This document shows positions 1-55,092 of a stretch of DNA of 55,092 nt, one piece after another. Source of the DNA: a virus (lineage: Duplodnaviria > Caudoviricetes). A program made the position numbers and the translations under genes. Numbering within the stretch: position 1 is the stretch's first letter; the number at the start of each line of letters is the position of its first letter. The DNA is taken from positions 1 through 55,092 of the IMG/VR virus record IMGVR_UViG_3300037882_003063. One strand, written 5' to 3'. The notes below the pieces were generated by a model that was given only the letters and a program-made list of their open reading frames with translations, searched no databases and had not been told where the DNA came from.

Positions 1-99
1 ACCAATAAAAATTTCTGACCCGTCTCGAGTTTCCGTTACAACGTAACCAATTTCTTTGGCAAGTTTAACTAAAAAAGTCCAGTCGTCTTGCCCTGTTTG
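1..99. repeat. 99-bp terminal direct repeat (circular assembly overlap)
   Basis: 1-99 is identical to 54994-55092, and one ORF reads through the junction, indicating a complete circular or permuted genome. Confidence 0.95.
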
Positions 100-1299
100 G
101 ACAATGCCTTTTCGCTCGACTTTTGACCTGTCGCTCTGACTCCTAGGAACGGTTGCAACAACTCCATCGGACACCAACCCCCGACCAACGTTTACAGGCG
201 GCTTAGAAGGCTCTACAGGCTGCACAGCCCCCTTGTCTTTACCAGCAGAAGCGGCATAGGTAATTGTTCCCCAATTCGCCACTGGTGTTAAGCGAACAGG
301 CAAGCCGCCGCCCAAGACATCAGTACCACGATTGACTACTGTGTTTTCGAGGACAAAGCCGTTACCAGCAATAACAAGATAAATACCAATATGCCCCCAA
401 GGGAGGGATACGCCTTCATTCCAAACAATGTCACCCGATTGTAATTGTCCTAAAGGTCTTGTGTAGCCTAGCCGTCTCGAGCTTTGGGCGTAATCATTTG
501 CGTTTGTGCCTTCAATACCATCAGCAACAGAAGTCACGTTCATCACATCACTTCGCACATCCCAAACGGCAGGGTTGCCATTCAGGGCATGACCGACCAC
601 GCAACGTACAAACTCAGCACACCAATTTACTTTGTACCTAGCCTGATAACTCAAGAAGCCAATTGTCGGGTCTGTCGCGCCCGTAGCATCAAGAACCTTG
701 TTGCAAGCATTGACCACAAGTTGATTTACTCGACTGGTAACACCAGCAGTCAAAGAAGGGCGCACAGGAAACTGGTTAGCGCTTTGATTTGGTTTTATTT
801 GTTCGCTATAAATAACCGTTGCTTTTGGTTCTGGTAGTTTCGCGTAGGCTTCTGCCCCAAAACGAACCTTGACATTGTGCCTAGCACAAACCTCGACAAA
901 AGCATCCGCATAAGTCTTCGCTTTTAGACGCTCAGTGTTCTTGCCTGACCTTCTGAGCTTTTGGCTCACACCATAAGCAGTTAAACGAAGTACCGCCCCG
1001 CTATCGGCTTCATCGTCATAATCAATATCCAAAACCTCAAGATTCTTGGCTCGAGTCGTAAAATTGCCGTTGTAACCCTCCTTGACCTCCGAGAAAACAA
1101 CCCCATGCGTCAATAGGTTACTGTTCATAACCTCTATTGCAATTTCACCGCTTAGCGTCAATTCATAAGTGAGCGTCTGACCAAACCCCGCCCTTTGGGT
1201 TAGTGAACTGCTTGGAAAATCTATTTTCCTGAGCGTTTTACCGTCCAGTAACAACACCTCAAAGTCAGGTAGCACGTAAGGGGGTAATTCGTAATTCAC
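1..1299 (-). CDS. Baseplate hub protein with inserted CHAP/NlpC-P60 domain, 5' part (continues at 54993..54298; ~664 aa total)
   Basis: Absent from the ORF track. GTG at 1299 overlaps the LysM gene stop (GTGA), and the frame is open to base 1 and continuous with 54298..54957. Contains NWCAEFV...GDIVW...WGHIGI and QTGQDDWTFLVKLAKEIGY; lies between LysM and spike genes. Confidence 0.85.
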   Translation of the reverse strand, partial: MNYELPPYVLPDFEVLLLDGKTLRKIDFPSSSLTQRAGFGQTLTYELTLSGEIAIEVMNSNLLTHGVVFSEVKEGYNGNFTTRAKNLEVLDIDYDDEADSGAVLRLTAYGVSQKLRRSGKNTERLKAKTYADAFVEVCARHNVKVRFGAEAYAKLPEPKATVIYSEQIKPNQSANQFPVRPSLTAGVTSRVNQLVVNACNKVLDATGATDPTIGFLSYQARYKVNWCAEFVRCVVGHALNGNPAVWDVRSDVMNVTSVADGIEGTNANDYAQSSRRLGYTRPLGQLQSGDIVWNEGVSLPWGHIGIYLVIAGNGFVLENTVVNRGTDVLGGGLPVRLTPVANWGTITYAASAGKDKGAVQPVEPSKPPVNVGRGLVSDGVVATVPRSQSDRSKVERKGIVQTGQDDWTFLVKLAKEIGYVVTETRDGSEIFIG

Positions 1300-1922
1300 T
1301 TGTTACCTCGATTCGGGACGTTAATAATCAATCCCACTCGAGGGCGCGGCGGTAAAGTACCATCATTCAAATCAGCAAGCTCCGTTAAGCTACAGTTAAA
1401 CTTCTTGCAAATCTTTTGAAGGTCGTCGCCCTGAACAACTGTGTACTTTCGTACTGGTTGAGAAGTGATTACCAGTCTACCGTCTTGTGTGTACTGCCTT
1501 ATGATGCTGTTGCTTATTTCAATAAAATTCCAAGAAAAAGCATAGGAAAAGTTGGTAAGCCGCCCCGCAGATTTACCAAGCGTGATTTTGTTCGTCGGCA
1601 TGTCAACAGGAAAGCCTGTGAAGGTGTCCTTGGTTTCTGCGCCCCAAGAAATAATTATCTCGTGAGGCTTCAAACCACTATCGGCTCGACCATAAGCCCT
1701 CAAAACCACGTCACGGTAAAACTGCTCACCTTCGTCACCATAAACCACGAGGGGGATTGACAATCTTCTCGCTCCTACCGCCAAAATTTGCACAATAGGT
1801 CTTGACCCGATAACAGGGAACTCTTTTACCGCTCGAGGGCGTTCAATGTTTATTTCCCCGTCAATCGGGTAAAACGGGATTGTCCCTAAATCGCCTGTAG
1901 TGATGTTTAGAATGCTAATCAT
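1296..1922 (-). CDS. LysM-domain tail tube initiator / baseplate protein
   Basis: C-terminal LysM motif KYTVVQGDDLQKICKKFNCSLTELADLN; follows the tape measure gene. Confidence 0.85.
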   Translation of the reverse strand: MISILNITTGDLGTIPFYPIDGEINIERPRAVKEFPVIGSRPIVQILAVGARRLSIPLVVYGDEGEQFYRDVVLRAYGRADSGLKPHEIIISWGAETKDTFTGFPVDMPTNKITLGKSAGRLTNFSYAFSWNFIEISNSIIRQYTQDGRLVITSQPVRKYTVVQGDDLQKICKKFNCSLTELADLNDGTLPPRPRVGLIINVPNRGNK

Positions 1923-4525
1923 TATCCATCCGCCTCTACAACTGTCAAGCCCCTCTTGTTATTTTCGGCTCGTGCGACCATTGTACTACTCTGCTGTTGC
2001 AATTGCTGTACAACTCTTTGCGGGTCAGAACCGTTAATTGTCACCTCAAAGTTATTTGTTTGGGCGTTAGAGTAGCTATTATTAGCGGCTGCCGTCTGCA
2101 TACTGTCAACCGAAGCCGCCGCGTTACCAATAGCGGTTACGTTCCCTGATATTGGGGCTTGGCTGAAAATACCAAGTGGGTTGAATCCGCCGCTAAACAA
2201 CTCTTTTAAGTGCTTACCAATAAATGAGTCTTCGACAGCCGAACCGATAGCGCCAAAAACATCACTGGCTATCTTGCCCATCTGACCAAAGAAGTCAGCA
2301 ACTTTCCCAATCCAATCAAAGAGCGTCATCATTACGATGATAACAGGCTCGACGGCTTGCCCGATTCCAGTGAACATATTCCCTAGGTCTTGGGCTATCA
2401 ATGCAGCAAACGAAGGGATAACTTGGGTGAGCATGAATTGAATAAATGGCGCGAAGATATTTCCCCAAAGCCAACCAACGACTTGCCCAATGACCTCAAA
2501 GCCGTGAGCCATGCCGTCAATAAGTGGTTGATTCTGTGTTATCCAGTTTGCTATGCCTTGAGATACCTCACCGAAAACACCACCGAAGATGCTAACGATT
2601 TGCATTGCCCCGTCAAAGACCCATCCAATGACCTCACCAAAGAAGGGTATGACGTTTTGGGATAACCAATCAAAGCTCTGAACGATAATCGGCACAACAT
2701 TGTTAGCGATAAACCCAACAAACTGCATCAGGGCGGGTACAGCATCAATCAACAGAACATCAATAATCGCTGAAAATGTCGGGTATAAGGCATCAAAGAG
2801 TGAACTGGCTACCCTGCCCCCCGCGTTCACAAGTTCAAAGAATGCGGGTACAACAGTCTCGAGGATAAAAGAGCCAACTTGTAACGCAACAGGGGCTATC
2901 TTTGAAAACGTTTCCCAAATTGCCTGACCAATAGGCATGAAGGCAACGCGAAGCCCCATAAGGGTTTGGACAGCAGCGCCTAGGCTCGTTACTATTGCCG
3001 CGCCAAGCTGCGCTAACTCAGGGCTGTTAAGAATCCCAACAATGGTCTGAGCAATCTCTTGGTAGTAGCTCGAGAGTGCAGCGAAGTCAAAACCTCCGAT
3101 GGTTTGGAATAAGCCATTGAATGCGCCCCCAACTGAATCAAAGAAACTTGTGAGGTCTATTCCTGAAAGAATATCAAAGATTGACTGTGCGAAGCCGCCC
3201 AGGGAATTTAAGGCGCTCGAGAAGTCTAGGCTCGAGAAAACACTGCCAACATAAAGCGCAAAGCCGCCTAGAGTGTTTAGGAAGCTCGAGAAGTCTAGGC
3301 TCGAGAAAACACTGCCAACATAAAGCGCAAAGCCGCCTAGAGTGTTTAGGAAGCTCGAGAAGTCCACTTTTGAGAGGCTGTCAGAAAAAAAACCAAGGGT
3401 TTTAACTGCGAAGTCTGCGAAATCACCGAGCATCTTCGAGAACGGGCTAAAGTCGGTTGATGCAATCAGTTTCGTGGCGAAACTTAATCCCTCCCATATA
3501 ACCTTAATCGTTGGGGCGATAAAGCCGTTATAGATTTTAGAAAAAGCCTTTCCGAATTCGACCAAGAACGGTATGCCGTTCGTGTACGCCCATTTCAGAG
3601 CCTTGGCTATGTCCTCACCCATCTCTGTTAAGTTTGCTCGAATGTTCAAAGCGGTTTTTGACAGTGAGCCGTCAGCAGTTATCAGGCTGTCACGAATATC
3701 CATCATGACCGTTTTTATAAACTCGAATGACGGTTCACCAATAATCTGCCGCCCCATGTCCATGAATTCCTGCATGGTCGAGGACAAACCCGCCCATGAG
3801 TTACCCTGTTCTTTAATCATGGTATCAGGCGCATACTTTTTCATGAATTCCATGACCATGCTTAAACGCTCAGGAGCGCCAAGGGCTTTGAATGCGTTAG
3901 TCCCGCCAATGTCCTCGACCATCTTGTTAAAGCCCCGTGTGTAAAGTTGAATGTCCATACCAACCTCACCACGGATAAGACGGGCTGCATCTCGAGCCGT
4001 TTGTGCAATGTCACCACCCATAAGGGTTGTGCCTACGCTCACAGCGCGGTTTGTGAATTCGGCAAACTTATCAAGCTCACCACCCGCCTGAGTGAACGCC
4101 CCAATGGTCGTCGCCGCAACCCCAAGGCGGTCATTAGTCGTCCCTGCCCCCACAAGCGCGTCTCTTCGGAACTGTTCAACAAGTTTGTTACTGATTAGCA
4201 TTGATTCATTAAACTTGTCTTGTTCATTTAGCAAACCACCACGGGCATTGCGAAGCTCGAGCGTGGCGTTTAGGAGTGAGGTCATCGTAAAAGTTTGCGC
4301 TTCAATCTGCGCGTTCACTTCAATACCAGAGCCTACAATGGCATCAAAAGCGCTCTTGACCCCATAAGCAATTGCTTGACTGGTATACATAACACTATTA
4401 AATTGTTGCGCCCCTCGAGCAATGGAGTCAAAAGCGCCTGAGAAACCACCAGCGCCAAGCCCCGTCATTGACTGGGTTAAATTTACTCCTACGTTCATGA
4501 TATTCATAGTTAAATTATACGCCAC
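1922..4525 (-). CDS. Tail tape measure protein
   Basis: 867 aa, Ala/Gly/Phe-rich amphipathic repeats, downstream of the tail chaperones. Confidence 0.9.
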   Translation of the reverse strand: MAYNLTMNIMNVGVNLTQSMTGLGAGGFSGAFDSIARGAQQFNSVMYTSQAIAYGVKSAFDAIVGSGIEVNAQIEAQTFTMTSLLNATLELRNARGGLLNEQDKFNESMLISNKLVEQFRRDALVGAGTTNDRLGVAATTIGAFTQAGGELDKFAEFTNRAVSVGTTLMGGDIAQTARDAARLIRGEVGMDIQLYTRGFNKMVEDIGGTNAFKALGAPERLSMVMEFMKKYAPDTMIKEQGNSWAGLSSTMQEFMDMGRQIIGEPSFEFIKTVMMDIRDSLITADGSLSKTALNIRANLTEMGEDIAKALKWAYTNGIPFLVEFGKAFSKIYNGFIAPTIKVIWEGLSFATKLIASTDFSPFSKMLGDFADFAVKTLGFFSDSLSKVDFSSFLNTLGGFALYVGSVFSSLDFSSFLNTLGGFALYVGSVFSSLDFSSALNSLGGFAQSIFDILSGIDLTSFFDSVGGAFNGLFQTIGGFDFAALSSYYQEIAQTIVGILNSPELAQLGAAIVTSLGAAVQTLMGLRVAFMPIGQAIWETFSKIAPVALQVGSFILETVVPAFFELVNAGGRVASSLFDALYPTFSAIIDVLLIDAVPALMQFVGFIANNVVPIIVQSFDWLSQNVIPFFGEVIGWVFDGAMQIVSIFGGVFGEVSQGIANWITQNQPLIDGMAHGFEVIGQVVGWLWGNIFAPFIQFMLTQVIPSFAALIAQDLGNMFTGIGQAVEPVIIVMMTLFDWIGKVADFFGQMGKIASDVFGAIGSAVEDSFIGKHLKELFSGGFNPLGIFSQAPISGNVTAIGNAAASVDSMQTAAANNSYSNAQTNNFEVTINGSDPQRVVQQLQQQSSTMVARAENNKRGLTVVEADG
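3216..3364. repeat. Perfect 69-bp tandem duplication in the tape measure gene
   Basis: Units start at 3216, 3285 and 3354 (partial), each beginning CTCGAG; encodes DFSSFLNTLGGFALYVGSVFSSL twice. Confidence 0.95.
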
Positions 4526-4537
4526 AAGGCGGCGCAG

Positions 4538-4738
4538 TTACCGCCGCCGCCGCCCCGCCAACTCTGCTAAATCTTTCCGCTCCTGCGCCGCCCTCTCTTC
4601 TGATTCATGAAGCTCGAGAATCGCATCCCGAATCCATCTTAAGGACTTCCTTGAAACATCAAAAGAATAGGATTTTGATAAAATCCGCATTGCCCTAACT
4701 AGGCTTCGGTAGGCTGCTCTACCTTCGAGGTTAAAGGG
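4538..4738 (-). CDS. Tail assembly chaperone GT extension (-1 programmed frameshift)
   Basis: Slippery heptamer C CCT TTA (4738-4732) in the correct phase; the -1 frame is open for 66 codons to TAA at 4538, just before the tape measure gene (lambda G/GT arrangement). Confidence 0.8.
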   Translation of the reverse strand, partial: PFNLEGRAAYRSLVRAMRILSKSYSFDVSRKSLRWIRDAILELHESEERAAQERKDLAELAGRRRR

Positions 4739-5121
4739 GTTTCACCAAACCTTAGACTCTTAAGCCATTGTGTGACACTATCGGGTGTATCTTTAATGGG
4801 GTTTGCCAGCAACGCCTTTACCGCGACTTGTTGCGCTTGCTCAGGGCTTGTAGCATTCATGCTTTCGGCTACACGAATAAGAAGCCTTAAGTCCCTAAAG
4901 GGCATCTTGTTCCACTCCGAACGCTCGAGACCACGCCAACCCGCCCCATCTGGAACATAGGTCATGCGCCTAGTTGTGTGGTGCATGGCATGAATCGCCA
5001 CTTCTTGCGAATCGGCTTGCGCCTCCATTGCTGTTGCCCCGCTAGGTTCAACAATCATGTACTTAATTCCCTTAATTTCCACGACTTCACGTATCAAACT
5101 TGGGTCATCAATATCTCTCAT
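4699..5121 (-). CDS. Tail assembly chaperone G
   Basis: Between tube and tape measure genes; RBS GAGGTG before ATG at 5121. Confidence 0.75.
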   Translation of the reverse strand: MRDIDDPSLIREVVEIKGIKYMIVEPSGATAMEAQADSQEVAIHAMHHTTRRMTYVPDGAGWRGLERSEWNKMPFRDLRLLIRVAESMNATSPEQAQQVAVKALLANPIKDTPDSVTQWLKSLRFGETPLTSKVEQPTEA

Positions 5122-5142
5122 TACTATCACCTCGAGCGCAGT

Positions 5143-5178
5143 ATAAACAAACTATGCGCCCATGTAAAGGCGCATAGT
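5143..5178 (-). terminator. Probable intrinsic terminator after the tail tube gene
   Basis: ACTATGCGCC / GGCGCATAGT 10-bp stem followed by TTGTTT on the minus strand. Confidence 0.6.
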
Positions 5179-5195
5179 ATCTTGCAAGGTAAAGT

Positions 5196-5714
5196 TTAGA
5201 GTAAAGCGTTGCCGCCCTCTCGAGCCGTGTACTTATCATCATCAATATCGGTGTAGACCCATTTGATGGTGAACGAACGCGGGTTAGTGCTGCCCATATC
5301 GCCTTTAATGGCACTGACTGACGCGGGAAAGCATTGTTTGTAAACACGTAAAAGTGTTTGTCGGGTTAAGAGAGCATCCGAATACCAAGCGAGTGTCAAG
5401 ACCCCTCGACGCTCCGTTTCGGATTTGCCTTTGTATGTCCCTCGAGCCAAAGAAACTTCTGTGACAAGTTGGTGCAACGGCTCAAGGAAAATGTTGTTCT
5501 TAACCTTGTCGTGGTGAGTCGTGGTTATCGGCTCGAGTTCGTAAGCCCCGCTATGCTCCTCGACCATCGTTGCGGGAGCGCCGCCCCGTGCCGCCTGTGG
5601 TACTGACCGCATAAGCGGGTTTACTGAGCCGCCGTCATGCGACATATAACTGGCAAATTCACGGGCTGTCGCATTGCCGATGCTGTAAGTCATTAAGACA
5701 AATGCCTCATTCAT
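5196..5714 (-). CDS. Tail tube protein
   Basis: 172 aa directly after the sheath gene (TAATG coupling); C-terminal YKQCFPASVS motif typical of tube proteins. Confidence 0.75.
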   Translation of the reverse strand: MNEAFVLMTYSIGNATAREFASYMSHDGGSVNPLMRSVPQAARGGAPATMVEEHSGAYELEPITTTHHDKVKNNIFLEPLHQLVTEVSLARGTYKGKSETERRGVLTLAWYSDALLTRQTLLRVYKQCFPASVSAIKGDMGSTNPRSFTIKWVYTDIDDDKYTAREGGNALL

Positions 5715-7834
5715 TATTGACCACCTCCTACAGTTTTCTGAGCGCTACTAAACCGACCTTCAACCCTACCGATTTCAATGATGATTCGACGGGCTACACC
5801 AGCAAAGAGCAAGCCAAGTCGGAAGAAGGGCATTGTCTCACCAGCCTCTTCAACAGTATCGCCATCCCAATCCCAACCGATGCCCTTACCACCCGCCAAG
5901 AGGGTGTTAGGGTACTTATCAAACAGGTCGCTGATTTGACCAGCAATACGATTAAGCGAGTCCTGCGAAATAGGACTGATTTGCCCATTGACTTTTCTGG
6001 CAAATGGATAAGCATTCTTAAGTCGTACATGAAAATCAATCCAGTCAACAATGTCCTGAACCACCATATCCATTGCAACGACCATGCCCCATTGTTGGTA
6101 AGTGTTGGTCTTGTCAAGCGTCAACACGTCACCAATCACAACACCAGAGCCTACACTGCTCGAGTCTCGCATGTAAATCGGATTGACACGGGCTTTGGCG
6201 TACTTCTTTTTGTCATCTTCTGACAAACCATCAGCGTACAACCAACCAGTTATTTCTTCATTTGCCCCTGTGAGGTTCACGCTACCCTTGGTTTGCAACC
6301 AAGATAAAGCGGCTTGAGAAGTGACCCCGCCGATTAAGCTCAAACGCCGTGTAGTGGCATTAGAACGCTGTCCAGCCCCCTTGAAGACTGATAGGCGGTG
6401 ACGGTTACTGGTGAAGAGTTCTGTGTACGTTTCGTTCGCTTCGGGCGTTGTCCCATCCGCTAAGGCTTGCAGAATCATCCAACGCTGTGACGCGCCAATG
6501 TCCATAAGCGATTGTACTTGGGCTTGAGGAGCGGTTGAATCAACCACAATCACAGCGCGGCGCAAGCCTGTGTTTTGTAATGCGGTGACTGCTGCTGTCC
6601 AGTCACCAGCAATCGGGGCGGCTGCATTCGTGCCACCAGCCAAGGCGTACACTCCAAGCTCAGGTTCATCCACCACTGTGTAGCCAGTATCCGCAAAGCT
6701 GTCAGACAGGATAATTGGTAAACCTTGGGCGTTGAATTTGGCTATGAAGTAATCACTTGAGGCAGGGTTAGCATTGCCATAAACAACGCTTTCAAGCTCG
6801 ACTTCGCCCGTGATTCGGTTTTTGTAATAAACTTTGCTGTCCACGCGGCTCGAGGCTGTACTTTGTTGCCCCGCTTCGACCACAAAATCATAACTGTTTC
6901 CTGCTGTTGACGGGTAACGCCATGTGGCGCGGTAACGGGCATTACCGACCACGGCGCTGTCTTCAATCAGTGCTGTCTGAGCGGGAGCGCCGCCCGTGCC
7001 GATTACTCGACCCGCGTAAATGTCACCAACGGATGCCATTTCAAAGTGTGATTTGACAATATCCAAGATGCCCGTTGAGGCTCTTGGGTATCCATACTTT
7101 TTAATCAGGTCACTTGTTGAAAAAATGCTTTTGATTGCATTCTGACCGTTCAGAGTTGCCCCGTCTGGAAAGTCACCAATAAAAACGAACTTTGCGCCGC
7201 GTGATGCTCGAGCGGGGGCGGGTGCTGCTGATTCAATAACTCGCGTCTCTGATGGTTGCGTCATACTGCCTCCTTGTGTTGGCGGGGGGGGTGTGGTCGT
7301 GGTCGAGCCGCTAACTGATAAAGAGTATACAAGACCGACCTCAGTTAAATTGCTAGGTAAAACCGTGAATGCCAATTCGATAAGCCCTGTGACCATTGTT
7401 GCGGCTTCGGCTTCGTCAATCGCTACGCTGTCAATGACTGTATCGGTTGCACTTCTTAACTGAAAAGTCCTCGAGCCGATAGTGCCATAAAGCCCTGCCT
7501 TAAGTTTTGTCCCTGCCGTTTCGGTGTGAGCGAACGGGTAAGAATCACCAAGAATCGTCAAGGTGAGTGTGTCGGGTGTAATCTCAAGTTCTGAATTGCT
7601 AAGCCCAAGGGTGATTGTGCCGTCAACAGTGTTTGAGTAAACAATCTCAAAGCTGTTGAGATTGTAACTAAACACCGCCCCATCCTTCATTAAGCCTAAC
7701 GGGGCTGTGCTGTTAGGGTCTAGCTCGAGACCGTCAGCCACAATAGAGTAATCACCGCGATTTACAAGGGTATCACTTCGGGTGTACCCGCTAAGCGCCC
7801 CAATGGTCATGGTCTCGAAATTATCGGTAAACAT
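5714..7834 (-). CDS. Tail sheath protein with N-terminal beta-rich extra domain; internal in-frame start at 7264
   Basis: Sheath-like motifs (FIGDFPDG, IFSTSDLIKKYG, YPSTAGN, ARVNPI); AAGGAGG-N4-ATG at 7264 after a Thr/Pro linker. Confidence 0.85.
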   Translation of the reverse strand: MFTDNFETMTIGALSGYTRSDTLVNRGDYSIVADGLELDPNSTAPLGLMKDGAVFSYNLNSFEIVYSNTVDGTITLGLSNSELEITPDTLTLTILGDSYPFAHTETAGTKLKAGLYGTIGSRTFQLRSATDTVIDSVAIDEAEAATMVTGLIELAFTVLPSNLTEVGLVYSLSVSGSTTTTPPPPTQGGSMTQPSETRVIESAAPAPARASRGAKFVFIGDFPDGATLNGQNAIKSIFSTSDLIKKYGYPRASTGILDIVKSHFEMASVGDIYAGRVIGTGGAPAQTALIEDSAVVGNARYRATWRYPSTAGNSYDFVVEAGQQSTASSRVDSKVYYKNRITGEVELESVVYGNANPASSDYFIAKFNAQGLPIILSDSFADTGYTVVDEPELGVYALAGGTNAAAPIAGDWTAAVTALQNTGLRRAVIVVDSTAPQAQVQSLMDIGASQRWMILQALADGTTPEANETYTELFTSNRHRLSVFKGAGQRSNATTRRLSLIGGVTSQAALSWLQTKGSVNLTGANEEITGWLYADGLSEDDKKKYAKARVNPIYMRDSSSVGSGVVIGDVLTLDKTNTYQQWGMVVAMDMVVQDIVDWIDFHVRLKNAYPFARKVNGQISPISQDSLNRIAGQISDLFDKYPNTLLAGGKGIGWDWDGDTVEEAGETMPFFRLGLLFAGVARRIIIEIGRVEGRFSSAQKTVGGGQ

Positions 7835-7846
7835 CTCTTGCCTCCT

Positions 7847-8536
7847 TTATTCAATAATAAGCAATTCTTGCTTATCAGTTAAAGTTACCACGGGGTAAGT
7901 GTCTAAATCTGGCATTGGTTCGCCAACACCGCCCGTCACCAAAGCGACTTCCTTGGCTGTGTTAGCCTCCACAAAACCGATACCGTCAAGGAGTGGGTAA
8001 GTGATAAGGTAGCGCAAAACAACATGAATCTGCGCCTGATACTCGAAAGAAGACGGGCTTCCAATCAGTTTCGTGACGAAACCACGACTGACACCATCAT
8101 GGATTAGACTTCGCTCCTCACGCTCAGCCCCAAGGACACCCATTAGCTTGCTTTGATTTCTGATGTAAAGACGGTTGACGCTTATTTTGCCGTGGCGTTG
8201 GGCAGCATCACGAGTTTCACGCAACACAAGATGCAGCTTTACCTCATGGTCTACATATTGAAGCATCTGTTCAATTATCAGAGTGCCTAACGTACTCGAG
8301 ACTTCGCGTTTTTCTCTTAAGTCTTTCGCTTGCCCTTCGCTTGGTAAGGGTACTTCAAAGTAATCAATCCCAACCCGAAGCGGGATTTTTTGCCCGTCTT
8401 GGTCAGGGTTCACCATGCCATACGTGACAATACGACCATTAAGCCCGTCTAATAAGTACCTGTCAGGCGGGTCAAACATATAAAGACCAGCCGCATAAAT
8501 ACGACTCTTGATAAAATCTAGGATACTTTCAAACAT
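7847..8536 (-). CDS. Putative tail terminator / neck protein
   Basis: Synteny only: last neck gene before the sheath. Confidence 0.5.
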   Translation of the reverse strand: MFESILDFIKSRIYAAGLYMFDPPDRYLLDGLNGRIVTYGMVNPDQDGQKIPLRVGIDYFEVPLPSEGQAKDLREKREVSSTLGTLIIEQMLQYVDHEVKLHLVLRETRDAAQRHGKISVNRLYIRNQSKLMGVLGAEREERSLIHDGVSRGFVTKLIGSPSSFEYQAQIHVVLRYLITYPLLDGIGFVEANTAKEVALVTGGVGEPMPDLDTYPVVTLTDKQELLIIE

Positions 8537-9131
8537 GACTAAACGCCCTTATGATAGCAGTTTGATACAACCCTCTGAACTCTGGCAAAAGAGCTTTTGC
8601 TACTGGAATTATAATACCTCTTTGCGGGACTCCAATTCCGAATTCATGGGCAAGCATATACGGGAAATTATTAGCGTCATCCGTTCGGGCATCAACACCA
8701 ACATAAATGATTTTTGATGATTGAACAAATTGCCTGAGCGACCCGACTGCTTTACCGCTTGCAATCAGAATCCTACTATCAAGCCCCTCACTGATTTTCT
8801 GGCTTAGGTACTCAGGCGAAAGAGCTTCCCAACCAAGTCTCTGCCCAAGCCAAAACTTTTTTAGATTTTCCTCGTAAAGTTGCGCCGCATCCCTATTAGC
8901 CAAAATAAGGTTAGCGTTCACTCGAGCCTGCAAGCCGTCAAAGTAGCTTGCAAGTTGCGCCCAGTTGCCTGTGAGCCTAGCCTTTGGGTTTGCTCTGAGC
9001 GTTCGGTGTGCATTTCTGATTGAAGCGGCTGTTCTTGCAGCCCAAGGCATTCTTTGGATTGAAACCTTAAACTCGGTTGCTAAGTACAACCCGTCAGGGG
9101 CTTGACGTGTGAACGTTTGCGCGAAGCTCAT
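8529..9131 (-). CDS. Putative neck / tail completion protein (HK97 gp10-like)
   Basis: WEALSPEY, LIASG, HEFG and PQR motifs typical of virion morphogenesis proteins; synteny. Confidence 0.65.
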   Translation of the reverse strand: MSFAQTFTRQAPDGLYLATEFKVSIQRMPWAARTAASIRNAHRTLRANPKARLTGNWAQLASYFDGLQARVNANLILANRDAAQLYEENLKKFWLGQRLGWEALSPEYLSQKISEGLDSRILIASGKAVGSLRQFVQSSKIIYVGVDARTDDANNFPYMLAHEFGIGVPQRGIIIPVAKALLPEFRGLYQTAIIRAFSHV

Positions 9132-9520
9132 AAGTGCCTACCCACGAGACAATCAAACCGAATCACCCCCTCACCTCTAATCAAAGGTTTGACATAAATC
9201 ACGTCAAAGGTTTGATTCACTTGAGGGATATAAAACGACCCGTTAGCAGAGGGCTGACAGTCTTCTGCTAGGACTCTGATAAGTGCTAACGTACCAGTCC
9301 TAAAAGCGCTCGAGTCACCGTAGGCTGTAACCTCTTGAGGGTTTGGTGTCATGTCAATCGCCGCCCTGACGGTCTGACCCGCTAACTCGAGTCCTCCGAC
9401 TGTCTCACCAAAACTATTCACGGTTTCACCGATTCGAGGAGGCTTATAAATCACATCCGCCCCATTGCGCCTAAAGGTGCGTTTTAGGTGAGGCAGTACG
9501 CGGCTAAAATTAGTAACCAT
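9128..9520 (-). CDS. Putative head closure (stopper) protein
   Basis: ~130 aa, beta-rich; second gene of the head-tail cluster. Confidence 0.55.
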   Translation of the reverse strand: MVTNFSRVLPHLKRTFRRNGADVIYKPPRIGETVNSFGETVGGLELAGQTVRAAIDMTPNPQEVTAYGDSSAFRTGTLALIRVLAEDCQPSANGSFYIPQVNQTFDVIYVKPLIRGEGVIRFDCLVGRHL

Positions 9521-9956
9521 ATTCAACCTTGGCGCGACTTGTTGACGGGCTTGAATCTGCTACGGCTCGAGCGGGTTTAGCGGTTAGCTGGGCGAATAGT
9601 TCACACTCCGCGTTTCGGTCAGCTACAAGTGATTTAAGCGCGAAGCTCGAGTTACCAAAAGAACCACTGCCCATGCCGTCTATTGCTGTTGTTGTTGGTG
9701 CGTTCTGCCCGTCTTTTACCATTCGTTTGTACATTTGGCACTTCATACCAGCTATGACCGCCGCTTCTTTTTTTTCCTCGAGTGTTTCAAAGTCCTTATC
9801 TGCAATCGGGTCAAGGGCGGTTACTCTTGACCCGACAATGGTATCCACAGCATCAAACCACTCTTCAAGGGCGGCATTGAATTGTAATTCCTCGAGTCCA
9901 AAATCTTCGGCTTTGAACTCCTTAATCGTTAGGTTTAGGTAGGTGGGCAAGGTCAT
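9510..9956 (-). CDS. Putative head-tail adaptor
   Basis: First neck gene; TACAAT 5 nt upstream of ATG and no SD (near-leaderless). Confidence 0.55.
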   Translation of the reverse strand: MTLPTYLNLTIKEFKAEDFGLEELQFNAALEEWFDAVDTIVGSRVTALDPIADKDFETLEEKKEAAVIAGMKCQMYKRMVKDGQNAPTTTAIDGMGSGSFGNSSFALKSLVADRNAECELFAQLTAKPARAVADSSPSTSRAKVEYGY

Positions 9957-9981
9957 GCCTAATTGTAGCGCGTTTTAAGGC

Positions 9982-10015
9982 AAAACAAAACCCGCTCGAG
10001 GGTTAAGCGGGTTTT
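9982..10015 (-). terminator. Intrinsic terminator closing island A left operon
   Basis: AAAACCCGCT / AGCGGGTTTT stem with T-rich flanks. Confidence 0.75.
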
Positions 10016-10053
10016 ATGGTCTAATTTGCGCTGTAATGGCTTTTAAGAGGCTT

Positions 10054-10161
10054 CTAAGGGACTTCTGGGAGTCTTAGCGTGGTTTCCTTCTCACTGCGCC
10101 TTATAATGGCTCTGCACACCGTAGCTACAAAATACTCCTTGCCGCCTATTACTTTTTTCAC
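10054..10161 (-). CDS. Possible 35-aa hypothetical protein
   Basis: GTGA overlap with the upstream stop; below the ORF-track cutoff. Confidence 0.3.
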   Translation of the reverse strand: MKKVIGGKEYFVATVCRAIIRRSEKETTLRLPEVP

Positions 10162-10355
10162 AGTTCACGCTCCAAGGTTACAACATGATTATTACTCATG
10201 ACTAAGGGCTTAAACTCGAGGTAGTAACCAGCTTTACCAACTAAGCGGTTTTTTTCAACCTTTGCCTCTTTGAAGTACCTACTATAAGGCGCGATACTGA
10301 GCCACGGGCTAGAGCGAAGAGCTTTTTCGATTTGTGCTGCTTGACTGGTCTTCAT
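10158..10355 (-). CDS. Hypothetical protein
   Basis: ATGA-coupled to the upstream gene. Confidence 0.6.
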   Translation of the reverse strand: MKTSQAAQIEKALRSSPWLSIAPYSRYFKEAKVEKNRLVGKAGYYLEFKPLVMSNNHVVTLEREL

Positions 10356-11080
10356 AAGCCTTCTACATCCTTCATGAACAAATTAAAAAGGTAGTCATCA
10401 AAATCGGCGCGAACAATTGACCATGAAGACATTTGTGTGCCATGCACACACACAACGGGCTTACCCTTGTGCGTAATCTCGATTTTCCCGCTATCAACTG
10501 AGTAAAAAATCTGGAAAGAGCCGACTGACGTTTTGATTGACGGGGCAGTTTCATCACTAGGTATCGGCTTGAAGTATCTTGTCAGTTCATCAGCGATGAC
10601 TCGAGACAAACAGCGAAGGGCGTGTTCTTGGACACTTAAAACTGTTGGGCTGTAGATTCTAAAGTGCCAAGCGCTCCCTTGGGGCGTTGTAAAGGTTAGG
10701 ATAACAACACCAGTACCCTGCTCTCTGCTTAAGGCTAACTGACCAACGGATTCATAGAGGGTCAGGGCGTAAAAAGCGGTTTCAGAATTGAACCATTTTT
10801 CGACCTTCTCAGCTATGAACCTATGAAGTAATTCCAAGTATCCACACTTAACAAGGGCAATTGCGCTTTCACTCAAGTCAATCACCGAGAGGGCAAGAGC
10901 TTTGCGTATTGATTGTTCGTCAAGAGTAACAACATTTTCGTTGACGAGACGACCCACAATTTGAGGGAGGTACTTCAACCCAGTGTTGAGAACGGGGCGG
11001 CTCACACCATTAGGTATGTCTAGCGGTCTGTGACCAATTAGGTCGTTGTGATTAGAGGGGTATCCGAATACTAAGCTCAT
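10352..11080 (-). CDS. Hypothetical protein
   Basis: Start reassigned to ATG at 11080 with AAGGAG RBS. Confidence 0.7.
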   Translation of the reverse strand: MSLVFGYPSNHNDLIGHRPLDIPNGVSRPVLNTGLKYLPQIVGRLVNENVVTLDEQSIRKALALSVIDLSESAIALVKCGYLELLHRFIAEKVEKWFNSETAFYALTLYESVGQLALSREQGTGVVILTFTTPQGSAWHFRIYSPTVLSVQEHALRCLSRVIADELTRYFKPIPSDETAPSIKTSVGSFQIFYSVDSGKIEITHKGKPVVCVHGTQMSSWSIVRADFDDYLFNLFMKDVEGL

Positions 11081-11110
11081 GGTAAAACTCCTTTTTGTTT
11101 CGTGACGAAA

Positions 11111-11139
11111 CCTGTGATAACCCGCACAGGCAACGGGGC
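11111..11139 (-). other. Intergenic pseudoknot-like element, copy 1
   Basis: GCCCCG-ttg-CCTGTG-CGGG-ttat-CACAGG; 11088-11137 matches 33449-33498 (inverted) at 49/50 nt. Confidence 0.6.
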
Positions 11140-11147
11140 AGATGGTT

Positions 11148-11570
11148 TTAGCGTTGTTGGTGTTCCCAAAAAAGCTCTTTATAGCGCAGTAGGTCATTCA
11201 CAAAAAGAGCTTTGAAAGTTTCGGGGTCAGTACGGGCGGCGGCAATAGAACCGAAAACTTCATGGTTGGCAATCTCGAGGGCGGTGATAATCGCACGGTA
11301 AGGCTTGGCAAACTCGATACCATCAGCCATGTCAATTTGGTCAAGGGCGAAGTTGCGTAGTGGCTCGAGCTTGGCGCTAAAGAATGTGTCGGTCAGGGCT
11401 TCACTGTCAGAGAAGTGTTGAAGCATTGTAAAGAAGCTCCAAGTCATCCAGTCGCTACGGTCAGCCAAAGTCATATTGTTATTCATGTGCTTACAAATTT
11501 GCTCGAGAACTGCCACACGGAAAGCATTGATGTTTAGGGCGGCGTTTAACACTGCTTGATTAAGTATCAT
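11148..11570 (-). CDS. Hypothetical protein
   Basis: Start at 11570 (AGGAG RBS, ATGA overlap). Confidence 0.7.
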   Translation of the reverse strand: MILNQAVLNAALNINAFRVAVLEQICKHMNNNMTLADRSDWMTWSFFTMLQHFSDSEALTDTFFSAKLEPLRNFALDQIDMADGIEFAKPYRAIITALEIANHEVFGSIAAARTDPETFKALFVNDLLRYKELFWEHQQR

Positions 11571-11968
11571 GATGGGACTCCTTGGGATTGTTTTGCGGGA
11601 GGAGGGCTTAGGTGTTGGTGATAAGCGGCTCGAGGGACTAAGATGCCTTTTTTGACAGCTTCGGCGCTCCATTCGGGCGTACCCACGACTTCCCAAATCC
11701 AAACACCAGTAGTATTGTCTTTGCCGATGCAAGTACATATTGCGCCAACACCAAGCTGCTTGGGCGAAAATTCGCTTTCTTTGTATTTGCCAGAGCTAAC
11801 GCCAAGGGTGTGAGCAGAGTTGTGGAACGTGAGCGATTCGGTGAACTTGTGGGCGCTGCTTATTTCGTAAAGTACGCCATCCTCGAGCCGACAGCTACCG
11901 AATGCACCGAATTTTGCATGACCTAATAACTGACCCTTTTTGCCTTCGCTAAAATCAAAGATTTTCAT
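11567..11968 (-). CDS. Hypothetical protein
   Basis: Start at 11968 (GGAG RBS), MKIFDFSE. Confidence 0.7.
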   Translation of the reverse strand: MKIFDFSEGKKGQLLGHAKFGAFGSCRLEDGVLYEISSAHKFTESLTFHNSAHTLGVSSGKYKESEFSPKQLGVGAICTCIGKDNTTGVWIWEVVGTPEWSAEAVKKGILVPRAAYHQHLSPPPAKQSQGVPS

Positions 11969-11977
11969 TTTTGGACT

Positions 11978-12011
11978 CCGTGCCTGTGATAACCCGCACA
12001 GGCACGGGGGC
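11978..12011 (-). other. Intergenic pseudoknot-like element, copy 2
   Basis: CCCG-tg-CCTGTG-CGGG-ttat-CACAGG immediately before the GGAG RBS. Confidence 0.6.
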
Positions 12012-12017
12012 TTAGGT

Positions 12018-12311
12018 TTAGGAAAAGATTTTCTCGAGCAGGGTATTAAGTCTGGTTTGACCCTCGGGCGTATCGCTAAAGAGTTCGTCAAGACGGGTGC
12101 AAGTGTCGGGTGAAAAGTTGTATTTGTAGGCATCGTAATATGTAATGGCTTCGCCTTCAATCGTAAACCAAACATCATCTTGTGTTGGGCTACACACTAA
12201 CCATTCGGCGGGTTTCTCGCTACCCATTTTATAGACTGATACTGCGATAGGGCAGTTAAGGTCTTTGGCGGTTTGAAGAGCTTGACGGGCGGTGTACGGG
12301 ATGTGTGTCAT
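12018..12311 (-). CDS. Hypothetical protein, first gene of cassette A left operon
   Basis: ATG at 12311 follows the AAGGAGG of the cassette arm. Confidence 0.75.
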   Translation of the reverse strand: MTHIPYTARQALQTAKDLNCPIAVSVYKMGSEKPAEWLVCSPTQDDVWFTIEGEAITYYDAYKYNFSPDTCTRLDELFSDTPEGQTRLNTLLEKIFS

Positions 12312-12313
12312 AT

Positions 12314-12602
12314 GTGCTACCTCCTTGGTAGTGAGTGCATAGTATCGTGCATTTTGGAGTTGTACTAGGGACATTTATCCCATACCTAATTTGACCTGCT
12401 TCTATGGGTTCAAAGGGTCAAGGGTAGTGCCTTTATACGCACCGTGAGCGCTTTTAAGCCTGCTTTGGGTCGTTCTGTGGCTCGAGTTACCAGAGCGCTA
12501 TATATAAGGGATTCTAGGCGATTCTAGGAGTCGGGACATTTATCACTGGTATACCTTTCTTGTGTATCGTTATGATGCACTCACTACCAAAGGAGGTAGC
12601 AC
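12314..12602. promoter_or_regulatory. Bidirectional promoter cassette A
   Basis: Inverted arms 12314-12340 and 12575-12602; leftward TAGTAC-17-TACTAT, rightward TATGAT; GGGACATTTATC boxes at 12368 and 12533. Confidence 0.85.
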
Positions 12603-12605
12603 CCC

Positions 12606-12932
12606 ATGAAACGACACGAATTTATTATCATCAACGACATTGAATGCCGCCCTGACCGTCAAGTGCAAGCGCAGTTTGCAGGAACGGACACAAAACACCT
12701 AACATCTATTGCGCTCATGAACTGCACGGATGCAGATACGCCCCAAGCAGCGATTGATGGTCTTAAAGAAGCCATGACCAAACCATTTGAATTCGCAAAC
12801 TACCAATTCGCAGAAAAGGTCATCCGCCCCCTACTCACTGACGAAACCCTAGGCTCGAGTATCCGCCACGTTTACACAATCGGGTTTTATAGCGTTTATG
12901 CAGCAGCAGCAGCAAAGAAGGTGAGCAAATGA
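12606..12932 (+). CDS. Hypothetical protein
   Basis: AGGAGG RBS supplied by the cassette arm. Confidence 0.75.
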   Translation: MKRHEFIIINDIECRPDRQVQAQFAGTDTKHLTSIALMNCTDADTPQAAIDGLKEAMTKPFEFANYQFAEKVIRPLLTDETLGSSIRHVYTIGFYSVYAAAAAKKVSK

Positions 12933-13258
12933 AGCCCGATGATATGTTTGAACTCCTAGGCGGTAAGAATTCGCTTGTGGCTATGGTAGACGCTCATATG
13001 TTTACCTGTTCCAAAAAAGACGGTTCTGTTAGTTTCCACTTCAAGGGACATAGTAAGTGTAACATTTGCACACTCACACCCGCGCCCGATGCTACTTTCA
13101 CGCTCACGCTTCACAAGTTTGTCAAGTCCACTGGTGAAATTGGTGTTTTTACAAAAACCGAGGGTGTCAAGCCCTCCCGCCTTATGTACTGCTTTGAGAT
13201 GCAAACAGGCTTAAGACTTCAAGTGCATTTTTCCTATGAGGCTTTGGTGTGGAAATGA
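12929..13258 (+). CDS. Hypothetical protein (resembles a small LGG...FE..TGL mobile-element family)
   Basis: ATGA coupling; family resemblance is from memory only. Confidence 0.7.
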   Translation: MKPDDMFELLGGKNSLVAMVDAHMFTCSKKDGSVSFHFKGHSKCNICTLTPAPDATFTLTLHKFVKSTGEIGVFTKTEGVKPSRLMYCFEMQTGLRLQVHFSYEALVWK

Positions 13259-13485
13259 TAACTTTAGAATTTTCGGTTGGATCAAGAACCGCCCTCGAGA
13301 AGTACATTCAAAAGAAGCTGCGTATCCAAGCCCAAGGCGCTATCAAGGATGTTACCGAATGGGAGGACATCCGCTCTGATGGGATTGAAGCTCTTGGGTA
13401 CATTCTGCGTGAAAATCCAGTCTTGGGTTATCACGACCAAGCCCAAGCCCAAGCCATTAGCGACAAGCAAAAGGGTCGTGTATGA
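13255..13485 (+). CDS. Hypothetical protein
   Basis: ATGA coupling at both ends. Confidence 0.6.
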   Translation: MITLEFSVGSRTALEKYIQKKLRIQAQGAIKDVTEWEDIRSDGIEALGYILRENPVLGYHDQAQAQAISDKQKGRV

Positions 13486-13655
13486 CAAAAGAATTTTATG
13501 AAGTCATAGAAATGTTTGAAAAGCATTTCACGGGTCGAAGGCTTGACAAGGAGGATAAAGCCCGTTGGAAAGAGGGAATTGTTTACCAGCATGGCGAACT
13601 GAACGAACTTTTTAAGGCGTTCCGTTTAGGCTATTACTTTGGCAAATCGGTTTAA
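13482..13655 (+). CDS. 57-aa hypothetical protein (not in track)
   Basis: MTKEFYEVIEMFEKHF...FKAFRLGYYFGKSV; ATGA-coupled. Confidence 0.7.
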   Translation: MTKEFYEVIEMFEKHFTGRRLDKEDKARWKEGIVYQHGELNELFKAFRLGYYFGKSV

Positions 13656-13661
13656 GGTCTT

Positions 13662-13689
13662 GCCCGTCCTCGAGCGGGTCATCTCGAGG
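13662..13689 (+). other. Intergenic pseudoknot-like element, copy 3 (covariant stem)
   Basis: GCCCG-t-CCTCGAG-CGGGT-cat-CTCGAGG then AAGGAG RBS. Confidence 0.6.
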
Positions 13690-13699
13690 AAGGAGTTTT

Positions 13700-14041
13700 A
13701 TGTTTATCGAGTGCATGGACGGGATTTTTTGGAATGTTACTCAAGCCCAGTCAATTTCATATTACCCTACTAATGAATTTATAAAAGTACCAGCAGAACA
13801 GGAGCGCGACAAAGATGCCCCTGACGGCTACAAAGCACCCGAGGGATGGGAGTACGAACCTGACGAGCATATGTTTTATCGCCCATTTGAGTACACCATT
13901 AAACTCACTTTTCCAGATGACAGCGTAGTTAGGTTGAGAAAATACAAAACCGAAGCCGAAGCCCGTTCTTTTTGCCGTGACCTTGCGGCACTGCTATCTA
14001 GCAAGCCGCCCTTAATCCTTAACTCGCAGAAACGCTTTTAA
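13700..14041 (+). CDS. Hypothetical protein
   Basis: AAGGAG RBS; followed by a terminator. Confidence 0.75.
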   Translation: MFIECMDGIFWNVTQAQSISYYPTNEFIKVPAEQERDKDAPDGYKAPEGWEYEPDEHMFYRPFEYTIKLTFPDDSVVRLRKYKTEAEARSFCRDLAALLSSKPPLILNSQKRF

Positions 14042-14065
14042 GGCTATTCAAACCACAAGGTAAGG

Positions 14066-14099
14066 AAAGACCCTAGGGAATCACTCCTAGGGTCTTTTT
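14066..14099. terminator. Terminator between convergent genes
   Basis: AAAGACCCTAGG / CCTAGGGTCTTT stem plus T run. Confidence 0.8.
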
Positions 14100-14114
14100 G
14101 ATGCCTTCTAGCGC

Positions 14115-14618
14115 TCAGGCGGGTATCCTTGACTGCTCGAGTTTGTCCATTTCTGCTTGGTGCAATTCTTTAAGCTGACCCATTGAAAGCTCAGCGTCAA
14201 AGGGTACACCCATATCAGTGAGGGCATTGATATACCACTGCTTGCTCGAGCGGCTTACTTTCGCTTTGTCTTGCACTTGCTTTTCTTCTTCTTGGGCTTC
14301 ATTCAAATCCTCCCATAGCGCTATGAGTTGCTTAAGAGTGTAATCGCTTGGGTCGTCTTTTTCGTCGAAGACACCGCCTTCTTGAAGGGCTTTGACATAA
14401 TCTTCAAACGTAACAGGTGAGCTAGAATTCACAACTTCGGATTCTTGCTTTTGTTTGAAGTCACTAGGCTTAGACGGGGTTTGCCCCATAGTTTCGTCGG
14501 CTTCCTCCTGCGATTCGTAAGGCACAAAGCCTTCACCCGCTAACCAACGACCAGAAGCCCCGAATTGGTCTAAAAAGTTTCCTTGGGGAGTACCGCTCAC
14601 TTGATAACCTGCTTTCAT
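14115..14618 (-). CDS. Acidic head-associated protein with HeH/LEM-like C-terminal motif
   Basis: GAGGTG RBS; directly after the major capsid gene; C-terminal LTDMGVPFDAELSMGQLKEL. Confidence 0.55.
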   Translation of the reverse strand: MKAGYQVSGTPQGNFLDQFGASGRWLAGEGFVPYESQEEADETMGQTPSKPSDFKQKQESEVVNSSSPVTFEDYVKALQEGGVFDEKDDPSDYTLKQLIALWEDLNEAQEEEKQVQDKAKVSRSSKQWYINALTDMGVPFDAELSMGQLKELHQAEMDKLEQSRIPA

Positions 14619-14643
14619 ATTGTTCACCTCGAGCCATACAATA

Positions 14644-14674
14644 GCAAAACCCCGTGCAGTTTGCACGGGGTTGC
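14644..14674 (-). terminator. Terminator after the major capsid gene
   Basis: AACCCCGTGCA / TGCACGGGGTT stem; adjacent to a 15-bp palindrome copy. Confidence 0.7.
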
Positions 14675-14689
14675 TGTTTCGTCACGAAA

Positions 14690-15823
14690 TTAAGGTGTTT
14701 GGTATGGGATGTTAAACACAAAAACGTTTTCTGGGTTAAGGATGACTGGCAAGGTTGTAGCCCAACCAGAAAGCTCGACCCGTGGCGGTTTGGTTTGAAA
14801 GGATTCTGCAAGCGTAACGATTTTACTTGTGCTTGCACCAGCAGGGCGACCAATGGCGGTATACCCAAGGGTGTCGTCTGGAGTGACAAAATCTTCGCCA
14901 TCGCCCAAGTCAATTCGTTCACTTCGCCCTGTCTCGCAAACAATCACGAAAGCAGTGTCACGCATAAAGCGTTTAGTGCCAACGTCTTGACGGTAGGTGA
15001 GGTTGTACTCGATGATTGGGGGCAAGCCTTCCTGAGTCATGATGTTATTCAATCGGGCGGCGCTTAGGTTCGCTTGGCTTTGAACCAACGTACCAGCGTT
15101 CACAAGAGAAATGTTGTTGACTCGAGCCTGAACCTTTGGGTGCTTTCGCAAAATTGACGTAATGCGGTTACTCGTGAAGATTCGACTTGGAATTAAGCCC
15201 TTGTCTCGCAAGAAGTCAACCGCATCAAAAATGTCTTGCAATGGGTCGAGGGTCGGGTCAAACCAACCATCAGGGACAGCAACACTACCCGATGGAATGG
15301 TGACACGATGCCCTGACGGATTCGAGTAAACAACAGTATCAAGAATACCCATGTCGGTTGTACGGGTGACTTGGGCATCACATATAGCTTCCCAACGCAT
15401 ACGCTCCATTTTTTCACGGAGGGCAAGGTTTACGGTGACATTAAAGAATGAGGCTAAGTTCACTCGAGCCAAATCTGGTAAATCTTGGTCAAGAGTCTCG
15501 AGCAAGGCATCATAATTTTCTGCTGACATTTCAGAGCCAACATCAATATGCCCAAGCTCGACCAACATTGAACCCGTGCGAATGCCTTCTTTTAACTGCA
15601 CAGGGCTGTAACGAGTACCATCATTTGCAATGATGGTGAGGTATTGCACACCATTTTCACGGTAGATGTTACCCTGCTTTGCCGTGGTGGGTTTTTCTGG
15701 CAGGATGGTAGCCCCAAGGTATTGACGGTTTGCATCACCGAATTGAACCCTTGGGCTGTTGGCAAGGTCAACGAAAGTACCATCATTCACTAACTCATCA
15801 ACTAACTGAGCGATATTCAGCAT
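14690..15823 (-). CDS. Major capsid protein (lambda E-like)
   Basis: 377 aa after scaffold and decoration genes; ERMRWEAI, DPLQDI and LPVILNPENV motifs. Confidence 0.88.
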   Translation of the reverse strand: MLNIAQLVDELVNDGTFVDLANSPRVQFGDANRQYLGATILPEKPTTAKQGNIYRENGVQYLTIIANDGTRYSPVQLKEGIRTGSMLVELGHIDVGSEMSAENYDALLETLDQDLPDLARVNLASFFNVTVNLALREKMERMRWEAICDAQVTRTTDMGILDTVVYSNPSGHRVTIPSGSVAVPDGWFDPTLDPLQDIFDAVDFLRDKGLIPSRIFTSNRITSILRKHPKVQARVNNISLVNAGTLVQSQANLSAARLNNIMTQEGLPPIIEYNLTYRQDVGTKRFMRDTAFVIVCETGRSERIDLGDGEDFVTPDDTLGYTAIGRPAGASTSKIVTLAESFQTKPPRVELSGWATTLPVILNPENVFVFNIPYQTP

Positions 15824-16242
15824 TACGCTACACCTCCCTGAGCGCCCGTCTGCAAGATGTATTTACTGCTTAATGCGGTACGGGCTGCACCAGTATAAGC
15901 AATTGGTAAGTAGGCTTCACGAATGGTGGTGTTAGGGCGAACAAAAGTAGCTTCATTGTTTTTGTTCACAATGTCGAGAACGTCAAATGCAAGCAAGTAT
16001 GTTTCTGCCATGCCTGCCGCATTGCCAGTGGTCACAGGAACAAACTTGGCTCGAGCGGTACGGTCTGCATCAGTACGCCCCCAAAGTGTTCCAGCCTGAG
16101 CGTTCTTACGCCCGTTCGTACCAGCAACCAATGTGGTTGCATCCAAGGCAGCACCAGCAGGAATCAATCTTTCGGTTGAAAGATAATCCGCCGCCCATCT
16201 TGGTTGTGACCGTGCGCCTGTTTCGTCAATTACTTTAGCCAT
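15823..16242 (-). CDS. Head decoration protein
   Basis: 139 aa, Ala/Thr-rich, immediately upstream of the capsid gene; AGTLWGR motif. Confidence 0.7.
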   Translation of the reverse strand: MAKVIDETGARSQPRWAADYLSTERLIPAGAALDATTLVAGTNGRKNAQAGTLWGRTDADRTARAKFVPVTTGNAAGMAETYLLAFDVLDIVNKNNEATFVRPNTTIREAYLPIAYTGAARTALSSKYILQTGAQGGVA

Positions 16243-16255
16243 GATTCAACCCTCC

Positions 16256-17041
16256 TTATGTGGGTTTTTTGGGTTTGAAACCACTCAGCACCTTCGAGCT
16301 AACACTGCCCTTAGTGCTTTCGTGTGGAGTCCTGTCACTACTTTTTTGTGGTAGCACAGGGGGTTTCTTGCCGTTTTCTTTAGGCTCGACTGACAATGCG
16401 GGTAAGAGCAGCTTTAGAAAGCTGTGTGATTCAAAGTATTCGCTTAACGCCGTGCGTTTAGCGGCTTTGCCCTCACCTTCAACAACAAAAGCGGTTTCGG
16501 TGTGAACCGTTACCTTTTCGCCCTTGCTATTCGTTTGCACTGTTGGGACTGGTACGACTTCAAGATTAAGCGCGTACTGCAACGCTATTTCATTGAGTGT
16601 CTTACCATTCCAGCCCATTAAGTCAGCAACTTTTGTGTTCAGAGCCTCGAGTTCAATGCCCTTGACTTTCCCTCGTAACTCATCACGTTCAGCTATGGCA
16701 GCCTGAACCTCCGACAATTTACCAACTGCTTGATAAGCAGCTAACTGCTTTTGGGCTTCGTTAAGACCTTGTAACTGCGAACGATAATTTTTGTTATCAG
16801 TCTCGAGCCTAACGACCTTATCACTGAGGGCTTTCGTTGTCATGCTCTCGAGTTCGGTCATTCTTTCCGACTGGTAAGCAGCATCGGTCTTGCCATCATC
16901 TTTTTCAGGGGGCTTACTAGGCGGCTCTTTTGTTTCAGTAGCGGGTACAAAGTCGTCACCTGTATCAAAGAAGATGTTTTGCCCGAATGGATTGTACTGC
17001 GTCAGTAAATCCGCGCCAAAAACGTTCGTGTAGTCTTTCAT
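16256..17041 (-). CDS. Capsid scaffolding protein
   Basis: Coiled-coil, charged; between portal and decoration genes. Confidence 0.7.
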   Translation of the reverse strand: MKDYTNVFGADLLTQYNPFGQNIFFDTGDDFVPATETKEPPSKPPEKDDGKTDAAYQSERMTELESMTTKALSDKVVRLETDNKNYRSQLQGLNEAQKQLAAYQAVGKLSEVQAAIAERDELRGKVKGIELEALNTKVADLMGWNGKTLNEIALQYALNLEVVPVPTVQTNSKGEKVTVHTETAFVVEGEGKAAKRTALSEYFESHSFLKLLLPALSVEPKENGKKPPVLPQKSSDRTPHESTKGSVSSKVLSGFKPKKPT

Positions 17042-17101
17042 GATAGCCCCTTATGCTTTGGCTTGCCGTGCAAACCAGAGTTTCCGCCGTGCGGTGTCAT
17101 G

Positions 17102-17130
17102 ATTATGCACGGTTGGGCTTAATTGTGCAA
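17102..17130 (-). promoter_or_regulatory. Promoter of the head operon
   Basis: TTGCAC-17-CATAAT; shares CCGTGCATAAT with the promoter near 35970. Confidence 0.55.
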
Positions 17131-17133
17131 GCT

Positions 17134-18744
17134 CTAAGCCTTCGGTTTAGGTTCTGGCTTCTTGTTTGTTGGGGCGGCAGGGTCTTCAATTGGTGCTTGT
17201 TGCGCCAAGCTGATAGCTTTCTCTTCATTGATTTTTGCTTGCTCAGCGTCAACATCCACAATGCGCCCTGACCGTGCCATGAGGGTATTGGTTGACATTG
17301 CACCTTCTTGCTTAAGCGAAATATCCGCTTGAATATCTTCGGGCGTTGGTTCTGTGGTATTGACAATGCACTCACAGGTAATTCTAAGGTCGTTGAATAA
17401 ATCGGGTTCGTTGTTGTTATAAGCAGCTAAGCGCAAAACAACCTTTAACATCCAACGTACAAGCCCCTCAGTCTCTTCTTTGAGGTCGGCTGTGTCCATC
17501 GTAAAGTCAAGCATGGCGGTTTGTCTCGAGACACCTGACGGGGTAGCGTTACCTTGAATCAAGACGTGCATTTGCGAAACCTCTTCGTAAACCAACATAC
17601 GACCCGCATCAATTGGATTTATGAACGCTCCTGAATCAGATGCTTCTTTGTACACCACGTTTGGGTTAGCGTATGTCTTGCCGCCCTCCGAATCGGTTTG
17701 CTCGAGTCCGACAAGATGGGTTATGGTTTTTGCTCCTAGCTTATAAGGCTCTTCAATGTACGAACGTAAACCCGTTTGCGGGTCACGTTCAAAACGCCCG
17801 TTCTTCATGGCGTTTATGAATGTTCGTTCAATGAAACCAGCAGAGCTAACATTATGATTCATCATACTAGCCGCGTGGGTCACAAGGTTCTGAGCGCTCA
17901 GGGCGGCGGGTGAAACTATGGGTTCAATCTTTAATTCGTACATCATCAACTCACCGTCAATCGGGTAAGCAACGCCCCTTTGAGAATCGGTGTTTAAGCG
18001 TTCAACATCATAGATGTGTGTTCGCCCGTCTTGCTCGAGCCTAGATATTTCATGGCGCTTTGTGTCATCTTCGTCGCTGTAATGGCGATACGAAAAAAGA
18101 GGGACTTCGTTTTTTGAGAAGTAAACACCAGCTTCGCGCCCGTCAACACGAAGAGGCATGACGGCTTTGCCGAAATCTTCTAAGGTTGTGCCTATTAGAA
18201 CTGAATCGCCCTTCTTGTCGAGTGTTGTTTTTTCCTCTGGTATTATCAAGGCAACCACGCCACGACCATAAGCACAAGCGTCTCGAGCGGCTTCTCTAAT
18301 TGCCCTCATGGGTTTATTGTTTTCCCAAAATGCCATGAGTACACGGTTAGCCAAATCAATTAGGTTTTGTTCCTCTTCGCTTGGGCGCTCTGGTTTTTCT
18401 ACGTCAAAACCCGTGAGTGGGTCTTTCTCTGAGACGGTCTTGAGTGTCCTCTTAAGCGTCACGCTCCAATTTGGGGTCACGCCCGTCACCGCTAAGGCTT
18501 TTCGTTTAACGACTTGCTTGATTAGGTTTACAGTGACTTGCTTACTTTCGACTAAGCCCAAAATCTCTTGCACGTCAGGGTCGCTTAAATCACTTGGCAT
18601 TGCGCCAATCCAAAGTTTGCCCCTTTGGAATAAATCATTTTCTTCAATGATTTTTCTGATTGTTTCCCTGAACCTGTAATTTGCATCACGGGGCTTACGG
18701 GTTTTGTTCAGGAGCTTATCAAGGTCTGCCTTAGTAAGTTTCAT
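17134..18744 (-). CDS. Portal protein (leaderless start)
   Basis: NLIKQVVKRK, AARDACAYGRG and SGVSR motifs typical of SPP1-type portals; TACAAT 6 nt before ATG at 18744. Confidence 0.85.
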   Translation of the reverse strand: MKLTKADLDKLLNKTRKPRDANYRFRETIRKIIEENDLFQRGKLWIGAMPSDLSDPDVQEILGLVESKQVTVNLIKQVVKRKALAVTGVTPNWSVTLKRTLKTVSEKDPLTGFDVEKPERPSEEEQNLIDLANRVLMAFWENNKPMRAIREAARDACAYGRGVVALIIPEEKTTLDKKGDSVLIGTTLEDFGKAVMPLRVDGREAGVYFSKNEVPLFSYRHYSDEDDTKRHEISRLEQDGRTHIYDVERLNTDSQRGVAYPIDGELMMYELKIEPIVSPAALSAQNLVTHAASMMNHNVSSAGFIERTFINAMKNGRFERDPQTGLRSYIEEPYKLGAKTITHLVGLEQTDSEGGKTYANPNVVYKEASDSGAFINPIDAGRMLVYEEVSQMHVLIQGNATPSGVSRQTAMLDFTMDTADLKEETEGLVRWMLKVVLRLAAYNNNEPDLFNDLRITCECIVNTTEPTPEDIQADISLKQEGAMSTNTLMARSGRIVDVDAEQAKINEEKAISLAQQAPIEDPAAPTNKKPEPKPKA

Positions 18745-18774
18745 ATGATGATTGTACTTGTTTCGTGACGAAAT

Positions 18775-18828
18775 AAAAATACCCGTCAATTAAGACGGGC
18801 TGTTGAAGTGAGCTACACCTCGAAACGA
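18775..18828 (-). ncRNA. Candidate ~55-nt small RNA
   Basis: TTGTGT-17-TACAAT with extended TG (18861-18833); GAGGTG/CACTTC hairpin; terminator GCCCGTC/GACGGGT + ATTTTT; no ORF. Confidence 0.4.
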
Positions 18829-18852
18829 GTGCATTGTAACAAGTAGACGCTT

Positions 18853-19003
18853 AAAACACAACACCCGCCTCTCGAGAGGCGGTGTTTGTCCGACTGAGCC
18901 GCATCGGGCGAGGGTCGTCTGCGTCTAGCTACTCCTCGAGCTTAACCCGTGGCGCTAAGTTGGGGCGCGGCATTCCACTAAGCCGTCCGCCTCTGCCGTA
19001 CAG
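18853..19003 (-). ncRNA. Candidate ~150-nt structured RNA
   Basis: TTGACA-17-TATTTT (19037-19009); GC-rich with several stems; ends in the palindrome CCGCCTCTCGAGAGGCGG plus a U-rich tail. Confidence 0.5.
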
Positions 19004-19115
19004 GGTGCAAAATACCATGCTCCGAAAGATGTGTCAAGTATGTTTTCCCTAGCCTCTTGATTATTCTAGTCATGGCTTTGAACCTAGTCGTTAAACAGGG
19101 CGGGCATCGAAGTGG

Positions 19116-19523
19116 TTAGCGAAGCGGCGCTCTTTGCACCTTGTAGCGGTGAGGGCGTAAGATTAGCAACTCGAGAAGAAAATCTTGGTCGTGACTCGAG
19201 GTGTCGAATTTCATGTTTTTTGACAACAACTCTTGGGGCTTATTGTTTAAGGAAAAATGGCTTCTGAAAGCATCCATCTTATCGGGTGTGGAAGGTAGCT
19301 CGAGCATTCTACCCCTCGAGTAACTTCTTGCCGCTTCTGAGATTGTGGTCTTGATTAGTTCAATCAGTTTAGGATGCCATTCTTTGTAGTAAAAGGCAGG
19401 GCTTACGGCTTCTCTGAAAACACGTTCGCGTAATTCAGGCGGGTAGCCTGAATGGTTTATGTCAAGCACATAGGCTAAGTGGTGAGGGGCTACACAAAAC
19501 AGCGTTATCTTGAATTCATTCAT
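19116..19523 (-). CDS. Hypothetical protein
   Basis: Start at 19523 (GGCGGT RBS), overlapping the upstream stop. Confidence 0.6.
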   Translation of the reverse strand: MNEFKITLFCVAPHHLAYVLDINHSGYPPELRERVFREAVSPAFYYKEWHPKLIELIKTTISEAARSYSRGRMLELPSTPDKMDAFRSHFSLNNKPQELLSKNMKFDTSSHDQDFLLELLILRPHRYKVQRAPLR

Positions 19524-19749
19524 TTTGCTTACCGCCTTTGTTGAATTGAACTCGAGCCATCCACTTGAAAAAGGCATCACGGGGTAGGCTGACCGATAGC
19601 TTCAAAGTGTCTTGTTTTGTGAAGTGGCTAACGTTGAAGCCCTTGGCTTGTTTCGTGACGAAACTACCAGCAAGCGAGTGGGTGTAATTGAGTTTTGATT
19701 CAACAAACTCAGGTCTTAAGTAGGAACGAAGGGGCGGCATATTTTTCAT
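19516..19749 (-). CDS. Hypothetical protein (possible RHH-like C-terminus)
   Basis: GAGG RBS; LKLSVSLPRDAF motif. Confidence 0.5.
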   Translation of the reverse strand: MKNMPPLRSYLRPEFVESKLNYTHSLAGSFVTKQAKGFNVSHFTKQDTLKLSVSLPRDAFFKWMARVQFNKGGKQNE

Positions 19750-19952
19750 TAAGAACCTCTTTTGGAGCGTGGTTCAAGGTAGATAAACGGTGTCCACTTG
19801 TAACCAAAAATTAGCACTCGAGTTGCCTTGAGGGCTGTACCATGAGCAGATTGCCATTTGCCGAAGTTAATCCAGAACACAAAACTCCTTTTGGTGCATC
19901 TATTATTATGCACCAATAAAACGTTGTTGTCAAGGGCTACCCCAACAATCAA
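19749..19952 (-). CDS. Hypothetical protein
   Basis: TAATG-coupled to the next gene; weak start. Confidence 0.35.
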   Translation of the reverse strand: MIVGVALDNNVLLVHNNRCTKRSFVFWINFGKWQSAHGTALKATRVLIFGYKWTPFIYLEPRSKRGS

Positions 19953-20292
19953 CTTTTGATTCTATTCGTCAGGCAAGGGCGACACTGCCATGTATCGGCT
20001 TTCGTTTAATGTGTCCTTTTTGACGGCTCGAGTCATCTCACCGTGCAATGGTGCTACACATCACGCGCCCGTGATAAGAGTGTATCCACGGCGATACTCA
20101 CGGCTTTAAGGTTCGTGACCTCCTCGAGCTATTTTCAAACCGCTCTGGTTTAATGCGCTTCTCAGCCCCGTAGCATTCGTCGGAGTAAAACGGTTTCGTG
20201 ACGAAACCCAAGTCAATATACACCAACCTCGAGTCTTGGGCTATACCCTAGCGTTCGCTGTAGTGGCTTTTAAGGTGTCTCGAGAGTGCGCC

Positions 20293-20330
20293 AAAGAAAA
20301 AGACCCTAAGCAGCGACTCTTAGGGTCTTA
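20293..20330 (-). terminator. Terminator after the secreted-protein gene
   Basis: AAGACCCTAAG / CTTAGGGTCTT stem plus T run; stem resembles the one at 14066. Confidence 0.8.
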
Positions 20331-20346
20331 AAAACGATTGTAGAGG

Positions 20347-20934
20347 TCAGTTGATTAGAGGGGCATCGTCAATTGATGTTCCGCGTGGTGTTGGTATGTT
20401 TATATTCAGTTGACCCCAACAGCCCCAACAGCCTACCGCATCATAATCAGCGTCAATAATGGCAGTGATTGAGTTGTATTCGGCAACTTTTAGACTGTGC
20501 GGCACGAAACCAGCAGGCATTGGGGGTATTAGGTTGGGTATGTTGCCGACTGGCAAAGTGCTTAACAGTAGCTCTAATCGTTTAGCCTCATAAGCCTGTC
20601 GCCGCGCTCCATAAATCGGGGTCAGGACGTTAGCCGCACAATTTTTGGCTTCATTGATGCTGTAAGCACGGCGGTTGAAAAAAACCCACCACGGCGTAAC
20701 CGCGTAGCCCCATTGAATGCACTCCCAAACGGCGCGTTTGCCAATTGTTATGCTTAATTCTTTGAAATAAACGGGCTGACCATTGGTGGGATTAGTGATT
20801 TTAACGCCCCTTGACGAGTCATAAATGGAATCAATCAAAGCGATGCGCTGTGAGTCAACAGCATTTTGCGCTACTGCGGGGACTGACCAAATGGCGGCGG
20901 CGGATAAGAGCATGGATAACACAAGTTTTTTCAT
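20347..20934 (-). CDS. Secreted / exported protein (moron-like)
   Basis: Sec signal peptide MKKLVLSMLLSAAAIWSVPAVA-Q; four Cys including CWGC. Confidence 0.75.
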   Translation of the reverse strand: MKKLVLSMLLSAAAIWSVPAVAQNAVDSQRIALIDSIYDSSRGVKITNPTNGQPVYFKELSITIGKRAVWECIQWGYAVTPWWVFFNRRAYSINEAKNCAANVLTPIYGARRQAYEAKRLELLLSTLPVGNIPNLIPPMPAGFVPHSLKVAEYNSITAIIDADYDAVGCWGCWGQLNINIPTPRGTSIDDAPLIN

Positions 20935-21021
20935 AGAACCCCTTCGGATACGTGTTTGAATGAAGACTTATAAAAAGAGCCACCCTTTAGGGGCGACTAC
21001 TAAAACACAAACCACTGTTAC

Positions 21022-21093
21022 TTATTGAGGCTCTTCGCCTTGCCCCTCGTCGCCTGTATCTTCGCCTTCGGGAGCGCTTTCTTCGGTTCGCAT
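21022..21093 (-). CDS. 23-aa acidic peptide (not in track)
   Basis: TATAAT then AAGGAGGTGA RBS then MRTEESAPEGEDTGDEGQGEEPQ*. Confidence 0.6.
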   Translation of the reverse strand: MRTEESAPEGEDTGDEGQGEEPQ

Positions 21094-21121
21094 ATCATCA
21101 CCTCCTTACTTAGATTATACA

Positions 21122-22825
21122 CTAACGCCCTCGGTTTTGCTGTAACAACTTGAGGAACTTGGCTCGAGCTAAAGCCTCTTGTTTGCTATTCTCAGGCGAA
21201 TCCTCAGTAGTCGTGCCGCCTAGCCCGTCATCAACCCTCATGCGTTTAAGCGCTAGGGTCACAGCAAGGCTTACAGCGTCTACACGGTCATCATGAAGCC
21301 CCATTGGGAAAGCGACACATTCATCCACAAAGGCATCGTTCCAAGAGCCTTCTACAAGATAAACCTTACCCTGCTCAGCACGGTAAGACCAAATAGAAGC
21401 CCTCTCAACTTTGTCCCTGTCTGGTACAACACTAAAGAATCTCAAGTGAACTAGGTCAGGGTCGTTCCTAAAATCACTGTACAGGGCAGAGCCGTTTGAG
21501 GCTCTTTCGATACCAGTCTCGAGGGGGTCATTAAAGACGACTTCTTTTAACCATTCTCTTTGCTTTGACCACTCGAGCTTTTCAGCCCCGACGAATCTGA
21601 TGTAAAGATTGTTGCGACCATCAAAAGCAATTTCGGCGTATGCGGTGTTATCGGCTTGCTTCTCTTCGCTCGAGGCACAGTCAATGCCCCTGAACCATTG
21701 CAAACCACGCGGGGCGGTACGAACGATGTGAAACCACTCCCGCTTAAATATGTTTCCATCCTCGAGTATTTCCCAGTCACCAAACAAAAGGCGATTACGT
21801 TTGACAAGGGGCAAGTTCATCAACGTATTCATGTAATTCTGATTACGCATGAGGTACGGGTTGTCTTGCAGCAGGGCGGCAATAAAGGTGCGACTTCTCG
21901 AGAACTTTGTGCCTTCTGGTACTTCGGTCTCAACGTCATTGACACGTAAGAACCAACGAACCTCACCACTGTCAGCCCGTTTGCCTGAGTGCTTTAATCC
22001 CTTGGCTTTGAAAGCCTCATGGTCAATGGCGTAACCCTTTGGATACTTCTTATCAAGCCATGCGCCCCACCGTTTTTTAATCCATCCGTGACCGTTGCCC
22101 CCTGGATTCGCTGTCGCTCGAATCTTGAGTTTTACTTCTGGATTTACGCAACGGTTACGCGAAGTGAGGAAAATATAATCCTCTTCGTTGTGTTGTTGTA
22201 ATTCGTCGAAACCAATAAACGCATAGGCTAGACCTTCGTGGGCTGTGACGTGTTCCTTGTTCCTTAAGTGTCTGAGCGTGACCGTTCCTGCTTGCTTGCC
22301 TTTGACTGATAAGAAACGCCAACGCATTTGACCAGCAGAGTAATTAGCTCTTGCCCTGACGTAGAACTCATTTGTCTTCTCGAGCAAACCGTCAGAGCCT
22401 TGTAAATCACCAATGGTTTTTCTGAAAAGAATTGCGCTGTAACTTTCTAAATGAGCTTGGGCGGCTGCATCTGCAATGAGAGCAATGGATTTACCACCAC
22501 CAGCAGCCCCGCCGTACAATGCTTCATCCGCATCTGTGATTAAGAAGAGGTGTTGAGGACTAATCAGCTTAGGGGCAACTGGCTCATTTGGAATGAAACC
22601 AATTGCCTCGAGTCCGACCTTTGGCACACGGCGTTTAGGGTTTGCCCTGTGAGCCTTTGGGTTTTGCTTGGCTCGAGCCTTGACCCTCTCAGGGACAGGC
22701 ATACCGTAGCTATGGGCTTTGCGTTCAATGACTGACGCGATGACTTGACGCGGGTTAGCTCTTAGTCGGTGAAGACGAACCCTAGCTGCCCCTGATGATG
22801 GTTGGAATGGGTAAGCCATAATCAA
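21122..22825 (-). CDS. terL: Terminase large subunit
   Basis: Walker A YGGAAGGGKS, Walker B FIGFDE, ATANPGG, nuclease motifs GIDCA and HDDRVDA. Confidence 0.95.
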   Translation of the reverse strand: MIMAYPFQPSSGAARVRLHRLRANPRQVIASVIERKAHSYGMPVPERVKARAKQNPKAHRANPKRRVPKVGLEAIGFIPNEPVAPKLISPQHLFLITDADEALYGGAAGGGKSIALIADAAAQAHLESYSAILFRKTIGDLQGSDGLLEKTNEFYVRARANYSAGQMRWRFLSVKGKQAGTVTLRHLRNKEHVTAHEGLAYAFIGFDELQQHNEEDYIFLTSRNRCVNPEVKLKIRATANPGGNGHGWIKKRWGAWLDKKYPKGYAIDHEAFKAKGLKHSGKRADSGEVRWFLRVNDVETEVPEGTKFSRSRTFIAALLQDNPYLMRNQNYMNTLMNLPLVKRNRLLFGDWEILEDGNIFKREWFHIVRTAPRGLQWFRGIDCASSEEKQADNTAYAEIAFDGRNNLYIRFVGAEKLEWSKQREWLKEVVFNDPLETGIERASNGSALYSDFRNDPDLVHLRFFSVVPDRDKVERASIWSYRAEQGKVYLVEGSWNDAFVDECVAFPMGLHDDRVDAVSLAVTLALKRMRVDDGLGGTTTEDSPENSKQEALARAKFLKLLQQNRGR

Positions 22826-23391
22826 TCTTCGTCTTGGGCTTCGTACCGCTCAGTGTACGCTTCCCACAATTCGGCTAGGTAATCGTCGCCCCATAAGTCT
22901 CTGATAAGGTCAAACATCACGCCCAAGGTCACGCTTTCATCTGCTCTGAGTAAGCGTGATTCATTTGTGCGAGTGGCTAAGAATCGGCTGCTGTGTCTTA
23001 CTCGAGCTTCGGCTTCGGCGGGGGTTTCGTATCTGGTGAGCCTCTTGCCGTCCAGTATTCTTTGTTGCCCTGTCTCTTCGTCTATGTCGGGAACTCTGCG
23101 CCTTGCCGTTGCGATACTTTGAAGGTGATTTGATTTTGCTACTGAACTAGCCCATGAAAGACCTTCAAACAATTGTGTGTGAACTGTGTCCTTGCCGTCT
23201 TGTTGGTCGAGCAGGGCGGTCTCTTTCCATCTGTGATACGTCATTCTCGAGATGCCTATTATCTCGCATACCTCGAGCATGGTTAAGCCCCTGCTGATTT
23301 GTAGTTTGATTTGATTTACGATTTCTTGGGTGAGTTTTTTGGGTGTGCGTAGTGCTTTTGGTTGTCCAAATAAATCGGATATTTCACTCAT
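22822..23391 (-). CDS. terS: Terminase small subunit
   Basis: N-terminal HTH (LTMLEVCEIIGISRMTYHRW); overlaps the terL start. Confidence 0.75.
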   Translation of the reverse strand: MSEISDLFGQPKALRTPKKLTQEIVNQIKLQISRGLTMLEVCEIIGISRMTYHRWKETALLDQQDGKDTVHTQLFEGLSWASSVAKSNHLQSIATARRRVPDIDEETGQQRILDGKRLTRYETPAEAEARVRHSSRFLATRTNESRLLRADESVTLGVMFDLIRDLWGDDYLAELWEAYTERYEAQDED

Positions 23392-23482
23392 AGGATGCCC
23401 TTTCTAACCTCTTATCGCCGTGCGAATAGGGGCGGCTCTGCCTTGCAGAGCAGTTAGGCTTTGCATGGTATCAAACAGCAAT

Positions 23483-23517
23483 AAAAAACACAACCCAAGG
23501 GCTTAACTTGGGTTGTG
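23483..23517 (-). terminator. Terminator closing island B left operon
   Basis: CACAACCCAAG / CTTGGGTTGTG stem plus T6. Confidence 0.8.
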
Positions 23518-23539
23518 CCTGTGTGACCTGTGAGCCTCT

Positions 23540-23830
23540 TTAATCCATTGGTATGATGCCTTGAGCCTTGGCATACTCAAAATTCTCTGAGACCTGTTTA
23601 GGGACTTCTGACGGCTCAAGAATGAACTTTTGATACTCACCTTGATACAGTGGGTTAGGTCGGGCTTCATCAAGGTAGTAGTTGCTCAGGTGTAAAAACT
23701 TGTAGTAATAATGGTCGTTAATGTACTCACTGGGCGTTACCTTTGTCACGCTAACGATGACACCGTACCTCACTGGGCGCGTTGGTCGTTGCGCTTTGAT
23801 TAGCTGACCGATTCTAAAGAGTTGTGTCAT
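23540..23830 (-). CDS. Hypothetical protein (SH3/KOW-like start)
   Basis: FRIGQLIK...YGVIV motif; GGAC RBS. Confidence 0.6.
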   Translation of the reverse strand: MTQLFRIGQLIKAQRPTRPVRYGVIVSVTKVTPSEYINDHYYYKFLHLSNYYLDEARPNPLYQGEYQKFILEPSEVPKQVSENFEYAKAQGIIPMD

Positions 23831-24227
23831 TGTGTCCTGCCATGAGGTGTACTAGGGCATCAACTCTATGTTGAGCTTGTTCTTTGTCTCGAGCGGCTTG
23901 CTTCTCGAGTGTTCGTTTTTTTTCTGCAAGCCGCTCTTGTGGTGTTGATACGAAGGGCTTTCTTGGTTTGAAGTATTCGAGTTGTTTTCTGTTTTCAATT
24001 CGGTATCGCATCCAAGCGTCATTAAAATCGTAGCGGATATAAATATAATCATCGCCACGTTTCCAGTAAGCGATTAGGTTTTCACTGTCTTCTTTAAGAT
24101 AATCGGGCTGCTTGCATTTTTGCCATTGCTTATCGAATCCGAGATGTTTTGATAAGCCAACAATTGCAATAATGGCTAGGCTCGAGTCCCAATAAACCCG
24201 CCTTGGGCTTTTAGTCTGCATATTCAT
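23814..24227 (-). CDS. Hypothetical protein
   Basis: Part of an overlapping gene chain. Confidence 0.6.
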   Translation of the reverse strand: MNMQTKSPRRVYWDSSLAIIAIVGLSKHLGFDKQWQKCKQPDYLKEDSENLIAYWKRGDDYIYIRYDFNDAWMRYRIENRKQLEYFKPRKPFVSTPQERLAEKKRTLEKQAARDKEQAQHRVDALVHLMAGHNDTTL

Positions 24228-24477
24228 CCTTTTCGTGTGTGCTTGCATTGAGTGTCGCAACGTAAAGGGCTTTCTTGACGTGAATCACCAAGCCTAATTT
24301 TACAAGTTGTTTTAGGCTTTGAATGACCAAAGCCTTATTCTTGATGTAATCGTGACGAGGGCGAACGTGTTGCACCAAAAGAGCGTTTCTGGTGACTCGA
24401 CCCATTGCAACAACGGTTTCGTAGACTCGAGCCTGAACGACTTCTAAAGAATCTTCGGGTTTATGTTTGGGCTTCAT
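24211..24477 (-). CDS. Putative winged-helix protein
   Basis: SLKQLVKLGLVIHVKKALY pattern; AGGAG RBS. Confidence 0.5.
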   Translation of the reverse strand: MKPKHKPEDSLEVVQARVYETVVAMGRVTRNALLVQHVRPRHDYIKNKALVIQSLKQLVKLGLVIHVKKALYVATLNASTHEKDEYAD

Positions 24478-24715
24478 TAACTATCGCTCCTATCTTAATT
24501 TGGATTAGCCTAGGCTGTGCCAAAAATTCAACGTGTGTCTTTGTCGGGGCGGCTGGTGGGAGTTGAATGTAGTCTTTGCATACAACCGCATGAGGATTCT
24601 CAAATCTGACCTGATGATGTAGGCAAACGTTAGAGACTTTGTGTGGATTCGAGAACTGCTTAAAGAAAAGGCAGTTAGCGCATTTAGCAACGGGCATAAG
24701 GTCAAGTTGTTGCAT
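24461..24715 (-). CDS. Small Cys-rich (Zn-binding) protein
   Basis: CANC...C...C; GGGAGG RBS before ATG at 24715. Confidence 0.6.
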   Translation of the reverse strand: MQQLDLMPVAKCANCLFFKQFSNPHKVSNVCLHHQVRFENPHAVVCKDYIQLPPAAPTKTHVEFLAQPRLIQIKIGAIVNEAQT

Positions 24716-25016
24716 TTTTCGCCTCCCGTTTCGTGACGAAACTTTCTTTGACTTTCGCGTTAAACCTAACGCCGCCGTTATCGGCTTCGCATGTGATGAT
24801 AACCGCATAATCAAGAAACGAAAACGTGACGGTTGCACAAGAGGGCTGAATCAGGTTTATACCTTGCTTGTTTGCTCCATCTCGAAGCTGTGAAGCGGCT
24901 TTCAGGGTTAGGTGAAGGGCATCAGAAACCTCAACTTGTGGTAAGCCTTGGTCTCTGAGCGCGGTTAAGGCAAGCTCTAAACTCGAGCCTTTAAGTGCAA
25001 AAATAATGTTATTCAT
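24702..25016 (-). CDS. Hypothetical protein
   Basis: GAGGA RBS. Confidence 0.65.
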   Translation of the reverse strand: MNNIIFALKGSSLELALTALRDQGLPQVEVSDALHLTLKAASQLRDGANKQGINLIQPSCATVTFSFLDYAVIITCEADNGGVRFNAKVKESFVTKREAKNATT

Positions 25017-25310
25017 TTAATCCTCGAAGTAGTGATCGGCAATCTCGACCCAGTAAACCTCACCTACGCACCAATCTTCGGGCGCGAAGTGTTCAAAGCG
25101 CTCCTTCATTAGTTCGGGTGTCAAGTTGTCGCCATTGTCAATTTTTGCGCGTATCCACTCACTGGACTGTGAGCGCTGCATTAAGTTTAGGCTAACACTC
25201 CAAGTGGCTGAATTGACAAACCCGTTACAGGGTTTGTCATTGCTTTCGGCTTTATAGGCTTCAACTTGGGCGTATAAGAGTTCCTTATACGCCAACTGTT
25301 TAGCGGTCAT
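25017..25310 (-). CDS. Hypothetical protein
   Basis: TAATG-coupled start at 25310. Confidence 0.65.
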   Translation of the reverse strand: MTAKQLAYKELLYAQVEAYKAESNDKPCNGFVNSATWSVSLNLMQRSQSSEWIRAKIDNGDNLTPELMKERFEHFAPEDWCVGEVYWVEIADHYFED

Positions 25311-25477
25311 TAGTACCACACTCCCGCCGCGTACTGCATCGGGGCTGTTGTCATTTTGGTCAGATACTCCGTGTTCGCTTTGATGGTTTCGACCAGTTTA
25401 GAAACTGGTGTTTGAAACCACTTGAAACGGTCATCTGGACTTGGGTCGGGGCTAATGTCGCTTATATCTGTTTTCAT
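25310..25477 (-). CDS. 55-aa hypothetical protein, first gene of cassette B left operon (not in track)
   Basis: AAGGAGG RBS; MKTDISDISPDPSPDDRFKWF...AGVWY*. Confidence 0.7.
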   Translation of the reverse strand: MKTDISDISPDPSPDDRFKWFQTPVSKLVETIKANTEYLTKMTTAPMQYAAGVWY

Positions 25478-25480
25478 GGT

Positions 25481-25758
25481 GTGCTACCTCCTTGGTAGTG
25501 AGTGCAAGGTATCATGCAAAATACAAATAGACTAGGGACGTTTGTCTAGTAGTGACTTTTTGGCTTTTGGTCGTCTCATAACCCTGTCTTGTGAGTGCTG
25601 TGAGCGCTTATAAGGCTGTCCTAGGCTGTCTCATGGCTCGAGTTACCAGACAGCTATATATAAGGCATTGTGAGCCATTCTAGGAGTCGGGACATTTATC
25701 ACTGTTTTAGGCGTTGGGTGTATCGTTACAATGCACTCACTACCAAAGGAGGTAGCAC
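25481..25758. promoter_or_regulatory. Bidirectional promoter cassette B
   Basis: Inverted arms 25481-25506 and 25731-25758; leftward TAGTCT-17-TACCTT, rightward TACAAT; boxes at 25535 and 25689. Confidence 0.85.
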
Positions 25759-25759
25759 C

Positions 25760-25969
25760 ATGAACGAACACACTTGCCCTACGTGCGATGGTACTGGAAT
25801 TGTTGAAGAGGTTCGCTCTTACTTTGACCAACACCAACAGCAATGGTATCTCGATTTCAAAGAAAAGCCATGCCTTGGCTGCTCACACGAAGAGCCTTAT
25901 GAGCCTGACGCTTGGGACTTTGACCGTGACTTCCCAACCTATCCCGACAGCGAAGACTTGCCCTTCTAA
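25760..25969 (+). CDS. Small acidic Zn-finger protein
   Basis: CPTCDGTG...CLGC; cassette RBS. Confidence 0.7.
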   Translation: MNEHTCPTCDGTGIVEEVRSYFDQHQQQWYLDFKEKPCLGCSHEEPYEPDAWDFDRDFPTYPDSEDLPF

Positions 25970-25978
25970 GAGGTTCTT

Positions 25979-26369
25979 ATGCTGATACCTGACAAACTCA
26001 CAGGCACGTCAATCCCTCGAGCAATAACCCATGTGGACGGCAAAGCCCTGACTATCAAGCAACAAAAAAAACGTTTATGTGAATATCGCCCACTCGAGAG
26101 GTATAGTTTTTGGTACGTTCCTCTATGACACTGACCTAAAATGTGGTTATGGGATTTACATGGTCATCATGGGAATCCTCAAGTTAAGCCCCAAACTGGT
26201 TTGGGATGTAGCGCTCGAATTGGATGCTAACGCCCATTGGACAGCAACCAAAGGCATACCAGATTATGAGGCGGTGCAGTTACGCCTTAAGAGTGGCAAC
26301 TGTGAGTATGTCATCAAACAAATTTTTGTCCATCAGTCTATCGCCCCTAGTCTTGTAAGGAGTTCTTAA
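25979..26369 (+). pseudogene. Gene split by a frameshift at an A8 run (26064-26071)
   Basis: ATG at 25979 has an RBS and stops after 49 aa; removing one A joins it in frame to 26079..26369, which has no RBS. Confidence 0.5.
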
Positions 26370-26370
26370 C

Positions 26371-26559
26371 ATGAAAGCTGAAAAAATCGCCCTCGACTAC
26401 ATAAACGGCAACCTCTCTGATATTCGGTTAGCCCTTAAGGAACTAACTCCGATTGAGGCAGTCAAAACCATGTTTGCCGCCCGTACCTTCCTTGAGCAGC
26501 ACGGCGGCAAACACGACTGCTCGATTTTTGAAAAGTGGGTCTCGAGGATGAGCGAATGA
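26371..26559 (+). CDS. Hypothetical protein
   Basis: AAGGAG RBS. Confidence 0.7.
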   Translation: MKAEKIALDYINGNLSDIRLALKELTPIEAVKTMFAARTFLEQHGGKHDCSIFEKWVSRMSE

Positions 26560-26744
26560 AGAAGCCCCTTGAAGTATTTGATTATCGAGGTTTTGAAGTT
26601 TCCAAGCGTTCGGCTGATAGCTACAGCGCCCAAAACAAAGCAGTTTGTAATTATGTTCTGCTTGCATCCACTAAAGAATCCATTCAAGCAATGATTGATG
26701 ACGAGCTTGCCCTCAAAGGAATTGGTTTATATGAAAATTACTGA
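26556..26744 (+). CDS. Hypothetical protein
   Basis: ATGA coupling. Confidence 0.6.
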   Translation: MKKPLEVFDYRGFEVSKRSADSYSAQNKAVCNYVLLASTKESIQAMIDDELALKGIGLYENY

Positions 26745-27252
26745 AAAATTCGTTCGTGAAGAACTGGCTCACGCCCTGACTCCTAATACTTCGCTCGAGT
26801 TGTACCCATCAGGCGGTTTGTGGTACGTCTGCGATAACGCCCAAAGGCGTTTAACTCTTGTGTCGGGTTCTCTTCGTGACTGCTATCATTTTCTTTGTGG
26901 TTACGCCACGGGTATGCCCAAAGTTAAAAGAGAAGAAGATGAGCAAAGGAATCTTTTACTTCTTTTAATGCCACGGGTTTTGGTTAGGTCGGAGCATGGT
27001 GAAAGCATGAAACTCTTAAATGCTGCAACTGCCGCCCTCTGGTTCGGTTCGGATAGCACCGATGTATTTTTGCAGCCTCTTAAAAATATGGGTGAGTATA
27101 TAAAAATAAAAGGCTTGATTCAATACGAAATTGAGTTAGGTGCATACCCCGCCTACCCTCACCATGATTTTATTCGTTGCGGCAAAGACACAACGAAAGA
27201 GCAACGCTTAGCCCGACTCGAGTACATTCTAAGTAAATACGCCGTTTCGTGA
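26731..27252 (+). CDS. Hypothetical protein
   Basis: AAGGA RBS; the stop codon lies inside a 15-bp palindrome copy. Confidence 0.7.
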   Translation: MKITEKFVREELAHALTPNTSLELYPSGGLWYVCDNAQRRLTLVSGSLRDCYHFLCGYATGMPKVKREEDEQRNLLLLLMPRVLVRSEHGESMKLLNAATAALWFGSDSTDVFLQPLKNMGEYIKIKGLIQYEIELGAYPAYPHHDFIRCGKDTTKEQRLARLEYILSKYAVS

Positions 27253-27264
27253 CGAAACAAAAAC

Positions 27265-27296
27265 AAAACCCGTGCAAATAAATGCACGGGTTTTTT
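27265..27296. terminator. Bidirectional terminator
   Basis: AAAACCCGTGCA / TGCACGGGTTTT between convergent genes. Confidence 0.85.
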
Positions 27297-27341
27297 GACG
27301 GCTGCACGTCTAGGGCATCTTAGTCTTTGGTCGTGAGAATT

Positions 27342-27965
27342 CTATAACGTCTGCCTTGGTGGTACTGGGTTAAGTGTGAGCTTTGCACCCGTCACAGGGT
27401 CAGTTAAATCGCCCGTAACGCCTAGTCTTAGGATGTTTGCTGTGATTAAAACATCGTTAAGGCAATAACTTGTCAGTTCGGCGTGTTTGCCGTGCTGATA
27501 CATCATGGGGGCGTAGTGACCGCCGTTCCCTGTCTTCTCGAATCCGTTAGCTCGAGCGATTGAATCAACGTTGTAACCAGAGACGGTCTTGCCCTTCGTG
27601 AAGTTTGGCGGCTGACCGCTTGCAATTCTGACCTCTTGCAAGAGGTCGTAATCAGTCCAGACGTTTACGCCATGAAAACCCAAGACCTTATCATCAAAGC
27701 CCTTTGAGTTGAAGCCAACGATAGAGGCAGTCCCAAAGTCCTTTGGAATTTCAGACAAACGCTTTTCGTCATAAACTTCAAACTGAACGGGCGTGTAATG
27801 CTGGTCGAGCCAACAAGCAACAAGAATACTAAAACCCATTCCAGCGTAATCGCCCCAACTTGTGGCATATGACAAACCCGCTATCATCTCGCTAGGGTCA
27901 CGGGGCATAATCGGTCTTTTAATCTCGAGGTCGTAGACGACTATCGGCGCATTGAACTTATTCAT
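27342..27965 (-). CDS. DEDD-family 3'-5' exonuclease (RNase H-like)
   Basis: YDLEIK, VGFNSKGFD, YCLNDV motifs. Confidence 0.85.
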   Translation of the reverse strand: MNKFNAPIVVYDLEIKRPIMPRDPSEMIAGLSYATSWGDYAGMGFSILVACWLDQHYTPVQFEVYDEKRLSEIPKDFGTASIVGFNSKGFDDKVLGFHGVNVWTDYDLLQEVRIASGQPPNFTKGKTVSGYNVDSIARANGFEKTGNGGHYAPMMYQHGKHAELTSYCLNDVLITANILRLGVTGDLTDPVTGAKLTLNPVPPRQTL

Positions 27966-28228
27966 TTTTTAGCCTTACCTTGTCGCTTTCTGAGAGGCTT
28001 TATAACAGGCTTCGGAAGCAATTCTGGTGTTACTACCTTCAAAACGGGTTCAAGAGGCTTTACGACCCGTCTTGAGACCCATGCTGACAGCTTTTGGTCG
28101 AATGGTTTAACCCTGTATTCGTTCCCTCGAGTTTCCATGACCTGTGAGGGTATCTCACGGTAAACACTCCCGCCCTCGAGTTTCGGGATGTGTACGCACC
28201 AAAGAACGCTAATCATTTTCAGGCTCAC
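27962..28228 (-). CDS. Hypothetical protein
   Basis: Part of an overlapping chain; start uncertain. Confidence 0.5.
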   Translation of the reverse strand: MSLKMISVLWCVHIPKLEGGSVYREIPSQVMETRGNEYRVKPFDQKLSAWVSRRVVKPLEPVLKVVTPELLPKPVIKPLRKRQGKAKK

Positions 28229-28634
28229 TTAAGGCTAAGTGATTAAGGTTAATGTCACTCACGGGCGCAACAAGACGAACACCACTCGAGACCTTAACGG
28301 CAAAGTCAGCGCTAACTTTTTCCTCCATCAAGCTCAGGGCGGCTTTCGACTCACGCATAAACTCCTCGAGCGTTACGTGTTCACCGCCTGAATTTCTGAA
28401 TGGGGCTAAGCCTAAAACGTTATTTAGGATTTCTGCCACAGCCAAGGTCTCACGGTAATATGCGTTAAAGCTCTTATTGCCGTTTAGGACTTGGCTACGG
28501 CTTGCCAGTTGCTCCATTCGGAGCTTTTGGTCTGCAAAATGCTCTAAGAGTGCTTGGGCTACTCTCTTAACTTCTAGCGCTTCTTCGACTTCATTCATTG
28601 CTGTTTCAATCTCATTCGCCGTTACTGTCTTCAT
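28209..28634 (-). CDS. Hypothetical helical protein
   Basis: Overlaps the ParB-N gene stop. Confidence 0.6.
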   Translation of the reverse strand: MKTVTANEIETAMNEVEEALEVKRVAQALLEHFADQKLRMEQLASRSQVLNGNKSFNAYYRETLAVAEILNNVLGLAPFRNSGGEHVTLEEFMRESKAALSLMEEKVSADFAVKVSSGVRLVAPVSDINLNHLALSEPEND

Positions 28635-29436
28635 CGTTATCACCGTCCTCTAGCTCGAGCTTTGGGGCATCCGCTATTGTCGAGTCACCAAACTCTTTGC
28701 CGTCTTGAAAATTTTTGTGCATCAATGCAATCAGGTCAGGGGCGGCAAAAGCGCGGCTTGAATCTGGCAACCCTAAAGTTTCCATAAAGCTATCCTTGGC
28801 GGTCTTATCGGCGAAGGTCAGAATCAAGTAATGGTCTCGTGACTCCCCCGCTTGGTCAACTTCTAGGTATTCCTTTTTGCGGTCTTTAATTGCTTGAATC
28901 TGAGCGGCTGCTTTTGCTTCGTCAGCCTGTAGCCCTTGCGAGTCGGGTTCATCAGGGATACCAAACCCGTAAGTCTCAGCCCAGTCATCAATTTTGTCAG
29001 GAAACTCTAATTCAAGCTCGAGACGGTCAAAGCCAACTTCAAGAGGATTGACCCCATCATCAAAGATGTCAGCCAGTAACTCCAATTCGTATTGTCCTTG
29101 AAGGGCTGGATTATTGAGGATGATATTGATTTCCTTCTCTTCTTTTTCGGTCTTCTCAACCATTGACACGTCAAGAAGGTAATCAGGTGACTTCTCGAGC
29201 ATATCAAGAATCAAGACCCGTTGGTGACCACCCACAATGTTGCCCGTAGTCTTGTTCCATGTGACCGTGCCAACAAGACCGTGCTTTTCTATTGCCTCTC
29301 GCAACCTCTTACGGGCTGTCTCGTGAATCATTCGAGGGTTGTAAATCGCGTTCTTTAACTCGGAGCGGTGAACCCTAACGTTCTCGAATTTTTGGTAACG
29401 AGTTAGTTGCCCCTCCTTACTCTTAGCCTTAGCCAT
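28612..29436 (-). CDS. ParB/Srx N-terminal domain protein (IbrB-like)
   Basis: LKNAIYNPR, IEKHGLVGTVTWN, IVGGHQR; acidic C-terminus; no obvious HTH. Confidence 0.85.
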   Translation of the reverse strand: MAKAKSKEGQLTRYQKFENVRVHRSELKNAIYNPRMIHETARKRLREAIEKHGLVGTVTWNKTTGNIVGGHQRVLILDMLEKSPDYLLDVSMVEKTEKEEKEINIILNNPALQGQYELELLADIFDDGVNPLEVGFDRLELELEFPDKIDDWAETYGFGIPDEPDSQGLQADEAKAAAQIQAIKDRKKEYLEVDQAGESRDHYLILTFADKTAKDSFMETLGLPDSSRAFAAPDLIALMHKNFQDGKEFGDSTIADAPKLELEDGDNDEDSNGE

Positions 29437-30109
29437 TTTTTAACTCCATTTCATATTTTACTATTGCCGCTTCTGCGTAGGGATATTGCGCCAAAATTTT
29501 TATATAGTCATCTGGAAACCGTTTCCTTATTTCATATAACCAAGCTCCTTTTAATTGACCGCCCCATGATTCATAGTTCATTGTGTAATCAGGCGGCATG
29601 ATGATTCGAGCGTGTTGTAAGGTTGCCATAACGTCCCGATTGTTCCACTGTGCAAGCGGATAGAACCGACCACGCTTAGGGTCAATGCCCTCGCACTTAT
29701 TGACCATCCCTCGACGGTCAAGAGAATCAATCATCTTTTCGCCGCCCGTTGTCCAGTAAACGCCATAATGTTTTTTGACCACTGTCTCGAGGTCGCTAAA
29801 CCCGACACGGCTAATCAATGGGTTATTGGTCATGGGGCGGTACTCACCGTCAATCATTGAATCAAACCCGTCAGGATGGCGAAGCTGCAAAATGGGAGTA
29901 TCGAATTTTTTGCTCAGGTAATTAAGATACCTTTCGACGAATCCAATGCCCTCGACGGTGTAATAGTGATACCCGCAAACCTCAAAGCCAAACCGTTTGA
30001 GGATAACCAAGGCGGCTACGCTGTCCTTACCGCATGATATACCAAGGGCAACGCGCTTCACGCCTGTTGCTTTGAATCTTTTAATAACGTCAAGTTTCTG
30101 CTTATCCAT
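29429..30109 (-). CDS. PAPS-reductase-like PP-loop protein (IbrA/DndC-like fold)
   Basis: PP-loop ISCGKDS; GEKMIDSLDRR; FYPLAQW. Confidence 0.85.
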   Translation of the reverse strand: MDKQKLDVIKRFKATGVKRVALGISCGKDSVAALVILKRFGFEVCGYHYYTVEGIGFVERYLNYLSKKFDTPILQLRHPDGFDSMIDGEYRPMTNNPLISRVGFSDLETVVKKHYGVYWTTGGEKMIDSLDRRGMVNKCEGIDPKRGRFYPLAQWNNRDVMATLQHARIIMPPDYTMNYESWGGQLKGAWLYEIRKRFPDDYIKILAQYPYAEAAIVKYEMELKNG

Positions 30110-30177
30110 AGAAACCTGTTTCGTGACGAAACAAAAAAACACCAAAGCATAAAGCTCTGGTGTCTACTTGAAAAAAA

Positions 30178-30492
30178 CTAGCGTCTACGGGCTGAGCCGT
30201 CACGGTTGACACGACGACCAGTTTTGGCATTGGTGTACCCGCCGCCGTCACGTTTCGTAATGCCCCGACCAAGTTTGACACTGGCTTTCTTGACGGCTGC
30301 TGCACCTTTACCTTTGCCCTTGGCGGCTGCTTTGGCTTTAGGTGCTGGTAAAGCCTTGGGCTTAGCGGCTCTTGGTAAAGCCTTCGGCGCTGCCTTTTTA
30401 GCCCTGGCTGGTGCTTTCTTAGCTGCTGGTTTCTTAGCTGCTGGTTTCTTAGCTGCTGGTTTCTTAGCTGCTGGTTTCTTTTTGGCTGCCAT
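30178..30492 (-). CDS. Histone H1-like Lys/Ala/Pro-rich basic protein
   Basis: KKPAA x4 encoded by identical 15-bp repeats (~30415-30480); almost no acidic residues. Confidence 0.85.
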   Translation of the reverse strand: MAAKKKPAAKKPAAKKPAAKKPAAKKAPARAKKAAPKALPRAAKPKALPAPKAKAAAKGKGKGAAAVKKASVKLGRGITKRDGGGYTNAKTGRRVNRDGSARRR

Positions 30493-30553
30493 AATAAAAC
30501 CCCCTTTGCGGTCTCAAAGGATGTTATCACGCCAAAATGGAGTGTTTGAGGGT

Positions 30554-30769
30554 TCACCATTCCACCTCTAAGGCATCATGGATAATCTTGCCCCGTTCGG
30601 TTGTACTGAGTGCCATATAAGCGGCGAAAGCCTCATCACTAAGGCGAACCTGTACCAGTCGTGACGTGTTCTTTTGACGGTCAGGGTCATTGCCCCAACG
30701 AGCAAAAGCGGCTTGTCGTTTCATCTCGCTCAGTTCTGCACCTGATAATTTAATCTCACTTTTTGACAT
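30554..30769 (-). CDS. Putative ribbon-helix-helix DNA-binding protein
   Basis: LVQVRLSDEAF...GKIIHDAL; GAGGGG RBS. Confidence 0.55.
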   Translation of the reverse strand: MSKSEIKLSGAELSEMKRQAAFARWGNDPDRQKNTSRLVQVRLSDEAFAAYMALSTTERGKIIHDALEVEW

Positions 30770-31196
30770 CTGACCCCTCAATTAAACTCAAGTAAATAAA
30801 ATAATTGTGGCTAACATCATCAAGGGCGGCGCTTAGAATCATTTCCTCAAATTGGGAGGATAAAAATTCTTCTTCTGATTCCTCTTCGTAAGACCCACAA
30901 TCGAGCAGGGCATCAGAGATAAGCTCGAGCCAGTCATCCTCTTCTTGGGTCATCTCACGACTAGGGGCTTTGCTAAAGACTCCTTCTTCATGCAAAGCTA
31001 AAAGGCGCTTAATGTCAACCGTCACGACCTTTTCAACCCTAGCCTTGATTGTGATGGGCGCAGTCCTAGCACCGAATTGCAAGGTGGCAATATCGCCTTG
31101 CAAAACCTTTGAAAATATAGGCTTGTCGCGCTGTGTAGCGCGTTTTAAGCCGCTTCGGTACTCGCCTAGGTGTTTCATCCTATGGGTGATATTCAT
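30756..31196 (-). CDS. ASCH/PUA-like domain protein
   Basis: SGLKRATQR...GDIA resembles the GxKxxTxR motif. Confidence 0.55.
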   Translation of the reverse strand: MNITHRMKHLGEYRSGLKRATQRDKPIFSKVLQGDIATLQFGARTAPITIKARVEKVVTVDIKRLLALHEEGVFSKAPSREMTQEEDDWLELISDALLDCGSYEEESEEEFLSSQFEEMILSAALDDVSHNYFIYLSLIEGSDVKK

Positions 31197-31849
31197 GACT
31201 GTATAGTATCATGCAAGGGTGCGTTTGTGAAGTCCCCGAGTTTAACGAGTCCATAAGACTTCATGATTGTTCGTATAATCTCTTGAGTGTTGTATTCGTT
31301 ATCGTTGAATAAGCCTTTTTTAATCATCGCGTAAACTTCGTCTATTTGCTGCTGTTCGGGCGTGGGTACGCTTCGAGTCCCGACAGCAACAAAAACGGTT
31401 TGTAAGACTGCTTTGGTCTGACCCACAAGTGACCTATCATCAGGCATCACTGAACACATAAGCTCGATAGGGGCGAACTGTAAATAATTTATTTCTCTGT
31501 TTGAAACATGGTGAACCTCTTCACCGACTATTTTTATTTCGGGCGTGTAAAAGTATGCTTTGACGCGGGGCGTGTTCCAGTTCTTGACTATACGAAACTG
31601 ATGTTCGTGTAGCTCTGGTTTGAAATGGGCAACGAGTTTTGCGTCTGCGTGAATCTCGAGGAAGTGATGCCTACTTGAGCCATCAAACACAGGGCTGTCA
31701 TAGTGCATCTTGACGAGTGTCTGACCGTCAAAAAAATGTATCGTATCCACACTCCGCATAAGGAAACTTGGCTTGTCGGGACTTTGGGTGTGTTGGTAAT
31801 CGGAATCGGCAGAGTGGTTGGGCGCGACTTTTCTTATTACTGTTTGCAT
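31193..31849 (-). CDS. Hypothetical protein
   Basis: AAGGAG RBS preceded by a GGCTCGAG/CTCGAGCC hairpin. Confidence 0.7.
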   Translation of the reverse strand: MQTVIRKVAPNHSADSDYQHTQSPDKPSFLMRSVDTIHFFDGQTLVKMHYDSPVFDGSSRHHFLEIHADAKLVAHFKPELHEHQFRIVKNWNTPRVKAYFYTPEIKIVGEEVHHVSNREINYLQFAPIELMCSVMPDDRSLVGQTKAVLQTVFVAVGTRSVPTPEQQQIDEVYAMIKKGLFNDNEYNTQEIIRTIMKSYGLVKLGDFTNAPLHDTIQS

Positions 31850-31899
31850 AAAACTCCTTAAAAGGCTCGAGCGGTTAAGCTCGAGCCGTGTGAGTGGGC

Positions 31900-32580
31900 T
31901 TAGACTTCTTGTGCTTGGTACTTACTCGAGATGTGAGACCATGACTGAGCTTTGCCTTTTCCAGCAGGAACACCCGCGTAATACCATTTTTGTTTGTTGG
32001 GCGACCAACGCAGTTTAAGCAGACCTAGCGCTTCTTTGTGTTTTTTGGTTTCGCCACTGACCCAAAGCCAAGCATTGGCGCGTTCGACCACAAGACCGTC
32101 GAGGAGCTTAAGGGCGGCAACGATTTGTTGGATTTTGGCTTCTACTTCGTCAGTGATTTTTGTTGTGCTTTGACCCGCTTGGGCGGATGCTTTGCGCTTC
32201 TCGTGAGCTTCATCAGTCTGAGCTTCGGCTTGGGCGCGGCGCTGCTTGGCTTCTTCGGCGCGTTTTGCGGCTTCTTTAACCTGTTCGTCAAACCATGCGG
32301 AGTGTGACCGACTTTGGTCACGGGCGTTAGAGCTTTTAGCGTATTTTGAGTTGCTAAAAGTCATATATCGCGTTCTTGGGTAGTTGCCTTTGGCGATAGC
32401 CTCTTTGACAGCCTTATGAACCGCGTTAATGGCTTGCATAATTTTTTTGTTACCGTTGGGGCGGTCAGGATGCCAACGTTTTGCAAGTTCCCTAAATCTG
32501 GTGGCGCAGTCTTCGCCGTTTCTAATGCTCGAGAAGTATGTCCATGCGGTTTCGAGGGCTTGCTGTTCGGTGTGTGTCAT
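31900..32580 (-). CDS. J-domain (DnaJ-like) protein
   Basis: RFRELAKRWHPDR; C-terminal WLWVSGET..HKE.L....RWS..KQKWY domain; cassette RBS at 32580. Confidence 0.85.
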   Translation of the reverse strand: MTHTEQQALETAWTYFSSIRNGEDCATRFRELAKRWHPDRPNGNKKIMQAINAVHKAVKEAIAKGNYPRTRYMTFSNSKYAKSSNARDQSRSHSAWFDEQVKEAAKRAEEAKQRRAQAEAQTDEAHEKRKASAQAGQSTTKITDEVEAKIQQIVAALKLLDGLVVERANAWLWVSGETKKHKEALGLLKLRWSPNKQKWYYAGVPAGKGKAQSWSHISSKYQAQEV

Positions 32581-32582
32581 AT

Positions 32583-32871
32583 GTGCTACCTCCTTGGTAG
32601 TGAGTGCATTGTATAATGCAGAATTAAGGGAGTCTAGGGACATTTATCTCATACCTAATTTGACCTGTTTCTATGGGTTTAAGCCGACTTTTAACCCTGT
32701 CTTGTGAGTGCTGTGAGCGCTTATAAGGCTGTCCTAGGCTGTCTCATGGCTCGAGTTACCAGACAGCTATATATAAGACATTGTGAGCCATTCTAGGAGT
32801 CGGGACATTTATCACTGTTTTAGGCGTTGGGTGTATCGTTACAATGCACTCAATACCAAAGGAGGTAGCAC
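32583..32871. promoter_or_regulatory. Bidirectional promoter cassette C
   Basis: Inverted arms 32583-32609 and 32844-32871; leftward TAGACT-17-TACAAT, rightward TACAAT; boxes at 32637 and 32802. Confidence 0.85.
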
Positions 32872-32874
32872 CCA

Positions 32875-33219
32875 ATGAAAAACGTACCAGACAGCGCCCA
32901 AGCAATCGCCAAACAATGCCTGAGCAACCCCGCCCACTTAATTTTTTGCATCACCATCAACCCTAACTTTTTGAGAGCGAGCGCCCATAAGAGATTCCCT
33001 CGCTTGCTTGACTTGCGCTTGCTTGACTTGCTCCTCACAGCTAAAAGTGGAATGACTGGAATCCCAAGCCCCGACTACTGCAAAACAGTTCACGCCCTTT
33101 GCGACGAGTTGACCATCGGCGGTTTGCTCCTTATCTGTGCAATTCTGCTACAAAAAACGAACATCGAAACGGCTCGAGTCTTCGGTAAAGCCCATGCGAT
33201 TTGGGAGGGTAATTTATGA
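32875..33219 (+). CDS. Hypothetical protein
   Basis: Cassette RBS. Confidence 0.7.
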   Translation: MKNVPDSAQAIAKQCLSNPAHLIFCITINPNFLRASAHKRFPRLLDLRLLDLLLTAKSGMTGIPSPDYCKTVHALCDELTIGGLLLICAILLQKTNIETARVFGKAHAIWEGNL

Positions 33220-33440
33220 ATTACATCGTGACGGGTCAGACGCAAAAAGATGTTGGCAATTCAAAAGCCTTTCACAAGCAATCGGTTTTTAGGATTGTAG
33301 CCGAATCAAAAGCTGATGCCCGAAGGGAAGCCGTCAAACTTGGAATGTCTAGGGTCATCTCTGTTTCTCAAGTCAAAGCCCTAAGAACTAGATTCCAACG
33401 TAGAAACTGGTCGGACTCAAGTTCACTCACCCACTGGTAA
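33216..33440 (+). CDS. Hypothetical protein
   Basis: GGGAGG RBS, ATGA overlap. Confidence 0.65.
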   Translation: MNYIVTGQTQKDVGNSKAFHKQSVFRIVAESKADARREAVKLGMSRVISVSQVKALRTRFQRRNWSDSSSLTHW

Positions 33441-33447
33441 GAATAAC

Positions 33448-33475
33448 GCCCGTTACCTGTGCGGGTTATCACAGG
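33448..33475 (+). other. Intergenic pseudoknot-like element, copy 4
   Basis: GCCCG-tta-CCTGTG-CGGGT-tat-CACAGG, then the 15-bp palindrome and AAGGAG. Confidence 0.6.
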
Positions 33476-33504
33476 TTTCGTCACGAAACAAAAAGGAGCA
33501 ACTT

Positions 33505-33882
33505 ATGAAACACGAACGCGCAGCAGTCTATGAGATTTTAGACCAATTCCAAGCGCCCTTACGCTACATGGACAACGCAAACAAGGAGGAGTTTCTTAAC
33601 ATGCTCTTGTCTGCCCCGCAAAACGATGACTATGATGTTACCCACTCGCTGACAATCAATTTTCGCATGTCTGGATTTATAGCACCGCAACCCAAATTTA
33701 CAATTACTGTCACGCCCGTACCAGACTGCAACGCTCACTTGGCTTTGCATATTTACGACCCTAAGCATCGCCGTTCAAAACTTCGCTTGTTTTTTAAGAT
33801 GTGCTTGGGTGAAGACTGCTTTGAACCCTACCGTGAAAGCGCCCCTAAGCAGTGGTTAAAGGAGTTAGGCTATGAAAATTGA
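33505..33882 (+). CDS. Hypothetical protein
   Basis: AAGGAG RBS. Confidence 0.7.
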   Translation: MKHERAAVYEILDQFQAPLRYMDNANKEEFLNMLLSAPQNDDYDVTHSLTINFRMSGFIAPQPKFTITVTPVPDCNAHLALHIYDPKHRRSKLRLFFKMCLGEDCFEPYRESAPKQWLKELGYEN

Positions 33883-34705
33883 GAAAAGCGTTTATCCGTT
33901 CACCATGCCCCGCCGCCCAAAAAGCGGCGGTAAAACCGTTTTAACGGTTGACTGGGATTATTTTTTCCATATCCCAAACACAAGAACAGAAGCCGTCACT
34001 TATGACACCGATAAGAGGCTTGAAGCCGCCCTATTTACTTGGGGTGTTGGTGCTGGTGAGTTTTTCGAGGTTGAGGTGTGGCAGACTCGAGCAGCCGCTT
34101 TTTTTTCTCAGGGTTGGGAGTTGCCCCAAGTGAATCAAGAATGGCGTTCATTCTGGAATCGTTTTAATTTTAGTGTTGATGCCCGTGCTTGGTATGGTGA
34201 TTGTCACGCCTTGATGATGATGCCAAAAATTGTTAAGGGTACAAGTAAGGTCTTAAACTTTGATGCCCACCACGACGCGGGTTATCGAGAAAATTATTGG
34301 GAGTGGCAACATTACGACTGGCAAGATAAGAACGGTGCATTTTTGGAGTGTTGGGCGATGGTCTACCATCTTGGAGGTGTCGAGGTCATAACCTATTACC
34401 CACACTGGGGGGCATACAAGATGGAAACTGACCCATACCCTATTGCTCCGATTCAAAGACTGGTTGATTCGGTTTATGCTTATCCAACGTTTCCAGATTT
34501 GATTGACGAGGTTTTAATTGTTCGCTCTAGCCCGTGGGTTGCGCCTTGGTGTGACGCTGACTTCATGCGGTTTGTTAAGTTGTGTCCAGTCAAGCCCGTC
34601 TTAGTTGGTGAGTTACCCAAGCGGCGGTTTAGTTTGAAAGATGCCCGTCGAGATGCAAAAATTTTCCAAGAGTTAGAAAGGACATATGGACAATCAATTT
34701 TCTGA
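33872..34705 (+). CDS. Arginase/deacetylase-fold metallohydrolase (UPF0489-like)
   Basis: LTVDWDYFF, NFDAHHD, RSSPW motifs. Confidence 0.65.
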   Translation: MKIEKSVYPFTMPRRPKSGGKTVLTVDWDYFFHIPNTRTEAVTYDTDKRLEAALFTWGVGAGEFFEVEVWQTRAAAFFSQGWELPQVNQEWRSFWNRFNFSVDARAWYGDCHALMMMPKIVKGTSKVLNFDAHHDAGYRENYWEWQHYDWQDKNGAFLECWAMVYHLGGVEVITYYPHWGAYKMETDPYPIAPIQRLVDSVYAYPTFPDLIDEVLIVRSSPWVAPWCDADFMRFVKLCPVKPVLVGELPKRRFSLKDARRDAKIFQELERTYGQSIF

Positions 34706-35237
34706 GTGTGTTAGGTGTAATGGCGCGGGTCAACTCGAGCCATTCAAGCGAAGAGGCTTAATGAGGACTAAGGAGCTTGAGGGTAAGTGTTTTTGTTGGC
34801 GTTGCTGGTATCACGTAATGTCAGAGAATGGATACCATCTGTTTGACAATCGCCCTCGTGATTACAACATTGCTTATCAGATGCACAAGTGCAACGACCA
34901 CGCTTTTGAACGTATGAAGGGTGAGGCTATTTTTAAGCCCGTGACAAACACTGCTTTGATGGATTTGATTTTGTCTCAAAAGGGTGTTTGCGCCTTAACG
35001 GGTGAATCCACGCACCTTGTCTTTGACCACATCATGCCCCTTGCACTTGAGGGTAATCATGATGTGAGCAATCTTCGAGCGGTGAGCAGGAATGCCAACT
35101 ACGCCCAAGAAGCAATTATTTTGCGGTACTGGGACAGCTTAGGCTTAACGTATGCAGATACATGGGTTAATCGCCCTCCTGTTCCTGACCATATCTTGAA
35201 TGCTAACGCGCTCGAGCTTGAGCCACTGCCTTTTTAA
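34686..35237 (+). CDS. HNH endonuclease
   Basis: CALTGE...FDHIMPLALEGNHDVSNLRAVSRNAN; N-terminal CxxC pairs. Confidence 0.8.
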   Translation: MDNQFSECVRCNGAGQLEPFKRRGLMRTKELEGKCFCWRCWYHVMSENGYHLFDNRPRDYNIAYQMHKCNDHAFERMKGEAIFKPVTNTALMDLILSQKGVCALTGESTHLVFDHIMPLALEGNHDVSNLRAVSRNANYAQEAIILRYWDSLGLTYADTWVNRPPVPDHILNANALELEPLPF

Positions 35238-35628
35238 TCTCTTCGATAGCATAGCCACTCATTACCAGTGGTTTGTCATAACTTAAAACCGTGTAACCAT
35301 CAATGGCTGCACGGTTTCTCTTTTTACAGTCTCTCGAGTAACCCTCACCTTTGGAGTGCGCCCCGTCACCAAAAAGTGTAAAGCCGTCAAGCTCGATTAA
35401 GATTCTTTCGGCTAAGAAAACAAAGTCAAAGCGGATTCTGGAATCTGTCCACGGTCTAAACTCTCGAGACCAGCCCGTAATGCCGTTTACCTTCAAATGA
35501 AAGGCTAAGGTTGCTTCTAGCTCCGATTCGGCTTTAGGCAGTTTGACGTTGCCCTTTTTGGTGATTTGAGTATTGTCTAGTCCAGCCCTTTTGAGTAGCT
35601 TTGTGGCTTCCTTTATTGTTAAACGCAT
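35203..35628 (-). CDS. Vsr/DUF559-like PD-(D/E)XK endonuclease (possible resolvase)
   Basis: REFR...RFDF...IELDG...H...RD..KRN.A...GY.V pattern. Confidence 0.8.
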   Translation of the reverse strand: MRLTIKEATKLLKRAGLDNTQITKKGNVKLPKAESELEATLAFHLKVNGITGWSREFRPWTDSRIRFDFVFLAERILIELDGFTLFGDGAHSKGEGYSRDCKKRNRAAIDGYTVLSYDKPLVMSGYAIEEIKKAVAQARAR

Positions 35629-35947
35629 TTTTTAGTAACTCCTCAGCCTTAACTACGACTTTTTGGGTTTCGCTTTGGCTCGAACCTAGCCTAGTAACGT
35701 CTGTAAGGCTCTGCAAGGTAGCAGCAAACCACTTTGCGGTGGTAGAGTCCAAACCGTTGTTCCCTGAGCGTTCAGGGTAGCCTGTAGCGATTGCTTGACC
35801 CGTGGCATCGAAAACGACCATGTAACGGCGCATTGAAAACGGCAAAGAAACATCAGCAGGGAACGGAATCACTGTGAAAGCCCCTACCCGCCAAGAGTCT
35901 TTAGTGAGTTGTTCCACGCTTACTTTTTGACCGAATAGAGTTTCCAT
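35534..35947 (-). CDS. Hypothetical protein
   Basis: AAGGAGG RBS; upstream TAGACA-17-CATAAT promoter. Confidence 0.65.
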   Translation of the reverse strand: METLFGQKVSVEQLTKDSWRVGAFTVIPFPADVSLPFSMRRYMVVFDATGQAIATGYPERSGNNGLDSTTAKWFAATLQSLTDVTRLGSSQSETQKVVVKAEELLKNAFNNKGSHKATQKGWTRQYSNHQKGQRQTA

Positions 35948-36001
35948 GATGCCCTCCTTGCTTAGTATTATGCACGGCTCGAGCCTTTTTGTCTATATAA
36001 G

Positions 36002-36030
36002 AAAAACAGCCTAGGGCTTTAGGCTGTTTT
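36002..36030 (-). terminator. Intrinsic terminator
   Basis: AAAACAGCCTA / TAGGCTGTTTT stem. Confidence 0.75.
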
Positions 36031-36049
36031 AAGACTCGAGTGAATTAGG

Positions 36050-36601
36050 TCAGGCTTCGCATTTTTTAGCGGTTTCCCGCCAAGCACTCATGGGGCTTTT
36101 GGGAGGTCTTGGCTTAAAGGCGTACCGATAAATGGCGGCAACCAAAGCACTGTTAAGCGACAACCCGTGAGCATGACCAACGCCATTTTTACCAATGCAA
36201 CTAACAACAGCCGCCTTGGGCGTGAATGAGGCTATGCACTCGACCTCTAAGGCTGTAACCCAAAACGAAGCGGCAACGGAAGCCACACCATCAGCCGTTA
36301 CGGTGTGCATAAAAACATCTTGCGCGTGTTGGGCGTAGTGCATAGGGATGATTAGGGTATCTGGTGAGATACCCATGTAATTTTTAATGTAATCGGTCAG
36401 CTTGGAAGCCATTGGTAAGATGCAGACGGGCGTGACCACTTCACACCAATGACAATCAAGGAATTCGGTCAGGTCAACTAATTCGGCTTTATCGCCACTG
36501 AAAATTGTATCAGAGATACCCGAAACGATGCTGTTAGGTTCGTAGTCGTACAAGGGCTTAATCATCTTTACGCCTTCTTCGCTAGTAAAATTAAAGCTCA
36601 T
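36050..36601 (-). CDS. Hypothetical protein
   Basis: Overlaps the upstream stop; start uncertain. Confidence 0.6.
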   Translation of the reverse strand: MSFNFTSEEGVKMIKPLYDYEPNSIVSGISDTIFSGDKAELVDLTEFLDCHWCEVVTPVCILPMASKLTDYIKNYMGISPDTLIIPMHYAQHAQDVFMHTVTADGVASVAASFWVTALEVECIASFTPKAAVVSCIGKNGVGHAHGLSLNSALVAAIYRYAFKPRPPKSPMSAWRETAKKCEA

Positions 36602-37784
36602 TGTCTTCACCAGTAGCTTCTGACTCGAAGGGCATAGGGTCAATCATTTCCCAGTCGCCTATGTCTTCCCATCCCTGCGTTATCATGTACTCCTTGACCT
36701 TAACGTATTCGGCTTTGACATAACCATGTTGCTTCGCGTCACGTTGGGGCAAGTTGTCATCAATTCGGCAAAGTAGCGCAAACAGGCGGTCATCCATGCC
36801 TGTTGGTTGAATTCTTTTTTCGTCTGCTGTGTCGGGTTCACCGATTTGTTGGGGCGCAGTCGAAGCCAACAATTCACCAAGTTCACCGTTTCGTGACGAA
36901 ACGTACATCTTGGACAGGAGGGCAATGTCAATATCGGCAAGAACGCATTGCAAGAATCCCATGCAGTCGGTATAGCTGACCTCCTCACCGATATGAGAGG
37001 CAATGTTACGCACGGCATAATCAAGGGCTTCCTCGAATTGACCCGCGTCTTTACCTGAGATTTGGATTTTCAACGGGCGCATATCCGACATTGGTTTTTC
37101 TTTGCCATGGCTCGAGCTTGACGACCCTGAAAGCGTTTTTAAGCGGTCTTTATAACTTTGCTCTGCGATTTGGTTGACGACCTCACGCACGTCAAAGGGT
37201 TGGCGCTGTTCTGCCTTCACACGGGCAAGACCAGCTAAGGCATTCAAAACTTCGCCTTGGGTGACGTTTTTTTCAATCAAGAATTCTTTTGCTTCTTCGG
37301 GGCTACCGATAGCGGCAAAAACAAACCTATATGTGTTTAGCGCCTTACTGATTTTTGACTTATGCCACGAGTCACGAGATTCGGGGCGCTTGTAGAGGAC
37401 TTCGTAAACGCCGCCTTTTTGCTGCACAGAATCATCTTCGTGCAAGCGACCAATAAAACCAGCTTGGTCAAGGAAAAGATGGTCGGTTTTTACCGTGACC
37501 TTATCCAGTGCTTTAAGAGTCTTTTTGGCTTCTGCGCTTAAACCCTTTTCAATGTCAGGGTCAACATCAGGGCGCTGCTCGTCGTCACCTTCGTCGTTAG
37601 CCTGTTCATTAGGCTGGACTTCGCTCTGACCGCCTTGAGGCGCGTACACCGCCAAAGCAAGCGGGTTATCAGTACCCAACTCGGGCATATGTTCGACCTT
37701 GGCTTTTTTGGCTTTGGTCTTCGCCACTGGGACGGCTTGAGGTTCTGGCTCGAGGGCTTCTTTCTTAGGACGTTTGGTTAGCAT
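36591..37784 (-). CDS. Hypothetical 397-aa protein, possible DNA-binding
   Basis: AAGGAG RBS; own promoter TTGACA-17-TATGGT (37853-37825); helical SKISKALNTYR segment. Confidence 0.7.
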   Translation of the reverse strand: MLTKRPKKEALEPEPQAVPVAKTKAKKAKVEHMPELGTDNPLALAVYAPQGGQSEVQPNEQANDEGDDEQRPDVDPDIEKGLSAEAKKTLKALDKVTVKTDHLFLDQAGFIGRLHEDDSVQQKGGVYEVLYKRPESRDSWHKSKISKALNTYRFVFAAIGSPEEAKEFLIEKNVTQGEVLNALAGLARVKAEQRQPFDVREVVNQIAEQSYKDRLKTLSGSSSSSHGKEKPMSDMRPLKIQISGKDAGQFEEALDYAVRNIASHIGEEVSYTDCMGFLQCVLADIDIALLSKMYVSSRNGELGELLASTAPQQIGEPDTADEKRIQPTGMDDRLFALLCRIDDNLPQRDAKQHGYVKAEYVKVKEYMITQGWEDIGDWEMIDPMPFESEATGEDNEL

Positions 37785-37871
37785 GGTTTTGCTCCTTTTG
37801 GTGCGTTTTTTGTACTACTCGTGAACCATATCATGCAAAAAGAGATTTGTCAAGCGTTTCGTGACGAAACG

Positions 37872-39185
37872 CTAAAAAACTTTTACGGCATTGTCAGCAA
37901 ACGCCGCTCTTGACGCGACCCACTTAAGCCAGTGTGAACCCACAGCGCCCTCTCGTTGCTTGGCGATAATTATTTCTGCCAAAGTTGGGTCTTTTTCTTT
38001 GTTGTATTTACCCTCCCGATAAATAAAGGAAACTAAGTCAGCATCTTGACCTATTTGGCTTGCCTCTTTCAAATCCGACAGCATAGGGCGCGGGTCGGGT
38101 CGGCGTGATATTTCACGATTCAACTGACTCATGCAAATCATGACTATATTAAGCCGCATTGCGTATTCTTTGAGTTTCCTCGAGATATGAGAAACTTGCT
38201 GTGTCCGATTTTGCCCGAAGTCTTTTTGTGTCTCGAGCAGTTGTAAGTAATCCACTACACAAAACTGAATGTTGTTTCGTCGCTTAAGGGCTGATAGGCG
38301 CGGGTAAAGTGATTCGACAGTCAAGCCAACACCACCAATAATCTCGAGGGGCAACTGTGGAATTCTTGCATTCCACTCTCTTATTCTGGCTATATCTGCC
38401 TTCTCGTAACGCTGTTTCTTTATGTTCTCACTGTCAACTTTAGCCAGAATCGCCAACGAACGGGCATCAATCGCAGTACCACCCATCTCAAGGGTCACAA
38501 AAGCACCCGCATTGCCAAGCAGGGCATTGTTAAGAGCAATCTGCAAACCAAAAGAGGTCTTTCCCATAGAGGTATCACCAGCAATCACAGTGACGCTTTG
38601 GGGCATCATCGGCTCAAGAATGCCGCCGTCTAAGTCCCTGAACCCAGTTGTAATGCTACCAATTGGAAATTCATCTTTTGAGCGCAGGGCTGCATTTTCG
38701 TGGACTTTGCCTAAGAATGCGCCTAGCCTCCATTGGTCAGCTTTTTTGAGTTCAACTGTTTCCACTGCGTTTTGTAGAATCTGACCCCATACCTCATCAC
38801 CTGTTTTGTTGTCCTCTTGTGAGAGGTTCAACACGGTAGCAGCGAAACGCATAGCTTCACGTTTTTTGTGTGCATCCAAAACGATTTGGGCATAAAAATC
38901 AATGTAAACACTTATCGGGACTGATAAACCAACAAGCCAAGCCATACCGCCAACTTCCTCGAGATGGTGAGTCTTGTTCAACTCAAAGGGCAGTGTCACC
39001 ATGTCAATCGGCTCGTTACGCTCGAAAAGTCTAAGCATGGCGGCGTATGTTTTTCTGTGCCTATCAATGTAAAAACATTCTGCTTTTAATGTGGTTACAA
39101 CAAGCAGGAGGCTGTCATTATCAATCAGGATAGAAGCAATAACGCTTTCCTCAGCGTTTATGTTGTGAGGGGACGTGTATTCCAT
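37872..39185 (-). CDS. dnaB: Replicative DNA helicase
   Basis: AEESVIASIL, Walker A AGDTSMGKT, VVDYLQL, SQLNRE, RPMLSDLKE, IIAKQREG; TAATG-coupled to the initiator. Confidence 0.95.
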   Translation of the reverse strand: MEYTSPHNINAEESVIASILIDNDSLLLVVTTLKAECFYIDRHRKTYAAMLRLFERNEPIDMVTLPFELNKTHHLEEVGGMAWLVGLSVPISVYIDFYAQIVLDAHKKREAMRFAATVLNLSQEDNKTGDEVWGQILQNAVETVELKKADQWRLGAFLGKVHENAALRSKDEFPIGSITTGFRDLDGGILEPMMPQSVTVIAGDTSMGKTSFGLQIALNNALLGNAGAFVTLEMGGTAIDARSLAILAKVDSENIKKQRYEKADIARIREWNARIPQLPLEIIGGVGLTVESLYPRLSALKRRNNIQFCVVDYLQLLETQKDFGQNRTQQVSHISRKLKEYAMRLNIVMICMSQLNREISRRPDPRPMLSDLKEASQIGQDADLVSFIYREGKYNKEKDPTLAEIIIAKQREGAVGSHWLKWVASRAAFADNAVKVF

Positions 39186-40105
39186 TACGATAACCTCTGC
39201 CATTCACTGGCTTCTTGAAGGGTAAAAATTGCCTTGGGCGGGTCTTGTTTGTATGCCGACTTAAACGCCTCAACATCAATATGTATCTCGTTGCCAACGC
39301 TATCCACTTTTATAATCTCGACCCGCCTACCCCCTCGAGTTAAATAAACACCACACAAAAGCAATGAATCGTTTCGTTTCGTGACGAAACTACTTTTCCA
39401 AGACGGGAAGCGGTCAATAATTAGGGCGGGAGTTACAAAGCCAAGTTTGATACCTTGCTCCTCAAGAATCCATTTGAAGTAGGGCTTTATATCCTCCTCC
39501 TTGCAACCTATTTCAATGAGGGTTTTAACGGTCTTGCCGATACGGGCTTTCATGTTAGGCGGGACTTGTGCATCAGGTGTTTTATAAAGCTCGAGCCAAA
39601 TTGCATCGTAAATTCTTTGGTGAAGACTTACGGGCTTCGTTTCGTCCTCGACGAAAGAATTTTCTAAATCAGTATTTTCTAAATCAGTATTTACTAGCGT
39701 CTCGTTTACCGAAGTCGGTTTACCCGAAGTCGGTTTACCCGAAGTCGGTTTACCCGAAGTCGGTTTAACGCTACTTTTAGGGGGTAATATGCTCACTTCT
39801 CTGACTATGGTTTCATAGCCAAGCATCTTGCCATTACTCGAGCGCCGCTCACCCCTTGAGGCATAGCCAAACTCGATTAACTCATTCATGGCGTTACTCA
39901 CACCCGTATAACCATCACCGCGAGCCTTAGAATCGGTTTTTCTATCACGGGCTATCGCTCTAAGGTTTACCTCCCAGTGGTCAGGTTTGGATAGCAACCA
40001 AAGCAGCAACCCAAGGGCAGAAAAGCTAAGTCTGCTATCCGTGATTGCGCTATTGCTCATGACTGTGTAAGTGTCTTTGCCGCGCTCTTTCCTTAAAATA
40101 CCCAT
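39185..40105 (-). CDS. Replication initiator (HTH, lambda O-like arrangement)
   Basis: YTVMSN..ITDSRLSFSALGLLLWLLSKPDHW; internal iterons; upstream of dnaB. Confidence 0.85.
   Translation of the reverse strand: MGILRKERGKDTYTVMSNSAITDSRLSFSALGLLLWLLSKPDHWEVNLRAIARDRKTDSKARGDGYTGVSNAMNELIEFGYASRGERRSSNGKMLGYETIVREVSILPPKSSVKPTSGKPTSGKPTSGKPTSVNETLVNTDLENTDLENSFVEDETKPVSLHQRIYDAIWLELYKTPDAQVPPNMKARIGKTVKTLIEIGCKEEDIKPYFKWILEEQGIKLGFVTPALIIDRFPSWKSSFVTKRNDSLLLCGVYLTRGGRRVEIIKVDSVGNEIHIDVEAFKSAYKQDPPKAIFTLQEASEWQRLS
39660..39767. repeat. Putative replication origin: four 15-bp iterons plus two AT-rich 15-mers
   Basis: CCGAAGTCGGTTTA(C) x4 (39709-39767) and TTTTCTAAATCAGTA x2 (39660-39689) inside the initiator gene. 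Confidence 0.75.
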
Positions 40106-40143
40106 ATTGTTTCCTTTTGGCGGGGCTTGTGGTACAATGCGTT

Positions 40144-40197
40144 ATCCCTGCGAAGGATATTGCTCTTTAACCCGCGCCGCCAACGCGGGTTTTTTTC
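40144..40197 (+). ncRNA. Candidate antisense sRNA upstream of the initiator (OOP-like)
   Basis: Extended -10 TGgTACAAT (40130-40138); TATCC/GGATA hairpin; terminator AACCCGCG/CGCGGGTT plus T run on the plus strand. Confidence 0.5.
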
Positions 40198-40874
40198 TTT
40201 GGTTTCGGGTGAGGGGCTTTTTCTAGTCTTGAATACCCAAGACTCTCGAGCAAATGTTTTTGTTTGTCAAGAGACTCTAAACGTACCTGATATGAGGCTT
40301 GTAGGTAGCCTACAAGCTCCTTGGCGCGTCTTAGTGGTGTATTGACCCTCTCGAGTATGCTAGAAGCGGTTTTAGAGTCAACAAAAGACCCTTCAAGTGA
40401 CCAGAATTCACGGCTCATAGACTTCCCTTTGGTCAGCCACATTATAAAATCATGGCTCGAGACAAACCACCACGGGCTATCAGAACCCTTTGAATACTTC
40501 CAACGGGTCAGAACGCCGTCACTCCAATCACGAAGGGCGGCTAGTGCTTGAACCTGTTCGCCACTTGCAAAATCACCCTTCGGGTACTCAGGCTTTTTGG
40601 GAACAAAGGGCGGGTGCAACTCAGTAACCTCAAAAAGAGGGATGTACTTCCGAGTCATGAAAGCCAGAGAAAACGGGTCTTCACCAAAAGCCAACTTGCC
40701 GACTTGAAGGGCAATGTCACGCTCGACCATCTTGCCTCTGCCACACCAAACCGTAAACTTTCGACGACCATCAGGCAATAGCACAACGCGGTAAAAATAA
40801 CGACTGTTTAACCTCGAGTCAAACATGCTCGAGGTCTTAGAGGCTTGAAGACCACGCTGTATTTCAAGCTCCAT
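40167..40874 (-). CDS. Hypothetical protein
   Basis: Long ORF between erf and the initiator. Confidence 0.7.
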   Translation of the reverse strand: MELEIQRGLQASKTSSMFDSRLNSRYFYRVVLLPDGRRKFTVWCGRGKMVERDIALQVGKLAFGEDPFSLAFMTRKYIPLFEVTELHPPFVPKKPEYPKGDFASGEQVQALAALRDWSDGVLTRWKYSKGSDSPWWFVSSHDFIMWLTKGKSMSREFWSLEGSFVDSKTASSILERVNTPLRRAKELVGYLQASYQVRLESLDKQKHLLESLGYSRLEKAPHPKPKKKTRVGGAG

Positions 40875-41825
40875 TTAATCTCGCTTCCCTGCAAACGGGG
40901 CATCATCGTCATTAGGGTTATTGTGTTGCTCGAGAAGAGCCTCAAACCCGCTTTTGGTAGGTGTGAAAGCAACGTTATTGCTTTCCATCCAATCAGTAAA
41001 ATCCTCGAATTCTTCGGTGCTTAAGTTGCTGTGATTGTTCCAACTCCTAAACGAATCAAGGGCGGCAACGACCTTCAAAAAGTCTTCATCCAAGAACTTG
41101 CCTTCTTTACCAGTCACAACACTGGCAAAGTACCGCCTGAATGTTTTCCAGTCGTCCGAATCCATGCCAAGGGCTGACCACCTATCCCTAATGTTTTTAT
41201 ACATTGCTTCTTTAGCGGGATTCGTAGGCTCTGGTTGTGCTGCTTGGGTCTTGGGCTGCTGCACTGGTTGTGTCGGCGCTTCTGTTGGCTTTGGCGGCTT
41301 TGGTGCTTGCTGTTTGGGTTGTGGCTTAGGTGTTGACTTGGGCGCGTCATTAGGTGCATTGTGACTGAGCGCGTCATCATCTTCTGTGGCAACACCAAAA
41401 AATGCGGCTAACTGGTATCGTTTAGCGTAAGTTATGGCAGTCCCTACAGCTTGGGGCGTTGTTTCAGTAGGCTTCATTTCAAACCACGGCGTTATAAGGC
41501 TTTCGCCGCTCGAGTGGTACATGATTATTCTGACACGAATTAAACGAACAACGGTCACAATTTTCTTTATGGTCGTTATTTCGCCGTCTACCTCCATTTG
41601 TTGGGGCATTTCGTCGTTGGTAGTGACCGATTCGACTTCTTGGCTAAAAAAGAGACCTTGCTCATTACAGGCGGGGCGTACCACCTCGAGAATACTGGCA
41701 AGGTCAGCATAACTATAGCTGTACTTACCAATATCCGCCTTTGCGTTCTTTTTAATGTCTGCCGTTGCTCTTTGCGCTAAGGCAAGGGCGGCATACAAAT
41801 TAGGTTTACCCTGCGATGATTCCAT
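40875..41825 (-). CDS. erf: ERF-family single-strand annealing protein
   Basis: YSYADLASIL, QAVGTAITYAKRYQLAAFFGVATEDDD; acidic tail DDDAPF. Confidence 0.9.
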   Translation of the reverse strand: MESSQGKPNLYAALALAQRATADIKKNAKADIGKYSYSYADLASILEVVRPACNEQGLFFSQEVESVTTNDEMPQQMEVDGEITTIKKIVTVVRLIRVRIIMYHSSGESLITPWFEMKPTETTPQAVGTAITYAKRYQLAAFFGVATEDDDALSHNAPNDAPKSTPKPQPKQQAPKPPKPTEAPTQPVQQPKTQAAQPEPTNPAKEAMYKNIRDRWSALGMDSDDWKTFRRYFASVVTGKEGKFLDEDFLKVVAALDSFRSWNNHSNLSTEEFEDFTDWMESNNVAFTPTKSGFEALLEQHNNPNDDDAPFAGKRD

Positions 41826-42081
41826 ATTTTGCTCCTTTTTCCACTGGTACAACAAAATGAACAGTGTAGTCTGCGGGGTATGCTGCCACGGCATACCCTG
41901 TTTTAGAAAGAATTAGTCCTAGTTGGTTGAATCCTATATCACCTCCCTTTAATGCCTTTGAGATAGTCCTAGGGTCAACTCCCGCTAATTTGGCTAGGGC
42001 GGCTTGGGTAAGACCCTTAGTTTCGAGCAGGGTCTTGACGATTTGTTGGGCGGTGCAGTAATTACCTAAGAATTCAGACAT
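41806..42081 (-). CDS. XRE-family HTH regulator (leaderless)
   Basis: KGLTQAALAKLAGVDPRTISKALKG; TTGACT-17-TATGAT then ATG 7 nt later, no SD. Confidence 0.85.
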   Translation of the reverse strand: MSEFLGNYCTAQQIVKTLLETKGLTQAALAKLAGVDPRTISKALKGGDIGFNQLGLILSKTGYAVAAYPADYTVHFVVPVEKGAKYGIIAG

Positions 42082-42124
42082 GTTCTGCATCATATCATGC
42101 TTTTTTGATGCAGTCAAGTGCATT

Positions 42125-42154
42125 AAAAAAGACCCGCTTCTAAACGGGTCTTTT
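42125..42154 (-). terminator. Terminator ending the late/lysis operon
   Basis: AAAAGACCCG / CGGGTCTTTT stem; abuts a palindrome copy. Confidence 0.8.
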
Positions 42155-42170
42155 ATTTCGTGACGAAACT

Positions 42171-42479
42171 CTAATGGACTGCTGCTGTGCGTTCGTCGCT
42201 AACGTATAGCGATAAATACAAAGAACCAATACAACCAATGGCATCAAGCAGCTTCACGCCGCCCTGTGTGCCATTAACAACCCATACGCTCGAGTCTATA
42301 GACTGTAAAAGAAAATAGAGCGCTAGGCAAATCATTGCCACAGCCGCCCTTTTTCGACCCATCCGCCAACACCTTAGCATTGAACCCGCCGCGCTAAAAA
42401 ACGTCAAAAGTTCTAATGCTATCAAAAGAGGAAAACCGCCAAAGCCCAATAGAAAAACATAGCGAAATGTATCAATCAT
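42171..42479 (-). CDS. Membrane protein (lysis region)
   Basis: About three hydrophobic segments. Confidence 0.65.
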   Translation of the reverse strand: MIDTFRYVFLLGFGGFPLLIALELLTFFSAAGSMLRCWRMGRKRAAVAMICLALYFLLQSIDSSVWVVNGTQGGVKLLDAIGCIGSLYLSLYVSDERTAAVH

Positions 42480-42933
42480 CTTTACCGCCCTCCTTTTGCG
42501 CCTTTTCGTCGAGGTTAAAGGCAGCCTTTATTAAAGAGCGTACACCCAAACTAATACCCGCTTTTAGGGCTGTTGCTATATTTCCTGCACTAATGCCAAG
42601 ACCAGCAGCAATAATCAACTCGAGCCAAACGCCAAAGCCCCCAAGACTCCAAGACATATTGCTTATCAGGAGTGGCGCTAAGCCGCCCGACATTCCACCA
42701 ACAAGACCCGACCAAAACAACCCGTTAAGTAAAACACCTTTGTCGGCGCGTTTCCTTTTGGGTTTCTTTTGCCAATCCAAGAAGTGGGCGGCAAGAGCAA
42801 TCAAGCCCGTCACCATCCCTCGAGAAAAGGCGTACCACTCGTCACAGGTGTAAAAAAAACACTGTGTTGCTACAGACCCTTGGGCAGCAGCAACACAGGC
42901 GCTAAAAAAAATGAGGTAAACCCATCGAGTCAT
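42472..42933 (-). CDS. Holin-like membrane protein
   Basis: Several TM segments and a charged C-terminus. Confidence 0.55.
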   Translation of the reverse strand: MTRWVYLIFFSACVAAAQGSVATQCFFYTCDEWYAFSRGMVTGLIALAAHFLDWQKKPKRKRADKGVLLNGLFWSGLVGGMSGGLAPLLISNMSWSLGGFGVWLELIIAAGLGISAGNIATALKAGISLGVRSLIKAAFNLDEKAQKEGGKDD

Positions 42934-42938
42934 GAGTG

Positions 42939-43253
42939 CTAGTTTAACACTCTTGCTAGTACCTCACCATCGCTTTTTACATCTAATTCAAAGGGCAATA
43001 CTGCGACCTTGCATGATAATGCTTCTGCCCCGTCACCGATAACGCTTTGCCTTTTTGTGCAAAGAGCGTTAGGGATTAGCGGGTCAAGAGGCTTGCCAGA
43101 TGTGACTGATAAGCGACCAGTTTTAAGGGCGGTCACGCGGTAAATTGTTTTCTCGAGCTTCACGACCTTCGCGCCGCTCCAATCAAAAACATCAGCACAG
43201 CCATTAAGGGCGAACAAAACACAAAAGCCGATTATGCACCAAACCCTAAACAT
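42939..43253 (-). CDS. Lipoprotein (possible spanin component)
   Basis: Lipobox ALNG-C after a hydrophobic stretch; AAGGAGG RBS. Confidence 0.6.
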   Translation of the reverse strand: MFRVWCIIGFCVLFALNGCADVFDWSGAKVVKLEKTIYRVTALKTGRLSVTSGKPLDPLIPNALCTKRQSVIGDGAEALSCKVAVLPFELDVKSDGEVLARVLN

Positions 43254-43428
43254 CTGCGCCCTCCTTGATTCTCGAGGCAATCATGCCTATCTCGTCTTGC
43301 CGCGCTTCTTCGTCTAAGACGACTGTGAAAATTTGTGCGAGTCGAGCAATCTCCACAAGCGCTTTTTCTCGACTTGCGCCCATGTTCATAAAAAGAGCAA
43401 TCAGAATTTGGTCAGCCATTTTTGCCAC
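43246..43428 (-). CDS. Hypothetical protein
   Basis: Overlap-coupled on both sides. Confidence 0.5.
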   Translation of the reverse strand: MAKMADQILIALFMNMGASREKALVEIARLAQIFTVVLDEEARQDEIGMIASRIKEGADV

Positions 43429-43780
43429 TGTCCTTGTCAGTTGTTCGTTTGTACCCGCTAACCATTCCTTGGTCAGCCCCGAAACCTAGGATGGTAACGC
43501 CTAGGGCGGTCAGTAATGCCTCTTGAGAGCCGACCCTGCCATATGCACCCATAAAGTACATTGCAAAGCCCTTGGCGATTACATTAAGAAACAGGTTGAC
43601 CTTGTAAACATCTAAGCCGTCAAGCCCCAAGCGGGTACGAACAACCCATGTCACGGGTGAGGTAAGCCATGACGCAAAAACGGCGGCTACCATCACCCAG
43701 TCAACAGGCGTGGCAACTTCGCCCTGTGCATAGGCTACGGTGAAGGCTAACATCAAAAGTAAGGGAATAATTTTTTTCAT
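43412..43780 (-). CDS. Holin-like membrane protein
   Basis: Signal-like N-terminus plus TM segments; AAGGAG RBS. Confidence 0.55.
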   Translation of the reverse strand: MKKIIPLLLMLAFTVAYAQGEVATPVDWVMVAAVFASWLTSPVTWVVRTRLGLDGLDVYKVNLFLNVIAKGFAMYFMGAYGRVGSQEALLTALGVTILGFGADQGMVSGYKRTTDKDSGKNG

Positions 43781-43811
43781 AAACTCCTTTTTGTTTCGTG
43801 ACGAAACGTGA

Positions 43812-44981
43812 TTACTTATTAACCAACTCGAGTGACCCCGTAAGGGTGGTTGCTGTTGTGCCGTTTGACAATATGACAGCATGTATGCAACTGCCGTTGT
43901 AAATCTTTATATCCGATTTGTTGTTTAACGTCCCGCCGACATTCGCGTTTAACAACGGACGTGACAGCAGCGCCCTGTAAAGCATAAGCGACACCGCGCC
44001 CGTCAAAAGCGAAGTACCCAAGGTGATACTTTGGATGCTCCTGATACCCTTGTCACCAGCCGCCAAGCGGAATTGCGCTATGTACCCCGCAACGGCTGTT
44101 GCAGCAAATGAGGCAACTGTGGCAGTACGCCCCGCCACACCATCACTGTTTGTATAGCTTAGAGTCATATTTGTAATTGCGCTTGCGTTTGTAGTCGCTG
44201 TTGTAACGAGTATTGCAGCGTTAATGCCCTCCCCGTTCGTCGTCCCGTTTACGTCTCGAGCGGGTAAAGTGGGTTGTGTAATCGTTTGGGCTGTTGTTGT
44301 TGTGACAACAAGACCGTTGTTCACCCAGAGGACATCCCAAAGCTGCAAAAGAGCCGCCACAGAAGAAGCTACGTTTGCATCACGCAAATACATTGCCCCC
44401 GTGGGCGGAGGAGCAAAACCAAAGCATCCGTTATCAGCAGCAGCATTGCCGTCAGTCACTCGACCATTGATGCCGCTTGTGCCTACCGCCCAAGCGCTAG
44501 GTACACCCGCATCCTTCGAGAACCAATACAATGTTCCAGCCGCTTCGGGTGCTGTGCCAACTTTATACAGTCCTCGAGACGAACCCTCTTCAACTACTGC
44601 AGAGGAATCAACAGTCTTTTGAAGCCCTGTAGCAGTAAGAACTTTCAAGCCATTTTCATCATAAAGTAAAGTTTCATTTGGGGCTAAGTTTACCGTAATT
44701 GCTTCAAAAAACCAAGCAGGGTCAAGAACGCCAAATTCGACTTTTGAAGTTACTGATGTGCTTGAATTATGCACAATGAGATTTTTGAGGATTCTAACCG
44801 TACTGGCGGCAGGGGCTAATCCAGCCGTGTGTGTTCCCGCTATCAGGTTCTCGTTGACCAGAGGGGCAACTAAACCGTAGCCTGCGGCTGTAACATCGGT
44901 AAAGTTCGCTAAAAGATTTATTATCGAACCCGCGCCCGTTACAACTAATCTAAGTGTCTGAGTGCTGTCGTATTGAATCAT
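43812..44981 (-). CDS. Virion structural / fibre-associated beta-rich protein
   Basis: Thr/Ala/Gly-rich; in the fibre cluster. Confidence 0.55.
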   Translation of the reverse strand: MIQYDSTQTLRLVVTGAGSIINLLANFTDVTAAGYGLVAPLVNENLIAGTHTAGLAPAASTVRILKNLIVHNSSTSVTSKVEFGVLDPAWFFEAITVNLAPNETLLYDENGLKVLTATGLQKTVDSSAVVEEGSSRGLYKVGTAPEAAGTLYWFSKDAGVPSAWAVGTSGINGRVTDGNAAADNGCFGFAPPPTGAMYLRDANVASSVAALLQLWDVLWVNNGLVVTTTTAQTITQPTLPARDVNGTTNGEGINAAILVTTATTNASAITNMTLSYTNSDGVAGRTATVASFAATAVAGYIAQFRLAAGDKGIRSIQSITLGTSLLTGAVSLMLYRALLSRPLLNANVGGTLNNKSDIKIYNGSCIHAVILSNGTTATTLTGSLELVNK

Positions 44982-45997
44982 ATTAAACTCCCTAGCGCCA
45001 ATCTAGCCATAACTTCTTGATGTGTAAGCCCAGAGCCGCCGCCGCCAGATATTTGAGCTTGAGCAATATAAAGTAACCCGTTACCTCCAACCCCGACAGA
45101 ATAGCTATCGCCCGATACGCCAACAAACGCAAAAAAATACAAAATACCTGTGTTGGCGCTTATGCAAACAAGTATGTTTCTACCGTGCAGCGTACCAATC
45201 TCCCATCCACTAAAACGAGTCCAATCCCCAAAAGCGTTGTAAAGCCACAACCCACCCAAGCTAGTGCCGCCGTTTGTTGCATCAACCGCAACGAGAGCGC
45301 CGTTTGCAAAGCCCGCCGTTTGTATATTTGGCGTGGAAACACCATTTGGGACACCCGAAACAAGGTTAATTACATCATCATCAAAAGTAGCTTCTACTCT
45401 ATAAATACCCTCTGTTGGGGTTGTTTGACTAAAAATGTCAGTAGTCCAGCCACTAATTCCTAATCTGGTTTGATGCAAAAACGAAGGTGCGCCCCGTTGT
45501 AAAGTGTATATAACTAACACATTCCCGTCTACTCGGAATAAACTTGGATTTGGGATTTCTGCACCGTCTTCAAAACCTCTAGCCCGAGTCCATTCTGCTG
45601 TCGAATTATAGACCCAAATCCCACCCCATTTAGTATTGTTACCTATCACCGCATCAATCACAATTAAGTTACCATCAATTGCAGTTCCCACAAAAGGAGT
45701 AACAGCACCAGACGGAGGGGCGGCGTTGGTAAACAGCGAATCATCAGTTATAGCGGTCACTGTTTTTATTGCAGTAGCATAGTTGTTCTCGGCTTGCCAC
45801 GTTGTACCTGTCCAAAATACAGTCCTCGAGCTACCAGCCCAATCCGTGCATTGTGCCTTTGCCCCGATGTCCCCTACTCCCAAACCAAGGGCGTTAAGTA
45901 CAGCCAAAGTCCCTCTTGGAATAGCCACATGGTCATTAGTGGGCAACTGACTAATTGTGCTATCAGGCAGTAAAACTAACGGCTTGCGTTCTGCCAT
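44978..45997 (-). CDS. Fibre-like protein with a duplicated domain
   Basis: GGIWVYN...WTR and GGLWLYN...WTR repeats. Confidence 0.55.
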   Translation of the reverse strand: MAERKPLVLLPDSTISQLPTNDHVAIPRGTLAVLNALGLGVGDIGAKAQCTDWAGSSRTVFWTGTTWQAENNYATAIKTVTAITDDSLFTNAAPPSGAVTPFVGTAIDGNLIVIDAVIGNNTKWGGIWVYNSTAEWTRARGFEDGAEIPNPSLFRVDGNVLVIYTLQRGAPSFLHQTRLGISGWTTDIFSQTTPTEGIYRVEATFDDDVINLVSGVPNGVSTPNIQTAGFANGALVAVDATNGGTSLGGLWLYNAFGDWTRFSGWEIGTLHGRNILVCISANTGILYFFAFVGVSGDSYSVGVGGNGLLYIAQAQISGGGGSGLTHQEVMARLALGSLI

Positions 45998-45999
45998 GA

Positions 46000-46677
46000 T
46001 TACACCAACTTTATAGGTAGGTTGTTCTGGAAGTTAATTGCCGTGGCGCTTACAGCTACGCCGATGATTTGTGAAATATGCCCTGCCGTTGTTGGCGGCG
46101 TTGCTGTTGCCAAACCCGCCGTTGTTGGGCTAAGGAAAACGACACCGCTAGTCATACCTGTTACTTGGGTGTTTGTGCCTTCAAAATAAACGGTTGCGGG
46201 TGCAGCCGCAGCCACAGCAGTCAAAACGAAGCCGTGAGCTTCTTTGCCACTCGTTGAAGCATCTGCTTTGCGTACCCCAGAAGCCCAGACGTTCACAAAG
46301 TCACCAGCAGCTAGGGCTTCGCTTGCCGTGATAATGGCAGTATCCGCTCCGATACCAACAGGCAAAAAGCTATTGTCGAGACGACCCGAAGCGTCAAGAG
46401 CGGGTATTTTACCAGAGTCACCAGCCCCCGCGCTCGAAACTTTGGAATTGACTATGGTCGCATCCAAAACGCCGTTTGCGTTCAACTGTGGGATTTTTGC
46501 CGCATCACTTACCCCCGCGCTTGTATTTTTCGCGTTAAGTAAGGCGGGTGAAATAATTCCGCCCGTTGTTGTAGAAACAAGTTCGTTCACCAAGGGTGTG
46601 TCACCTGCAACGTTTACACTTCGTTGCTCCTCGAGTTGCCCCTGTGCGTTCTTGAATAATGCTTTCTTGCCAGCCAT
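46000..46677 (-). CDS. Head/tail fibre protein
   Basis: KIPxLxAxGxLD repeats; C-terminal FLSPTTAG...IIGVAVSAT domain. Confidence 0.6.
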   Translation of the reverse strand: MAGKKALFKNAQGQLEEQRSVNVAGDTPLVNELVSTTTGGIISPALLNAKNTSAGVSDAAKIPQLNANGVLDATIVNSKVSSAGAGDSGKIPALDASGRLDNSFLPVGIGADTAIITASEALAAGDFVNVWASGVRKADASTSGKEAHGFVLTAVAAAAPATVYFEGTNTQVTGMTSGVVFLSPTTAGLATATPPTTAGHISQIIGVAVSATAINFQNNLPIKLV

Positions 46678-46678
46678 A

Positions 46679-47179
46679 TTATCCTCCGATGAAAATTGCG
46701 TCTCGTTGAGAGACAAAGAGGGCGGTTGTTGAAGTTGCTAATCCGATTATTAAGCTAAAGCTACCGCTTGAGCTTGGTGGTGCTTGGGTAAGGTATCCGT
46801 TAAGCCCAAGAAAAACAGGTTGATTCGGAATCCAATTCCAAGATGGTTCGGTGATATTGCCAAGAACAACGACATTCACCGTACCGCCTATGATAGCAGC
46901 ATTCAGGCTTACGCCCACCAACTCCAAACTGTGAATTGGATTGTCATTACTCGCATAATCCAAGCCGTTATTTGTTTGTATCACGGCTCGATGCCCCGAC
47001 ATATTGATTGCGGCAGGAGCGGCAAAAAAAGTACCACTTTGCGGTAAAGCTGCACCATCAATGCCGTCACGCCCGTCAGCGCCTTTCACCCCTTGCCGAC
47101 CAGCTAAAACAACAGGTCTTTGCGGCTTTGGAGCAATAGCAAGGACTACGTGAGGCTTGACGATGATGTTAGGGGGCAT
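46679..47179 (-). CDS. Fibre protein with a short collagen-like segment
   Basis: GRQGVKGADGRDGIDG; C-terminal domain paralogous to 46000..46677. Confidence 0.6.
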   Translation of the reverse strand: MPPNIIVKPHVVLAIAPKPQRPVVLAGRQGVKGADGRDGIDGAALPQSGTFFAAPAAINMSGHRAVIQTNNGLDYASNDNPIHSLELVGVSLNAAIIGGTVNVVVLGNITEPSWNWIPNQPVFLGLNGYLTQAPPSSSGSFSLIIGLATSTTALFVSQRDAIFIGG

Positions 47180-47540
47180 TAGAAACCTCGGTCACGATTG
47201 AAATATCAAAAGTCGCGCCTGTTGTTGGGAGTGAGTCACCCGCAAAGTAAATGTCGAGGTCAGCTACATAACTTGTTTCCGTCATAATAGCCCAAGCAGC
47301 AGGATTCATTTGCCACATCACAATTCCAGTCAAAGGAGCGACAGTAAGCCCGTTCCCAACAGTCATGGAGTAAAGGCGGGGTGAACCCCGCCTTTTTGCA
47401 ATGTCGAATTGGATTGTTGCGCCGCTCAGGTTTATTGCTGTGAATAAATCTTCGCCGACCACAGCAAGCTCGACACCAGACTTATTGCCCCTGTAAAGAC
47501 GTAGTTCATATTTTGGCGGTACAAGGTCAATTACATTCAT
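47169..47540 (-). CDS. BppU-N-like structural adaptor
   Basis: LYRGN...INLSGATI...YVADL pattern. Confidence 0.5.
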   Translation of the reverse strand: MNVIDLVPPKYELRLYRGNKSGVELAVVGEDLFTAINLSGATIQFDIAKRRGSPRLYSMTVGNGLTVAPLTGIVMWQMNPAAWAIMTETSYVADLDIYFAGDSLPTTGATFDISIVTEVSNAP

Positions 47541-47547
47541 ATAAGCC

Positions 47548-48045
47548 TTAAACTTTGGCGATTCTGATGATGCTTGTTGGTGTTTGGTGTTGCTCGAGCG
47601 GGATTAGTTGTAACGCCCCGCCAAAGTCTATACCAAGTTTTGTAACGGTTGTGTTTTGTGCAACCCAAAGTTTGCCTTCAAAAAGAATCACAACACCAAT
47701 ATGCCCCCATTGAGGCGGGAGGTTATTCCAAAAAACTAAGTCGCCCTCCTGAGCGGTTTGCACAACCCAGTTGGGGCGCTGCTGACGTAATAACGACTCG
47801 AGTTCTTTGGCGCTTGGGTTAGAGTCAACACCAGTCACCAGTGAGTAAAACCCACGGTCAGGCAAGCCAAGGGCGGTTTCAATTACGCGCCGTGCGAATT
47901 GAAGGCAAAAATTCCAGTCTTTGGTTATCCCTGACACTTTGCCACGTAAGGCATCAAGAGCCGCCTTGGTGATTTTTTTGGGTAAAGGTAGGACGGGTTT
48001 GATTGCTACAGGCTTAACGGTCTTCACAGGCTTTGTCATAGGCAT
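47548..48045 (-). CDS. CHAP/NlpC-P60 cell-wall peptidase (probable endolysin)
   Basis: NFCLQFAR, EGDLVFW, WGHIGV, AQN motifs. Confidence 0.8.
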   Translation of the reverse strand: MPMTKPVKTVKPVAIKPVLPLPKKITKAALDALRGKVSGITKDWNFCLQFARRVIETALGLPDRGFYSLVTGVDSNPSAKELESLLRQQRPNWVVQTAQEGDLVFWNNLPPQWGHIGVVILFEGKLWVAQNTTVTKLGIDFGGALQLIPLEQHQTPTSIIRIAKV

Positions 48046-48530
48046 TACTCCTTTTTGGCTAATCCTTCTTTGATTAGTCCAAGCCAGTCTATATTAAACT
48101 GCCCTCGAGATAAATGCTCTGCTTTTAGCAGAGACCTACTCGAGTTGGTGAGTGAACGGGCAAACACAGCATATTTGATATGCCACACAAAAACATAACC
48201 AGCTACCATCAACGGGCTTGTGTCAGTAGCAAACTGCTCAGTTTTATAAACTTCGTTCAGGGTGTTGAATTCGTCTTCGCCCCACTTCTCGACTTCGTAA
48301 CCAACGACCCGACAGGCTTTGACGGCAAGCTCTTTGCAAAACTCAAGCCCCTCCTTTGGCGTGTCTGCGAACCTTAAACCATAAAGCAAAATTTCAATCG
48401 GTAGGCTCATCACCTCACTGACCTCAAGGAGTGGCATACCCTGAGCGATTTCTGCAATCGCTTTTTCGCTAGGCTCGAGTCCAGCCCCGCAAATCCATTC
48501 GGCGGGAACGTTAGTCCAATTTATCCGCAT
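48045..48530 (-). CDS. Hypothetical protein (possible fibre chaperone)
   Basis: GGAGG RBS; TAATG-coupled to the fibre gene. Confidence 0.55.
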   Translation of the reverse strand: MRINWTNVPAEWICGAGLEPSEKAIAEIAQGMPLLEVSEVMSLPIEILLYGLRFADTPKEGLEFCKELAVKACRVVGYEVEKWGEDEFNTLNEVYKTEQFATDTSPLMVAGYVFVWHIKYAVFARSLTNSSRSLLKAEHLSRGQFNIDWLGLIKEGLAKKE

Positions 48531-49885
48531 TAGTAAACACCTCCGATTACATTTGTAAAGCCTTGGTCGGGTGCGCCCGTTGGCGCGTAGGGGTTGAAGT
48601 CCTGAGCTACCATACGCCAAGTTGATTTTACGTTTATCGGAACGTTTTCTGGTCGGGCGTTATCGCTAAGAATCGCTAACCAAAGGCGTTTAGAGGTTGT
48701 ACCGCTAGGCACATCAATAACGAATGCCCCGCCAAAAGTACGAACGCTGTCATTTGCGTTTACTTCCTCGCTCGAGTTTGATGCTTGTGTGCCAATCAAG
48801 GTATAGTTTGGCGCTGACGGGCTACCGCCAACCGCCGCAAATGTCTGACCAATGTTGTTGGCACTTGAGAATTGACCTGATGTTGTTGCCCCGACAGCAT
48901 CACCCAAAATCACGGCTGCACTTACCACGGGTGAATAGCCGCTTTTGCCGCTATCGTCAATGCAGACAACTGATAGCGCCCCTAAGGTGAAAAGCATTTT
49001 TTTGCCAGCAAAACCCGTGAGGTTTATATCCCTATCGGCTCTAAGGTAGGTCGTTGCACCAAGGGCGCGGTAAACATGAAACTCAAAGTAACTGCCGTCA
49101 CCAGCCTCTAAGTCGTCAAGCCTGCTTTCATGGTCAGAGATTGACGCGGCTTGGTCTAGGTTTTCGGCTTCAATTGCTGTCACCGCGTCATTAAGGGCGT
49201 TTATCGAAAGCTGTTTTGCCGCAAGGTCAGCCGTGTGTCCTGCTACGGTTGCCTTGACCGCGTTTATCTCGACCTTAAGGGCTTCAATCTGAATCGCCGC
49301 AACAGCATAAGTGCGTTGAGTATTCTCAGTGGTTTGTATGTCGGCAACGGTGACAGCGCCCATACCCGCGTACATCCTCACGACTCCGATTCTGCAATCG
49401 TTCGTTGTTGGTGTGGGTGTCACGACTAAACTTACTTCGTCCCTTTGAATCCAATGCAGATTGTAAGGAGTGAAGGCAGGGTCAAAATCAGGGTTCTGAC
49501 CGCCGCCGCTCAGTAGGGCGGGTTCTGCATCAACCAAAATAAACGCTTCGGGGCTAACGTTGTAGCTTGGTCGAGCCACAATGTAAATATCTTGAGTGCC
49601 AACCAGTGGCACATAGGTCGAAACGTCAAGAGTGACCACGGCTCGATTTTCGAGGTGTCTACCAAGTTTTAGGGTTTCGTCACGAAACACACCGCGCCCC
49701 GCCGTGACTCTGACGTTAAGGCTTGGCACTGTGTTTTGTAGCAACTCGAGTCCAGTTAAAACGCCACTGCTGATGCTGTAATCAAAAAGAATCTTCTCGA
49801 GGTTCGCCCGAGGGACTTCTTGCAACATCCGATTCCAGTGTTCATCTTCTGGATTCCAATAATAACCAAAGTTTGGGTATTCCAT
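48530..49885 (-). CDS. Tail fibre protein
   Basis: Follows the baseplate I-like gene; central coiled coil; beta-rich C-terminus. Confidence 0.7.
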   Translation of the reverse strand: MEYPNFGYYWNPEDEHWNRMLQEVPRANLEKILFDYSISSGVLTGLELLQNTVPSLNVRVTAGRGVFRDETLKLGRHLENRAVVTLDVSTYVPLVGTQDIYIVARPSYNVSPEAFILVDAEPALLSGGGQNPDFDPAFTPYNLHWIQRDEVSLVVTPTPTTNDCRIGVVRMYAGMGAVTVADIQTTENTQRTYAVAAIQIEALKVEINAVKATVAGHTADLAAKQLSINALNDAVTAIEAENLDQAASISDHESRLDDLEAGDGSYFEFHVYRALGATTYLRADRDINLTGFAGKKMLFTLGALSVVCIDDSGKSGYSPVVSAAVILGDAVGATTSGQFSSANNIGQTFAAVGGSPSAPNYTLIGTQASNSSEEVNANDSVRTFGGAFVIDVPSGTTSKRLWLAILSDNARPENVPINVKSTWRMVAQDFNPYAPTGAPDQGFTNVIGGVY

Positions 49886-49894
49886 ATTTTGCTC

Positions 49895-50494
49895 CTATGG
49901 CTCGATTAAATCATAAATCATAAAGGGCGGCAATGCTGTGTTTAAGATACCAATAAGTTTTTCTTTGATACTGGCATCCCAAACAATGCCGTTTAGATTT
50001 GTAACCCGAATAATCAGGTACTCACGAGGGAACGAACGGTAAATTCGCCGCCGCCCGATTCGTGAAGTCCCTATCCTAAAGCCGTTTGTAATTTCACCGC
50101 GCCAATTGATACTAATTTCAAGCGAAGTGACAGCAGTGCCGTTTCTGAAATACTCCCAAACAATGTCCTCGACCACGCCCCTATTACTGAATTCTGCAAC
50201 CGACGATTTGCCATAATGCTTGTACCATCTTGGGATTTTTTTTAAGATGATTCTTTGGTTCACGCTCGACAAGGTTTCTGGTTGCCCTACGCGCCAGTTA
50301 AGAGTGTGAACCAAAAACACAAGCGCGTTTGTTGGGGCTAGGTCAGGGTCAGCAAGGCGCAAAACGGCTCTTTGGTCGAGCTTGTTAGCGGCTTGCTCGA
50401 GCATTGCGTTTACACCAACAAAAAGAAGTCTAGTGAACGGGCTTCTTTTTGCGCTAGGCGGGAGGAGTTGCATCATATCGCTAATTTCCGACAC
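49895..50494 (-). CDS. Baseplate wedge protein (P2 gpI-like)
   Basis: DPDLAP..L..L...W; QR.ILK.I..WYK..G motifs. Confidence 0.75.
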   Translation of the reverse strand: MSEISDMMQLLPPSAKRSPFTRLLFVGVNAMLEQAANKLDQRAVLRLADPDLAPTNALVFLVHTLNWRVGQPETLSSVNQRIILKKIPRWYKHYGKSSVAEFSNRGVVEDIVWEYFRNGTAVTSLEISINWRGEITNGFRIGTSRIGRRRIYRSFPREYLIIRVTNLNGIVWDASIKEKLIGILNTALPPFMIYDLIEP

Positions 50495-51698
50495 GGTACG
50501 CCTCCACGGTAAAGCTAATCGTTCCTGCCCTGACTATTTCATCAATTTCAAGGTCGTCAGTTGGCGTGATGGTAAGGCTTTCTCTTATAACCCTGTCTAC
50601 ATCAAATTCGTAAAGCGACCCAAGGAAACCAATTAAGTATTCCTCCTCGAGCCTAACGCCAATTGTGTAGCCCTTGCCTAACACCGTCTTGCTCGAGTCT
50701 GGATTAGGCTTGAAAAACCGCCCTCCTGTGAAGGCATCAAAGAATAGGGTCGTGTTGCTTTCGGCTGATGTTTTCACTGTAGCATTGACCGCATTAGAAG
50801 TTGCGATAATCACACCCGATACGTTCACGGCTCGAGGGCGAACACCAATCACGAATAAACCCGCATCCGTTGGGCTTGAACCTTTCAGGTGAAAGTAAGA
50901 CTTGAGGTAAAGCTGAACAGCCAAGGCATCTAAGACGCTCTGAGAAGGCGCTAGACCCGCCTCAGTCATGCAAACTAGAGTCATACACCCTGCTTTGCGT
51001 TTGAAGCCGCCTGTGGTGGGTTTTACGCCACCGTATAGCACGACCTTGGCAATGCTTGGATATGCTTCTGCCTCACTGATGTACTGTTGGGGCGTATGCA
51101 ACGACTCATTGTAAAGGCTCGAGGGTACGCGGTCACGCCATTGCTCGAGTGTTTCCCCGTCAGTGCCGCCCGTCATTGGTGTGATGTTGTAAGCCGCGTA
51201 AACGTTGCCTGTAGTCACAGGAACGGTATTACGGACACCCCTGACCGACCCGATTGTTTCAGTGTTTGACCCTGTGCCTGCAAATTCGGCTTCGTATTCA
51301 ATCGGATGCACCCCCGCCGTTGCAAAAGTGACGGTGTTACGAGCTTTGAAAACAATTCCGTTGACTTCATCTGCTACCTGATGCCCTTGAGGGATTACTG
51401 TTCCCGCGTCAACAGAAACGCCAACCATGCCCCTTGATTTTTGCGGCGGCGTTGTCTCTTGACCAATGAGTTTGCCAAGTAACAAAATCAGGCTTTCACC
51501 AAAGAGGCGAATACTACGCGAATAAAGATGGAATTGAATCCGCCCTAGCACAACACGAATTGCAGCTATGAGCGGGTCAGCATTAGCAACGTTCGTGTAT
51601 TTGCCCTCACTGCCAGCAACAACAGCAACCTTTGAGGCTTCCACTTCGTCGTCAAGGTTAAAATCTGAGTAAAGCTCTGGGAATTCAGGTGATGCCAT
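50481..51698 (-). CDS. Baseplate J-like protein
   Basis: GTVIPQG, AEFAGTGSN, GGTDGETLEQWRDR motifs. Confidence 0.9.
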   Translation of the reverse strand: MASPEFPELYSDFNLDDEVEASKVAVVAGSEGKYTNVANADPLIAAIRVVLGRIQFHLYSRSIRLFGESLILLLGKLIGQETTPPQKSRGMVGVSVDAGTVIPQGHQVADEVNGIVFKARNTVTFATAGVHPIEYEAEFAGTGSNTETIGSVRGVRNTVPVTTGNVYAAYNITPMTGGTDGETLEQWRDRVPSSLYNESLHTPQQYISEAEAYPSIAKVVLYGGVKPTTGGFKRKAGCMTLVCMTEAGLAPSQSVLDALAVQLYLKSYFHLKGSSPTDAGLFVIGVRPRAVNVSGVIIATSNAVNATVKTSAESNTTLFFDAFTGGRFFKPNPDSSKTVLGKGYTIGVRLEEEYLIGFLGSLYEFDVDRVIRESLTITPTDDLEIDEIVRAGTISFTVEAYRVGN

Positions 51699-53421
51699 AT
51701 TGCCCCCTTATAAAGTCGTCGAGTGGTAAACGGATACTCTCACCCGAATCAAGCGGGATTGAAATACCCGTTTCTGAATCAGTGTACCCGATGTTGATGT
51801 AAAGAGTATCGCCCTCAGCAGACACACTAACGCCGTCTCTGGTCAGGATGCCAAAAGCCGTTATCTTAACCTCATCAACCACAATGGGCGGTTGTTGATT
51901 TGTAAACCAATTTGCAGGGTCATTCAAAACGGTTTTGATTCGTGACGAAACAGCAGTATAAGCAGTCTCATTCATTGGTGTTCTGAGCAGCACTGAAAGC
52001 TCGAGGAGGTCAATCAGAATGCAACCTATGGTTTGCTCGAGCGCCGCTCTGCCCTCGAGTATTACGGGTCTGCCGCCTTGGAATTCAAAGCCAAGAGTTC
52101 GCAAAGTAAACGCCGCATCTTTGGGCTGAATCGGTATGATAGTTGGCGCTACTGTACCATCCGAGATTCGAGCCGCAAAGATTTTGTAGTCAAACGCGCC
52201 CGTGAAGTGTTGGAATCGCACAATACCATCATCAAGCGCCCCCGCTTCTCTTAATGAAGTAACGCCATAGGGAAAAGTTTGATACCAGAGAAAGTCTTGA
52301 CTTGGTACTGTGCTGTACATCTGGTCGTAGTTGGACTCGTTGTGAGCGTACCCGTACACAAGGTCGCCCTCGCTTGCCTCGCATGAATTTGACGCAATTA
52401 CCGAAAAGGCGTTCACCCCCGTAACGGGTTCTGACCACGAAACCGTTAAGTCTTCGAGAACTGCGCCGCGCACGATAAAACCGACCAACATAGGGGAGTC
52501 GTAAACAGAGTTGGTGTCGCCTCGAGTGAATTTGTACACAGGGGGTTCACTGCTTGTTATGGTTCTTGCCCAAAACCTTTGGAATCCAACAGCGCCTATC
52601 GAAACGTCTTTGGCTGGACTTAATGCTGTAAATTGTCCTGAGATTCTTGGGAGCATCGAATTGCCCCCGTAGTCAGAGCCTTCATGGGAACTGACAATGA
52701 TAATATCGCCCACTGTCACCACGTCTTCTAGGTACGTGGGTATTACAAGGTCTAGGTTTCTTTGCTCAAGCCCGAAGGCATCGAGGTAAAAGAATTGTAG
52801 GGTAAGAGGATAATCACTGCCGTTCGCAGAAAAGAATTCGACGACTTGGATACTATGGGTTAAAATTAAATTTGCTACGAAGGGCGTAACACCAACGGTC
52901 ACAACAACAGTATTTGATGTTTGGTCATAGTACAGTTGAATTTCTGTACCTGTTGATTCTGCGCTAGTATCCACAGCTAAAAGGCTTGTGTAGGAAAACC
53001 CGTCATGTTCCAAGACTTCGATTGCATTGCGGTTTATCAAAATCTTTATAGAGTCATCCCCTACAACTTGGGATAATGTTCTTAAGCGCAAACCGACATC
53101 ACCACCAACATACTCGGGCAAGTAAAAAAGTGTGCCTACTTCATCCAGTGGCTCGGAGTAAGACCTAGTGAGCCTACCGCCCTGATACCCATACTGGGCA
53201 AAATTCATCCAAGTATACGAGCCGTTAGTCTGGATAACAGTGTTGATGGCGTTACTTGGTGATTTTATCCAACCCTTTGAACCATCCACAAAGTCGTAAC
53301 CTACGGGGTAGTTTGTCCCGTCACTGCTAAAATTCGAGGAGTCATCAGCGCCTCCAACCACTAAATTACTTGTGAATAACCTAATGTCATACACGGGGTC
53401 AACAACTATTTCAAGTGCCAT
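51685..53421 (-). CDS. Putative gp25/W-like wedge protein with large N-terminal beta domains
   Basis: Lies immediately before baseplate J; the last ~140 aa resemble gp25 (LEQTIGCIL...LYINIGY). Confidence 0.55.
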   Translation of the reverse strand: MALEIVVDPVYDIRLFTSNLVVGGADDSSNFSSDGTNYPVGYDFVDGSKGWIKSPSNAINTVIQTNGSYTWMNFAQYGYQGGRLTRSYSEPLDEVGTLFYLPEYVGGDVGLRLRTLSQVVGDDSIKILINRNAIEVLEHDGFSYTSLLAVDTSAESTGTEIQLYYDQTSNTVVVTVGVTPFVANLILTHSIQVVEFFSANGSDYPLTLQFFYLDAFGLEQRNLDLVIPTYLEDVVTVGDIIIVSSHEGSDYGGNSMLPRISGQFTALSPAKDVSIGAVGFQRFWARTITSSEPPVYKFTRGDTNSVYDSPMLVGFIVRGAVLEDLTVSWSEPVTGVNAFSVIASNSCEASEGDLVYGYAHNESNYDQMYSTVPSQDFLWYQTFPYGVTSLREAGALDDGIVRFQHFTGAFDYKIFAARISDGTVAPTIIPIQPKDAAFTLRTLGFEFQGGRPVILEGRAALEQTIGCILIDLLELSVLLRTPMNETAYTAVSSRIKTVLNDPANWFTNQQPPIVVDEVKITAFGILTRDGVSVSAEGDTLYINIGYTDSETGISIPLDSGESIRLPLDDFIRGQYGIT

Positions 53422-53423
53422 TT

Positions 53424-53879
53424 TTACACCTCATTTATAAACGCGGATAACCTTAACAGGGCTGACTCTGCGTTTGCTTGGGCTTGCTCGAGAATGACAA
53501 TACCACCCGCCGCCGTTATTGCCGACAAGGGTAAGTTTGGAATTGCTAGGGCAGATGACACCAATTTTGTTGTTGAAGTCAAAACCTGAATCGCTAAAAT
53601 CGGCGTAATTGCACTCAAGGCAAAACGTAATTCATTCACCTCTGGTAAATCCTGCCACTGGGCAAGTTGAGTTATCAGACTCGATAACTGAGCGGCTGTG
53701 TTCGTTAAAAACTCGAGTTCTTTTGTGATGCCAGAAGTGAGTGCAATAAAGGGTTCTGCCTCTGCCCTCATTGCGTCACTTGCCTTAAACGTTTTCCTCA
53801 CAACGGTTGTGATACTCCCAATATGGGGCGTGATAGCGGCTCGAGCCTGAGCCTTGGCGGCTTCGGTAATATCGCTCAT
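53424..53879 (-). CDS. Hypothetical helical protein (baseplate region)
   Basis: ATGA-coupled. Confidence 0.6.
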   Translation of the reverse strand: MSDITEAAKAQARAAITPHIGSITTVVRKTFKASDAMRAEAEPFIALTSGITKELEFLTNTAAQLSSLITQLAQWQDLPEVNELRFALSAITPILAIQVLTSTTKLVSSALAIPNLPLSAITAAGGIVILEQAQANAESALLRLSAFINEV

Positions 53880-54283
53880 ATAACTTCACCTTTGGCGCTT
53901 ATGGGAATGCTAATCGGCACGGGCAGGGGTGTAACACCAGCAGCGAGGATTGAAGCGGCTACAAGTTGGGTGAGTTGAATACTACCCGTGATTTTTACTG
54001 TTGCCCCTTTCCTAGCGGGTTCTGAATCGTTCTCAGATAATGGTTGTCCCTCGAGTGGAAAAAATTCCATCACCCTGAATCGGTCTAGGCTTTGCCCGTA
54101 ACCAGTATCCCAAACCGCCACCTCTTGACCAACTTGGACACCTGACCCAAAAGTGCCATACCATGCGCCCAAGCCGATAACTAGGTACTCCTCCAAGCTA
54201 CCGCCTGACGTGTTGAAAGCCACTTTGATAGGTCTTAAAACGTCTTGCCTTATTTCACTGATAACGCCCAAATACATATCCAT
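53876..54283 (-). CDS. Putative baseplate spike (gpV-like OB fold)
   Basis: Follows the hub; GVI...IKV...VGQEVAV pattern; GGAG RBS at 54283. Confidence 0.6.
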   Translation of the reverse strand: MDMYLGVISEIRQDVLRPIKVAFNTSGGSLEEYLVIGLGAWYGTFGSGVQVGQEVAVWDTGYGQSLDRFRVMEFFPLEGQPLSENDSEPARKGATVKITGSIQLTQLVAASILAAGVTPLPVPISIPISAKGEVI

Positions 54284-54297
54284 AAAACTCCGTTTCG

Positions 54298-55092
54298 TCA
54301 CGAAACAATTGTGTTTCGACACAGGGTAATGCTCATGTCAAACCCGCTTTCGGCGCTTATGTTGCCGCCTATCTCACGAATAATATACAGCCCTTTAACC
54401 TTATCGGGTACTCGAGCGCCTTGGAGTTGAATCTCTTCGCCCACGAAAATGCTTGGTAGCCCGTGCATACTGACCGTCACGACCTGAAACTTCAACTGTT
54501 GCAAAGCAAGGGACTCTAAGGCTTTACGTTTAGCGTCAAGGGTCGAGGTTGAGCCGCCCGTAACAATGCGTTTGACTTTACCAGAGCCGTAACCGTTAGC
54601 GATTAGCTCACTTACTTTTTTAGAAGCGAAGTTTGCCGCTCCATCAGCAACGCCCGTGCTTGGCTTGGTCGGCGCTTGTGTGGCTGTGACGGTTGCACTT
54701 ACGCCACTTGATACAAGGTTGCCCCCAACGTTTTGAGTGACCGTTTTTGGTTTTGGTGTATCAGTAACCCTCACTTCGTCAGCTAAGTCCTCTGGTTTTG
54801 CAATAACAGTGAATCGCCTACCGCCCTCGATTCCAGTTACAACGACCTCACTGGGAATTTCATACAAGGAGCTTCTGACCGAAAGTTTGCCTACGTTAGA
54901 AGCGACATTTTCAATCAAGCCACTTACATTCTTAGCCCGAAACTCACCGTAAACCAATAGGGCGCGTGGTCGTTTGCCTATTTCAATACCAGCACCAATA
55001 AAAATTTCTGACCCGTCTCGAGTTTCCGTTACAACGTAACCAATTTCTTTGGCAAGTTTAACTAAAAAAGTCCAGTCGTCTTGCCCTGTTTG
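54298..55092 (-). CDS. Baseplate hub protein, 3' part (continues from 1299..1)
   Basis: C-terminal GLPSIFVGEEIQL...GLYII..I...GF pattern; same frame across the overlap. Confidence 0.85.
   Translation of the reverse strand, partial: QTGQDDWTFLVKLAKEIGYVVTETRDGSEIFIGAGIEIGKRPRALLVYGEFRAKNVSGLIENVASNVGKLSVRSSLYEIPSEVVVTGIEGGRRFTVIAKPEDLADEVRVTDTPKPKTVTQNVGGNLVSSGVSATVTATQAPTKPSTGVADGAANFASKKVSELIANGYGSGKVKRIVTGGSTSTLDAKRKALESLALQQLKFQVVTVSMHGLPSIFVGEEIQLQGARVPDKVKGLYIIREIGGNISAESGFDMSITLCRNTIVS

What the first reader, a model, noticed from the sequence alone, without database searches (positions are those of the whole stretch)
8068..54306. Genome-wide 15-bp parS-like palindrome in 18 or more copies: possible stoperator or DNA-organising network
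Seen: GTTTCG-T(G/C)A-CGAAAC occurs about every 3 kb. Copies abut RBSs (11097, 30118, 33475, 43793, 54292), overlap or flank promoters (18760, 37856, 20193), flank terminators (14676, 27244, 42155), and are kept inside coding regions (8068, 19650, 24728, 36888, 39376, 49674, 51937), forcing FVTK, FRHET or VSSRN peptides. Most copies read ...GTCAC... on the transcribed strand. Established: canonical parS is TGTTTCACGTGAAACA (same GTTTC/GAAAC arms, centre one base shorter), and mycobacteriophage L5 uses many dispersed stoperator sites. Inference: a protein-binding array used for silencing, segregation or packaging, or as a decoy for a host chromosome-organising protein. Candidate binders are the XRE (41806), RHH (30554), ParB-N (28612) and 397-aa (36591) proteins, or a host ParB/Noc-like factor.
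Basis: partly seen in the sequence, partly recalled or inferred. Interest (0 to 1): 0.85.

Follow-up and report, generated by a model that had tools for sequence, protein, structure and literature searches.

The report
Dispersed polar palindrome array in phage
An uncultivated 55-kb phage keeps 19 near-identical copies of a 15-base palindrome spread evenly over its genome, even inside genes, most likely as docking sites for one regulatory factor whose identity and role are still unproven.

Summary
The window is a complete, circularly assembled 55-kb phage with no close relatives. GTTTCGTSACGAAAC occurs 14 times exactly and 5 times with one mismatch. No copy has two mismatches, and shuffles give 0 to 0.12. 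Selection acts on the nucleotides: 7 copies lie deep in genes in all three frames, and all 7 FVTK, VSSRN and FR[HD]E peptides in my gene calls are encoded by the exact motif. Homologues of two host proteins show no 5-residue insertion. Ten of 19 copies sit in the 7.4% of intergenic DNA. Spacing is more even than random (P=0.0003), with coding copies filling the gaps. The only asymmetric base is polar: C on the sense strand at 13 of 14 unconstrained sites. It is not parS, and the ParB-like gene is the widespread PAPS-reductase-linked kind. No integrase or ParA was found in 80 ORFs scanned. Best reading (0.45): recognition sites for one phage-encoded factor acting on transcription or transcripts across a one-directional genome. 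The nearest analogue is the unexplained 17-bp repeat of Cluster O mycobacteriophages. The binder is unidentified, and conservation could not be tested. In passing: 42 of 64 hexamer palindromes are absent, while CTCGAG occurs 172 times.

The parts
3469..3483 (-). Motif copy with 1 mismatch (sense strand GTTTCGCCACGAAAC). Lies deep in the tape-measure gene 1922-4525(-), frame 1, peptide SFATKL.
8068..8082 (-). Exact copy deep in ORF 7847-8536(-), peptide GFVTKL. Homologues have RGF[VSE]T[RK] at this place, so there is no insertion.
11097..11111 (-). Exact intergenic copy in the order hairpin, motif, AAAAAGGAG. The motif ends 16 nt before ATG 11080.
14676..14690 (+). Copy with 1 mismatch. Its first sense-strand base is the last base of the capsid gene's TAA stop. 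It lies 3 nt before terminator 14672-14648. The sense-strand centre is G, the one exception among the unconstrained sites.
18760..18774 (-). Copy with 1 mismatch, 6 nt after terminator 18800-18781 and 15 nt before the likely portal start ATG 18744. A TACAAT lies 3 nt downstream.
19650..19664 (-). Exact copy inside ORF 19516-19749(-), peptide SFVTKQ.
20193..20207 (-). Exact copy in the 466-nt non-coding stretch 19881-20346, 93 nt after terminator 20329-20300.
24728..24742 (-). Exact copy in the last 26 nt of ORF 24702-25016(-), peptide SFVTKR. It ends 12 nt before ATG 24715.
27244..27258 (-). Exact copy at a convergent junction. Its central TGA on the + strand is the stop codon of + gene 26695-27252. 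On the - strand it follows terminator 27294-27265 by 6 nt.
30118..30132 (-). Exact copy 4 nt after terminator 30165-30137 and 8 nt before ATG 30109 of the PAPS-reductase-like gene.
33475..33489 (+). Exact copy inside a + strand gene island. Its orientation follows that island's direction of transcription. Order: hairpin, motif, AAAAAGGAG; it ends 15 nt before ATG 33505.
36888..36902 (-). Exact copy deep in the 397-aa ORF 36591-37784(-), frame 0, peptide VSSRNG.
37856..37870 (-). Exact copy 1 nt after the DnaB stop codon and 2 nt upstream of the -35 of promoter-like site 37853-37825.
39376..39390 (-). Exact copy inside the replication-initiator gene 39185-40105(-), peptide SFVTKR. It lies about 320 bp from that gene's iterons.
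42155..42169 (-). Copy with 1 mismatch, 1 nt after the stop of 42171-42479(-). It sits directly before a hairpin plus T-run that I read by eye, which ends the late operon upstream of early promoter 42117-42089.
43793..43807 (-). Exact copy followed by AAAAAGGAG. It ends 12 nt before ATG 43780.
49674..49688 (+). Exact copy deep in ORF 48530-49885(-), frame 2, peptide VFRDET. The sense-strand centre is G; the choice between G and C here is non-synonymous (Asp or His).
51937..51951 (-). Copy with 1 mismatch deep in ORF 51685-53421(-), peptide VSSRIK. The mismatch keeps an Ile that two homologues also carry (AARIK).
54292..54306 (+). Exact copy whose central TGA on the - strand is the stop codon of the 665-aa gene that spans the circular junction. 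It ends 8 nt before ATG 54283.

Best explanation
The 19 copies are cis-acting recognition sites for one sequence-specific factor. That factor is probably encoded by the phage and is still unidentified. The sites are selected at the nucleotide level and spread to cover the whole genome, which is transcribed almost entirely in one direction. The single asymmetric base is oriented with transcription, so the factor most likely acts on elongating transcription complexes or on the transcripts. Two forms are possible. In one, a dimer binds the duplex palindrome and acts as a polar roadblock or insulator at operon and cistron junctions, as stoperators do. In the other, the sense strand is read as a 6-bp stem with a UCA loop, as nut-type or operator hairpins are, and this controls read-through, processing or translation of the next cistron. 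Shown here: the array, nucleotide-level selection, intergenic and start-proximal preference, even spacing and polarity. Inferred: that a protein binds, which protein it is, and the step it controls.
For: (1) Copy number is far above chance and the sites are discrete: 14 exact plus 5 with one mismatch, and none with two.
(2) Selection acts on the DNA or RNA, not the protein. Coding copies use all three frames. All 7 occurrences of FVTK, VSSRN and FR[HD]E in my gene calls (one, at 30118, lies in a frame I think is not the real gene) are encoded by the exact motif. Homologues of two host proteins carry related residues at the site with no 5-residue insertion. The one mismatch at 51937 keeps an Ile that two homologues also carry. 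The codons used are not rare.
(3) Placement: 10 of 19 copies lie in intergenic gaps that make up 7.4% of the genome (P=2e-7). Seven of the 12 boundary copies end 8-16 nt before a start codon (P=0.0015).
(4) Even coverage: the CV of spacings is 0.48 against 0.93 expected (P=0.0003), and the largest gap is 5.9 kb against a mean of 10.3 kb (P=0.007). Four of the 7 coding copies fall in the two 10-12 kb gaps that the boundary copies leave (P=0.0085).
(5) Polarity: at the 14 sites where coding does not fix the central base, 13 have C on the sense strand (P=0.0009; 11 of 12 after collapsing a duplicated cassette). This includes 5 of 5 synonymous Val or Ala codons. The copy in a + strand island flips with its genes. 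Outside the motif the genome leans slightly the other way: 57 GTCAC and 74 GTGAC on the - strand, which is the sense strand for nearly all genes.
(6) Precedent: Cluster O mycobacteriophages carry 34 copies of a 17-bp 7-3-7 repeat with invariant arms and about one third in coding regions. They have no integrase or parAB. The authors predict a dimeric binder (PMC4351075, passages read).
Against: - No binder is identified. Only one clear helix-turn-helix regulator (XRE, 41806-42081) and a likely small terminase HTH were found among 80 ORFs scanned.
- A symmetric dimer on duplex DNA should not care about the orientation of the central base pair, which counts against the duplex form.
- The hairpin is weak (-3.4 kcal/mol). 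Variant copies break stem pairs without compensation. Positions 7 and 9 are complementary, which an RNA triloop does not need. Three copies lie just downstream of strong terminators. All of this counts against the RNA form.
- The link with terminators is not significant once the scarcity of intergenic space is allowed for: 6 of 10 motif-bearing gaps among 30 gaps, P=0.07.
- Polarity relative to transcription cannot be separated from polarity relative to replication, because nearly all genes share one strand and GC skew never switches.
- Conservation in relatives could not be tested.
Confidence: 0.45

Rival explanations
1. The array organises duplex DNA without polarity. A dimeric protein, or a loader for a sliding or spreading protein, nucleates at evenly spaced sites. 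This would compact, segregate, protect or package the genome, in the way of a centromere, KorB sites or nucleoid-occlusion sites.
For: Symmetry is perfect in a 7-1-7 arrangement, and the outermost pair is the most tolerant position. Spacing is even and coding copies fill the gaps. Copies are kept inside ORFs. A ParB-like gene and a lysine-rich H1-like ORF are present.
Against: The central base is polar (13 of 14), which a symmetric duplex role does not predict. No ParA, no canonical ParB helix-turn-helix and no parS were found. In at least 4 of the 15 listed phage rows the ParB-like hit sits beside a PAPS-reductase-type gene, and none of the other collections searched showed this array. Seven of 12 boundary copies hug start codons.
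Confidence: 0.15
2. The motif acts purely at the RNA level. The sense-strand hairpin is the operator of a translational repressor, or a processing or stability signal, for the cistron that follows.
For: The motif is polar with transcription. Seven copies end 8-16 nt before a start codon, and three of them share the module motif-AAAAAGGAG.
Against: Seven copies lie deep in ORFs with no start codon downstream. Two copies sit at 3' ends just before terminators. The stem is weak, and variants break pairs without compensation. Even spacing is not expected for gene-specific operators. No Rfam family matched.
Confidence: 0.12
3. The motif is an initiation signal read as an extruded single-strand hairpin. 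It would be a promoter for an unrecognised phage-directed polymerase, following the logic of the N4 hairpin promoter, or a priming site for lagging-strand synthesis every 3 kb or so.
For: The motif has a 6-bp stem and a 3-nt loop with a purine at the loop centre on the template strand. N4 virion RNA polymerase likewise recognises a promoter hairpin with a 3-nt loop and a central purine (PMC4496689, passages read). The copies are co-oriented and evenly spaced, and several sit where a restart after a terminator would be needed.
Against: No RNA polymerase or primase gene was found among 80 ORFs scanned. The template-strand loop reads T-G-A, not the G-purine-A of N4. Leaders would be only 4-12 nt long and at some sites would lose the ribosome-binding site. 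Two copies sit directly upstream of terminators.
Confidence: 0.1
4. The motif binds a host factor. The phage carries many copies of a host regulator's or chromosome-organiser's site in order to recruit or titrate it.
For: No phage-encoded binder could be assigned. Nineteen sites per genome, multiplied by replication, would make an effective sink.
Against: In 120 prokaryote loci that hold the exact 15-mer, each has one copy apart from one with 2, and no record recurs. I could match no known operator, but that rests on recall only.
Confidence: 0.08
5. The copies are canonical parS-type centromere sites bound by the phage's ParB-like protein, serving plasmid-prophage partition.
For: The outer GTTTC/GAAAC arms resemble those of parS (as the finding's text notes). 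A ParB-like ORF is present.
Against: The centre is one base longer, so the half-sites are out of register. No copy matches within 3 mismatches. There is no ParA. The ParB-like protein has a GGHQR-type motif and no recognisable DNA-binding domain. The copies are polar.
Confidence: 0.03
6. The repeat has no function of its own. It is a selfish, duplicated or mutation-driven repeat.
For: Three copies share longer flanks and clearly arose by duplication of a cassette.
Against: The two coding copies that could be tested are overlaid on pre-existing residues with no insertion. The mismatch spectrum is bimodal. Spacing is even and the centre is polar. A 15-mer cannot be built up by short-patch repair bias.
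Confidence: 0.05

Closest known systems
17-bp dyad repeat of Cluster O mycobacteriophages (Corndog and relatives; PMC4351075, passages read)
   Same: A short palindrome with invariant arms and a short centre. Dozens of copies lie throughout the genome. Many are intergenic and about a third are in coding regions (here 7 of 19). There is no integrase or parAB. A ParB-like domain protein is present but judged irrelevant. Most sites are not at promoters. The function is unknown, and the authors predict a dimeric binder.
   Different: The sequence and geometry differ (7-3-7 there; 6-3-6 or 7-1-7 here). The phages and hosts are unrelated. The authors found little evidence of orientation with transcription, whereas here the centre is polar (13 of 14). 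Here spacing is even over the whole genome, while there the copies are denser at one end.
Stoperators of Cluster A mycobacteriophages such as L5 (as described in the discussion of PMC4351075; further detail is recalled)
   Same: Many dispersed copies, a preference for short intergenic spaces, and orientation tied to the direction of transcription. They are thought to act on elongation rather than initiation.
   Different: Stoperators are asymmetric 13-bp sites bound by the immunity repressor of a temperate phage. Here the site is a palindrome apart from its centre. No repressor-integrase module was found, and 7 copies lie deep in genes.
parS and ParB, with the related KorB operator sites on plasmid RK2 (recalled, not read here)
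   Same: Short palindromes of 13-16 bp. The KorB sites are, as I recall, also odd-length with a central G/C and are scattered beside, near and far from promoters.
   Different: There is no match to parS, no ParA, and no helix-turn-helix ParB. The ParB-like gene here is the PAPS-reductase-linked kind. The copies are polar.
Hairpin promoters of phage N4 virion RNA polymerase (PMC4496689, passages read)
   Same: A small inverted repeat with a 3-nt loop whose central base is read on one strand, so the element is polar although nearly palindromic.
   Different: N4 needs a giant virion polymerase and a G-purine-A loop. Neither is present here. I recall that N4 has only a few such promoters; here there are 19.
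Start-associated sequences of Cluster K mycobacteriophages (mentioned in PMC4351075; detail recalled)
   Same: A conserved short motif placed just upstream of many start codons.
   Different: Only 7 of the 19 copies are start-proximal here. The rest lie at stop codons, beside terminators or deep in ORFs.

Membership tests
parS / ParABS centromere | A 16-bp palindrome matching the canonical consensus | tested here: not met
   The window holds 1 match at 3 mismatches, against a shuffle mean of 2.43. None of the 19 copies matches.
parS / ParABS centromere | Cognate ParA ATPase and a ParB with a helix-turn-helix | tested here: not met
   No ParA was found in 80 ORFs scanned against Pfam, PHROGs or both. 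The 274-aa ParB-like ORF has no Pfam hit at E<=0.01 and matches ParB-like PHROGs only. In at least 4 of the 15 listed phage rows its homologue lies beside a PAPS-reductase-type gene.
Stoperator array (Cluster A type) | Many dispersed copies oriented with transcription | tested here: met
   There are 19 copies. The centre is C on the sense strand at 13 of 14 unconstrained sites.
Stoperator array (Cluster A type) | An asymmetric site bound by an immunity repressor of a temperate phage | tested here: not met
   The site is a 7-1-7 palindrome. No integrase and no repressor with a cleavage domain were found in 80 ORFs.
Cluster O-type dyad repeat | Invariant inverted arms with a short centre, tens of copies genome-wide, and about one third in coding regions | tested here: met
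   14 exact copies plus 5 with one mismatch; 7 of 19 lie deep in ORFs. Compared with passages of PMC4351075.
Cluster O-type dyad repeat | The same repeat sequence or related phages | tested here: not met
   The sequence is different. The capsid protein's only matches among isolate phages are to 6 mycobacteriophage records at 24.9% identity over 61% of the query.
N4-type hairpin promoter | A hairpin with a 3-nt loop and a purine at the loop centre on the template strand | tested here: met
   The stem is 6 bp and the loop 3 nt. The template-strand centre is G in 15 of 18 sites.
N4-type hairpin promoter | A G-purine-A loop and a virion RNA polymerase gene | tested here: not met
   The template-strand loop reads T-G-A. 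No polymerase gene was found; the largest ORFs are the tape measure, a probable tail sheath (assigned from gene order only; no PHROG hit), terminase and portal.
Known RNA families (Rfam) | A match at the family's gathering score | tested here: not met
   0 matches in the window on either strand.

The most novel reading that the evidence does not exclude
The array is a new kind of genome-wide cis-signal: an evenly spaced, strand-polar element that forms a hairpin. A processive machine is loaded or re-loaded on it every 3 kb or so along a genome that is read in one direction. The machine could be an antitermination or anti-Rho factor on the transcript, or a priming or loading factor on the displaced DNA strand. 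Where intergenic space runs out, the signal is written into coding sequence.
Probability: 0.2. Interest if true: 0.8.

Novelty: new variant of a known kind. Interest (0 to 1): 0.6.

Why it matters
Dispersed high-copy palindromes have been described in phages. In the Cluster O paper of 2015 their function was stated to be unknown, and I did not look for later work on it.

This phage offers an unusually clean case, for four reasons:
- The sites are all-or-none.
- They are provably selected at the nucleotide level, on top of protein-coding constraints.
- They are spaced more evenly than chance would give.
- They carry a single polar base that separates strand-specific models from symmetric duplex models.

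That makes the question testable with a few probes: duplex against hairpin, and C against G at the centre. A short list of small ORFs can serve as candidate binders.

If the factor acts on elongation or re-loading across a whole genome, it would add a regulatory principle for phages that transcribe 50 kb in one direction.

The same genome also shows an extreme purge of short palindromes together with a 14-fold excess of CTCGAG. It is therefore a promising model for how sequence-level selection shapes phage DNA.

Tried and rejected
Search for relatives
- Megablast of 20 kb against isolate phages found nothing.
- tblastn of terminase, DnaB, the ParB-like protein and the capsid protein gave at most 38% identity.
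- Terminase in IMG/VR and in JGI metagenomes gave at most about 30% identity over long segments, and 50-57% only over segments of 36-58 residues.
- Portal, the 397-aa protein and the tail-protein alignment A3 found no relative in IMG/VR.
- A 23-nt leader sequence found nothing in IMG/VR.
- Capsid alignment A2 brought in 75 viral loci. They share only head genes with this phage. None has a comparable palindrome array; the maximum is 3 copies per locus of up to 21 kb.
- Conservation in relatives therefore could not be tested.

Exact motif elsewhere
- There are 85 viral loci, each with a single copy. They fall into a few homologous families that share the same flanks.
- Five whole records each hold one copy.
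- None of the 205 motif-bearing loci encodes a relative, apart from one 27% DnaB hit.
- There are 120 prokaryote loci with single copies, apart from one with 2.

Other negatives
- The exact motif strings are not in print in the library searched.
- CTCGAG together with 'highly iterated palindrome' is in no paper.
- Rfam gave 0 matches and there are 0 tRNAs.
- Excess of half-sites: GTTTCGT occurs 26 and 20 times on the two strands. Most of these are the arms of the 19 copies, and the remainder is near the expected 4.5.
- Motif codons are not rare, so there is no codon-cost argument.
- The link with terminators is not significant (P=0.07).
- The palindrome does not extend into the flanks: by my own count, the bases flanking the motif are complementary in 7 of 19 copies (sequences).
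- An A-run on one flank is seen in 8 of 19 copies and remains unexplained.
- The ESM Atlas was uninformative for the 397-aa protein.
- The RHH claim: phmmer against PDB sequences found nothing, and the single-sequence model has pLDDT 65.8. I did not run a fold search because the model is too weak.
- The XRE protein against PDB sequences gave only E>0.3.
- The look-up of sequencing runs: none was listed, and no RNA holder was listed.
- Complex prediction was not used, because a dimer result would not link any protein to the motif.

Tools and sources not available
- Supplementary files of the papers were not consulted. The supplements of PMC4351075 might list site positions that bear on the comparison of spacing.

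Full report
What the window is

The window is a whole IMG/VR virus record of 55,092 bp. It has a 99-bp direct terminal repeat, so it is a circular assembly, and CheckV rates it 100% complete. GC content is 46-50% throughout. GC skew never changes sign.

Nearly all ORFs lie on the - strand. There are three small + strand islands.

ORFs that could be recognised:
- terminase large subunit, 21122-22825
- portal, 17134-18789 (likely start at 18744)
- lambda-E-type capsid protein, 14690-15823
- tape measure, 1922-4525
- baseplate J, 50481-51698
- DnaB helicase, 37872-39203
- a replication initiator, 39185-40105, which holds four to five 15-bp iterons
- an ERF recombinase, 40875-41894
- an XRE helix-turn-helix protein
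- an HNH endonuclease
- a ParB-like ORF next to a PAPS-reductase-like ORF

I scanned 80 distinct ORFs against Pfam, PHROGs or both. None is an integrase, another recombinase, a ParA or a polymerase. All gene calls are my own heuristic ones.

The observation

GTTTCGTSACGAAAC occurs 14 times exactly, and shuffles give none. Allowing mismatches adds five copies with one mismatch each. There are none with two mismatches, and the single 3-mismatch word is at chance level. There are therefore 19 discrete sites.

Three of the five mismatches hit the outermost pair, so the core is 13 bp. Half-sites alone are not enriched beyond the full sites. The palindrome is 7-1-7; read as a hairpin it is a 6-bp stem with a 3-nt loop.

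Selection acts on the nucleotides

Seven copies lie deep inside ORFs and use all three frames. Every occurrence of FVTK (4 of 4), VSSRN (1 of 1) and FR[HD]E (2 of 2) in my gene calls is encoded by the exact motif. One of the FR[HD]E cases, at 30118, lies in a frame that I think is not the real gene.

For two host proteins I could align homologues:
- In the 229-aa tail-region protein the motif overlies a conserved RGF[VSE]T[RK] segment.
- In the 578-aa protein it overlies SSRIK where two homologues have AARIK. The one mismatch of that copy is the base that keeps the Ile.

In neither case is there a 5-residue insertion. At these two copies the motif was therefore written into existing codons rather than inserted. 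At three gene ends the motif is interlocked with stop codons. Its central TGA is the stop of two genes (27244 and 54292). At 14676 its first base is the last base of a TAA stop.

Placement

Intergenic gaps of 15 bp or more add up to 4,056 nt, which is 7.4% of the genome. They hold 10 of the 19 copies (P=2e-7). Two more copies straddle gene ends.

Seven of these 12 boundary copies end 8-16 nt before a start codon (P=0.0015), and three of them share the module motif-AAAAAGGAG. Five copies lie within 6 nt of a strong hairpin followed by a T-run: three just after it and two just before. Among the 30 gaps, however, the overlap of motif and terminator is not significant (6 of 10 motif-bearing gaps, P=0.07). 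Part of this adjacency is therefore just crowding.

One copy abuts the -35 of a near-consensus promoter that follows the DnaB gene.

Spacing

The 19 spacings have a coefficient of variation of 0.48 against 0.93 for random points (P=0.0003). The largest gap is 5.9 kb against a mean of 10.3 kb (P=0.007).

The boundary copies alone leave two gaps of 10.5 and 11.8 kb in the tightly packed tail and baseplate modules. Four of the seven coding copies fall in those gaps. Random placement of the coding copies reaches the observed evenness in 0.85% of trials. This points to selection for coverage of the whole genome.

Polarity

The central base is the only asymmetric position. It is free of coding constraint at 14 sites: 9 non-coding and 5 synonymous third positions. 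At 13 of these it is C on the sense strand (P=0.0009). After collapsing the duplicated cassette the count is 11 of 12.

The copy inside a + strand island flips with its genes. Outside the motif, GTCAC and GTGAC show a slight bias the other way, and Val GTC and GTG are used about equally.

A symmetric dimer on duplex DNA cannot sense this base. Some strand-specific process must therefore be involved: transcription, the transcript itself, or replication. The last cannot be excluded, because gene direction and any replication direction are confounded here.

What it is not

- parS. No copy matches within 3 mismatches. There is no ParA. The ParB-like ORF has no Pfam hit at E<=0.01 and a GGHQR-type motif. 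It is paired with a PAPS-reductase-like gene, as its homologues are in at least 4 of the 15 listed Riemerella and Bacteroides phage rows.
- The origin iterons, which are a different sequence.
- The operator of the three repeated divergent-promoter cassettes, which carry their own repeats.
- A known RNA family.

The exact 15-mer occurs elsewhere only as single copies. Across related contigs these singles share the same flanks, which points to common descent.

Relatives

There are no close relatives in the collections I could reach. The capsid protein's best relatives in 5.8 billion proteins are 50% identical. The 75 viral loci fetched through them share only head genes with this phage and have no comparable array.

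Interpretation

The evidence fits recognition sites for one factor that works along the whole genome in a way that depends on direction. I put 0.45 on a co-transcriptional role. It could take either of two forms: a stoperator-like duplex site, or a hairpin read on the sense strand. The report's rival sections give the alternatives and what counts against each.

The nearest published analogue is the 17-bp repeat of Cluster O mycobacteriophages. It shares invariant arms, dispersion, a one-third coding share, the lack of lysogeny genes and an unknown function. It was reported to show little orientation (PMC4351075, passages read). The N4 hairpin promoter shows how a near-palindrome can be polar through its loop base (PMC4496689, passages read). 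Neither the N4 loop sequence nor its polymerase is present here.

I also saw the outline and abstract of PMC12266134, on the D29 Gp36 repressor. It concerns direct repeats and does not bear on this motif. What I say about KorB, the phiC31 and P1 operator arrays, and lambda nut sites is recalled, not read.

Candidate binders remain unassigned:
- The XRE protein is the first gene of the early operon. It probably starts at 42081, from a leaderless-type promoter. Its nearest motif copy is centred about 80 bp upstream of the start, not over the promoter.
- The 397-aa ORF has a copy at the -35 of its promoter and another inside it. It has no recognisable fold.
- The supposed RHH is unverified.

Verdict

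The array is a new variant of a known but unexplained kind of phage repeat array.

Noticed in passing
whole window: The landscape of short palindromes is extreme. Forty-two of the 64 six-base palindromes have 0 copies (10-18 expected each), and 3 more have 1. GATC occurs 2 times (143 expected from a Markov model). CCGG and GGCC occur 0 times, GGWCC 0 and CCWGG 3. CTCGAG is the opposite: 172 copies against 12 expected, making it the commonest hexamer of the genome. It occurs in all three frames (71/35/39) with 27 intergenic copies. In the capsid gene it overlies existing residues and is not an insertion. No paper in the library searched pairs CTCGAG with 'highly iterated palindrome'. This may deserve a finding of its own.
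   Followed up: partly
window 12313-12603, 25480-25759, 32582-32872: There are three copies (72-95% identical over the 199-nt core) of a divergent-promoter cassette of about 290 bp. Each heads a + strand gene island and a - strand operon. Each has inverted, near-identical leaders (a TACAAT-type -10, then GCACTCACTACCAAAGGAGGTAGCAC, then ATG) and two GGGACATTTATC repeats. TANNATGCACTC occurs 6 times in all, 5 in these cassettes and one at 18827-18838 ahead of the portal gene.
   Followed up: partly
window 39694-39767: Four to five tandem 15-bp iterons lie inside the replication-initiator gene. This is the likely origin, and its sequence is distinct from the motif.
   Followed up: no
window 42128-42081 and 18774-18742: Two starts look leaderless. 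TTGACT-17-TATGAT lies 7 nt before ATG 42081 of the XRE gene, so that protein is probably 91 aa rather than 105. TACAAT lies 6 nt before ATG 18744 of the portal gene.
   Followed up: no
window 30102-30560: There are five tandem 15-bp repeats at 30407-30481. ORF 30178-30492 gave a weak H1/HC2-like hit (E 0.0049) and is more likely the real gene than 30102-30560. I infer, but did not translate, that the repeats read KKPAA in that frame. With that gene call, terminator 30165-30137 and motif 30118 become intergenic.
   Followed up: partly
window 28612-30109: A ParB-like ORF (GGHQR motif, acidic tail) lies next to a PAPS-reductase-like ORF. In at least 4 of the 15 listed Riemerella and Bacteroides phage rows the ParB-like hit sits beside a PAPS-reductase-type gene. 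It may be a DNA-modification pair; that idea is from recall.
   Followed up: partly
window 35203-35628: This 141-aa ORF has a weak DUF559 match (E 0.01) and matches phrog_503. I recall DUF559 as Vsr-like. If it really is a short-patch repair nuclease, it might relate to the CTCGAG excess. That is speculation.
   Followed up: no
window 1-1299 joined to 54298-54993: A 665-aa gene spans the junction of the circular assembly. Its stop codon lies inside motif copy 54292.
   Followed up: yes
window 3189-3375: There are three 69-bp tandem repeats inside the tape-measure gene.
   Followed up: no
L003, L009, L010, L027, L059, L060, L073, L077: Eight fetched stretches (5-14 kb) of viral contigs that are 5-80 kb long, with GC 0.47-0.49, are very poor in six-base palindromes (2.6-3.5 per kb against a median of 13.6) and have no CTCGAG. 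Each carries one motif copy at a place with the same flanks. They may share a restriction-rich host range with this phage.
   Followed up: partly

Follow-up and report, generated by a model that had tools for sequence, protein, structure and literature searches.

A repeated pseudoknot-like RNA module in a 55-kb phage genome and its likeness to the 5' part of the sRNA SorX

The stretch of DNA analysed here (the window, 55,092 nt) is a complete phage genome of 55 kb. It contains exactly four copies of a pseudoknot-like element, CCCG-L1-S2a-CGGG-UYAU-S2b, against 0.10 expected, and every copy lies on the strand of the surrounding genes. The copies, their flanks and the neighbouring features were as follows.

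11111..11137, minus strand: copy 1, S1a CCCG 11137-11134, L1 UUG, S2a CCUGUG 11130-11125, S1b CGGG 11124-11121, L3 UUAU 11120-11117, S2b CACAGG 11116-11111; TAA 11150-11148 upstream, ATG 11080 downstream
11088..11111, minus strand: second hairpin (the phage's own palindrome GUUUCGUCACGAAAC) and SD AAAAAGGAG, directly 3' of copy 1
11982..12008, minus strand: copy 2, S1a CCCG 12008-12005, L1 U, S2a GCCUGUG 12003-11997, S1b CGGG 11996-11993, L3 UUAU 11992-11989, S2b CACAGGC 11988-11982; TAA 12020-12018, GGAG 11979-11976, ATG 11968
12313..12611, no strand assigned: R1, a repeated divergent regulatory region with sister copies at 25480-25759 and 32582-32881
13663..13689, plus strand: copy 3, S1a CCCG 13663-13666, L1 U, S2a CCUCGAG 13668-13674, S1b CGGG 13675-13678, L3 UCAU 13679-13682, S2b CUCGAGG 13683-13689; TAA 13653-13655, SD AAGGAG 13690-13695, ATG 13700
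33449..33475, plus strand: copy 4, S1a CCCG 33449-33452, L1 UUA, S2a CCUGUG 33456-33461, S1b CGGG 33462-33465, L3 UUAU 33466-33469, S2b CACAGG 33470-33475; TAA 33438-33440, ATG 33505
33475..33498, plus strand: second occurrence of the palindrome GUUUCGUCACGAAAC with SD, directly 3' of copy 4

In all four copies the elements come in the order S1a-L1-S2a-S1b-L3-S2b, and S1 (4 bp, CCCG/CGGG) and S2 (6-7 bp) can both pair. L1 is 3, 1, 1 and 3 nt long in copies 1-4 and L3 is 4 nt throughout. The places and strands given in a preliminary description of this DNA were correct, as was the distance of 7-10 nt behind a TAA in all four cases; counted from the last base of the TAA to S1a, the gaps are 10, 9, 7 and 8 nt. 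The SD follows copy 3 directly and copy 2 after 2 nt. In copies 1 and 4 it lies about 16 nt further on, with the second hairpin in between. Copies 1 and 4 have a 50-nt unit of module, second hairpin and SD in common (98% identity), set in unrelated flanks, so that the three CCUGUG copies cannot count as independent; within this genome S2 differs in copy 3 only. The S2 of copy 2 can be extended to 11 bp through CCG of S1a and GG of the SD (-21.7 kcal/mol, z -3.42), a rival fold that competes with S1. R1, with identical SD and start contexts on its two sides, probably contains promoters. Copies 1-3 are found 0.3-1.2 kb downstream of R1; for copy 4, downstream of the third such region, the distance is 0.57 kb.

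The pattern CCCGN{5,14}CGGGTYAT matched the whole record twice on the forward and twice on the reverse strand, and none of 100 shuffles reached four matches. The reversed control pattern gave no match in the whole record. A 20-mer core was exact in three of the four copies, and the CGGGTTAT sites outside the module (34278 and 37662) were without a hairpin. A covariance model built from the motif, as the preliminary description had proposed, recovered just the four copies from the window (E 2.6e-8 to 9e-4), with 45.2 bits for copy 1 (E 1.7e-7), 32.3 for copy 2, 27.4 for copy 3 and 49.1 for copy 4 (E 2.6e-8). The next match in the window, at 14.9 bits, was inside a CDS and had a different loop. 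Recoding by stop read-through or a frameshift pseudoknot was considered and rejected, as every gene behind a copy starts from an SD and an ATG of its own; at copy 2 the frame of the ATG differs from that of the upstream stop. No slippery site was found before the four stops.

No Rfam family matched the window at its gathering score. This includes preQ1, SAM-II, guanidine-III, HDV-like, pistol and twister, none of which appeared even at E<=10 for copies 3 and 4. The best weak match was the 5' hairpin of the sRNA SorX (RF02784), with 25.9 bits for copy 2 and 25.1 bits (E 2.3e-4) for copy 3, below the gathering score of 46.6. In a genome scan, 30 of 46 matches were Rhodobacterales SorX genes with this same 5' tail, hairpin and loop, which confirmed the link between the phage module and SorX. 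Behind the module, these 30 have CCUCCCUGUUGGAC, then a terminator and a U run. A model (R3) built from 21 SorX modules alone ranked the window copies 1, 2, 3 and 5 in the 55 kb, with 13.7 bits for copy 1, 28.4 (E 3.4e-5) for copy 2, 19.3 (E 0.0074) for copy 3 and 12.9 for copy 4. SorX and the phage module share a tail CCC(G/U), an L1 of 1-5 nt, a hairpin of 6-9 bp and a loop (C/G)GGG-UNAU, arranged and spaced in the same way. To call the element undescribed was thus too strong: its hairpin is the 5' stem-loop of Rfam SorX, while a pseudoknot annotation was not seen in the SorX structure line printed by cmscan. Among the searchable papers, none contained both 'SorX' and 'pseudoknot'.

The single-stranded CCUCCC seed, which begins 1-2 nt past S2b in SorX, directly follows the hairpin in all 30 SorX-type genome matches and in none of the four phage copies. 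SorX is a unit of about 75 nt that ends in a Rho-independent terminator and is positioned behind a regulator gene; the phage copies are not so placed, lack a terminator and have a start codon 10-30 nt on. They occur inside mRNAs, four per genome, whereas in five Rhodobacterales genomes the module was found once each and within SorX only. Judged by sequence, the phage copies are stand-alone SorX 5' modules within polycistronic mRNAs and not SorX genes.

An explanation for this likeness could be that the phage copies imitate the host SorX 5' domain and recruit or titrate a host factor recognizing the knot, such as a processing enzyme, a chaperone or an adaptor. The phage could then borrow the SorX maturation route or disturb the host stress response. 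Such mimicry would agree with a conservation of tail and loop far exceeding the needs of pairing, with the four copies in the phage against one per genome in the five Rhodobacterales, and with copy 1, in which the 27 nt from S1a to the end of the 6-bp S2b core match the SorX module common in the genome scan except for a single compensatory pair. We know of no factor that recognizes such a knot. The capsid of this phage was not found in 401 Rhodobacterales genomes. Phages of 32% GC carry the module too, as do Streptomyces and Planctomycetota records. Mimicry is considered unlikely.

The pairing of S2 is supported by covariation. Among 19 distinct phage rows, both-sided changes were observed at 7 of 8 S2 pairs, and 96.4% of the S2 cells were paired compared to 76.8% in shuffles, which bears out the earlier statement that pairing is kept while the sequence changes. 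In SorX relatives all 7 S2 pairs covary. S1 is invariant in the phages (CG in 17 rows, UG in one), partly because the search patterns had a fixed CGGG. In the SorX family (86 distinct rows), S1 was 96.6% paired, with CG 72, GC 2, AU 1 and other 4 at pair 1 and GC 58, UG 16, UA 1, CG 1 and other 4 at pair 4. No cell with a one-sided change was still paired. S1 thus covaries at 2 of its 4 pairs, possibly through few events (about 6-8 by eye); the shuffle controls take no account of phylogeny. A register-free test looked in the 12-nt tail of each module for the perfect complement of that module's loop 4-mer; it was there in 88 of 94, while 5000 shuffles averaged 67.2 and reached at most 77. When the scan fixed only the loop and three closing pairs, CCCG occurred in the 12-nt tail for 11 of 16 stems of >=7 bp, with UCCG in one more, and for 1 of 88 stems of <=4 bp. 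The 5' CCCG is part of the motif.

With an L1 of 1-3 nt spanning an S2 of 6-8 bp and an L3 of 4 nt spanning an S1 of 4 bp, the loop lengths would agree with the textbook rules for coaxial stacking in H-type pseudoknots. Since S1 covaries in SorX relatives, comparative sequence evidence lends some support to the proposal, already made in the preliminary description, of an H-type pseudoknot acting at the RNA level. For the phage copies the pseudoknot is carried over from SorX by likeness, as the phage set was ascertained with patterns fixing CGGG.

It is also conceivable that the S2 hairpin alone matters in the phage, as a 3' barrier that stabilizes the cistron before it or as a processing hairpin of a general kind, and that the CCCG/CGGG complementarity is irrelevant there. 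The position of the module close behind stop codons would suit this, as would the lack of variation in phage S1 and the nested folds of copies 1, 3 and 4, whose stability does not exceed that of shuffles (z -0.35, -1.42 and -1.04). Against it, CCCG goes with the hairpin where the tail was left unspecified, S1 covaries in SorX, and the stable SorX product has the module at its 5' end and not its 3' end. A 3' barrier would also be redundant where the module follows a terminator hairpin, and a role of S2 by itself is considered quite unlikely.

The module was present once each in all ten other viral records examined, with differing S2 sequences. The phages concerned are unrelated, with 32-64% GC, and their single copies often lie next to tRNA genes or head non-coding units; in one record (L247) the tRNA-Met 3' end is followed by 26 nt, the module and a peptidase gene. 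The only Rfam match around four other phage copies was a tRNA, and neighbouring tRNA and module were on one strand in 4 of 4 cases. In L124 a terminator is followed by about 25 nt, the module and then the SD and ATG of a scaffold gene. The module is also behind a terminator in L287, and in L220 and L215 it heads a unit of about 150 nt ending in a terminator. The gap from stop to module is 8 nt in L251 and about 11 nt in L123; other phages have the module 26-50 nt past a stop or behind a terminator or tRNA, and the distance to the next start or tRNA can be 130-360 nt. A setting between stop codon and next RBS therefore describes the window but not the module elsewhere.

These contexts bear on two further explanations. 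A cis-acting transcription element, put- or nut-like, could modify RNA polymerase in operons leaving the repeated divergent regions. Copies 1-3 flank one such region and copy 4 follows another, and L220 and L215 have a terminator about 150 nt downstream of the module. This explanation is nevertheless very improbable, as no copy flanks the second repeated region, the module also occurs after terminators (L124 and L287), no boxA- or boxB-like features were seen, and SorX has no need of such a function. The cargo-junction site at the DNA level that was proposed earlier, or more generally a site of recombination or a protein operator, is disfavoured still more strongly and must be regarded as extremely improbable. 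It would account for the unrelated flanks of the 50-nt unit, but the compensatory changes preserve pairing and not sequence, the strand always matches transcription, also relative to the tRNAs, and the module is part of an expressed RNA.

The role tentatively preferred here, as possible but short of probable, is to shield the downstream RNA at its 5' boundary. The module, of about 27-30 nt, would form by pairing of the 5' CCCG with the CGGG at the start of the loop of a 6-8-bp hairpin, and would mark and protect the 5' boundary of the RNA segment that follows. An RNase E-type enzyme would cut the transcript directly before the module, or the transcript would begin there. The knot would leave few unpaired 5' nucleotides and lock the first helix topologically, and 5'-end-dependent decay could be blocked at RNase E 5'-end sensing and scanning or at 5' pyrophosphate removal, or alternatively at a 5'-3' exonuclease where present. 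The downstream cistron or non-coding RNA would as a result outlive the upstream segment. The contexts in L124, L247, L220 and L215 fit a 5' boundary. According to PMC6238624, the RNase E site in R. sphaeroides is at genome position 2,598,224, where the 75-nt SorX has its 5' end. The first base matched by the Rfam SorX model is G140:C1:2598225, with S1a 2 nt further on, so that by this account S1 lies 2 nt past the RNase E-made 5' end of mature SorX. Cleavage upstream of the phage copies and a protective effect are inferred.

The two bases before S1a are GC, CC, UG and CG in the window, unlike the A/U-U of most SorX genes, which counts against the shield; so does the extended hairpin of copy 2 in its competition with S1. 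A plain 5' hairpin would protect equally well, and the strict conservation of loop and tail hints at something more specific, for example a binding partner.

The spacing of 7-10 nt behind the stop, seen for every copy in the window, would suit a translation-tied role too. A knot just reached by the terminating ribosome could keep the SD of the phage, or the CCUCCC seed of SorX, exposed or could switch with a rival hairpin, and either the knot or translation upstream would then govern initiation at the next gene. The similar gaps in L251 and L123 agree with this, as do the SD abutting S2b in copy 3, the burial of the GG of GGAG in the rival hairpin of copy 2 and the start of the SorX seed right behind S2b. 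The wider and more varied distances to stops and starts in the other phages do not, nor does the further hairpin between module and SD in copies 1 and 4, and a link to translation is rated as unlikely.

The shield has a possible counterpart in phage T4. PMC3014915 describes an RNase E cut at -71 of gene 32 and an H-type pseudoknot at -67, with fast degradation of the upstream RNA and a downstream mRNA that is the most stable in T4. The likeness to the arrangement proposed here is an H-type pseudoknot in a phage mRNA a few nt past an RNase E-made 5' end. The exonuclease block or processing site named in the preliminary description would fit the precedents of SorX and T4. No sequence likeness was seen. 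The T4 knot occurs singly, before one gene, and also nucleates gp32 binding for autoregulation, whereas for the present module a binding protein and cleavage would both be hypothetical.

The RNase III sites of T7 early mRNA are repeated structured intercistronic elements; they divide up a polycistronic RNA, and protective structures remain on its products. They are long irregular hairpins protecting 3' ends, in contrast to a 30-nt pseudoknot that by the SorX precedent would stand at a 5' end. The ring fold of the xrRNAs of flaviviruses and plant viruses has a three-way junction, or else a longer stem-loop, as its base. No ring-fold features were seen in the module, which is like an xrRNA in being a small knot involving the 5' end that could mechanically halt a 5'-3' enzyme.

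The window carries four copies of the pseudoknot module, and inspection bore out every position and strand claimed for them in the preliminary description:

11111..11137, minus strand, copy 1
11982..12008, minus strand, copy 2
13663..13689, plus strand, copy 3
33449..33475, plus strand, copy 4

The pattern CCCGN{5,14}CGGGTYAT was matched four times in the window against 0.10 matches expected, and none of 100 shuffles reached four. R1, a covariance model built from the motif, recovered the four copies and no other credible match. A supposed fifth copy at 10431-10462 (14.9 bits) was rejected, being inside a coding sequence and having a loop of another type. Two copies lie on each strand, each oriented like the genes around it, and the reversed control pattern gave no match. 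That the module is a DNA site is considered very unlikely, and that it is a transcription element is considered unlikely; a sigma-70 promoter overlapping the motif was considered and dropped, as no promoter-like site adjoins any window copy.

The module has the layout S1a-L1-S2a-S1b-L3-S2b, where S2 is the hairpin stem and S1 the knot helix between the 5' tail (S1a) and the loop (S1b). In all four copies S1a is CCCG, S1b is CGGG and L2 is absent. L1 measures 3, 1, 1 and 3 nt in copies 1 to 4, S2 has 6-7 bp and L3 is UUAU or UCAU. From the last base of the TAA to the start of S1a there are 10, 9, 7 and 8 nt, and from S2b to the next ATG 30, 13, 10 and 29 nt, in the same order. A translation-linked role is a less likely rival reading; a riboswitch was rejected on the grounds that the SD lies outside the knot and that the genes following the copies are not related to one another. 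Copies 1 and 4 are found within a 50-nt unit, 98% identical, in which the knot is followed by the phage palindrome GUUUCGUCACGAAAC and then by AAAAAGGAG; independent evidence for S2 within the phage genome comes from copy 3 only. Nested-fold z scores were -0.35, -3.42, -1.42 and -1.04 for copies 1 to 4. For copy 4 the program chose an S1-type hairpin, and for copy 2 an S2 extended to 11 bp, a rival of S1 in which the GG of the SD is also paired. Nested folding by itself says little about the knot.

A first scan of viral contigs, with both S1 strands and the loop fixed, gave at least 118 loci. Most of the matches listed were chance, and five loci among them, representing four distinct sequences, had the complete motif with a different S2 (L016, L034, L067 and L068, with the duplicate L097). 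The second scan fixed the loop and three closing pairs, left the 5' tail free and gave at least 117 loci. Among the matches listed, CCCG was present within 12 nt upstream of the stem core in 11 of the 16 hits whose stem has at least 7 pairs, compared to only one of the 88 whose stem has at most 4 (Fisher p 2e-10, duplicates counted); one further listed hit with a stem of at least 7 pairs has a UCCG tail, by which a U-G pair is retained. Since the tail was left free, CCCG belongs to the motif independently of the search patterns. The model-based viral alignment had 20 rows, 19 of them distinct, one row being a false one from a window coding sequence. Two-sided change was observed at seven of the eight S2 pairs across the 19 distinct viral rows, in agreement with the earlier proposal that S2 pairing is kept while the sequence changes, and 96.4% of cells were paired versus 76.8% in shuffles. 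S1 was CG in 17 rows and UG in one. Ten other viral records examined had one module each, and the GC content of viral records with the module ranged from 32% to 64%. Weaker extra model matches in other contigs were dropped, as they lacked the motif.

A search of Rfam gave no match at the gathering score. At relaxed thresholds the best match around the copies was SorX (RF02784, gathering score 46.6 bits), a Rhodobacterales sRNA, with 25.9 bits for copy 2 and 25.1 bits for copy 3 (E 2.3e-4 in a 161-nt search). The model R3, made from 21 SorX modules alone, ranked the window copies 1, 2, 3 and 5 among all its matches in the 55 kb, with scores of 28.4 bits for copy 2 (E 3.4e-5), 19.3 for copy 3 (0.0074), 13.7 for copy 1 (0.19) and 12.9 for copy 4 (0.32). 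SorX has a CCUCCC seed and a terminator, whereas the window copies are without both and are therefore not SorX genes. A search of viral contigs for the SorX hairpin of host type gave no match.

Bacterial genomes were scanned with a 19-base pattern, one genome per species, and 46 loci were obtained. Thirty were SorX genes, nearly all titled Rhodobacterales, and in the SorX-type loci CCUCCCUGUUGGAC comes after the module, then a terminator and a run of U. Thirteen loci had stems of at most 4 pairs and were chance matches. The other three were hairpin-positive sites elsewhere: in a prophage of an Anaerohalosphaeraceae MAG, related to the viral locus L016; in Streptomyces typhae, intergenic and behind a terminator-like hairpin; and in Acetobacteraceae. 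SorX was present in 145 of 151 sampled Rhodobacterales genomes, in 125 of them above the Rfam cut-off, and in five Rhodobacterales genomes the module occurred once each, within SorX. The motif had been put forward as undescribed. This does not hold for the hairpin, which is catalogued within SorX, but it does hold, to the extent of the searches, for stand-alone use of the module in phage genomes, four times in one of them. No paper with both 'SorX' and 'pseudoknot' was found among the searchable texts, and an earlier description of the knot is possible.

Because S1 is invariant in phages, the phage sequences are uninformative on the knot, and S1 pairing was studied in a SorX-family sample of 110 loci (106 distinct sequences). 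Ten of the 106, with a first hairpin of another type, were set aside (L396, L399, L401, L402, L405, L407, L408, L409, L411 and L412). Five of these Rhodobacterales loci (L399, L401, L402, L409 and L411) are SorX-model paralogues that share the CCUCCC seed and terminator; their first hairpin is of the GAAGGCG...CGCCUUC type and the pseudoknot tail is absent. MAFFT alignments suffered from S1a register shifts, and model-based alignments were used in their place. R1 gave 35 matches only in the SorX loci, one of them at a second, non-SorX place in L310, and was excluded from the S1 count. R2, a SorX-derived model blind to S1 pairing, gave 91 matches, aligned as 86 distinct rows, in which S1 was 96.6% paired. 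In this alignment the outer pair was CG in 72 rows, GC in 2, AU in 1 and unpaired in 4, the inner pair GC in 58, UG in 16, UA in 1, CG in 1 and unpaired in 4, and the middle two pairs were invariant CG; cells altered on one side yet paired numbered zero. A few rows are misplaced (L309, L397, L380, L384 and L353), and the covariation counts for S1 are therefore lowered. By eye, further compensated pairs were found, namely UCCG with CGGA (L380, L384) and ACCG with CGGU (L353, L406).

In a register-free test, from which L329, L336 and L352 were also left out, each 12-nt tail was searched for a perfect complement of its own first four loop bases. The control was 5000 shuffles of loops among sequences, and its statistics ignore relatedness. 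With G-U pairs allowed, 88 of 94 sequences were positive against a shuffle mean of 67.2 (sd 2.6, maximum 77); with Watson-Crick pairs only, 80 of 94 against 46.6 (sd 3.1, maximum 58). Judged from the diversity of S2 backgrounds, the independent S1 events are estimated at only about 6-8. Covariation of S1 in homologues was thus found in SorX relatives, at two of the four pairs, but not in phages. From these comparisons the knot appears well supported in the SorX module; for the phage copies it would be carried over from SorX through likeness in sequence and geometry. A plain hairpin barrier, for which S2 alone would matter in the phage, is a less likely rival reading.

RNase E and pyrophosphohydrolase require an unpaired 5' end, and H-type knots resist unwinding from the 5' side. 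In R. sphaeroides, PMC6238624 places the RNase E site at genome position 2,598,224, where the 75-nt SorX has its 5' end. In the genome G140 the SorX Rfam match starts at 2,598,225 and S1a starts 2 nt further on, so that the knot would engage nucleotides 3-6 of the mature, stable SorX. A GC hairpin, GGCGGGCUCGCCCGCU, lies upstream of SorX (L316 1421-1500, G140), with about 8 nt between its end and the mature 5' end; this order, first a hairpin and then the module, is repeated in L126, L124 and L249 among the phage contexts and in L287 from the Streptomyces genome. For T4 gene 32, the review PMC3014915 gives an RNase E cut at -71 and a pseudoknot at -67, with fast degradation of the RNA upstream of the cut, the downstream mRNA being the most stable of the phage. 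A pseudoknot just behind an RNase E cut, as described there, is the same arrangement as at the SorX 5' end. On the basis of the SorX 5' end, the T4 gene 32 arrangement and the 5'-end needs of RNase E, it is proposed that the module would shield the 5' boundary of the RNA that follows it. This reading is put at somewhat below an even chance. In kind, the module would be a 5' pseudoknot like that of T4 gene 32, built from the SorX 5' domain.

The surroundings of the module in other loci were varied. A tRNA gene was found within 1.5 kb in four of nine context loci, on the same strand as the module in all four:

L123, tRNA-Met 130 nt downstream of the module
L247, tRNA-Met ending 26 nt upstream of the module
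L248, tRNA-Lys about 355 nt downstream of the module
L250, tRNA-Met about 360 nt downstream of the module

Other contexts were as follows:

L124, terminator, about 25 nt, module, then SD and ATG of a head scaffolding gene
L220/L249 and L215, stop codon, hairpin, module, non-coding RNA of about 150 nt, terminator, major head gene
L227/L251, TAA, 7 nt, module, 24 nt, ATG, as in the window

The functions of the genes beside the module have nothing in common. An upstream feature is close to the module (7-50 nt), and the next gene or tRNA is 10 to 360 nt away. The shield reading fits the sites that follow terminators or tRNAs and those where the module heads a non-coding unit, but leaves unexplained the strict retention of the tail and loop sequences. 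A decoy for a factor that binds the SorX 5' domain is a less likely rival reading. The unit of about 150 nt in L249 (=L220) 1499-1700 and in L215, which are related GC-rich phage contigs, contains CUCCCC and CUCCUU stretches; headed by the module, it is a candidate phage sRNA of SorX-like build. Three further ideas were discarded. The theta/HDV-like ribozyme beside phage tRNAs (PMC10879173) differs in architecture and gave no Rfam match; in a pistol-like fold the pseudoknot partner is on the 3' side; and tRNA anticodon-arm mimicry was an idea only.

A wider reading, which we consider rather unlikely, is that this pseudoknot of about 30 nt, whose tail and loop are fixed, would be a '5' cap' portable across phyla, used once in Rhodobacterales to finish SorX and, in phages of hosts from several phyla, before genes, tRNA clusters and small non-coding RNAs, where it would confer resistance to 5'-end-dependent decay downstream. 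If true, it would be to bacteria what exonuclease-resistant RNAs are to viruses, or else a handle for a conserved binding factor. The known sRNA SorX would gain a tertiary feature, a knot on nucleotides 3-6 of its mature form, which could account for the stability of this RNase E product. A sub-domain of a bacterial sRNA would then circulate on its own, as a building block, among phage genomes that differ greatly in base composition. Small and self-contained, the module would be a candidate part for stabilising RNA, and it would hint at conserved contacts with the machinery of RNA decay. The shield hypothesis is directly testable on SorX in R. sphaeroides, an existing model organism.

The palindrome GTTTCGTSACGAAAC was found at 19 sites in the window at up to one mismatch, against 0.02 expected (for example 8068-8082, 11097-11111, 19650-19664, 27244-27258, 33475-33489, 43793-43807 and 54292-54306). 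One palindrome adjoins each of pseudoknot copies 1 and 4, and an A-rich stretch with an SD often follows the palindrome directly on its 3' side; the palindrome may serve the phage itself as a regulatory hairpin or an operator. Palindrome plus A5 had no match in viral contigs and matched ten metagenome loci, none of which has the module, and by blastn their DNA likeness to the window is limited to the palindrome match of 20-24 nt. The metagenome contigs L420-L425 and L428 (about 53% GC) each have one exact 21-nt match to the palindrome plus AAAAA. A divergent intergenic region of about 290 bp occurs in three copies at 72-95% identity (12313-12611, 25480-25759 and 32582-32881), with the start context AAGGAGGTAGCAC..ATGAAA on both sides. 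Each of these regions is probably one copy of a repeated early promoter that acts in both directions and includes 5' UTRs.

The 55,092 bp of the window make up an entire virus record, which has direct terminal repeats of 99 bp and a completeness rating of 100%. Neither DNA nor capsid protein searches revealed a close relative of the phage: 10000-15000 and copy 4 had no BLAST match among named phages, the capsid protein gave 13 pattern matches in viral contigs with none confirmed, and it had no match in 401 Rhodobacterales genomes. No tRNA genes were found in the window. Few of its proteins match a known family, those identified being the major head, portal, large terminase, DnaB-type helicase, ERF, baseplate J and HNH endonuclease proteins. 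A perfect 11-bp hairpin, AACCCCGTGCAGTTTGCACGGGGTT, at 14648-14672 between convergent gene blocks looks like a bidirectional terminator. Tandem repeats were observed inside three open reading frames:

3189-3375, 3 x 69 nt
30407-30481, about 5 x 15 nt
39694-39767, about 5 x 15 nt

What the first reader, a model, noticed from the sequence alone, without database searches (positions are those of the whole stretch)
12314..32871. Three homologous bidirectional expression cassettes drive the accessory islands
Seen: ~280-290 bp elements at 12314-12602, 25481-25758 and 32583-32871. Each is bounded by inverted 27-28 bp arms (TGCACTCACTACCAA(A)GGAGGTAGCAC) that supply a near-identical leader and RBS to six outward-facing genes. 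Each arm has a -10 box directly upstream and a conserved box next to the -35 position. All plus-strand genes in the genome lie downstream of these cassettes. Island A splits the head-neck morphogenesis operon and is sealed by terminators at 9982 and 14066. Inference: a reusable, co-regulated early-gene platform for host-takeover or anti-defence cargo that may also serve as a homology anchor for swapping cargo.
Basis: partly seen in the sequence, partly recalled or inferred. Interest (0 to 1): 0.88.

Follow-up and report, generated by a model that had tools for sequence, protein, structure and literature searches.

The report
Three repeated two-way promoter cassettes
An orphan 55-kb tailed phage carries three copies of a ~285-bp intergenic cassette, each pointing outwards in both directions with the same short leader and ribosome-binding site, so six gene blocks are probably switched on together.

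Summary
Three homologous non-coding elements lie at 12314-12602, 25481-25758 and 32583-32871. Each ends in inverted 26/27-nt arms that stop 1-3 nt before six outward-facing start codons. No further copy exists in the genome. No copy was found in the phage, viral, metagenome or genome collections searched.

Each arm abuts a -10-like TAYNAT hexamer. A GGGACATTTATC box lies 23 or 26 nt further upstream. The -35 hexamers are poor.

The six blocks hold about 38 ORFs (27% of the genome), and every plus-strand gene is among them. Five of the six blocks end at strong intrinsic terminators.

The best reading is three paralogous divergent promoter-leader regions that co-regulate six operons. Cassette 3 is a chimera, cassette-1-like on the left and cassette-2-like on the right, so the copies recombine.

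"Early" timing and "anti-defence" cargo are not shown. The cargo is mostly ORFans plus some DNA-metabolism genes, and it has the same unusual sequence signature as the rest of the genome. That argues against recent import. No relatives were close enough to test cargo shuffling.

The closest analogue is the PeSL of T4-type phages, so this is a new variant of a known kind.

A stronger oddity was seen in passing. CTCGAG occurs 172 times against about 12 expected, while 40 of 64 palindromic hexamers are absent.

The parts
12314..12602 (.). Cassette 1 (289 bp), a non-coding divergent promoter-leader region
25481..25758 (.). Cassette 2 (278 bp); it has an 11-bp deletion relative to cassettes 1 and 3
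32583..32871 (.). Cassette 3 (289 bp), a chimera: left part like cassette 1, right part like cassette 2
   Evidence: (D1, D15)
12314..12339 (-). Left arm of cassette 1 (26 nt): predicted 5' leader with AAGGAGGT, 2 nt before the ATG at 12311
12576..12602 (+). Right arm of cassette 1 (27 nt), 3 nt before the ATG at 12606; -10-like TATGAT at 12571-12576
25481..25506 (-). Left arm of cassette 2, 3 nt before the ATG at 25477; -10-like TACCTT
25732..25758 (+). Right arm of cassette 2, 1 nt before the ATG at 25760; -10-like TACAAT at 25727-25732
32583..32608 (-). Left arm of cassette 3, 2 nt before the ATG at 32580; TAGACT-17-TACAAT is the only cassette promoter picked up by the generic scan
32845..32871 (+). 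Right arm of cassette 3 (one C to A change), 3 nt before the ATG at 32875; -10-like TACAAT at 32840-32845
12368..12379 (+). Box GGGACATTTATC, left copy of cassette 1. Homologous copies lie at 25535-25546 (2 mismatches) and 32637-32648
12533..12544 (+). Box GGGACATTTATC, right copy of cassette 1. Homologous copies lie at 25689-25700 and 32802-32813. Box-to-box spacing is 165, 154 and 165 bp
10158..12311 (-). Unit 1L, 5 ORFs, all without family matches
12606..14041 (+). Unit 1R, 5 ORFs; one matches phrog_9437 (unknown function)
23540..25477 (-). Unit 2L, 7 small ORFs, no family matches
25760..27252 (+). Unit 2R, about 6 small ORFs; the first is a 69-aa protein with CxxC motifs
27342..32580 (-). 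Unit 3L, 10 ORFs: a weak J-domain protein first, then ParB-like, PAPS-reductase-like and weak exonuclease matches
32875..35237 (+). Unit 3R, 5 ORFs; the last is HNH/EndoVII-like; no terminator found at its end
9985..10017 (-). Intrinsic terminator ending unit 1L
   Evidence: -20.2 kcal/mol, z -5.2
14064..14104 (+). Intrinsic terminator ending unit 1R. It lies between convergent genes, and its use on the other strand was not folded
   Evidence: -29.6 kcal/mol, z -5.7
23486..23520 (-). Intrinsic terminator ending unit 2L, just before the terminase genes
   Evidence: z -4.1
27265..27294 (.). Two-way terminator shared by the convergent units 2R and 3L
   Evidence: z -4.0 on both strands

Best explanation
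The three elements are paralogous copies of one divergent promoter-leader region. Each copy holds two outward-facing promoters. Each promoter has a -10-like TAYNAT hexamer with a poor -35 and a shared GGGACATTTATC box centred roughly 41-45 bp upstream of the predicted start.

Transcription is predicted to start about 7 nt after the -10, inside the arm. All six operons would then get an almost identical 5' leader of about 22-26 nt, carrying a perfect AAGGAGGT Shine-Dalgarno 7-9 nt before the ATG. The six operons (about 38 ORFs, 14.6 kb) would therefore be transcribed and translated as one regulon by the bacterial host's RNA polymerase. A factor bound to the box probably helps or controls this. 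Terminators insulate the operons from the virion genes.

What is shown: the repeat, its exact geometry, the gene orientation that requires promoters, the terminators and the chimeric copy. What is inferred: the start sites, the timing (early or middle), the factor that binds the box and the co-regulation.
For: - Exactly three copies, each bounded by arms that end 1-3 nt before six start codons.
- The arms are far better conserved than their surroundings. Cassette 1 against cassette 2 is 27/27 in the right arm and 27/30 over the left arm with its flanks, but 148/237 (62%) in between. This points to constraint on the arms and not only to a recent duplication.
- A -10-like hexamer abuts every arm.
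- Gene orientation: + strand coding occurs only downstream of the cassettes, and each cassette sits between divergent genes, so promoters must be inside.
- Strong intrinsic terminators close 5 of the 6 units.
- No paralogy among the cargo proteins, so only the control region is what repeats.
- The host is bacterial: a LysM domain above its cut-off, DnaB and Erf matches, and hairpin-plus-U terminators.
- Box-to-box spacing is 165, 154 and 165 bp. The only length difference between copies is 11 bp, about one helical turn.
- Cassette 3 matches cassette 1 at 24/25 per window on its left and cassette 2 at 151/152 on its right.
Against: - There are no transcription data. No sequencing run could be listed, so the start sites are predictions.
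- The -35 hexamers are weak: at best 4/6, in one of the six promoters. The generic scan found only 1 of the 6 promoters.
- Better sigma-70-like sites lie elsewhere in the genome, so these need not be the earliest promoters.
- The box count at 2 mismatches or fewer is not significant by itself.
- The box points the same way on both sides, so it is in opposite orientation relative to the two promoters, and its distance to the -10 differs by 3 bp.
- The leader hairpin is weak, about -6 kcal/mol, and no better than shuffles.
- The helical-phase argument rests on a single indel.
Confidence: 0.7

Rival explanations
1. The arms are kept identical mainly for an RNA-level purpose. A phage or host protein, either a translational repressor or a site-specific RNase, would recognise the shared leader and shut off or stabilise all six mRNAs together. 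The promoters themselves would be ordinary. This can coexist with the best explanation.
For: The 26-27 nt of identity extends well beyond what a Shine-Dalgarno and a -10 need, while the adjacent promoter spacers have diverged to about 60%. The leader can form a 5-bp stem (CUACC/GGUAG) that takes in part of the Shine-Dalgarno and would lie close to the predicted 5' end. Start-associated sequences with unexplained conservation are known in Cluster K mycobacteriophages (PMC3203893, passages read).
Against: The hairpin is no more stable than shuffles (z -0.8 to +0.45). One arm carries a stem-breaking C to A change. No RNA-binding protein or RNase was recognised in any ORF scanned.
Confidence: 0.15
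2. The cassettes are mobile or invertible DNA. Either they are MITE-like elements with terminal inverted repeats, or they are invertons whose 230-bp core is flipped by a recombinase to swap promoters.
For: 26/27-nt inverted repeats bound a short non-coding element present in several copies. The core is asymmetric: the boxes are direct repeats and the left and right promoter regions are unrelated.
Against: There are no target-site duplications; the flanks are simply CAT and ATG start codons. The repeats themselves carry the Shine-Dalgarno and end 1-3 nt from six start codons, which insertion would not produce three times. No transposase, invertase or integrase family matched any of the ORFs scanned. 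Four small ORFs of unit 2R and a few others were not scanned. No copy was found outside this genome.
Confidence: 0.05
3. The repeat has no special design. One intergenic region was duplicated twice, and the copies are kept alike by gene conversion (the phage encodes an Erf-type annealing protein). The promoters are not necessarily co-regulated.
For: Cassettes 2 and 3 are 98.9% identical over 180 nt. Cassette 3 is a clean chimera. An Erf-like recombinase is encoded at 40875-41894.
Against: Conversion tracts would have to be about 27 nt long and repeated at six ends in both orientations, while the neighbouring spacers sit at about 60% identity. The box and several central blocks are also conserved in the diverged cassette 1.
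Confidence: 0.1

Closest known systems
PeSLs (promoter-early stem-loops) of T4-type phages. PMC2839356: abstract and section 13 read. PMC4122927: abstract read.
   Same: Both are repeated, conserved regulatory cassettes that end in a Shine-Dalgarno and a start codon. Both sit mostly in front of ORFans, are insulated from the virion genes and act as sites of homologous recombination. Here, cassette 3 is a chimera.
   Different: PeSLs are short and one-directional. They carry consensus -35 and -10 boxes and a terminator stem-loop inside the motif, and there are about 50 per genome. These cassettes are about 285 bp and two-directional, with weak -35 hexamers, no internal terminator and only 3 copies. 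The phage is not T4-like.
Morons of lambdoid phages (recalled; no paper read)
   Same: The block 9985-14104 is a self-contained transcription unit set, with its own promoter region and flanking terminators, sitting between capsid genes and tail-side genes.
   Different: It is a double, divergent unit of 10 ORFs. It shares its control region with two other loci. The other two cassettes drive DNA-metabolism genes and are not inserts in a late operon. No prophage state is evident.
Start-associated sequences (SAS/ESAS) of Cluster K mycobacteriophages. PMC3203893: passages read.
   Same: A conserved sequence that includes the ribosome-binding site lies a few bases before the start codons of a subset of genes. 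Its conservation is greater than translation alone explains.
   Different: According to the passages read, SAS sites lie in front of many individual genes, nearly all in one orientation. Here only the first gene of each of six operons has the sequence, and it is fused to a promoter. No sequence similarity between the two was tested.
Conserved multi-copy promoters of phages with their own RNA polymerase, T7 type (recalled)
   Same: Near-identical stretches of more than 20 nt are repeated in front of several transcription units.
   Different: None of the 12 ORFs of 377 aa or more matched an RNA polymerase family. The arms carry a bacterial -10-like hexamer and a Shine-Dalgarno.

Membership tests
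PeSL (T4-type promoter-early stem-loop) | Sigma-70 consensus -35 and -10 boxes | tested here: not met
   The -10-like TAYNAT is present in 6 of 6 promoters. The -35 is at best 4/6, in 1 of 6.
PeSL (T4-type promoter-early stem-loop) | Terminator/attenuator stem-loop inside the motif | tested here: not met
   The central hairpin has no U-tract. The alignment fold gives a covariation term of +0.46. The terminators lie at the far ends of the units instead.
PeSL (T4-type promoter-early stem-loop) | Shine-Dalgarno and start codon at the 3' end; located upstream of ORFans | tested here: met
PeSL (T4-type promoter-early stem-loop) | Recombination between copies | tested here: met
   Chimeric cassette 3. 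Exchange of cargo between genomes could not be tested.
Moron | Own promoter and terminator; inserted between genes of a late operon | tested here: inconclusive
   The terminators are confirmed. The flanking genes are assigned to the capsid and adaptor side only by position and weak leads. The composition is the same as the core.
MITE-like element | Terminal inverted repeats plus target-site duplication | tested here: not met
   Inverted repeats are present. No duplication is seen in the flanks.
Inverton (invertible promoter) | Inverted repeats flanking a promoter, a cognate invertase, and both orientations present in a population | tested here: inconclusive
   The repeats are present. No recombinase family matched any scanned ORF. 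Orientation in reads could not be tested (one search listed no runs).
Start-associated sequence (Cluster K) | Short conserved sequence with the ribosome-binding site, a few bp upstream of start codons of many genes | tested here: inconclusive
   The position relative to the start is similar (1-3 nt). Only six sites exist, all at operon heads, and no homology was tested.
Rfam RNA families | A match at the gathering score | tested here: not met
   0 matches in the window. No cassette hit at E of 1 or less.

The most novel reading that the evidence does not exclude
The cassette is a helically phased, two-box regulatory switch. One phage protein would bind both GGGACATTTATC boxes and loop the roughly 160 bp between them, turning both outward promoters of all three cassettes on or off together. 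In this reading the same cassettes are also the phage's recombination handles, as PeSLs are. That would produce chimeric copies, and it would produce 7.1-kb deletions or minicircles between the direct repeats of cassettes 2 and 3, which are 98.9% identical.
Probability: 0.2. Interest if true: 0.6.

Novelty: new variant of a known kind. Interest (0 to 1): 0.45.

Why it matters
If the six operons really form one regulon, then 27% of an orphan phage genome is controlled from one reusable 285-bp part, and that part could be read out with a single reporter construct. The part would also be a compact natural bidirectional promoter with a fixed leader.

The chimeric copy shows that such control regions recombine. 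This is the mechanism proposed for gene shuffling in T4-type phages, seen here in an unrelated phage.

For annotation, the cassettes mark the operon heads in a genome where almost no gene has a name.

Tried and rejected
Search for relatives:
- blastn of cassettes 1 and 2 against 50,697 phage records found no match.
- The arm pattern gave 0 matches in viral contigs, metagenome contigs and genome contigs.
- Terminase-based locus searches gave 15 loci, 15 loci and 0 loci. Where matches were long they were about 27-30% identical.
- tblastn of the terminase gave best hits of 30-33% to archaeal viruses of methanogens. I did not accept an archaeal host because of the LysM domain and the intrinsic terminators.
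- Capsid homologues: 343 proteins at E of 0.001 or less, the best non-self at 50% identity.
- A capsid-profile search gave 74 IMG/VR loci at 45% identity or less.
- nhmmer with the cassette profile on all 107 loci then held (1.39 Mb) hit only the window's own three copies.
- Repeats were examined in 4 of the 74 capsid loci, and none had a comparable cassette.
- tblastn of the capsid and the J-domain protein against phages gave only weak hits.

Expression: no RNA holder was listed and no run of any kind was listed.

Structured RNA: no Rfam match. Core folds gave z -1.5 and -0.2. There was no covariation support.

Fourth copy: the 140-nt non-coding stretch at 10018-10157 looked cassette-like by eye, but nhmmer gives E 6.2, so I rejected it.

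Own RNA polymerase: I recalled that an 8-nt stretch of the arm resembles the core of T7-type promoters. No call tested this. I rejected the idea because no polymerase-like ORF was found.

Tail-side and head-side genes: PHROGs gave no hits for 10 ORFs and PDB sequence searches gave nothing useful. The Atlas result for 14115-14666 stayed below 0.9, so it is a lead only.

Literature: two full-text searches for CTCGAG together with palindrome terms found 0 papers. Elhai 2015 (PMC4390886, passages read) lists other iterated palindromes and has 0 occurrences of CTCGAG in its main text.

Full report
What the window is. The window is a complete viral record of 55,092 bp whose first and last 99 bp are identical (family D7). 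The unique genome is therefore 54,993 bp. GC content is even at 45-51% and there are no tRNA genes.

Family searches name the following proteins. Large terminase is at 21122-22825, portal at 17134-18789, major capsid at 14690-15823, tape measure at 1922-4525 and baseplate wedge at 50481-51698. DnaB helicase is at 37872-39203. An Erf-like annealing protein is at 40875-41894 and a small HTH regulator at 41806-42123. A LysM domain scores above its cut-off in 1296-1922.

The phage therefore has a bacterial host. It has no close relative. The best capsid homologue among 343 hits is 50% identical, and the few named hits come from Deinococcus, Leptolyngbyaceae, Nostoc and Chloroflexota records.

The observation.
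- Cassettes 2 and 3 are 98.9% identical over 180 nt. Cassette 1 is about 85% identical to them over its right 125 nt.
- A profile of the three copies finds exactly three full-length hits in the genome. It finds none in 1.39 Mb of fetched loci apart from the window's own copies.
- Each element ends in the same arm, 27 nt on the right and 26 nt on the left (one A fewer). The arms stop 1-3 nt before the start codons at 12311, 12606, 25477, 25760, 32580 and 32875.
- The ungapped arm pattern is expected 0.00 times by chance.

Anatomy.
- Read outwards, every arm is preceded by a -10-like hexamer whose last T is the first base of the arm. These are TATGAT, TACAAT and TACAAT on the right, and TACTAT, TACCTT and TACAAT on the left.
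- The -35 hexamers are weak. The generic scan reports only the left promoter of cassette 3, TAGACT-17-TACAAT.
- The 12-mer GGGACATTTATC occurs twice per cassette, always on the + strand. Five copies are exact and one has two changes. It lies 26 nt before the right -10 and 23 nt before the left -10.
- With a start 7 nt after the -10 (an assumption from general bacterial promoter geometry), the boxes are centred near -44.5 and -41.5.
- The two boxes are 165, 154 and 165 bp apart. The single 11-bp length difference between copies keeps their helical phase.
- The centre holds further invariant blocks, but nothing supports a structured RNA.
- The arm can form a 5-bp hairpin that includes part of the AAGGAGGT Shine-Dalgarno. 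This hairpin is no better than in shuffled sequence.

Why promoters must be there. A codon-usage model trained on ten named genes supports + strand coding only at 12606-14041, 25760-27252 and 32875-35237. All 12 other + ORFs tested are shadows of minus-strand genes. Each cassette lies between divergent genes, so at least the three + strand units need a promoter inside the cassette.

The left units of cassettes 1 and 2 are shielded from upstream minus-strand transcription by the hairpins at 14064-14104 and 27265-27294. The second was folded on both strands, the first on the + strand only. Units 1L, 1R, 2L, 2R and 3L end at hairpin-plus-U terminators with z-scores of -4.0 to -5.7. No terminator was found at the end of 3R. 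The six units hold about 38 ORFs over 14,623 nt, which is 27% of the genome.

Cargo.
- The cargo proteins are not paralogous.
- In Pfam, 4 of 34 scanned cargo ORFs gave any hit at E of 0.01 or less, and none reached a curated cut-off. Four small ORFs of unit 2R were not scanned.
- PHROGs adds a ParB-like protein (E 5.5e-49), a PAPS-reductase-like protein (2.3e-12) and an HNH/EndoVII-like protein (1.3e-5). It also adds two families of unknown function.
- The first gene of unit 3L has a weak J-domain match, and I read an HPD motif in its translation.
- This profile fits early or middle phage genes in a general way. It does not show host takeover or anti-defence.
- The cargo shares the genome's odd signature. 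CTCGAG density is 2.87 per kb in the units against 3.22 in the rest, and other palindromic hexamers are at 4.31 against 4.86 per kb. GC content and codon scores are also alike. So the cargo is long resident, or it came from phages with the same signature.

Recombination. In 25-column windows, cassette 3 matches cassette 1 at 24/25 across its left variable region. It matches cassette 2 at 151/152 across columns 136-287. The other pairings fall to 6-19/25 in those regions. This is direct evidence that the copies exchange sequence.

The arms of cassettes 1 and 2 are 27/27 identical on the right and 27/30 over the left arm with its flanks, while the 237 columns between them are 62% identical. I take this as selection on the arms.

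Comparison with known systems.
- PeSLs of T4-type phages are the nearest analogue. They are conserved promoter cassettes that end in a Shine-Dalgarno and a start codon, lie upstream of ORFans and mediate recombination (PMC2839356, abstract and section 13; PMC4122927, abstract). The present cassettes fail two defining features, the consensus -35 and the internal terminator stem-loop. They are also bidirectional, five times longer and few in number.
- Start-associated sequences of Cluster K mycobacteriophages share the unexplained conservation next to start codons (PMC3203893, passages).
- MITE and inverton readings fail for several reasons. There are no target duplications and no recombinase was recognised. 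The arms are also fused to six start codons.

Verdict. The feature is real and cleanly organised, and it is most likely a three-copy bidirectional promoter-leader module (confidence 0.7). Its timing, its regulator and its role in cargo exchange remain open. It is a new variant of a known kind and of moderate interest.

Seen in passing. The genome-wide sequence signature deserves its own study. CTCGAG occurs 172 times against about 12 expected. It falls in all three codon phases (72, 40 and 42) and 18 copies lie outside or across gene borders. Meanwhile 40 of 64 palindromic hexamers are absent. GATC occurs twice (213 expected), and CCGG, GGCC and GGNCC never occur. A 15-bp palindrome, GTTTCGTSACGAAAC, occurs 19 times against 0.02 expected.

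Noticed in passing
whole window (172 sites, e.g. 12481, 25637, 32750 inside the cassettes): CTCGAG is about 14-fold over-represented: 172 observed against 12 by base composition and 8.4 in dinucleotide shuffles (0 of 100 shuffles reach it). That is about 3.1 sites per kb. Sites fall in all three codon phases (72, 40, 42) and 18 lie outside or across gene borders, so the selection acts on the DNA. None of 74 distantly related loci shows it. It behaves like the highly iterated palindromes of cyanobacteria, but this hexamer was not found in two literature searches or in the main text of Elhai 2015.
   Followed up: partly
whole window: Extreme palindrome avoidance. 40 of 64 palindromic hexamers are absent (each expected 10-18 times). 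Observed against expected counts: GATC 2 / 213, CCGG 0 / 174, GGCC 0 / 174, GGNCC 0 / 174, CCNGG 3 / 174, GDGCHC 0 / 101, GRCGYC 0 / 43, CTGAAG 0 / 24. This suggests a host with very many restriction systems. Both GATC sites (13280, 25034) lie in cassette-driven units.
   Followed up: partly
19 sites, e.g. 11097-11111, 24728-24742, 27244-27258, 30118-30132, 33475-33489, 37856-37870, 43793-43807: The 15-bp palindrome GTTTCGTSACGAAAC occurs 19 times at 1 mismatch or fewer (13 exact) against 0.02 expected. Fifteen copies have G at the centre on the + strand. Several lie directly before a ribosome-binding site and start codon, several lie beside terminators, one abuts a consensus -35 (37853), and some are inside genes. 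Five of the six cassette-driven units hold or touch one. In IMG/VR only single-site contigs were found (85 stretches). It may be an operator or an RNA hairpin; this is unresolved.
   Followed up: partly
11088-11137 and 33449-33498 (also 11983-12014): A 50-nt module is repeated in inverted orientation at 98% identity, inside units 1L and 3R. It consists of a CCTGTG...CACAGG hairpin, then the 15-bp palindrome, then AAAAAGGAG and a start codon. The layout resembles a small terminator-plus-start cassette.
   Followed up: no
1-99 and 54994-55092: An identical 99-bp direct terminal repeat. The record is a complete genome or a circular assembly, and one gene (54298-54993 joined to 1-1299) runs across the junction.
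   Followed up: no
9957-9990: The first gene after unit 1L (start at 9956) has no Shine-Dalgarno. A TACAAT lies only 5 nt before its ATG, just after the terminator. It may be a leaderless transcript.
   Followed up: no
3189-3375; 30407-30481; 39694-39767: In-frame tandem repeats: 69-nt units x3 in the tape-measure gene, and 15-nt units in two other genes. At 30102-30560 another frame of the same strand scores better in the codon model, so the gene call there is uncertain.
   Followed up: no
21122-22825: The nearest isolates to the large terminase by tblastn are archaeal viruses of methanogens (Methanoculleus viruses, psiM2, psiM100) at 29-33% identity, although the phage shows bacterial features.
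   Followed up: partly
28612-30145: Adjacent ParB-like (phrog_9353/620, and the N-terminal part of a DNA methyltransferase family, phrog_498) and PAPS-reductase-like genes in unit 3L. This may be a DNA-modification pair, which would be worth testing against the CTCGAG signature.
   Followed up: no

Follow-up and report, generated by a model that had tools for sequence, protein, structure and literature searches.

The PP-loop/ParB-N gene pair of this phage belongs to a widespread, conserved phage cassette of two translationally coupled genes, and in most of its relatives the pair is led by a small, basic protein that commonly ends in Gly-Gly. In the window (the whole stretch of DNA analysed, 55,092 nucleotides, a complete phage genome of 55 kb), the positional counterpart of this small protein is a Lys/Ala/Pro-rich, H1-like protein, and the chances that it is the cassette's basic partner are about even. 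Our tentative proposal, which we would not yet call probable, is that a cysteine-less adenylating enzyme and an NTP-binding ParB-N protein act on DNA with a basic small-protein partner, the H1-like protein taking the leading slot here. PAPS-reductase-like/ParB-like pairs are annotated in many phages and prophages, and a third conserved component, an overlooked GG-ending mini-protein coupled to the enzyme, makes this anonymous pair directly testable.

Organization of the locus

The gene order read in a preliminary description from the letters of the genome is borne out: a KKPAA-repeat protein, a PP-loop protein with an SCGKDS motif, a ParB-N protein and, three genes on, a DEDDy exonuclease. All of these genes lie on the minus strand, at or adjoining positions 28612 to 30769. 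The features are as follows.

30554..30781, minus strand: 75-aa ORF, 5' of the basic-protein gene and outside the conserved module
30178..30492, minus strand: 104-aa Lys/Ala/Pro-rich "H1-like" protein with four KKPAA repeats (ORF; repeat family D10)
30137..30165, minus strand: hairpin resembling an intrinsic terminator (12 pairs, then a T run), directly 3' of the H1-like stop codon
30118..30132, no strand assigned: copy of a 15-bp palindrome, GTTTCGTSACGAAAC, 8 nt upstream of the PP-loop ATG
29429..30109, minus strand: predicted PAPS-reductase-family PP-loop ATP pyrophosphatase, 226 aa, SCGKDS (PHROG, profile and structure model)
28612..29436, minus strand: ParB-N/Srx-fold protein, 274 aa, with NPR and GGHQR motifs and an acidic tail (PHROG and structure model)
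28209..28643, minus strand: 144-aa ORF of uncertain start, in the PP-loop-to-exonuclease transcription unit, not conserved with the module
27962..28228, minus strand: 88-aa ORF of this unit, likewise outside the conserved module, with a weak coding score (0.007)
27342..27965, minus strand: DEDDy-type 3'-5' exonuclease, 207 aa, at the end of the unit, not conserved with the module
27242..27294, minus strand: terminator-like hairpin (27294-27265) and palindrome copy (27244-27258), the second such pairing

The hairpin and palindrome copy at 27242..27294 close the PP-loop-to-exonuclease unit. The palindrome described before the PP-loop start is indeed there, and it is one of 19 copies in the genome (at most one mismatch; 0.02 expected); it is not specific to the PP-loop gene. 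The copy at 30118..30132 probably marks the start of a transcription unit, and the H1-like gene lies in the unit preceding that of the PP-loop gene. The exonuclease, third gene after ParB-N, has readable DxE, NxxxFD and YxxxD motifs and matches Pfam DNA_pol_B_exo2 (PF10108) at 1.1e-4, just under the cut-off; it has no homologue in the related loci. The 75-aa ORF had been labelled RHH-like, a label for which we find no support: it matches nothing in Pfam, PHROG, NCBIfam or PDB sequences and has no homologue in 100 related loci.

A PP-loop enzyme family with no conserved cysteine

The PP-loop protein, with a likely start at the ATG at 30109 and its stop at 29429, matches PHROG 424, "PAPS reductase" (2.3e-12). 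At E<=1e-3 its family counts 1500 cluster representatives, a number that falls to 258 at E<=1e-30; almost all are 210-300 aa long. The PP-loop motif SGGxD[ST] is present, in the window as S25-C-G-K-D-S30, and across 60 family members S25 and G27 are invariant and K28 and D29 at least 90% conserved. The other invariant or near-invariant residues of these 60 sequences are G123, D128, S129, R132, P151 and W155; no cysteine occurs in such a column. The AF2 model (pLDDT 96.4) predicts the Rossmann-like alpha/beta fold of the adenine nucleotide alpha-hydrolases. Its Foldseek matches include TtuA (1.2e-7), TilS (1.8e-6), NcsA (2.5e-6) and LarE (2.2e-5), followed by CysH (7.3e-5) and APS reductase (1.9e-4), and a profile search of PDB sequences recovers CysD (2.6e-7).

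Database annotations would make this an auxiliary sulfur-metabolism gene encoding a true PAPS reductase, a reading to which we give hardly any credence. The homologues are annotated at source as "phosphoadenosine phosphosulfate reductase", two of them (P0002 and P0003) carry PF01507 in precomputed annotation, and the similarity of fold and profile to CysH, APS reductase and CysD is real. However, CysH has a catalytic C-terminal Cys, and this residue is missing here because the family has no conserved cysteine. The window protein also falls under the gathering threshold of Pfam PF01507 (E=0.008, 16.6 bits against 22.5) and far under the cut-off of the NCBIfam sulfonucleotide reductase equivalog (16.8 bits against 154), and metabolism fits neither an obligate ParB-N neighbour nor a position before the terminase genes.

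The ParB-N protein

The ParB-N gene overlaps the PP-loop stop by 8 nt. Its product matches PHROG 9353 (5.5e-49) and PHROG 620, "ParB-like" (1.3e-19), with no Pfam match at E<=0.01, PF02195 included. On its AF2 model (pLDDT 82.9 overall, 90-98 over residues 11-150), the protein is of the ParB-N fold with NTP-binding motifs: Foldseek matches it to CTP-bound ParB (ParB-CTPgammaS, 7.7e-6) and to sulfiredoxin (1e-2), the structural matches spanning about 145 columns in the N-domain region only. Among 41 sequences R24, P34, N61, G70, H71 and R73 are invariant, and the NPR box (N33-P34-R35) and the GxxR box (G70-H71-Q72-R73) are kept. The C-terminal half is modelled as helical at low to medium confidence and is followed by an acidic tail, as had been noted. 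Matches to PHROG 498, "DNA methyltransferase" (5.9e-18), and PADLOC MTase_II (1.6e-9) run through the shared N-domain.

A conserved cassette before the terminase genes

That pairs of PAPS-reductase-like and ParB-N proteins occur in phages had been given as established, and the related viral loci agree: in 69 of 82 the ParB-N gene starts no more than 100 nt past the end of the PP-loop gene, in 5 more it is found within 1 kb, in 3 it is elsewhere and in 5 there is none. Sampling took the 80 best of 176 confirmed relatives; these loci are not independent and fall into 41 clusters at 70% identity, 26 of them with a G-ending small ORF. In relatives the cassette is usually immediately 5' of the terminase genes (terS/terL). 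The first downstream ORF of at least 350 aa carries Terminase_6N in 31 of 74 loci, Terminase_3 in 19, TerL_ATPase in 3 and GpA_ATPase in 2, counts that can overlap. Among cultured phages, the annotation of Riemerella phage RAP44 shows the pair, and those of Lactobacillus phage LR1 and Pasteurella phage Pm86 show the PP-loop gene followed by a "nuclease" or hypothetical gene; in all three the cassette directly precedes terS/terL/portal. In the window about 5 kb separate the cassette from the terminase genes, and in the PP-loop tree the window's enzyme sits on a long branch outside the core clade with GG-tailed partners.

A GG-tailed small basic protein leads the canonical cassette

A survey for small basic ORFs upstream of homologues had been suggested, with the H1-like protein in mind. 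It does find such a gene: a small, basic, same-strand ORF ending in G stands at the PP-loop start in 58 of 82 loci, compared with 17 of 545 for a control set of other genes from these loci. The partner, however, is an Arg-rich ...GGxGG protein and not an H1-like one. In the 58 loci the distance from its stop to the PP-loop start ranges from -19 to +103 nt, and in canonical cassettes the stop codon touches the start codon of the PP-loop gene. The small protein is disordered and about 40-90 aa long, with an N-terminal ..IQRRINRTTGV.. motif and a C-terminus that is mostly ...RRKSxGGxGG; 46 of its 51 distinct sequences end in GG. Nucleotide differences between relatives at codon positions 1/2/3 number 388/318/657. 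The ORF accompanies ParB-N: 57 of the 74 loci that have a downstream ParB-N gene also have the ORF, versus 1 of the 8 that lack one. It belongs to no Pfam or PHROG family, and searchable literature text holds no mention of a leading GG-tailed small protein. The exact, conserved ...GG C-terminus suggests, at the level of sequence, a role for the small protein as substrate or carrier in canonical cassettes.

The G-ending ORF is missing in 24 of the 82 loci. The cassettes of Pm86, LR1 and a third locus, L004, have no small basic ORF, and in RAP44 and L096-L098 small basic ORFs are present with a C-terminus that is not G. Other deep-branching loci on the PP-loop tree, L003, L032 and L027 among them, also have small basic upstream ORFs, and in L027 this ORF ends in QG.

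The H1-like protein and its possible place in the module

The H1-like gene fills the slot directly 5' of the PP-loop gene and is small, basic and on the same strand. Four 15-nt tandem repeats (family D10, 30407-30481) encode its KKPAA units, the net charge is +34, and, measured by the codon usage of this genome, its frame gains +0.21 per codon where the other two frames give -0.13 and -0.43. Like histone H1-like, AlgP and Hc2-type KPAA-repeat proteins, it has Lys/Ala/Pro-rich pentapeptide repeats and a very high positive charge, and the likeness is compositional only: the match of this low-complexity sequence to Pfam HC2 (PF07382; E=0.0049, 17.4 bits) is below the cut-off of 40 and thus reflects composition. 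The C-terminal 47 residues have no homologue in a large protein database.

A conserved link between this protein and the module, as first envisaged, does not emerge. Repeats of the KKPAA type occur often in viral contigs (at least 119 stretches), and none of 80 other viral loci fetched for KKPAAKKPAAKK-coding repeats holds a PP-loop family gene. Against the GG-tailed family the H1-like protein shows no detectable homology (hhalign probability 0.08%), no profile match and no ..INRTTG.. motif, and it ends in ...ARRR rather than Gly. Translational coupling, with a stop within about 20 nt of the PP-loop start, is also lacking: the H1-like stop lies 68 nt before the ATG, and the spacer holds the 12-bp-stem terminator-like hairpin and the palindrome.

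These observations argue for an H1-like protein unrelated to the module, an independent nucleoid-associated, DNA-condensing or host-takeover protein encoded by the last gene of the preceding transcription unit, with the pair working without a small basic partner, as it seems to do in Pm86, LR1 and L004. We regard this as a serious possibility, if somewhat short of an even chance. On the other side, the slot immediately 5' of the PP-loop gene holds a small, strongly basic protein in most relatives. In L003, whose ParB-N protein is the closest to that of the window (51% identity), it holds a K/P/A-rich basic ORF ending in AG. The only other H1-like, KAP-rich small ORF among the 82 PP-loop loci, that of L032, with N-terminal KKAAKK repeats and an SG end, is likewise directly upstream of the PP-loop gene, at 103 nt; BLASTP between the H1-like protein and the L003 or L032 ORF is not significant. 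The window also offers no other candidate: none of its 859 ORFs is a canonical GG-tailed ORF and none matches the GG-tailed family HMM below E=1, which leaves the H1-like gene as the only candidate for the leading slot. Sequence and operon structure do not tie the H1-like protein to the enzymes; by position, it may be their partner.

The idea of a histone-like shield is tempered for this phage. It held that the H1-like protein could be the substrate of the adenylating enzyme and, covalently modified or linked to DNA, protect against restriction or CRISPR, which we consider quite improbable. The conserved ...GG end of canonical cassettes does point to the small protein as substrate or carrier. 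Proteins or carboxylates can be substrates of PP-loop enzymes: NAD synthetase, LarE and QueC adenylate carboxylates, and the Gly-Gly tail of the carrier TtuB enters the TtuA active site. The Foldseek matches include PDB entries with the titles "TtuA in complex with Sulfur Carrier TtuB" and "Cap9-CdnD complex containing NDG modification". The substrate idea is motivated by a Gly-Gly terminus, however, and the window protein has none; it also has no motif in common with the GG-tailed family and is not co-translated with the enzyme, and toward restriction or CRISPR the PADLOC models give only weak N-terminal SspD and MTase_II ParB-N matches.

Proposed function and relation to known systems

In the action on DNA that we propose for the pair, the cassette would be expressed late and would work on phage DNA around the time of packaging. 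ParB-N would bind nucleotide and DNA and position or gate the PP-loop enzyme, a putative ATP pyrophosphatase that activates its substrate by adenylation. ATP would be spent to adenylate either a nucleic-acid group or, where the cassette is canonical, the carboxylate of the terminal glycine on the DNA-bound basic protein, and so prime that carboxylate to be transferred, amidated or thiocarboxylated. The carboxylate-adenylating PP-loop enzymes and TtuA, named above, are precedents. The H1-like protein of the window, if in the module at all, would be a DNA-coating or condensing partner and not a GG-type substrate. That the cassette acts on DNA is suggested only by analogy with DndB/DndC and ParB-N-methyltransferase fusions and by its place beside packaging genes.

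This same place could mean that the pair is a packaging or regulatory accessory rather than a DNA modifier, with, for example, ParB-N loading at or near pac/cos, or the pair activating late genes, and the small basic protein being co-packaged or serving as a nucleic-acid chaperone. Such a role is unlikely in our view, though far from negligible. It accords with the cassette directly preceding terS/terL in cultured phages, with the several different terminase families that follow it in related loci, and with a regulatory phenotype of IbrA/IbrB, which Sandt et al. in 2002 reportedly found to activate prophage eib genes. Against it, the conserved, intact PP-loop ATP-pyrophosphatase site points to chemistry and not mere binding, and the window cassette stands apart from the terminase genes. 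Moreover, many DNA-modifying genes share the pre-terminase position, for example those of ParB-N proteins matching methyltransferase models, and position alone therefore does not discriminate.

A bolder form of the DNA-acting proposal, which we put forward as speculation and think rather unlikely, is that the canonical three-gene cassette is a new phage conjugation or marking system. The PP-loop enzyme would adenylate the terminal Gly of the disordered, Arg-rich, DNA-bound mini-protein (...RRKSxGGxGG) and, under control of the NTP-binding ParB-N protein, would move this protein to DNA or another target, or turn its terminus into a thiocarboxylate or amide, just before packaging; the H1-like protein of the window would be a lineage-specific replacement keeping the DNA-coating role only. 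By analogy, such a system would combine a ubiquitin-like logic of GG-tail activation with a non-E1 enzyme and a nucleic-acid-bound substrate. Should the small protein prove to be a substrate or carrier, phages would have a new way of modifying proteins or nucleic acids, with a bearing on anti-restriction strategies and DNA packaging.

To our knowledge, no biochemistry exists for any member of the PP-loop/ParB-N pair family. One close likeness is to pairs of the IbrA/IbrB type from prophages and phages, annotated in cultured phages, in which a PP-loop PAPS-reductase-family protein stands beside a ParB-N protein. The window enzyme covers only positions 147-358 of the 460-position PHROG 424; from this partial coverage and its 226 aa, the extra regions of long IbrA-like proteins are absent from it. 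One study lists "IbrA, IbrB/ParBc" on viral scaffolds (PMC4490671).

TtuA, the best structural match, works with TtuB as Ncs6 does with Urm1, and these thiolation systems share the logic of a PP-loop enzyme and a small GG-ending protein. TtuB and Urm1, however, are folded beta-grasp proteins and TtuA has Zn fingers and an Fe-S cluster, whereas the small protein of the cassette is disordered and Arg-rich, the enzyme has no conserved Cys and the window's basic protein has no GG tail.

Dnd phosphorothioation offers the same cast by analogy. DndE is a small, basic DNA-binding protein. DndB is a ParB-superfamily protein and DndC a PAPS-reductase-like PP-loop ATP pyrophosphatase, according to PMC10853773. 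Unlike DndC and SspD, the window family has no conserved cysteines and hence no Fe-S or Cys-dyad sulfur chemistry. The PADLOC match to SspD is weak and N-terminal only (E=0.0011, residues 21-87), the six neighbouring proteins give no other Dnd or Ssp match, and no DndA- or DndD-like gene is seen near the cassette. We rejected DndC or SspD as the identity of the window enzyme on the lack of a conserved Cys and of Dnd/Ssp co-occurrence in these six neighbours.

Prophages are enriched in ParB-N-methyltransferase fusions, as reported in a survey (PMC12704722) whose main text contains neither "PAPS" nor "phosphoadenosine". The window ParB-N protein matches methyltransferase models through the N-domain that it shares with such phage fusions; in contrast to them, it stands as a protein of its own and is paired with a PP-loop enzyme.

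Gene content and transcription signals of the module

The virus record is complete, with 55,092 bp and 99-bp direct terminal repeats, and encodes the tailed-phage proteins large terminase (TerL), portal, major head protein, tape measure, baseplate wedge and DnaB-like helicase. A blastn search of positions 27000-33000 against cultured phages returned no match, and neither Rfam families nor tRNAs were found in the window. Cultured-phage relatives of TerL come from Methanoculleus, Rhizobium and Pseudomonas phages and are all less than 33% identical, too distant to point to a host. An ORF check of the window recovered, all on the minus strand, the genes listed in the preliminary description, including the PP-loop and ParB-N genes of the module and the basic, histone H1-like gene directly upstream.

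Features of the module and its surroundings
30178-30492, minus strand: H1-like protein, 104 aa, with four 15-nt repeats coding KKPAA; net charge +34
29429-30109, minus strand: PP-loop gene, ATG at 30109 (most likely start), 226 aa; PHROG 424 'PAPS reductase' (2.3e-12)
28612-29436, minus strand: ParB-N gene, 8-nt overlap with the PP-loop stop; PHROG 9353 (5.5e-49) and also ParB-like PHROGs
Third gene after ParB-N, minus strand: exonuclease gene, DEDDy motifs visible; Pfam exonuclease match near threshold
8068-8082, 20193-20207, 27244-27258, 30118-30132, 33475-33489 and 54292-54306: examples of the copies of a 15-bp palindrome

Scored with the genome's own codon usage, the H1-like frame is the coding frame (+0.21 per codon vs -0.13 and -0.43 in the other frames). 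The resemblance of this protein to Pfam HC2 (17.4 bits, cut-off 40) is one of composition only. Family searches gave no support for the 'RHH-like' label previously attached to the 75-aa ORF, and the PP-loop protein of the window is sub-threshold in Pfam and NCBIfam.

A hairpin of 12 pairs followed by a T run (30165-30137, minus strand) comes immediately after the H1-like stop codon; after it comes the 15-bp palindrome GTTTCGTSACGAAAC (30132-30118), with the PP-loop ATG 8 nt further on. This order of terminator and palindrome is repeated after the exonuclease gene (27294-27242, minus strand). The palindrome is present in 19 copies in the genome with at most one mismatch, for an expected number of 0.02. 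It sits about 8-15 nt before gene starts, directly following a terminator-like hairpin at 30165-30115 and 27294-27242, and is probably an operator or promoter-associated site at transcription-unit boundaries. Since terminator/palindrome pairs are found at both ends, the five genes from PP-loop through exonuclease (PP-loop, ParB-N, 144-aa, 88-aa and exonuclease) appear to form a single transcription unit, with the H1-like gene apparently closing the preceding one. Between the 75-aa ORF and the start of the H1-like gene there is a weaker hairpin with a T-rich stretch after it (30502-30521, minus strand), so that hairpins are found on both sides of the H1-like gene.

The PP-loop and ParB-N proteins

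A profile search with the window PP-loop protein and its two closest relatives as query matched 1500 cluster representatives at E<=1e-3, and 258 of these pass E<=1e-30; nearly all representatives are 210-300 aa long. In a 60-sequence alignment of the family, the PP-loop residues S25, G27, K28 and D29 are conserved, as are G123, D128, S129, R132, P151, W155, D201 and P210, and no cysteine is. The AF2 model of the protein (pLDDT 96.4) has as its best solved structural matches the tRNA thiolase TtuA (1.2e-7), TilS, NcsA, LarE, CysH (7.3e-5) and APS reductase, and the best sequence-profile match is CysD (2.6e-7). Based on these fold and profile matches and the lack of a conserved cysteine, the protein is an ATP pyrophosphatase of the PAPS-reductase branch that lacks the cysteines on which CysH-type or DndC-type chemistry depends. 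The absence of a family-wide cysteine is also the reason for rejecting a sulfur-metabolism reading of the gene.

The ParB-N model is well defined over residues 11-150 (pLDDT 90-98) and matches CTP-bound ParB (7.7e-6), Noc, PadC and KorB, with sulfiredoxin as a weaker match; the NPR and GGHQR motifs are kept across 41 relatives. The pair is of the same known kind as IbrA/IbrB, the PP-loop protein being a short, stand-alone form of the enzyme. DndC/DndB offer a parallel, and DndE completes a three-way analogy; the cysteine features that define CysH and DndC are absent from the phage PP-loop family.

Few close relatives of the window PP-loop protein came to light. One, P0002, on a 1.9-kb contig, is 54% identical to it. 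A word-index search found only two besides the protein itself, a viral scan with this single protein as query found none, and a metagenome scan with it found one 1.9-kb contig whose upstream part was not usable. A scan of genome contigs with a generic pattern for PP-loop relatives found at least one locus.

A mobile cassette, usually at the start of the packaging region

A scan with the ParB-N protein gave 20 loci, with a PP-loop gene also present only in L003 and L004. A 10-sequence PP-loop profile led to 176 confirmed viral relatives; the 80 best were retained, which brought the related viral loci (numbered with L) to 82. In 69 of the 82, no more than 100 nt separate the PP-loop gene from a ParB-N gene that begins downstream; ParB-N lies within 1 kb in 5, elsewhere in 3, and is absent in 5. 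None of the window's 144-aa ORF, 88-aa ORF, exonuclease or 75-aa ORF recurs in these loci.

The first downstream ORF of at least 350 aa, available for 74 loci, matches Terminase_6N (31), Terminase_3 (19), TerL_ATPase (3) or GpA_ATPase (2), counts that may overlap. Annotated PP-loop and ParB-like genes directly precede terS/terL/portal in Riemerella phage RAP44. The PP-loop gene has this position in Lactobacillus phage LR1 and Pasteurella phage Pm86 as well, and is followed there by 'nuclease' or hypothetical genes. Given the conservation of the downstream ParB-N gene and the pre-terminase placement, the PP-loop/ParB-N pair is a mobile conserved cassette, usually opening the packaging region. 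The window cassette lies about 5 kb away from the terminase genes.

The only other gene of the window neighbourhood that recurs in related loci encodes a 247-aa protein with a J-domain-like HPD motif (31900-32643, minus strand; Pfam DnaJ E=0.0011, below cut-off; PHROG 15863, 4.7e-17), which is found within a few kb of the cassette in L029, L030, L031, L036 and L061.

A GG-tailed small protein encoded upstream of the PP-loop gene

The preliminary description had proposed surveying homologues for small basic ORFs upstream, and this survey proved informative: a basic ORF ending in glycine precedes the PP-loop gene in 58 of 82 loci (same strand, 20-160 aa, net charge per residue at least 0.10, C-terminal glycine). 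This count omits the window (59/83 with it), whose own match is a spurious alternative-frame ORF. The distance from the stop codon of the small ORF to the PP-loop start ranges from -19 to +103 nt and is in most cases -19 to +7 nt. As a control, 545 further genes from these loci, each of at least 150 aa, were put through the same upstream test, and 17 were positive (3.1%). The basic criterion taken alone does not discriminate, because 278 of the 545 controls pass it; it is the glycine terminus, and not basic charge, that separates the small ORF from controls.

Among the 58 ORFs there are 51 distinct sequences (median length 56 aa), and 46 of these end in GG (commonest tails GGSGG, GGKGG, GGMGG, GGTGG and GGAGG); they are rich in R (15.8%), G (15.4%) and A (12.7%), with the consensus MA..IQRRINRTTGV...RRxARNxFRRKSxGGxGG. 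Nucleotide differences among relatives number 388, 318 and 657 at codon positions 1, 2 and 3, with 375 synonymous codon changes, a pattern as expected for a translated gene. In L054 the small ORF has a strong Shine-Dalgarno sequence, and the TTG start of the PP-loop gene lies one base past its stop codon. Of the 74 loci that have a ParB-N gene downstream, 57 carry the small ORF; of the 8 that do not, one carries it. These data make the GG-tailed mini-protein appear to be an unrecognised third component of the cassette.

Pfam and PHROG gave no meaningful match for 32 proteins (31 small ORFs from related loci and the window H1-like protein), and the 37 database homologues of the small protein, some of them encoded by prophages of Simonsiella muelleri, [Pasteurella] mairii and a Eubacterium MAG, are all 'hypothetical'. 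In the parts of the literature available to us, no account of a GG-tailed small protein accompanying a PP-loop/ParB-N pair came up; such neighbourhoods could be listed in the supplements of PMC12704722 and PMC12839542. An ESM Atlas search with a canonical small protein was uninformative (best score 0.77, cluster without a name). Pair-structure prediction for the L054 small protein (42 aa, 18-row alignment) and its PP-loop enzyme (61-row alignment) with ATP returned a score of 0.00 and 'no answer', which carries no weight either way.

The component varies among cassettes. Pm86, LR1 and L004 have no small ORF at all, and in RAP44 and L096-L098 the small ORF does not end in G. The RAP44 ORF (L106 3845-3979; NC_019490) is basic, 44 aa long and unannotated, and immediately precedes the annotated PAPS-reductase-family gene; it is similar to the L096 small ORF and has no terminal glycine. 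This case shows that routine annotation misses small partner genes. L080 carries tandem GG-tailed genes (1300-1512, 70 aa; 1519-1710, 63 aa) upstream of one PP-loop gene, and in L047 (5678-5821; also L049 and L050) a second basic ORF, Lys-rich, of 47 aa and with the motif ..PQKQAVAIALHKAG.., lies immediately upstream of the GG-tailed ORF. Ten PP-loop proteins with N-terminal extensions (279-363 aa) were examined as possible small-protein fusions; the extensions differ from one another and may result from mis-called starts. In the database protein P0178 (121 aa, a single sequence from a 1.6-kb contig), a GG-tailed small protein is in frame with a PP-loop fragment. Either this fusion is natural or the G-rich tail holds a one-base error.

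The place of the H1-like protein

The earlier suggestion of a basic partner encoded beside the PP-loop and ParB-N genes holds in part: most relatives have a small basic ORF in this slot, but the partner there is GG-tailed and not H1-like. In the window, where no canonical GG-tailed ORF is found among 859 ORFs, the H1-like gene fills the slot upstream of the PP-loop gene. At other deep-branching loci of the PP-loop tree the small ORF is Lys-rich instead of Arg-rich. L003, whose ParB-N protein is the closest to that of the window (51% identity), has a K/P/A-rich 74-aa ORF ending in AG; the L032 small ORF has KKAAKK repeats at its N-terminus, a weak match to the N-terminal motif of the family and an SG end; the L027 small ORF ends in QG.

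On the other side, homology between the H1-like protein and the GG-tailed family is not detectable (hhalign probability 0.08%; BLASTP not significant), its C-terminus reads ...ARRR, with no terminal G, and the terminator and palindrome insulate its gene from the PP-loop gene. The window enzyme, moreover, branches off outside the core GG clade and does so on a long branch, and some cassettes (Pm86, LR1, L004) do without a small ORF or (RAP44, L096-L098) have one lacking the G end. KKPAA repeats are frequent in viral contigs (at least 119 stretches), and a PP-loop family gene in 0 of the 80 loci fetched (708 kb). No homologues of the C-terminal 47 residues were found, and the whole protein, used as query in a viral scan, hit 592 pattern stretches, none of them confirmed by tblastn. 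The window is an atypical variant with the H1-like protein in the small-protein slot, and the chances that this protein is a functional partner of the pair are about even. The strongest lead is the three-gene cassette of the relatives, rather than the H1-like protein.

A possible mechanism

The module combines two intact nucleotide-using folds encoded by tightly coupled genes. Most relatives have, besides, a conserved basic mini-protein ending exactly in Gly-Gly, and a pre-terminase position. The cassette may act on phage DNA late in infection, with ParB-N supplying NTP-gated DNA binding and the PP-loop enzyme adenylating a substrate. An exact C-terminal GG is a hallmark of carboxylate activation in ubiquitin-like carriers, and NAD synthetase, LarE and QueC are PP-loop enzymes that adenylate carboxylates. 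TtuB carries such a GG tail and works with TtuA. The pairing of TtuA, the best structural match of our PP-loop model, with TtuB is given in a PDB title. Because of the exact GG end, the carboxylate-adenylating PP-loop enzymes and the TtuA/TtuB precedent, the most economical model for canonical cassettes would be that the terminal glycine of the small protein is adenylated, followed by transfer, amidation or thiocarboxylation. This model cannot hold as such for the window, since the H1-like protein does not end in glycine; in this phage its role would not go beyond coating or condensing DNA for the PP-loop and ParB-N proteins.

Other repeats in the genome

Three 69-nt repeats lie within the tape-measure gene (3189-3375), and about five copies of a 15-nt tandem repeat (39694-39767) lie within a 306-aa gene (39185-40105). 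A region of about 290 nt, in which Rfam detects nothing, is present in three copies with 72-95% identity (12313-12603, 25480-25759 and 32582-32872). The copies have outward-facing ribosome-binding sites at each end (e.g. AAGGAGGTAGCACCCAATG at 32859) and resemble a divergent promoter or leader region present in triplicate.
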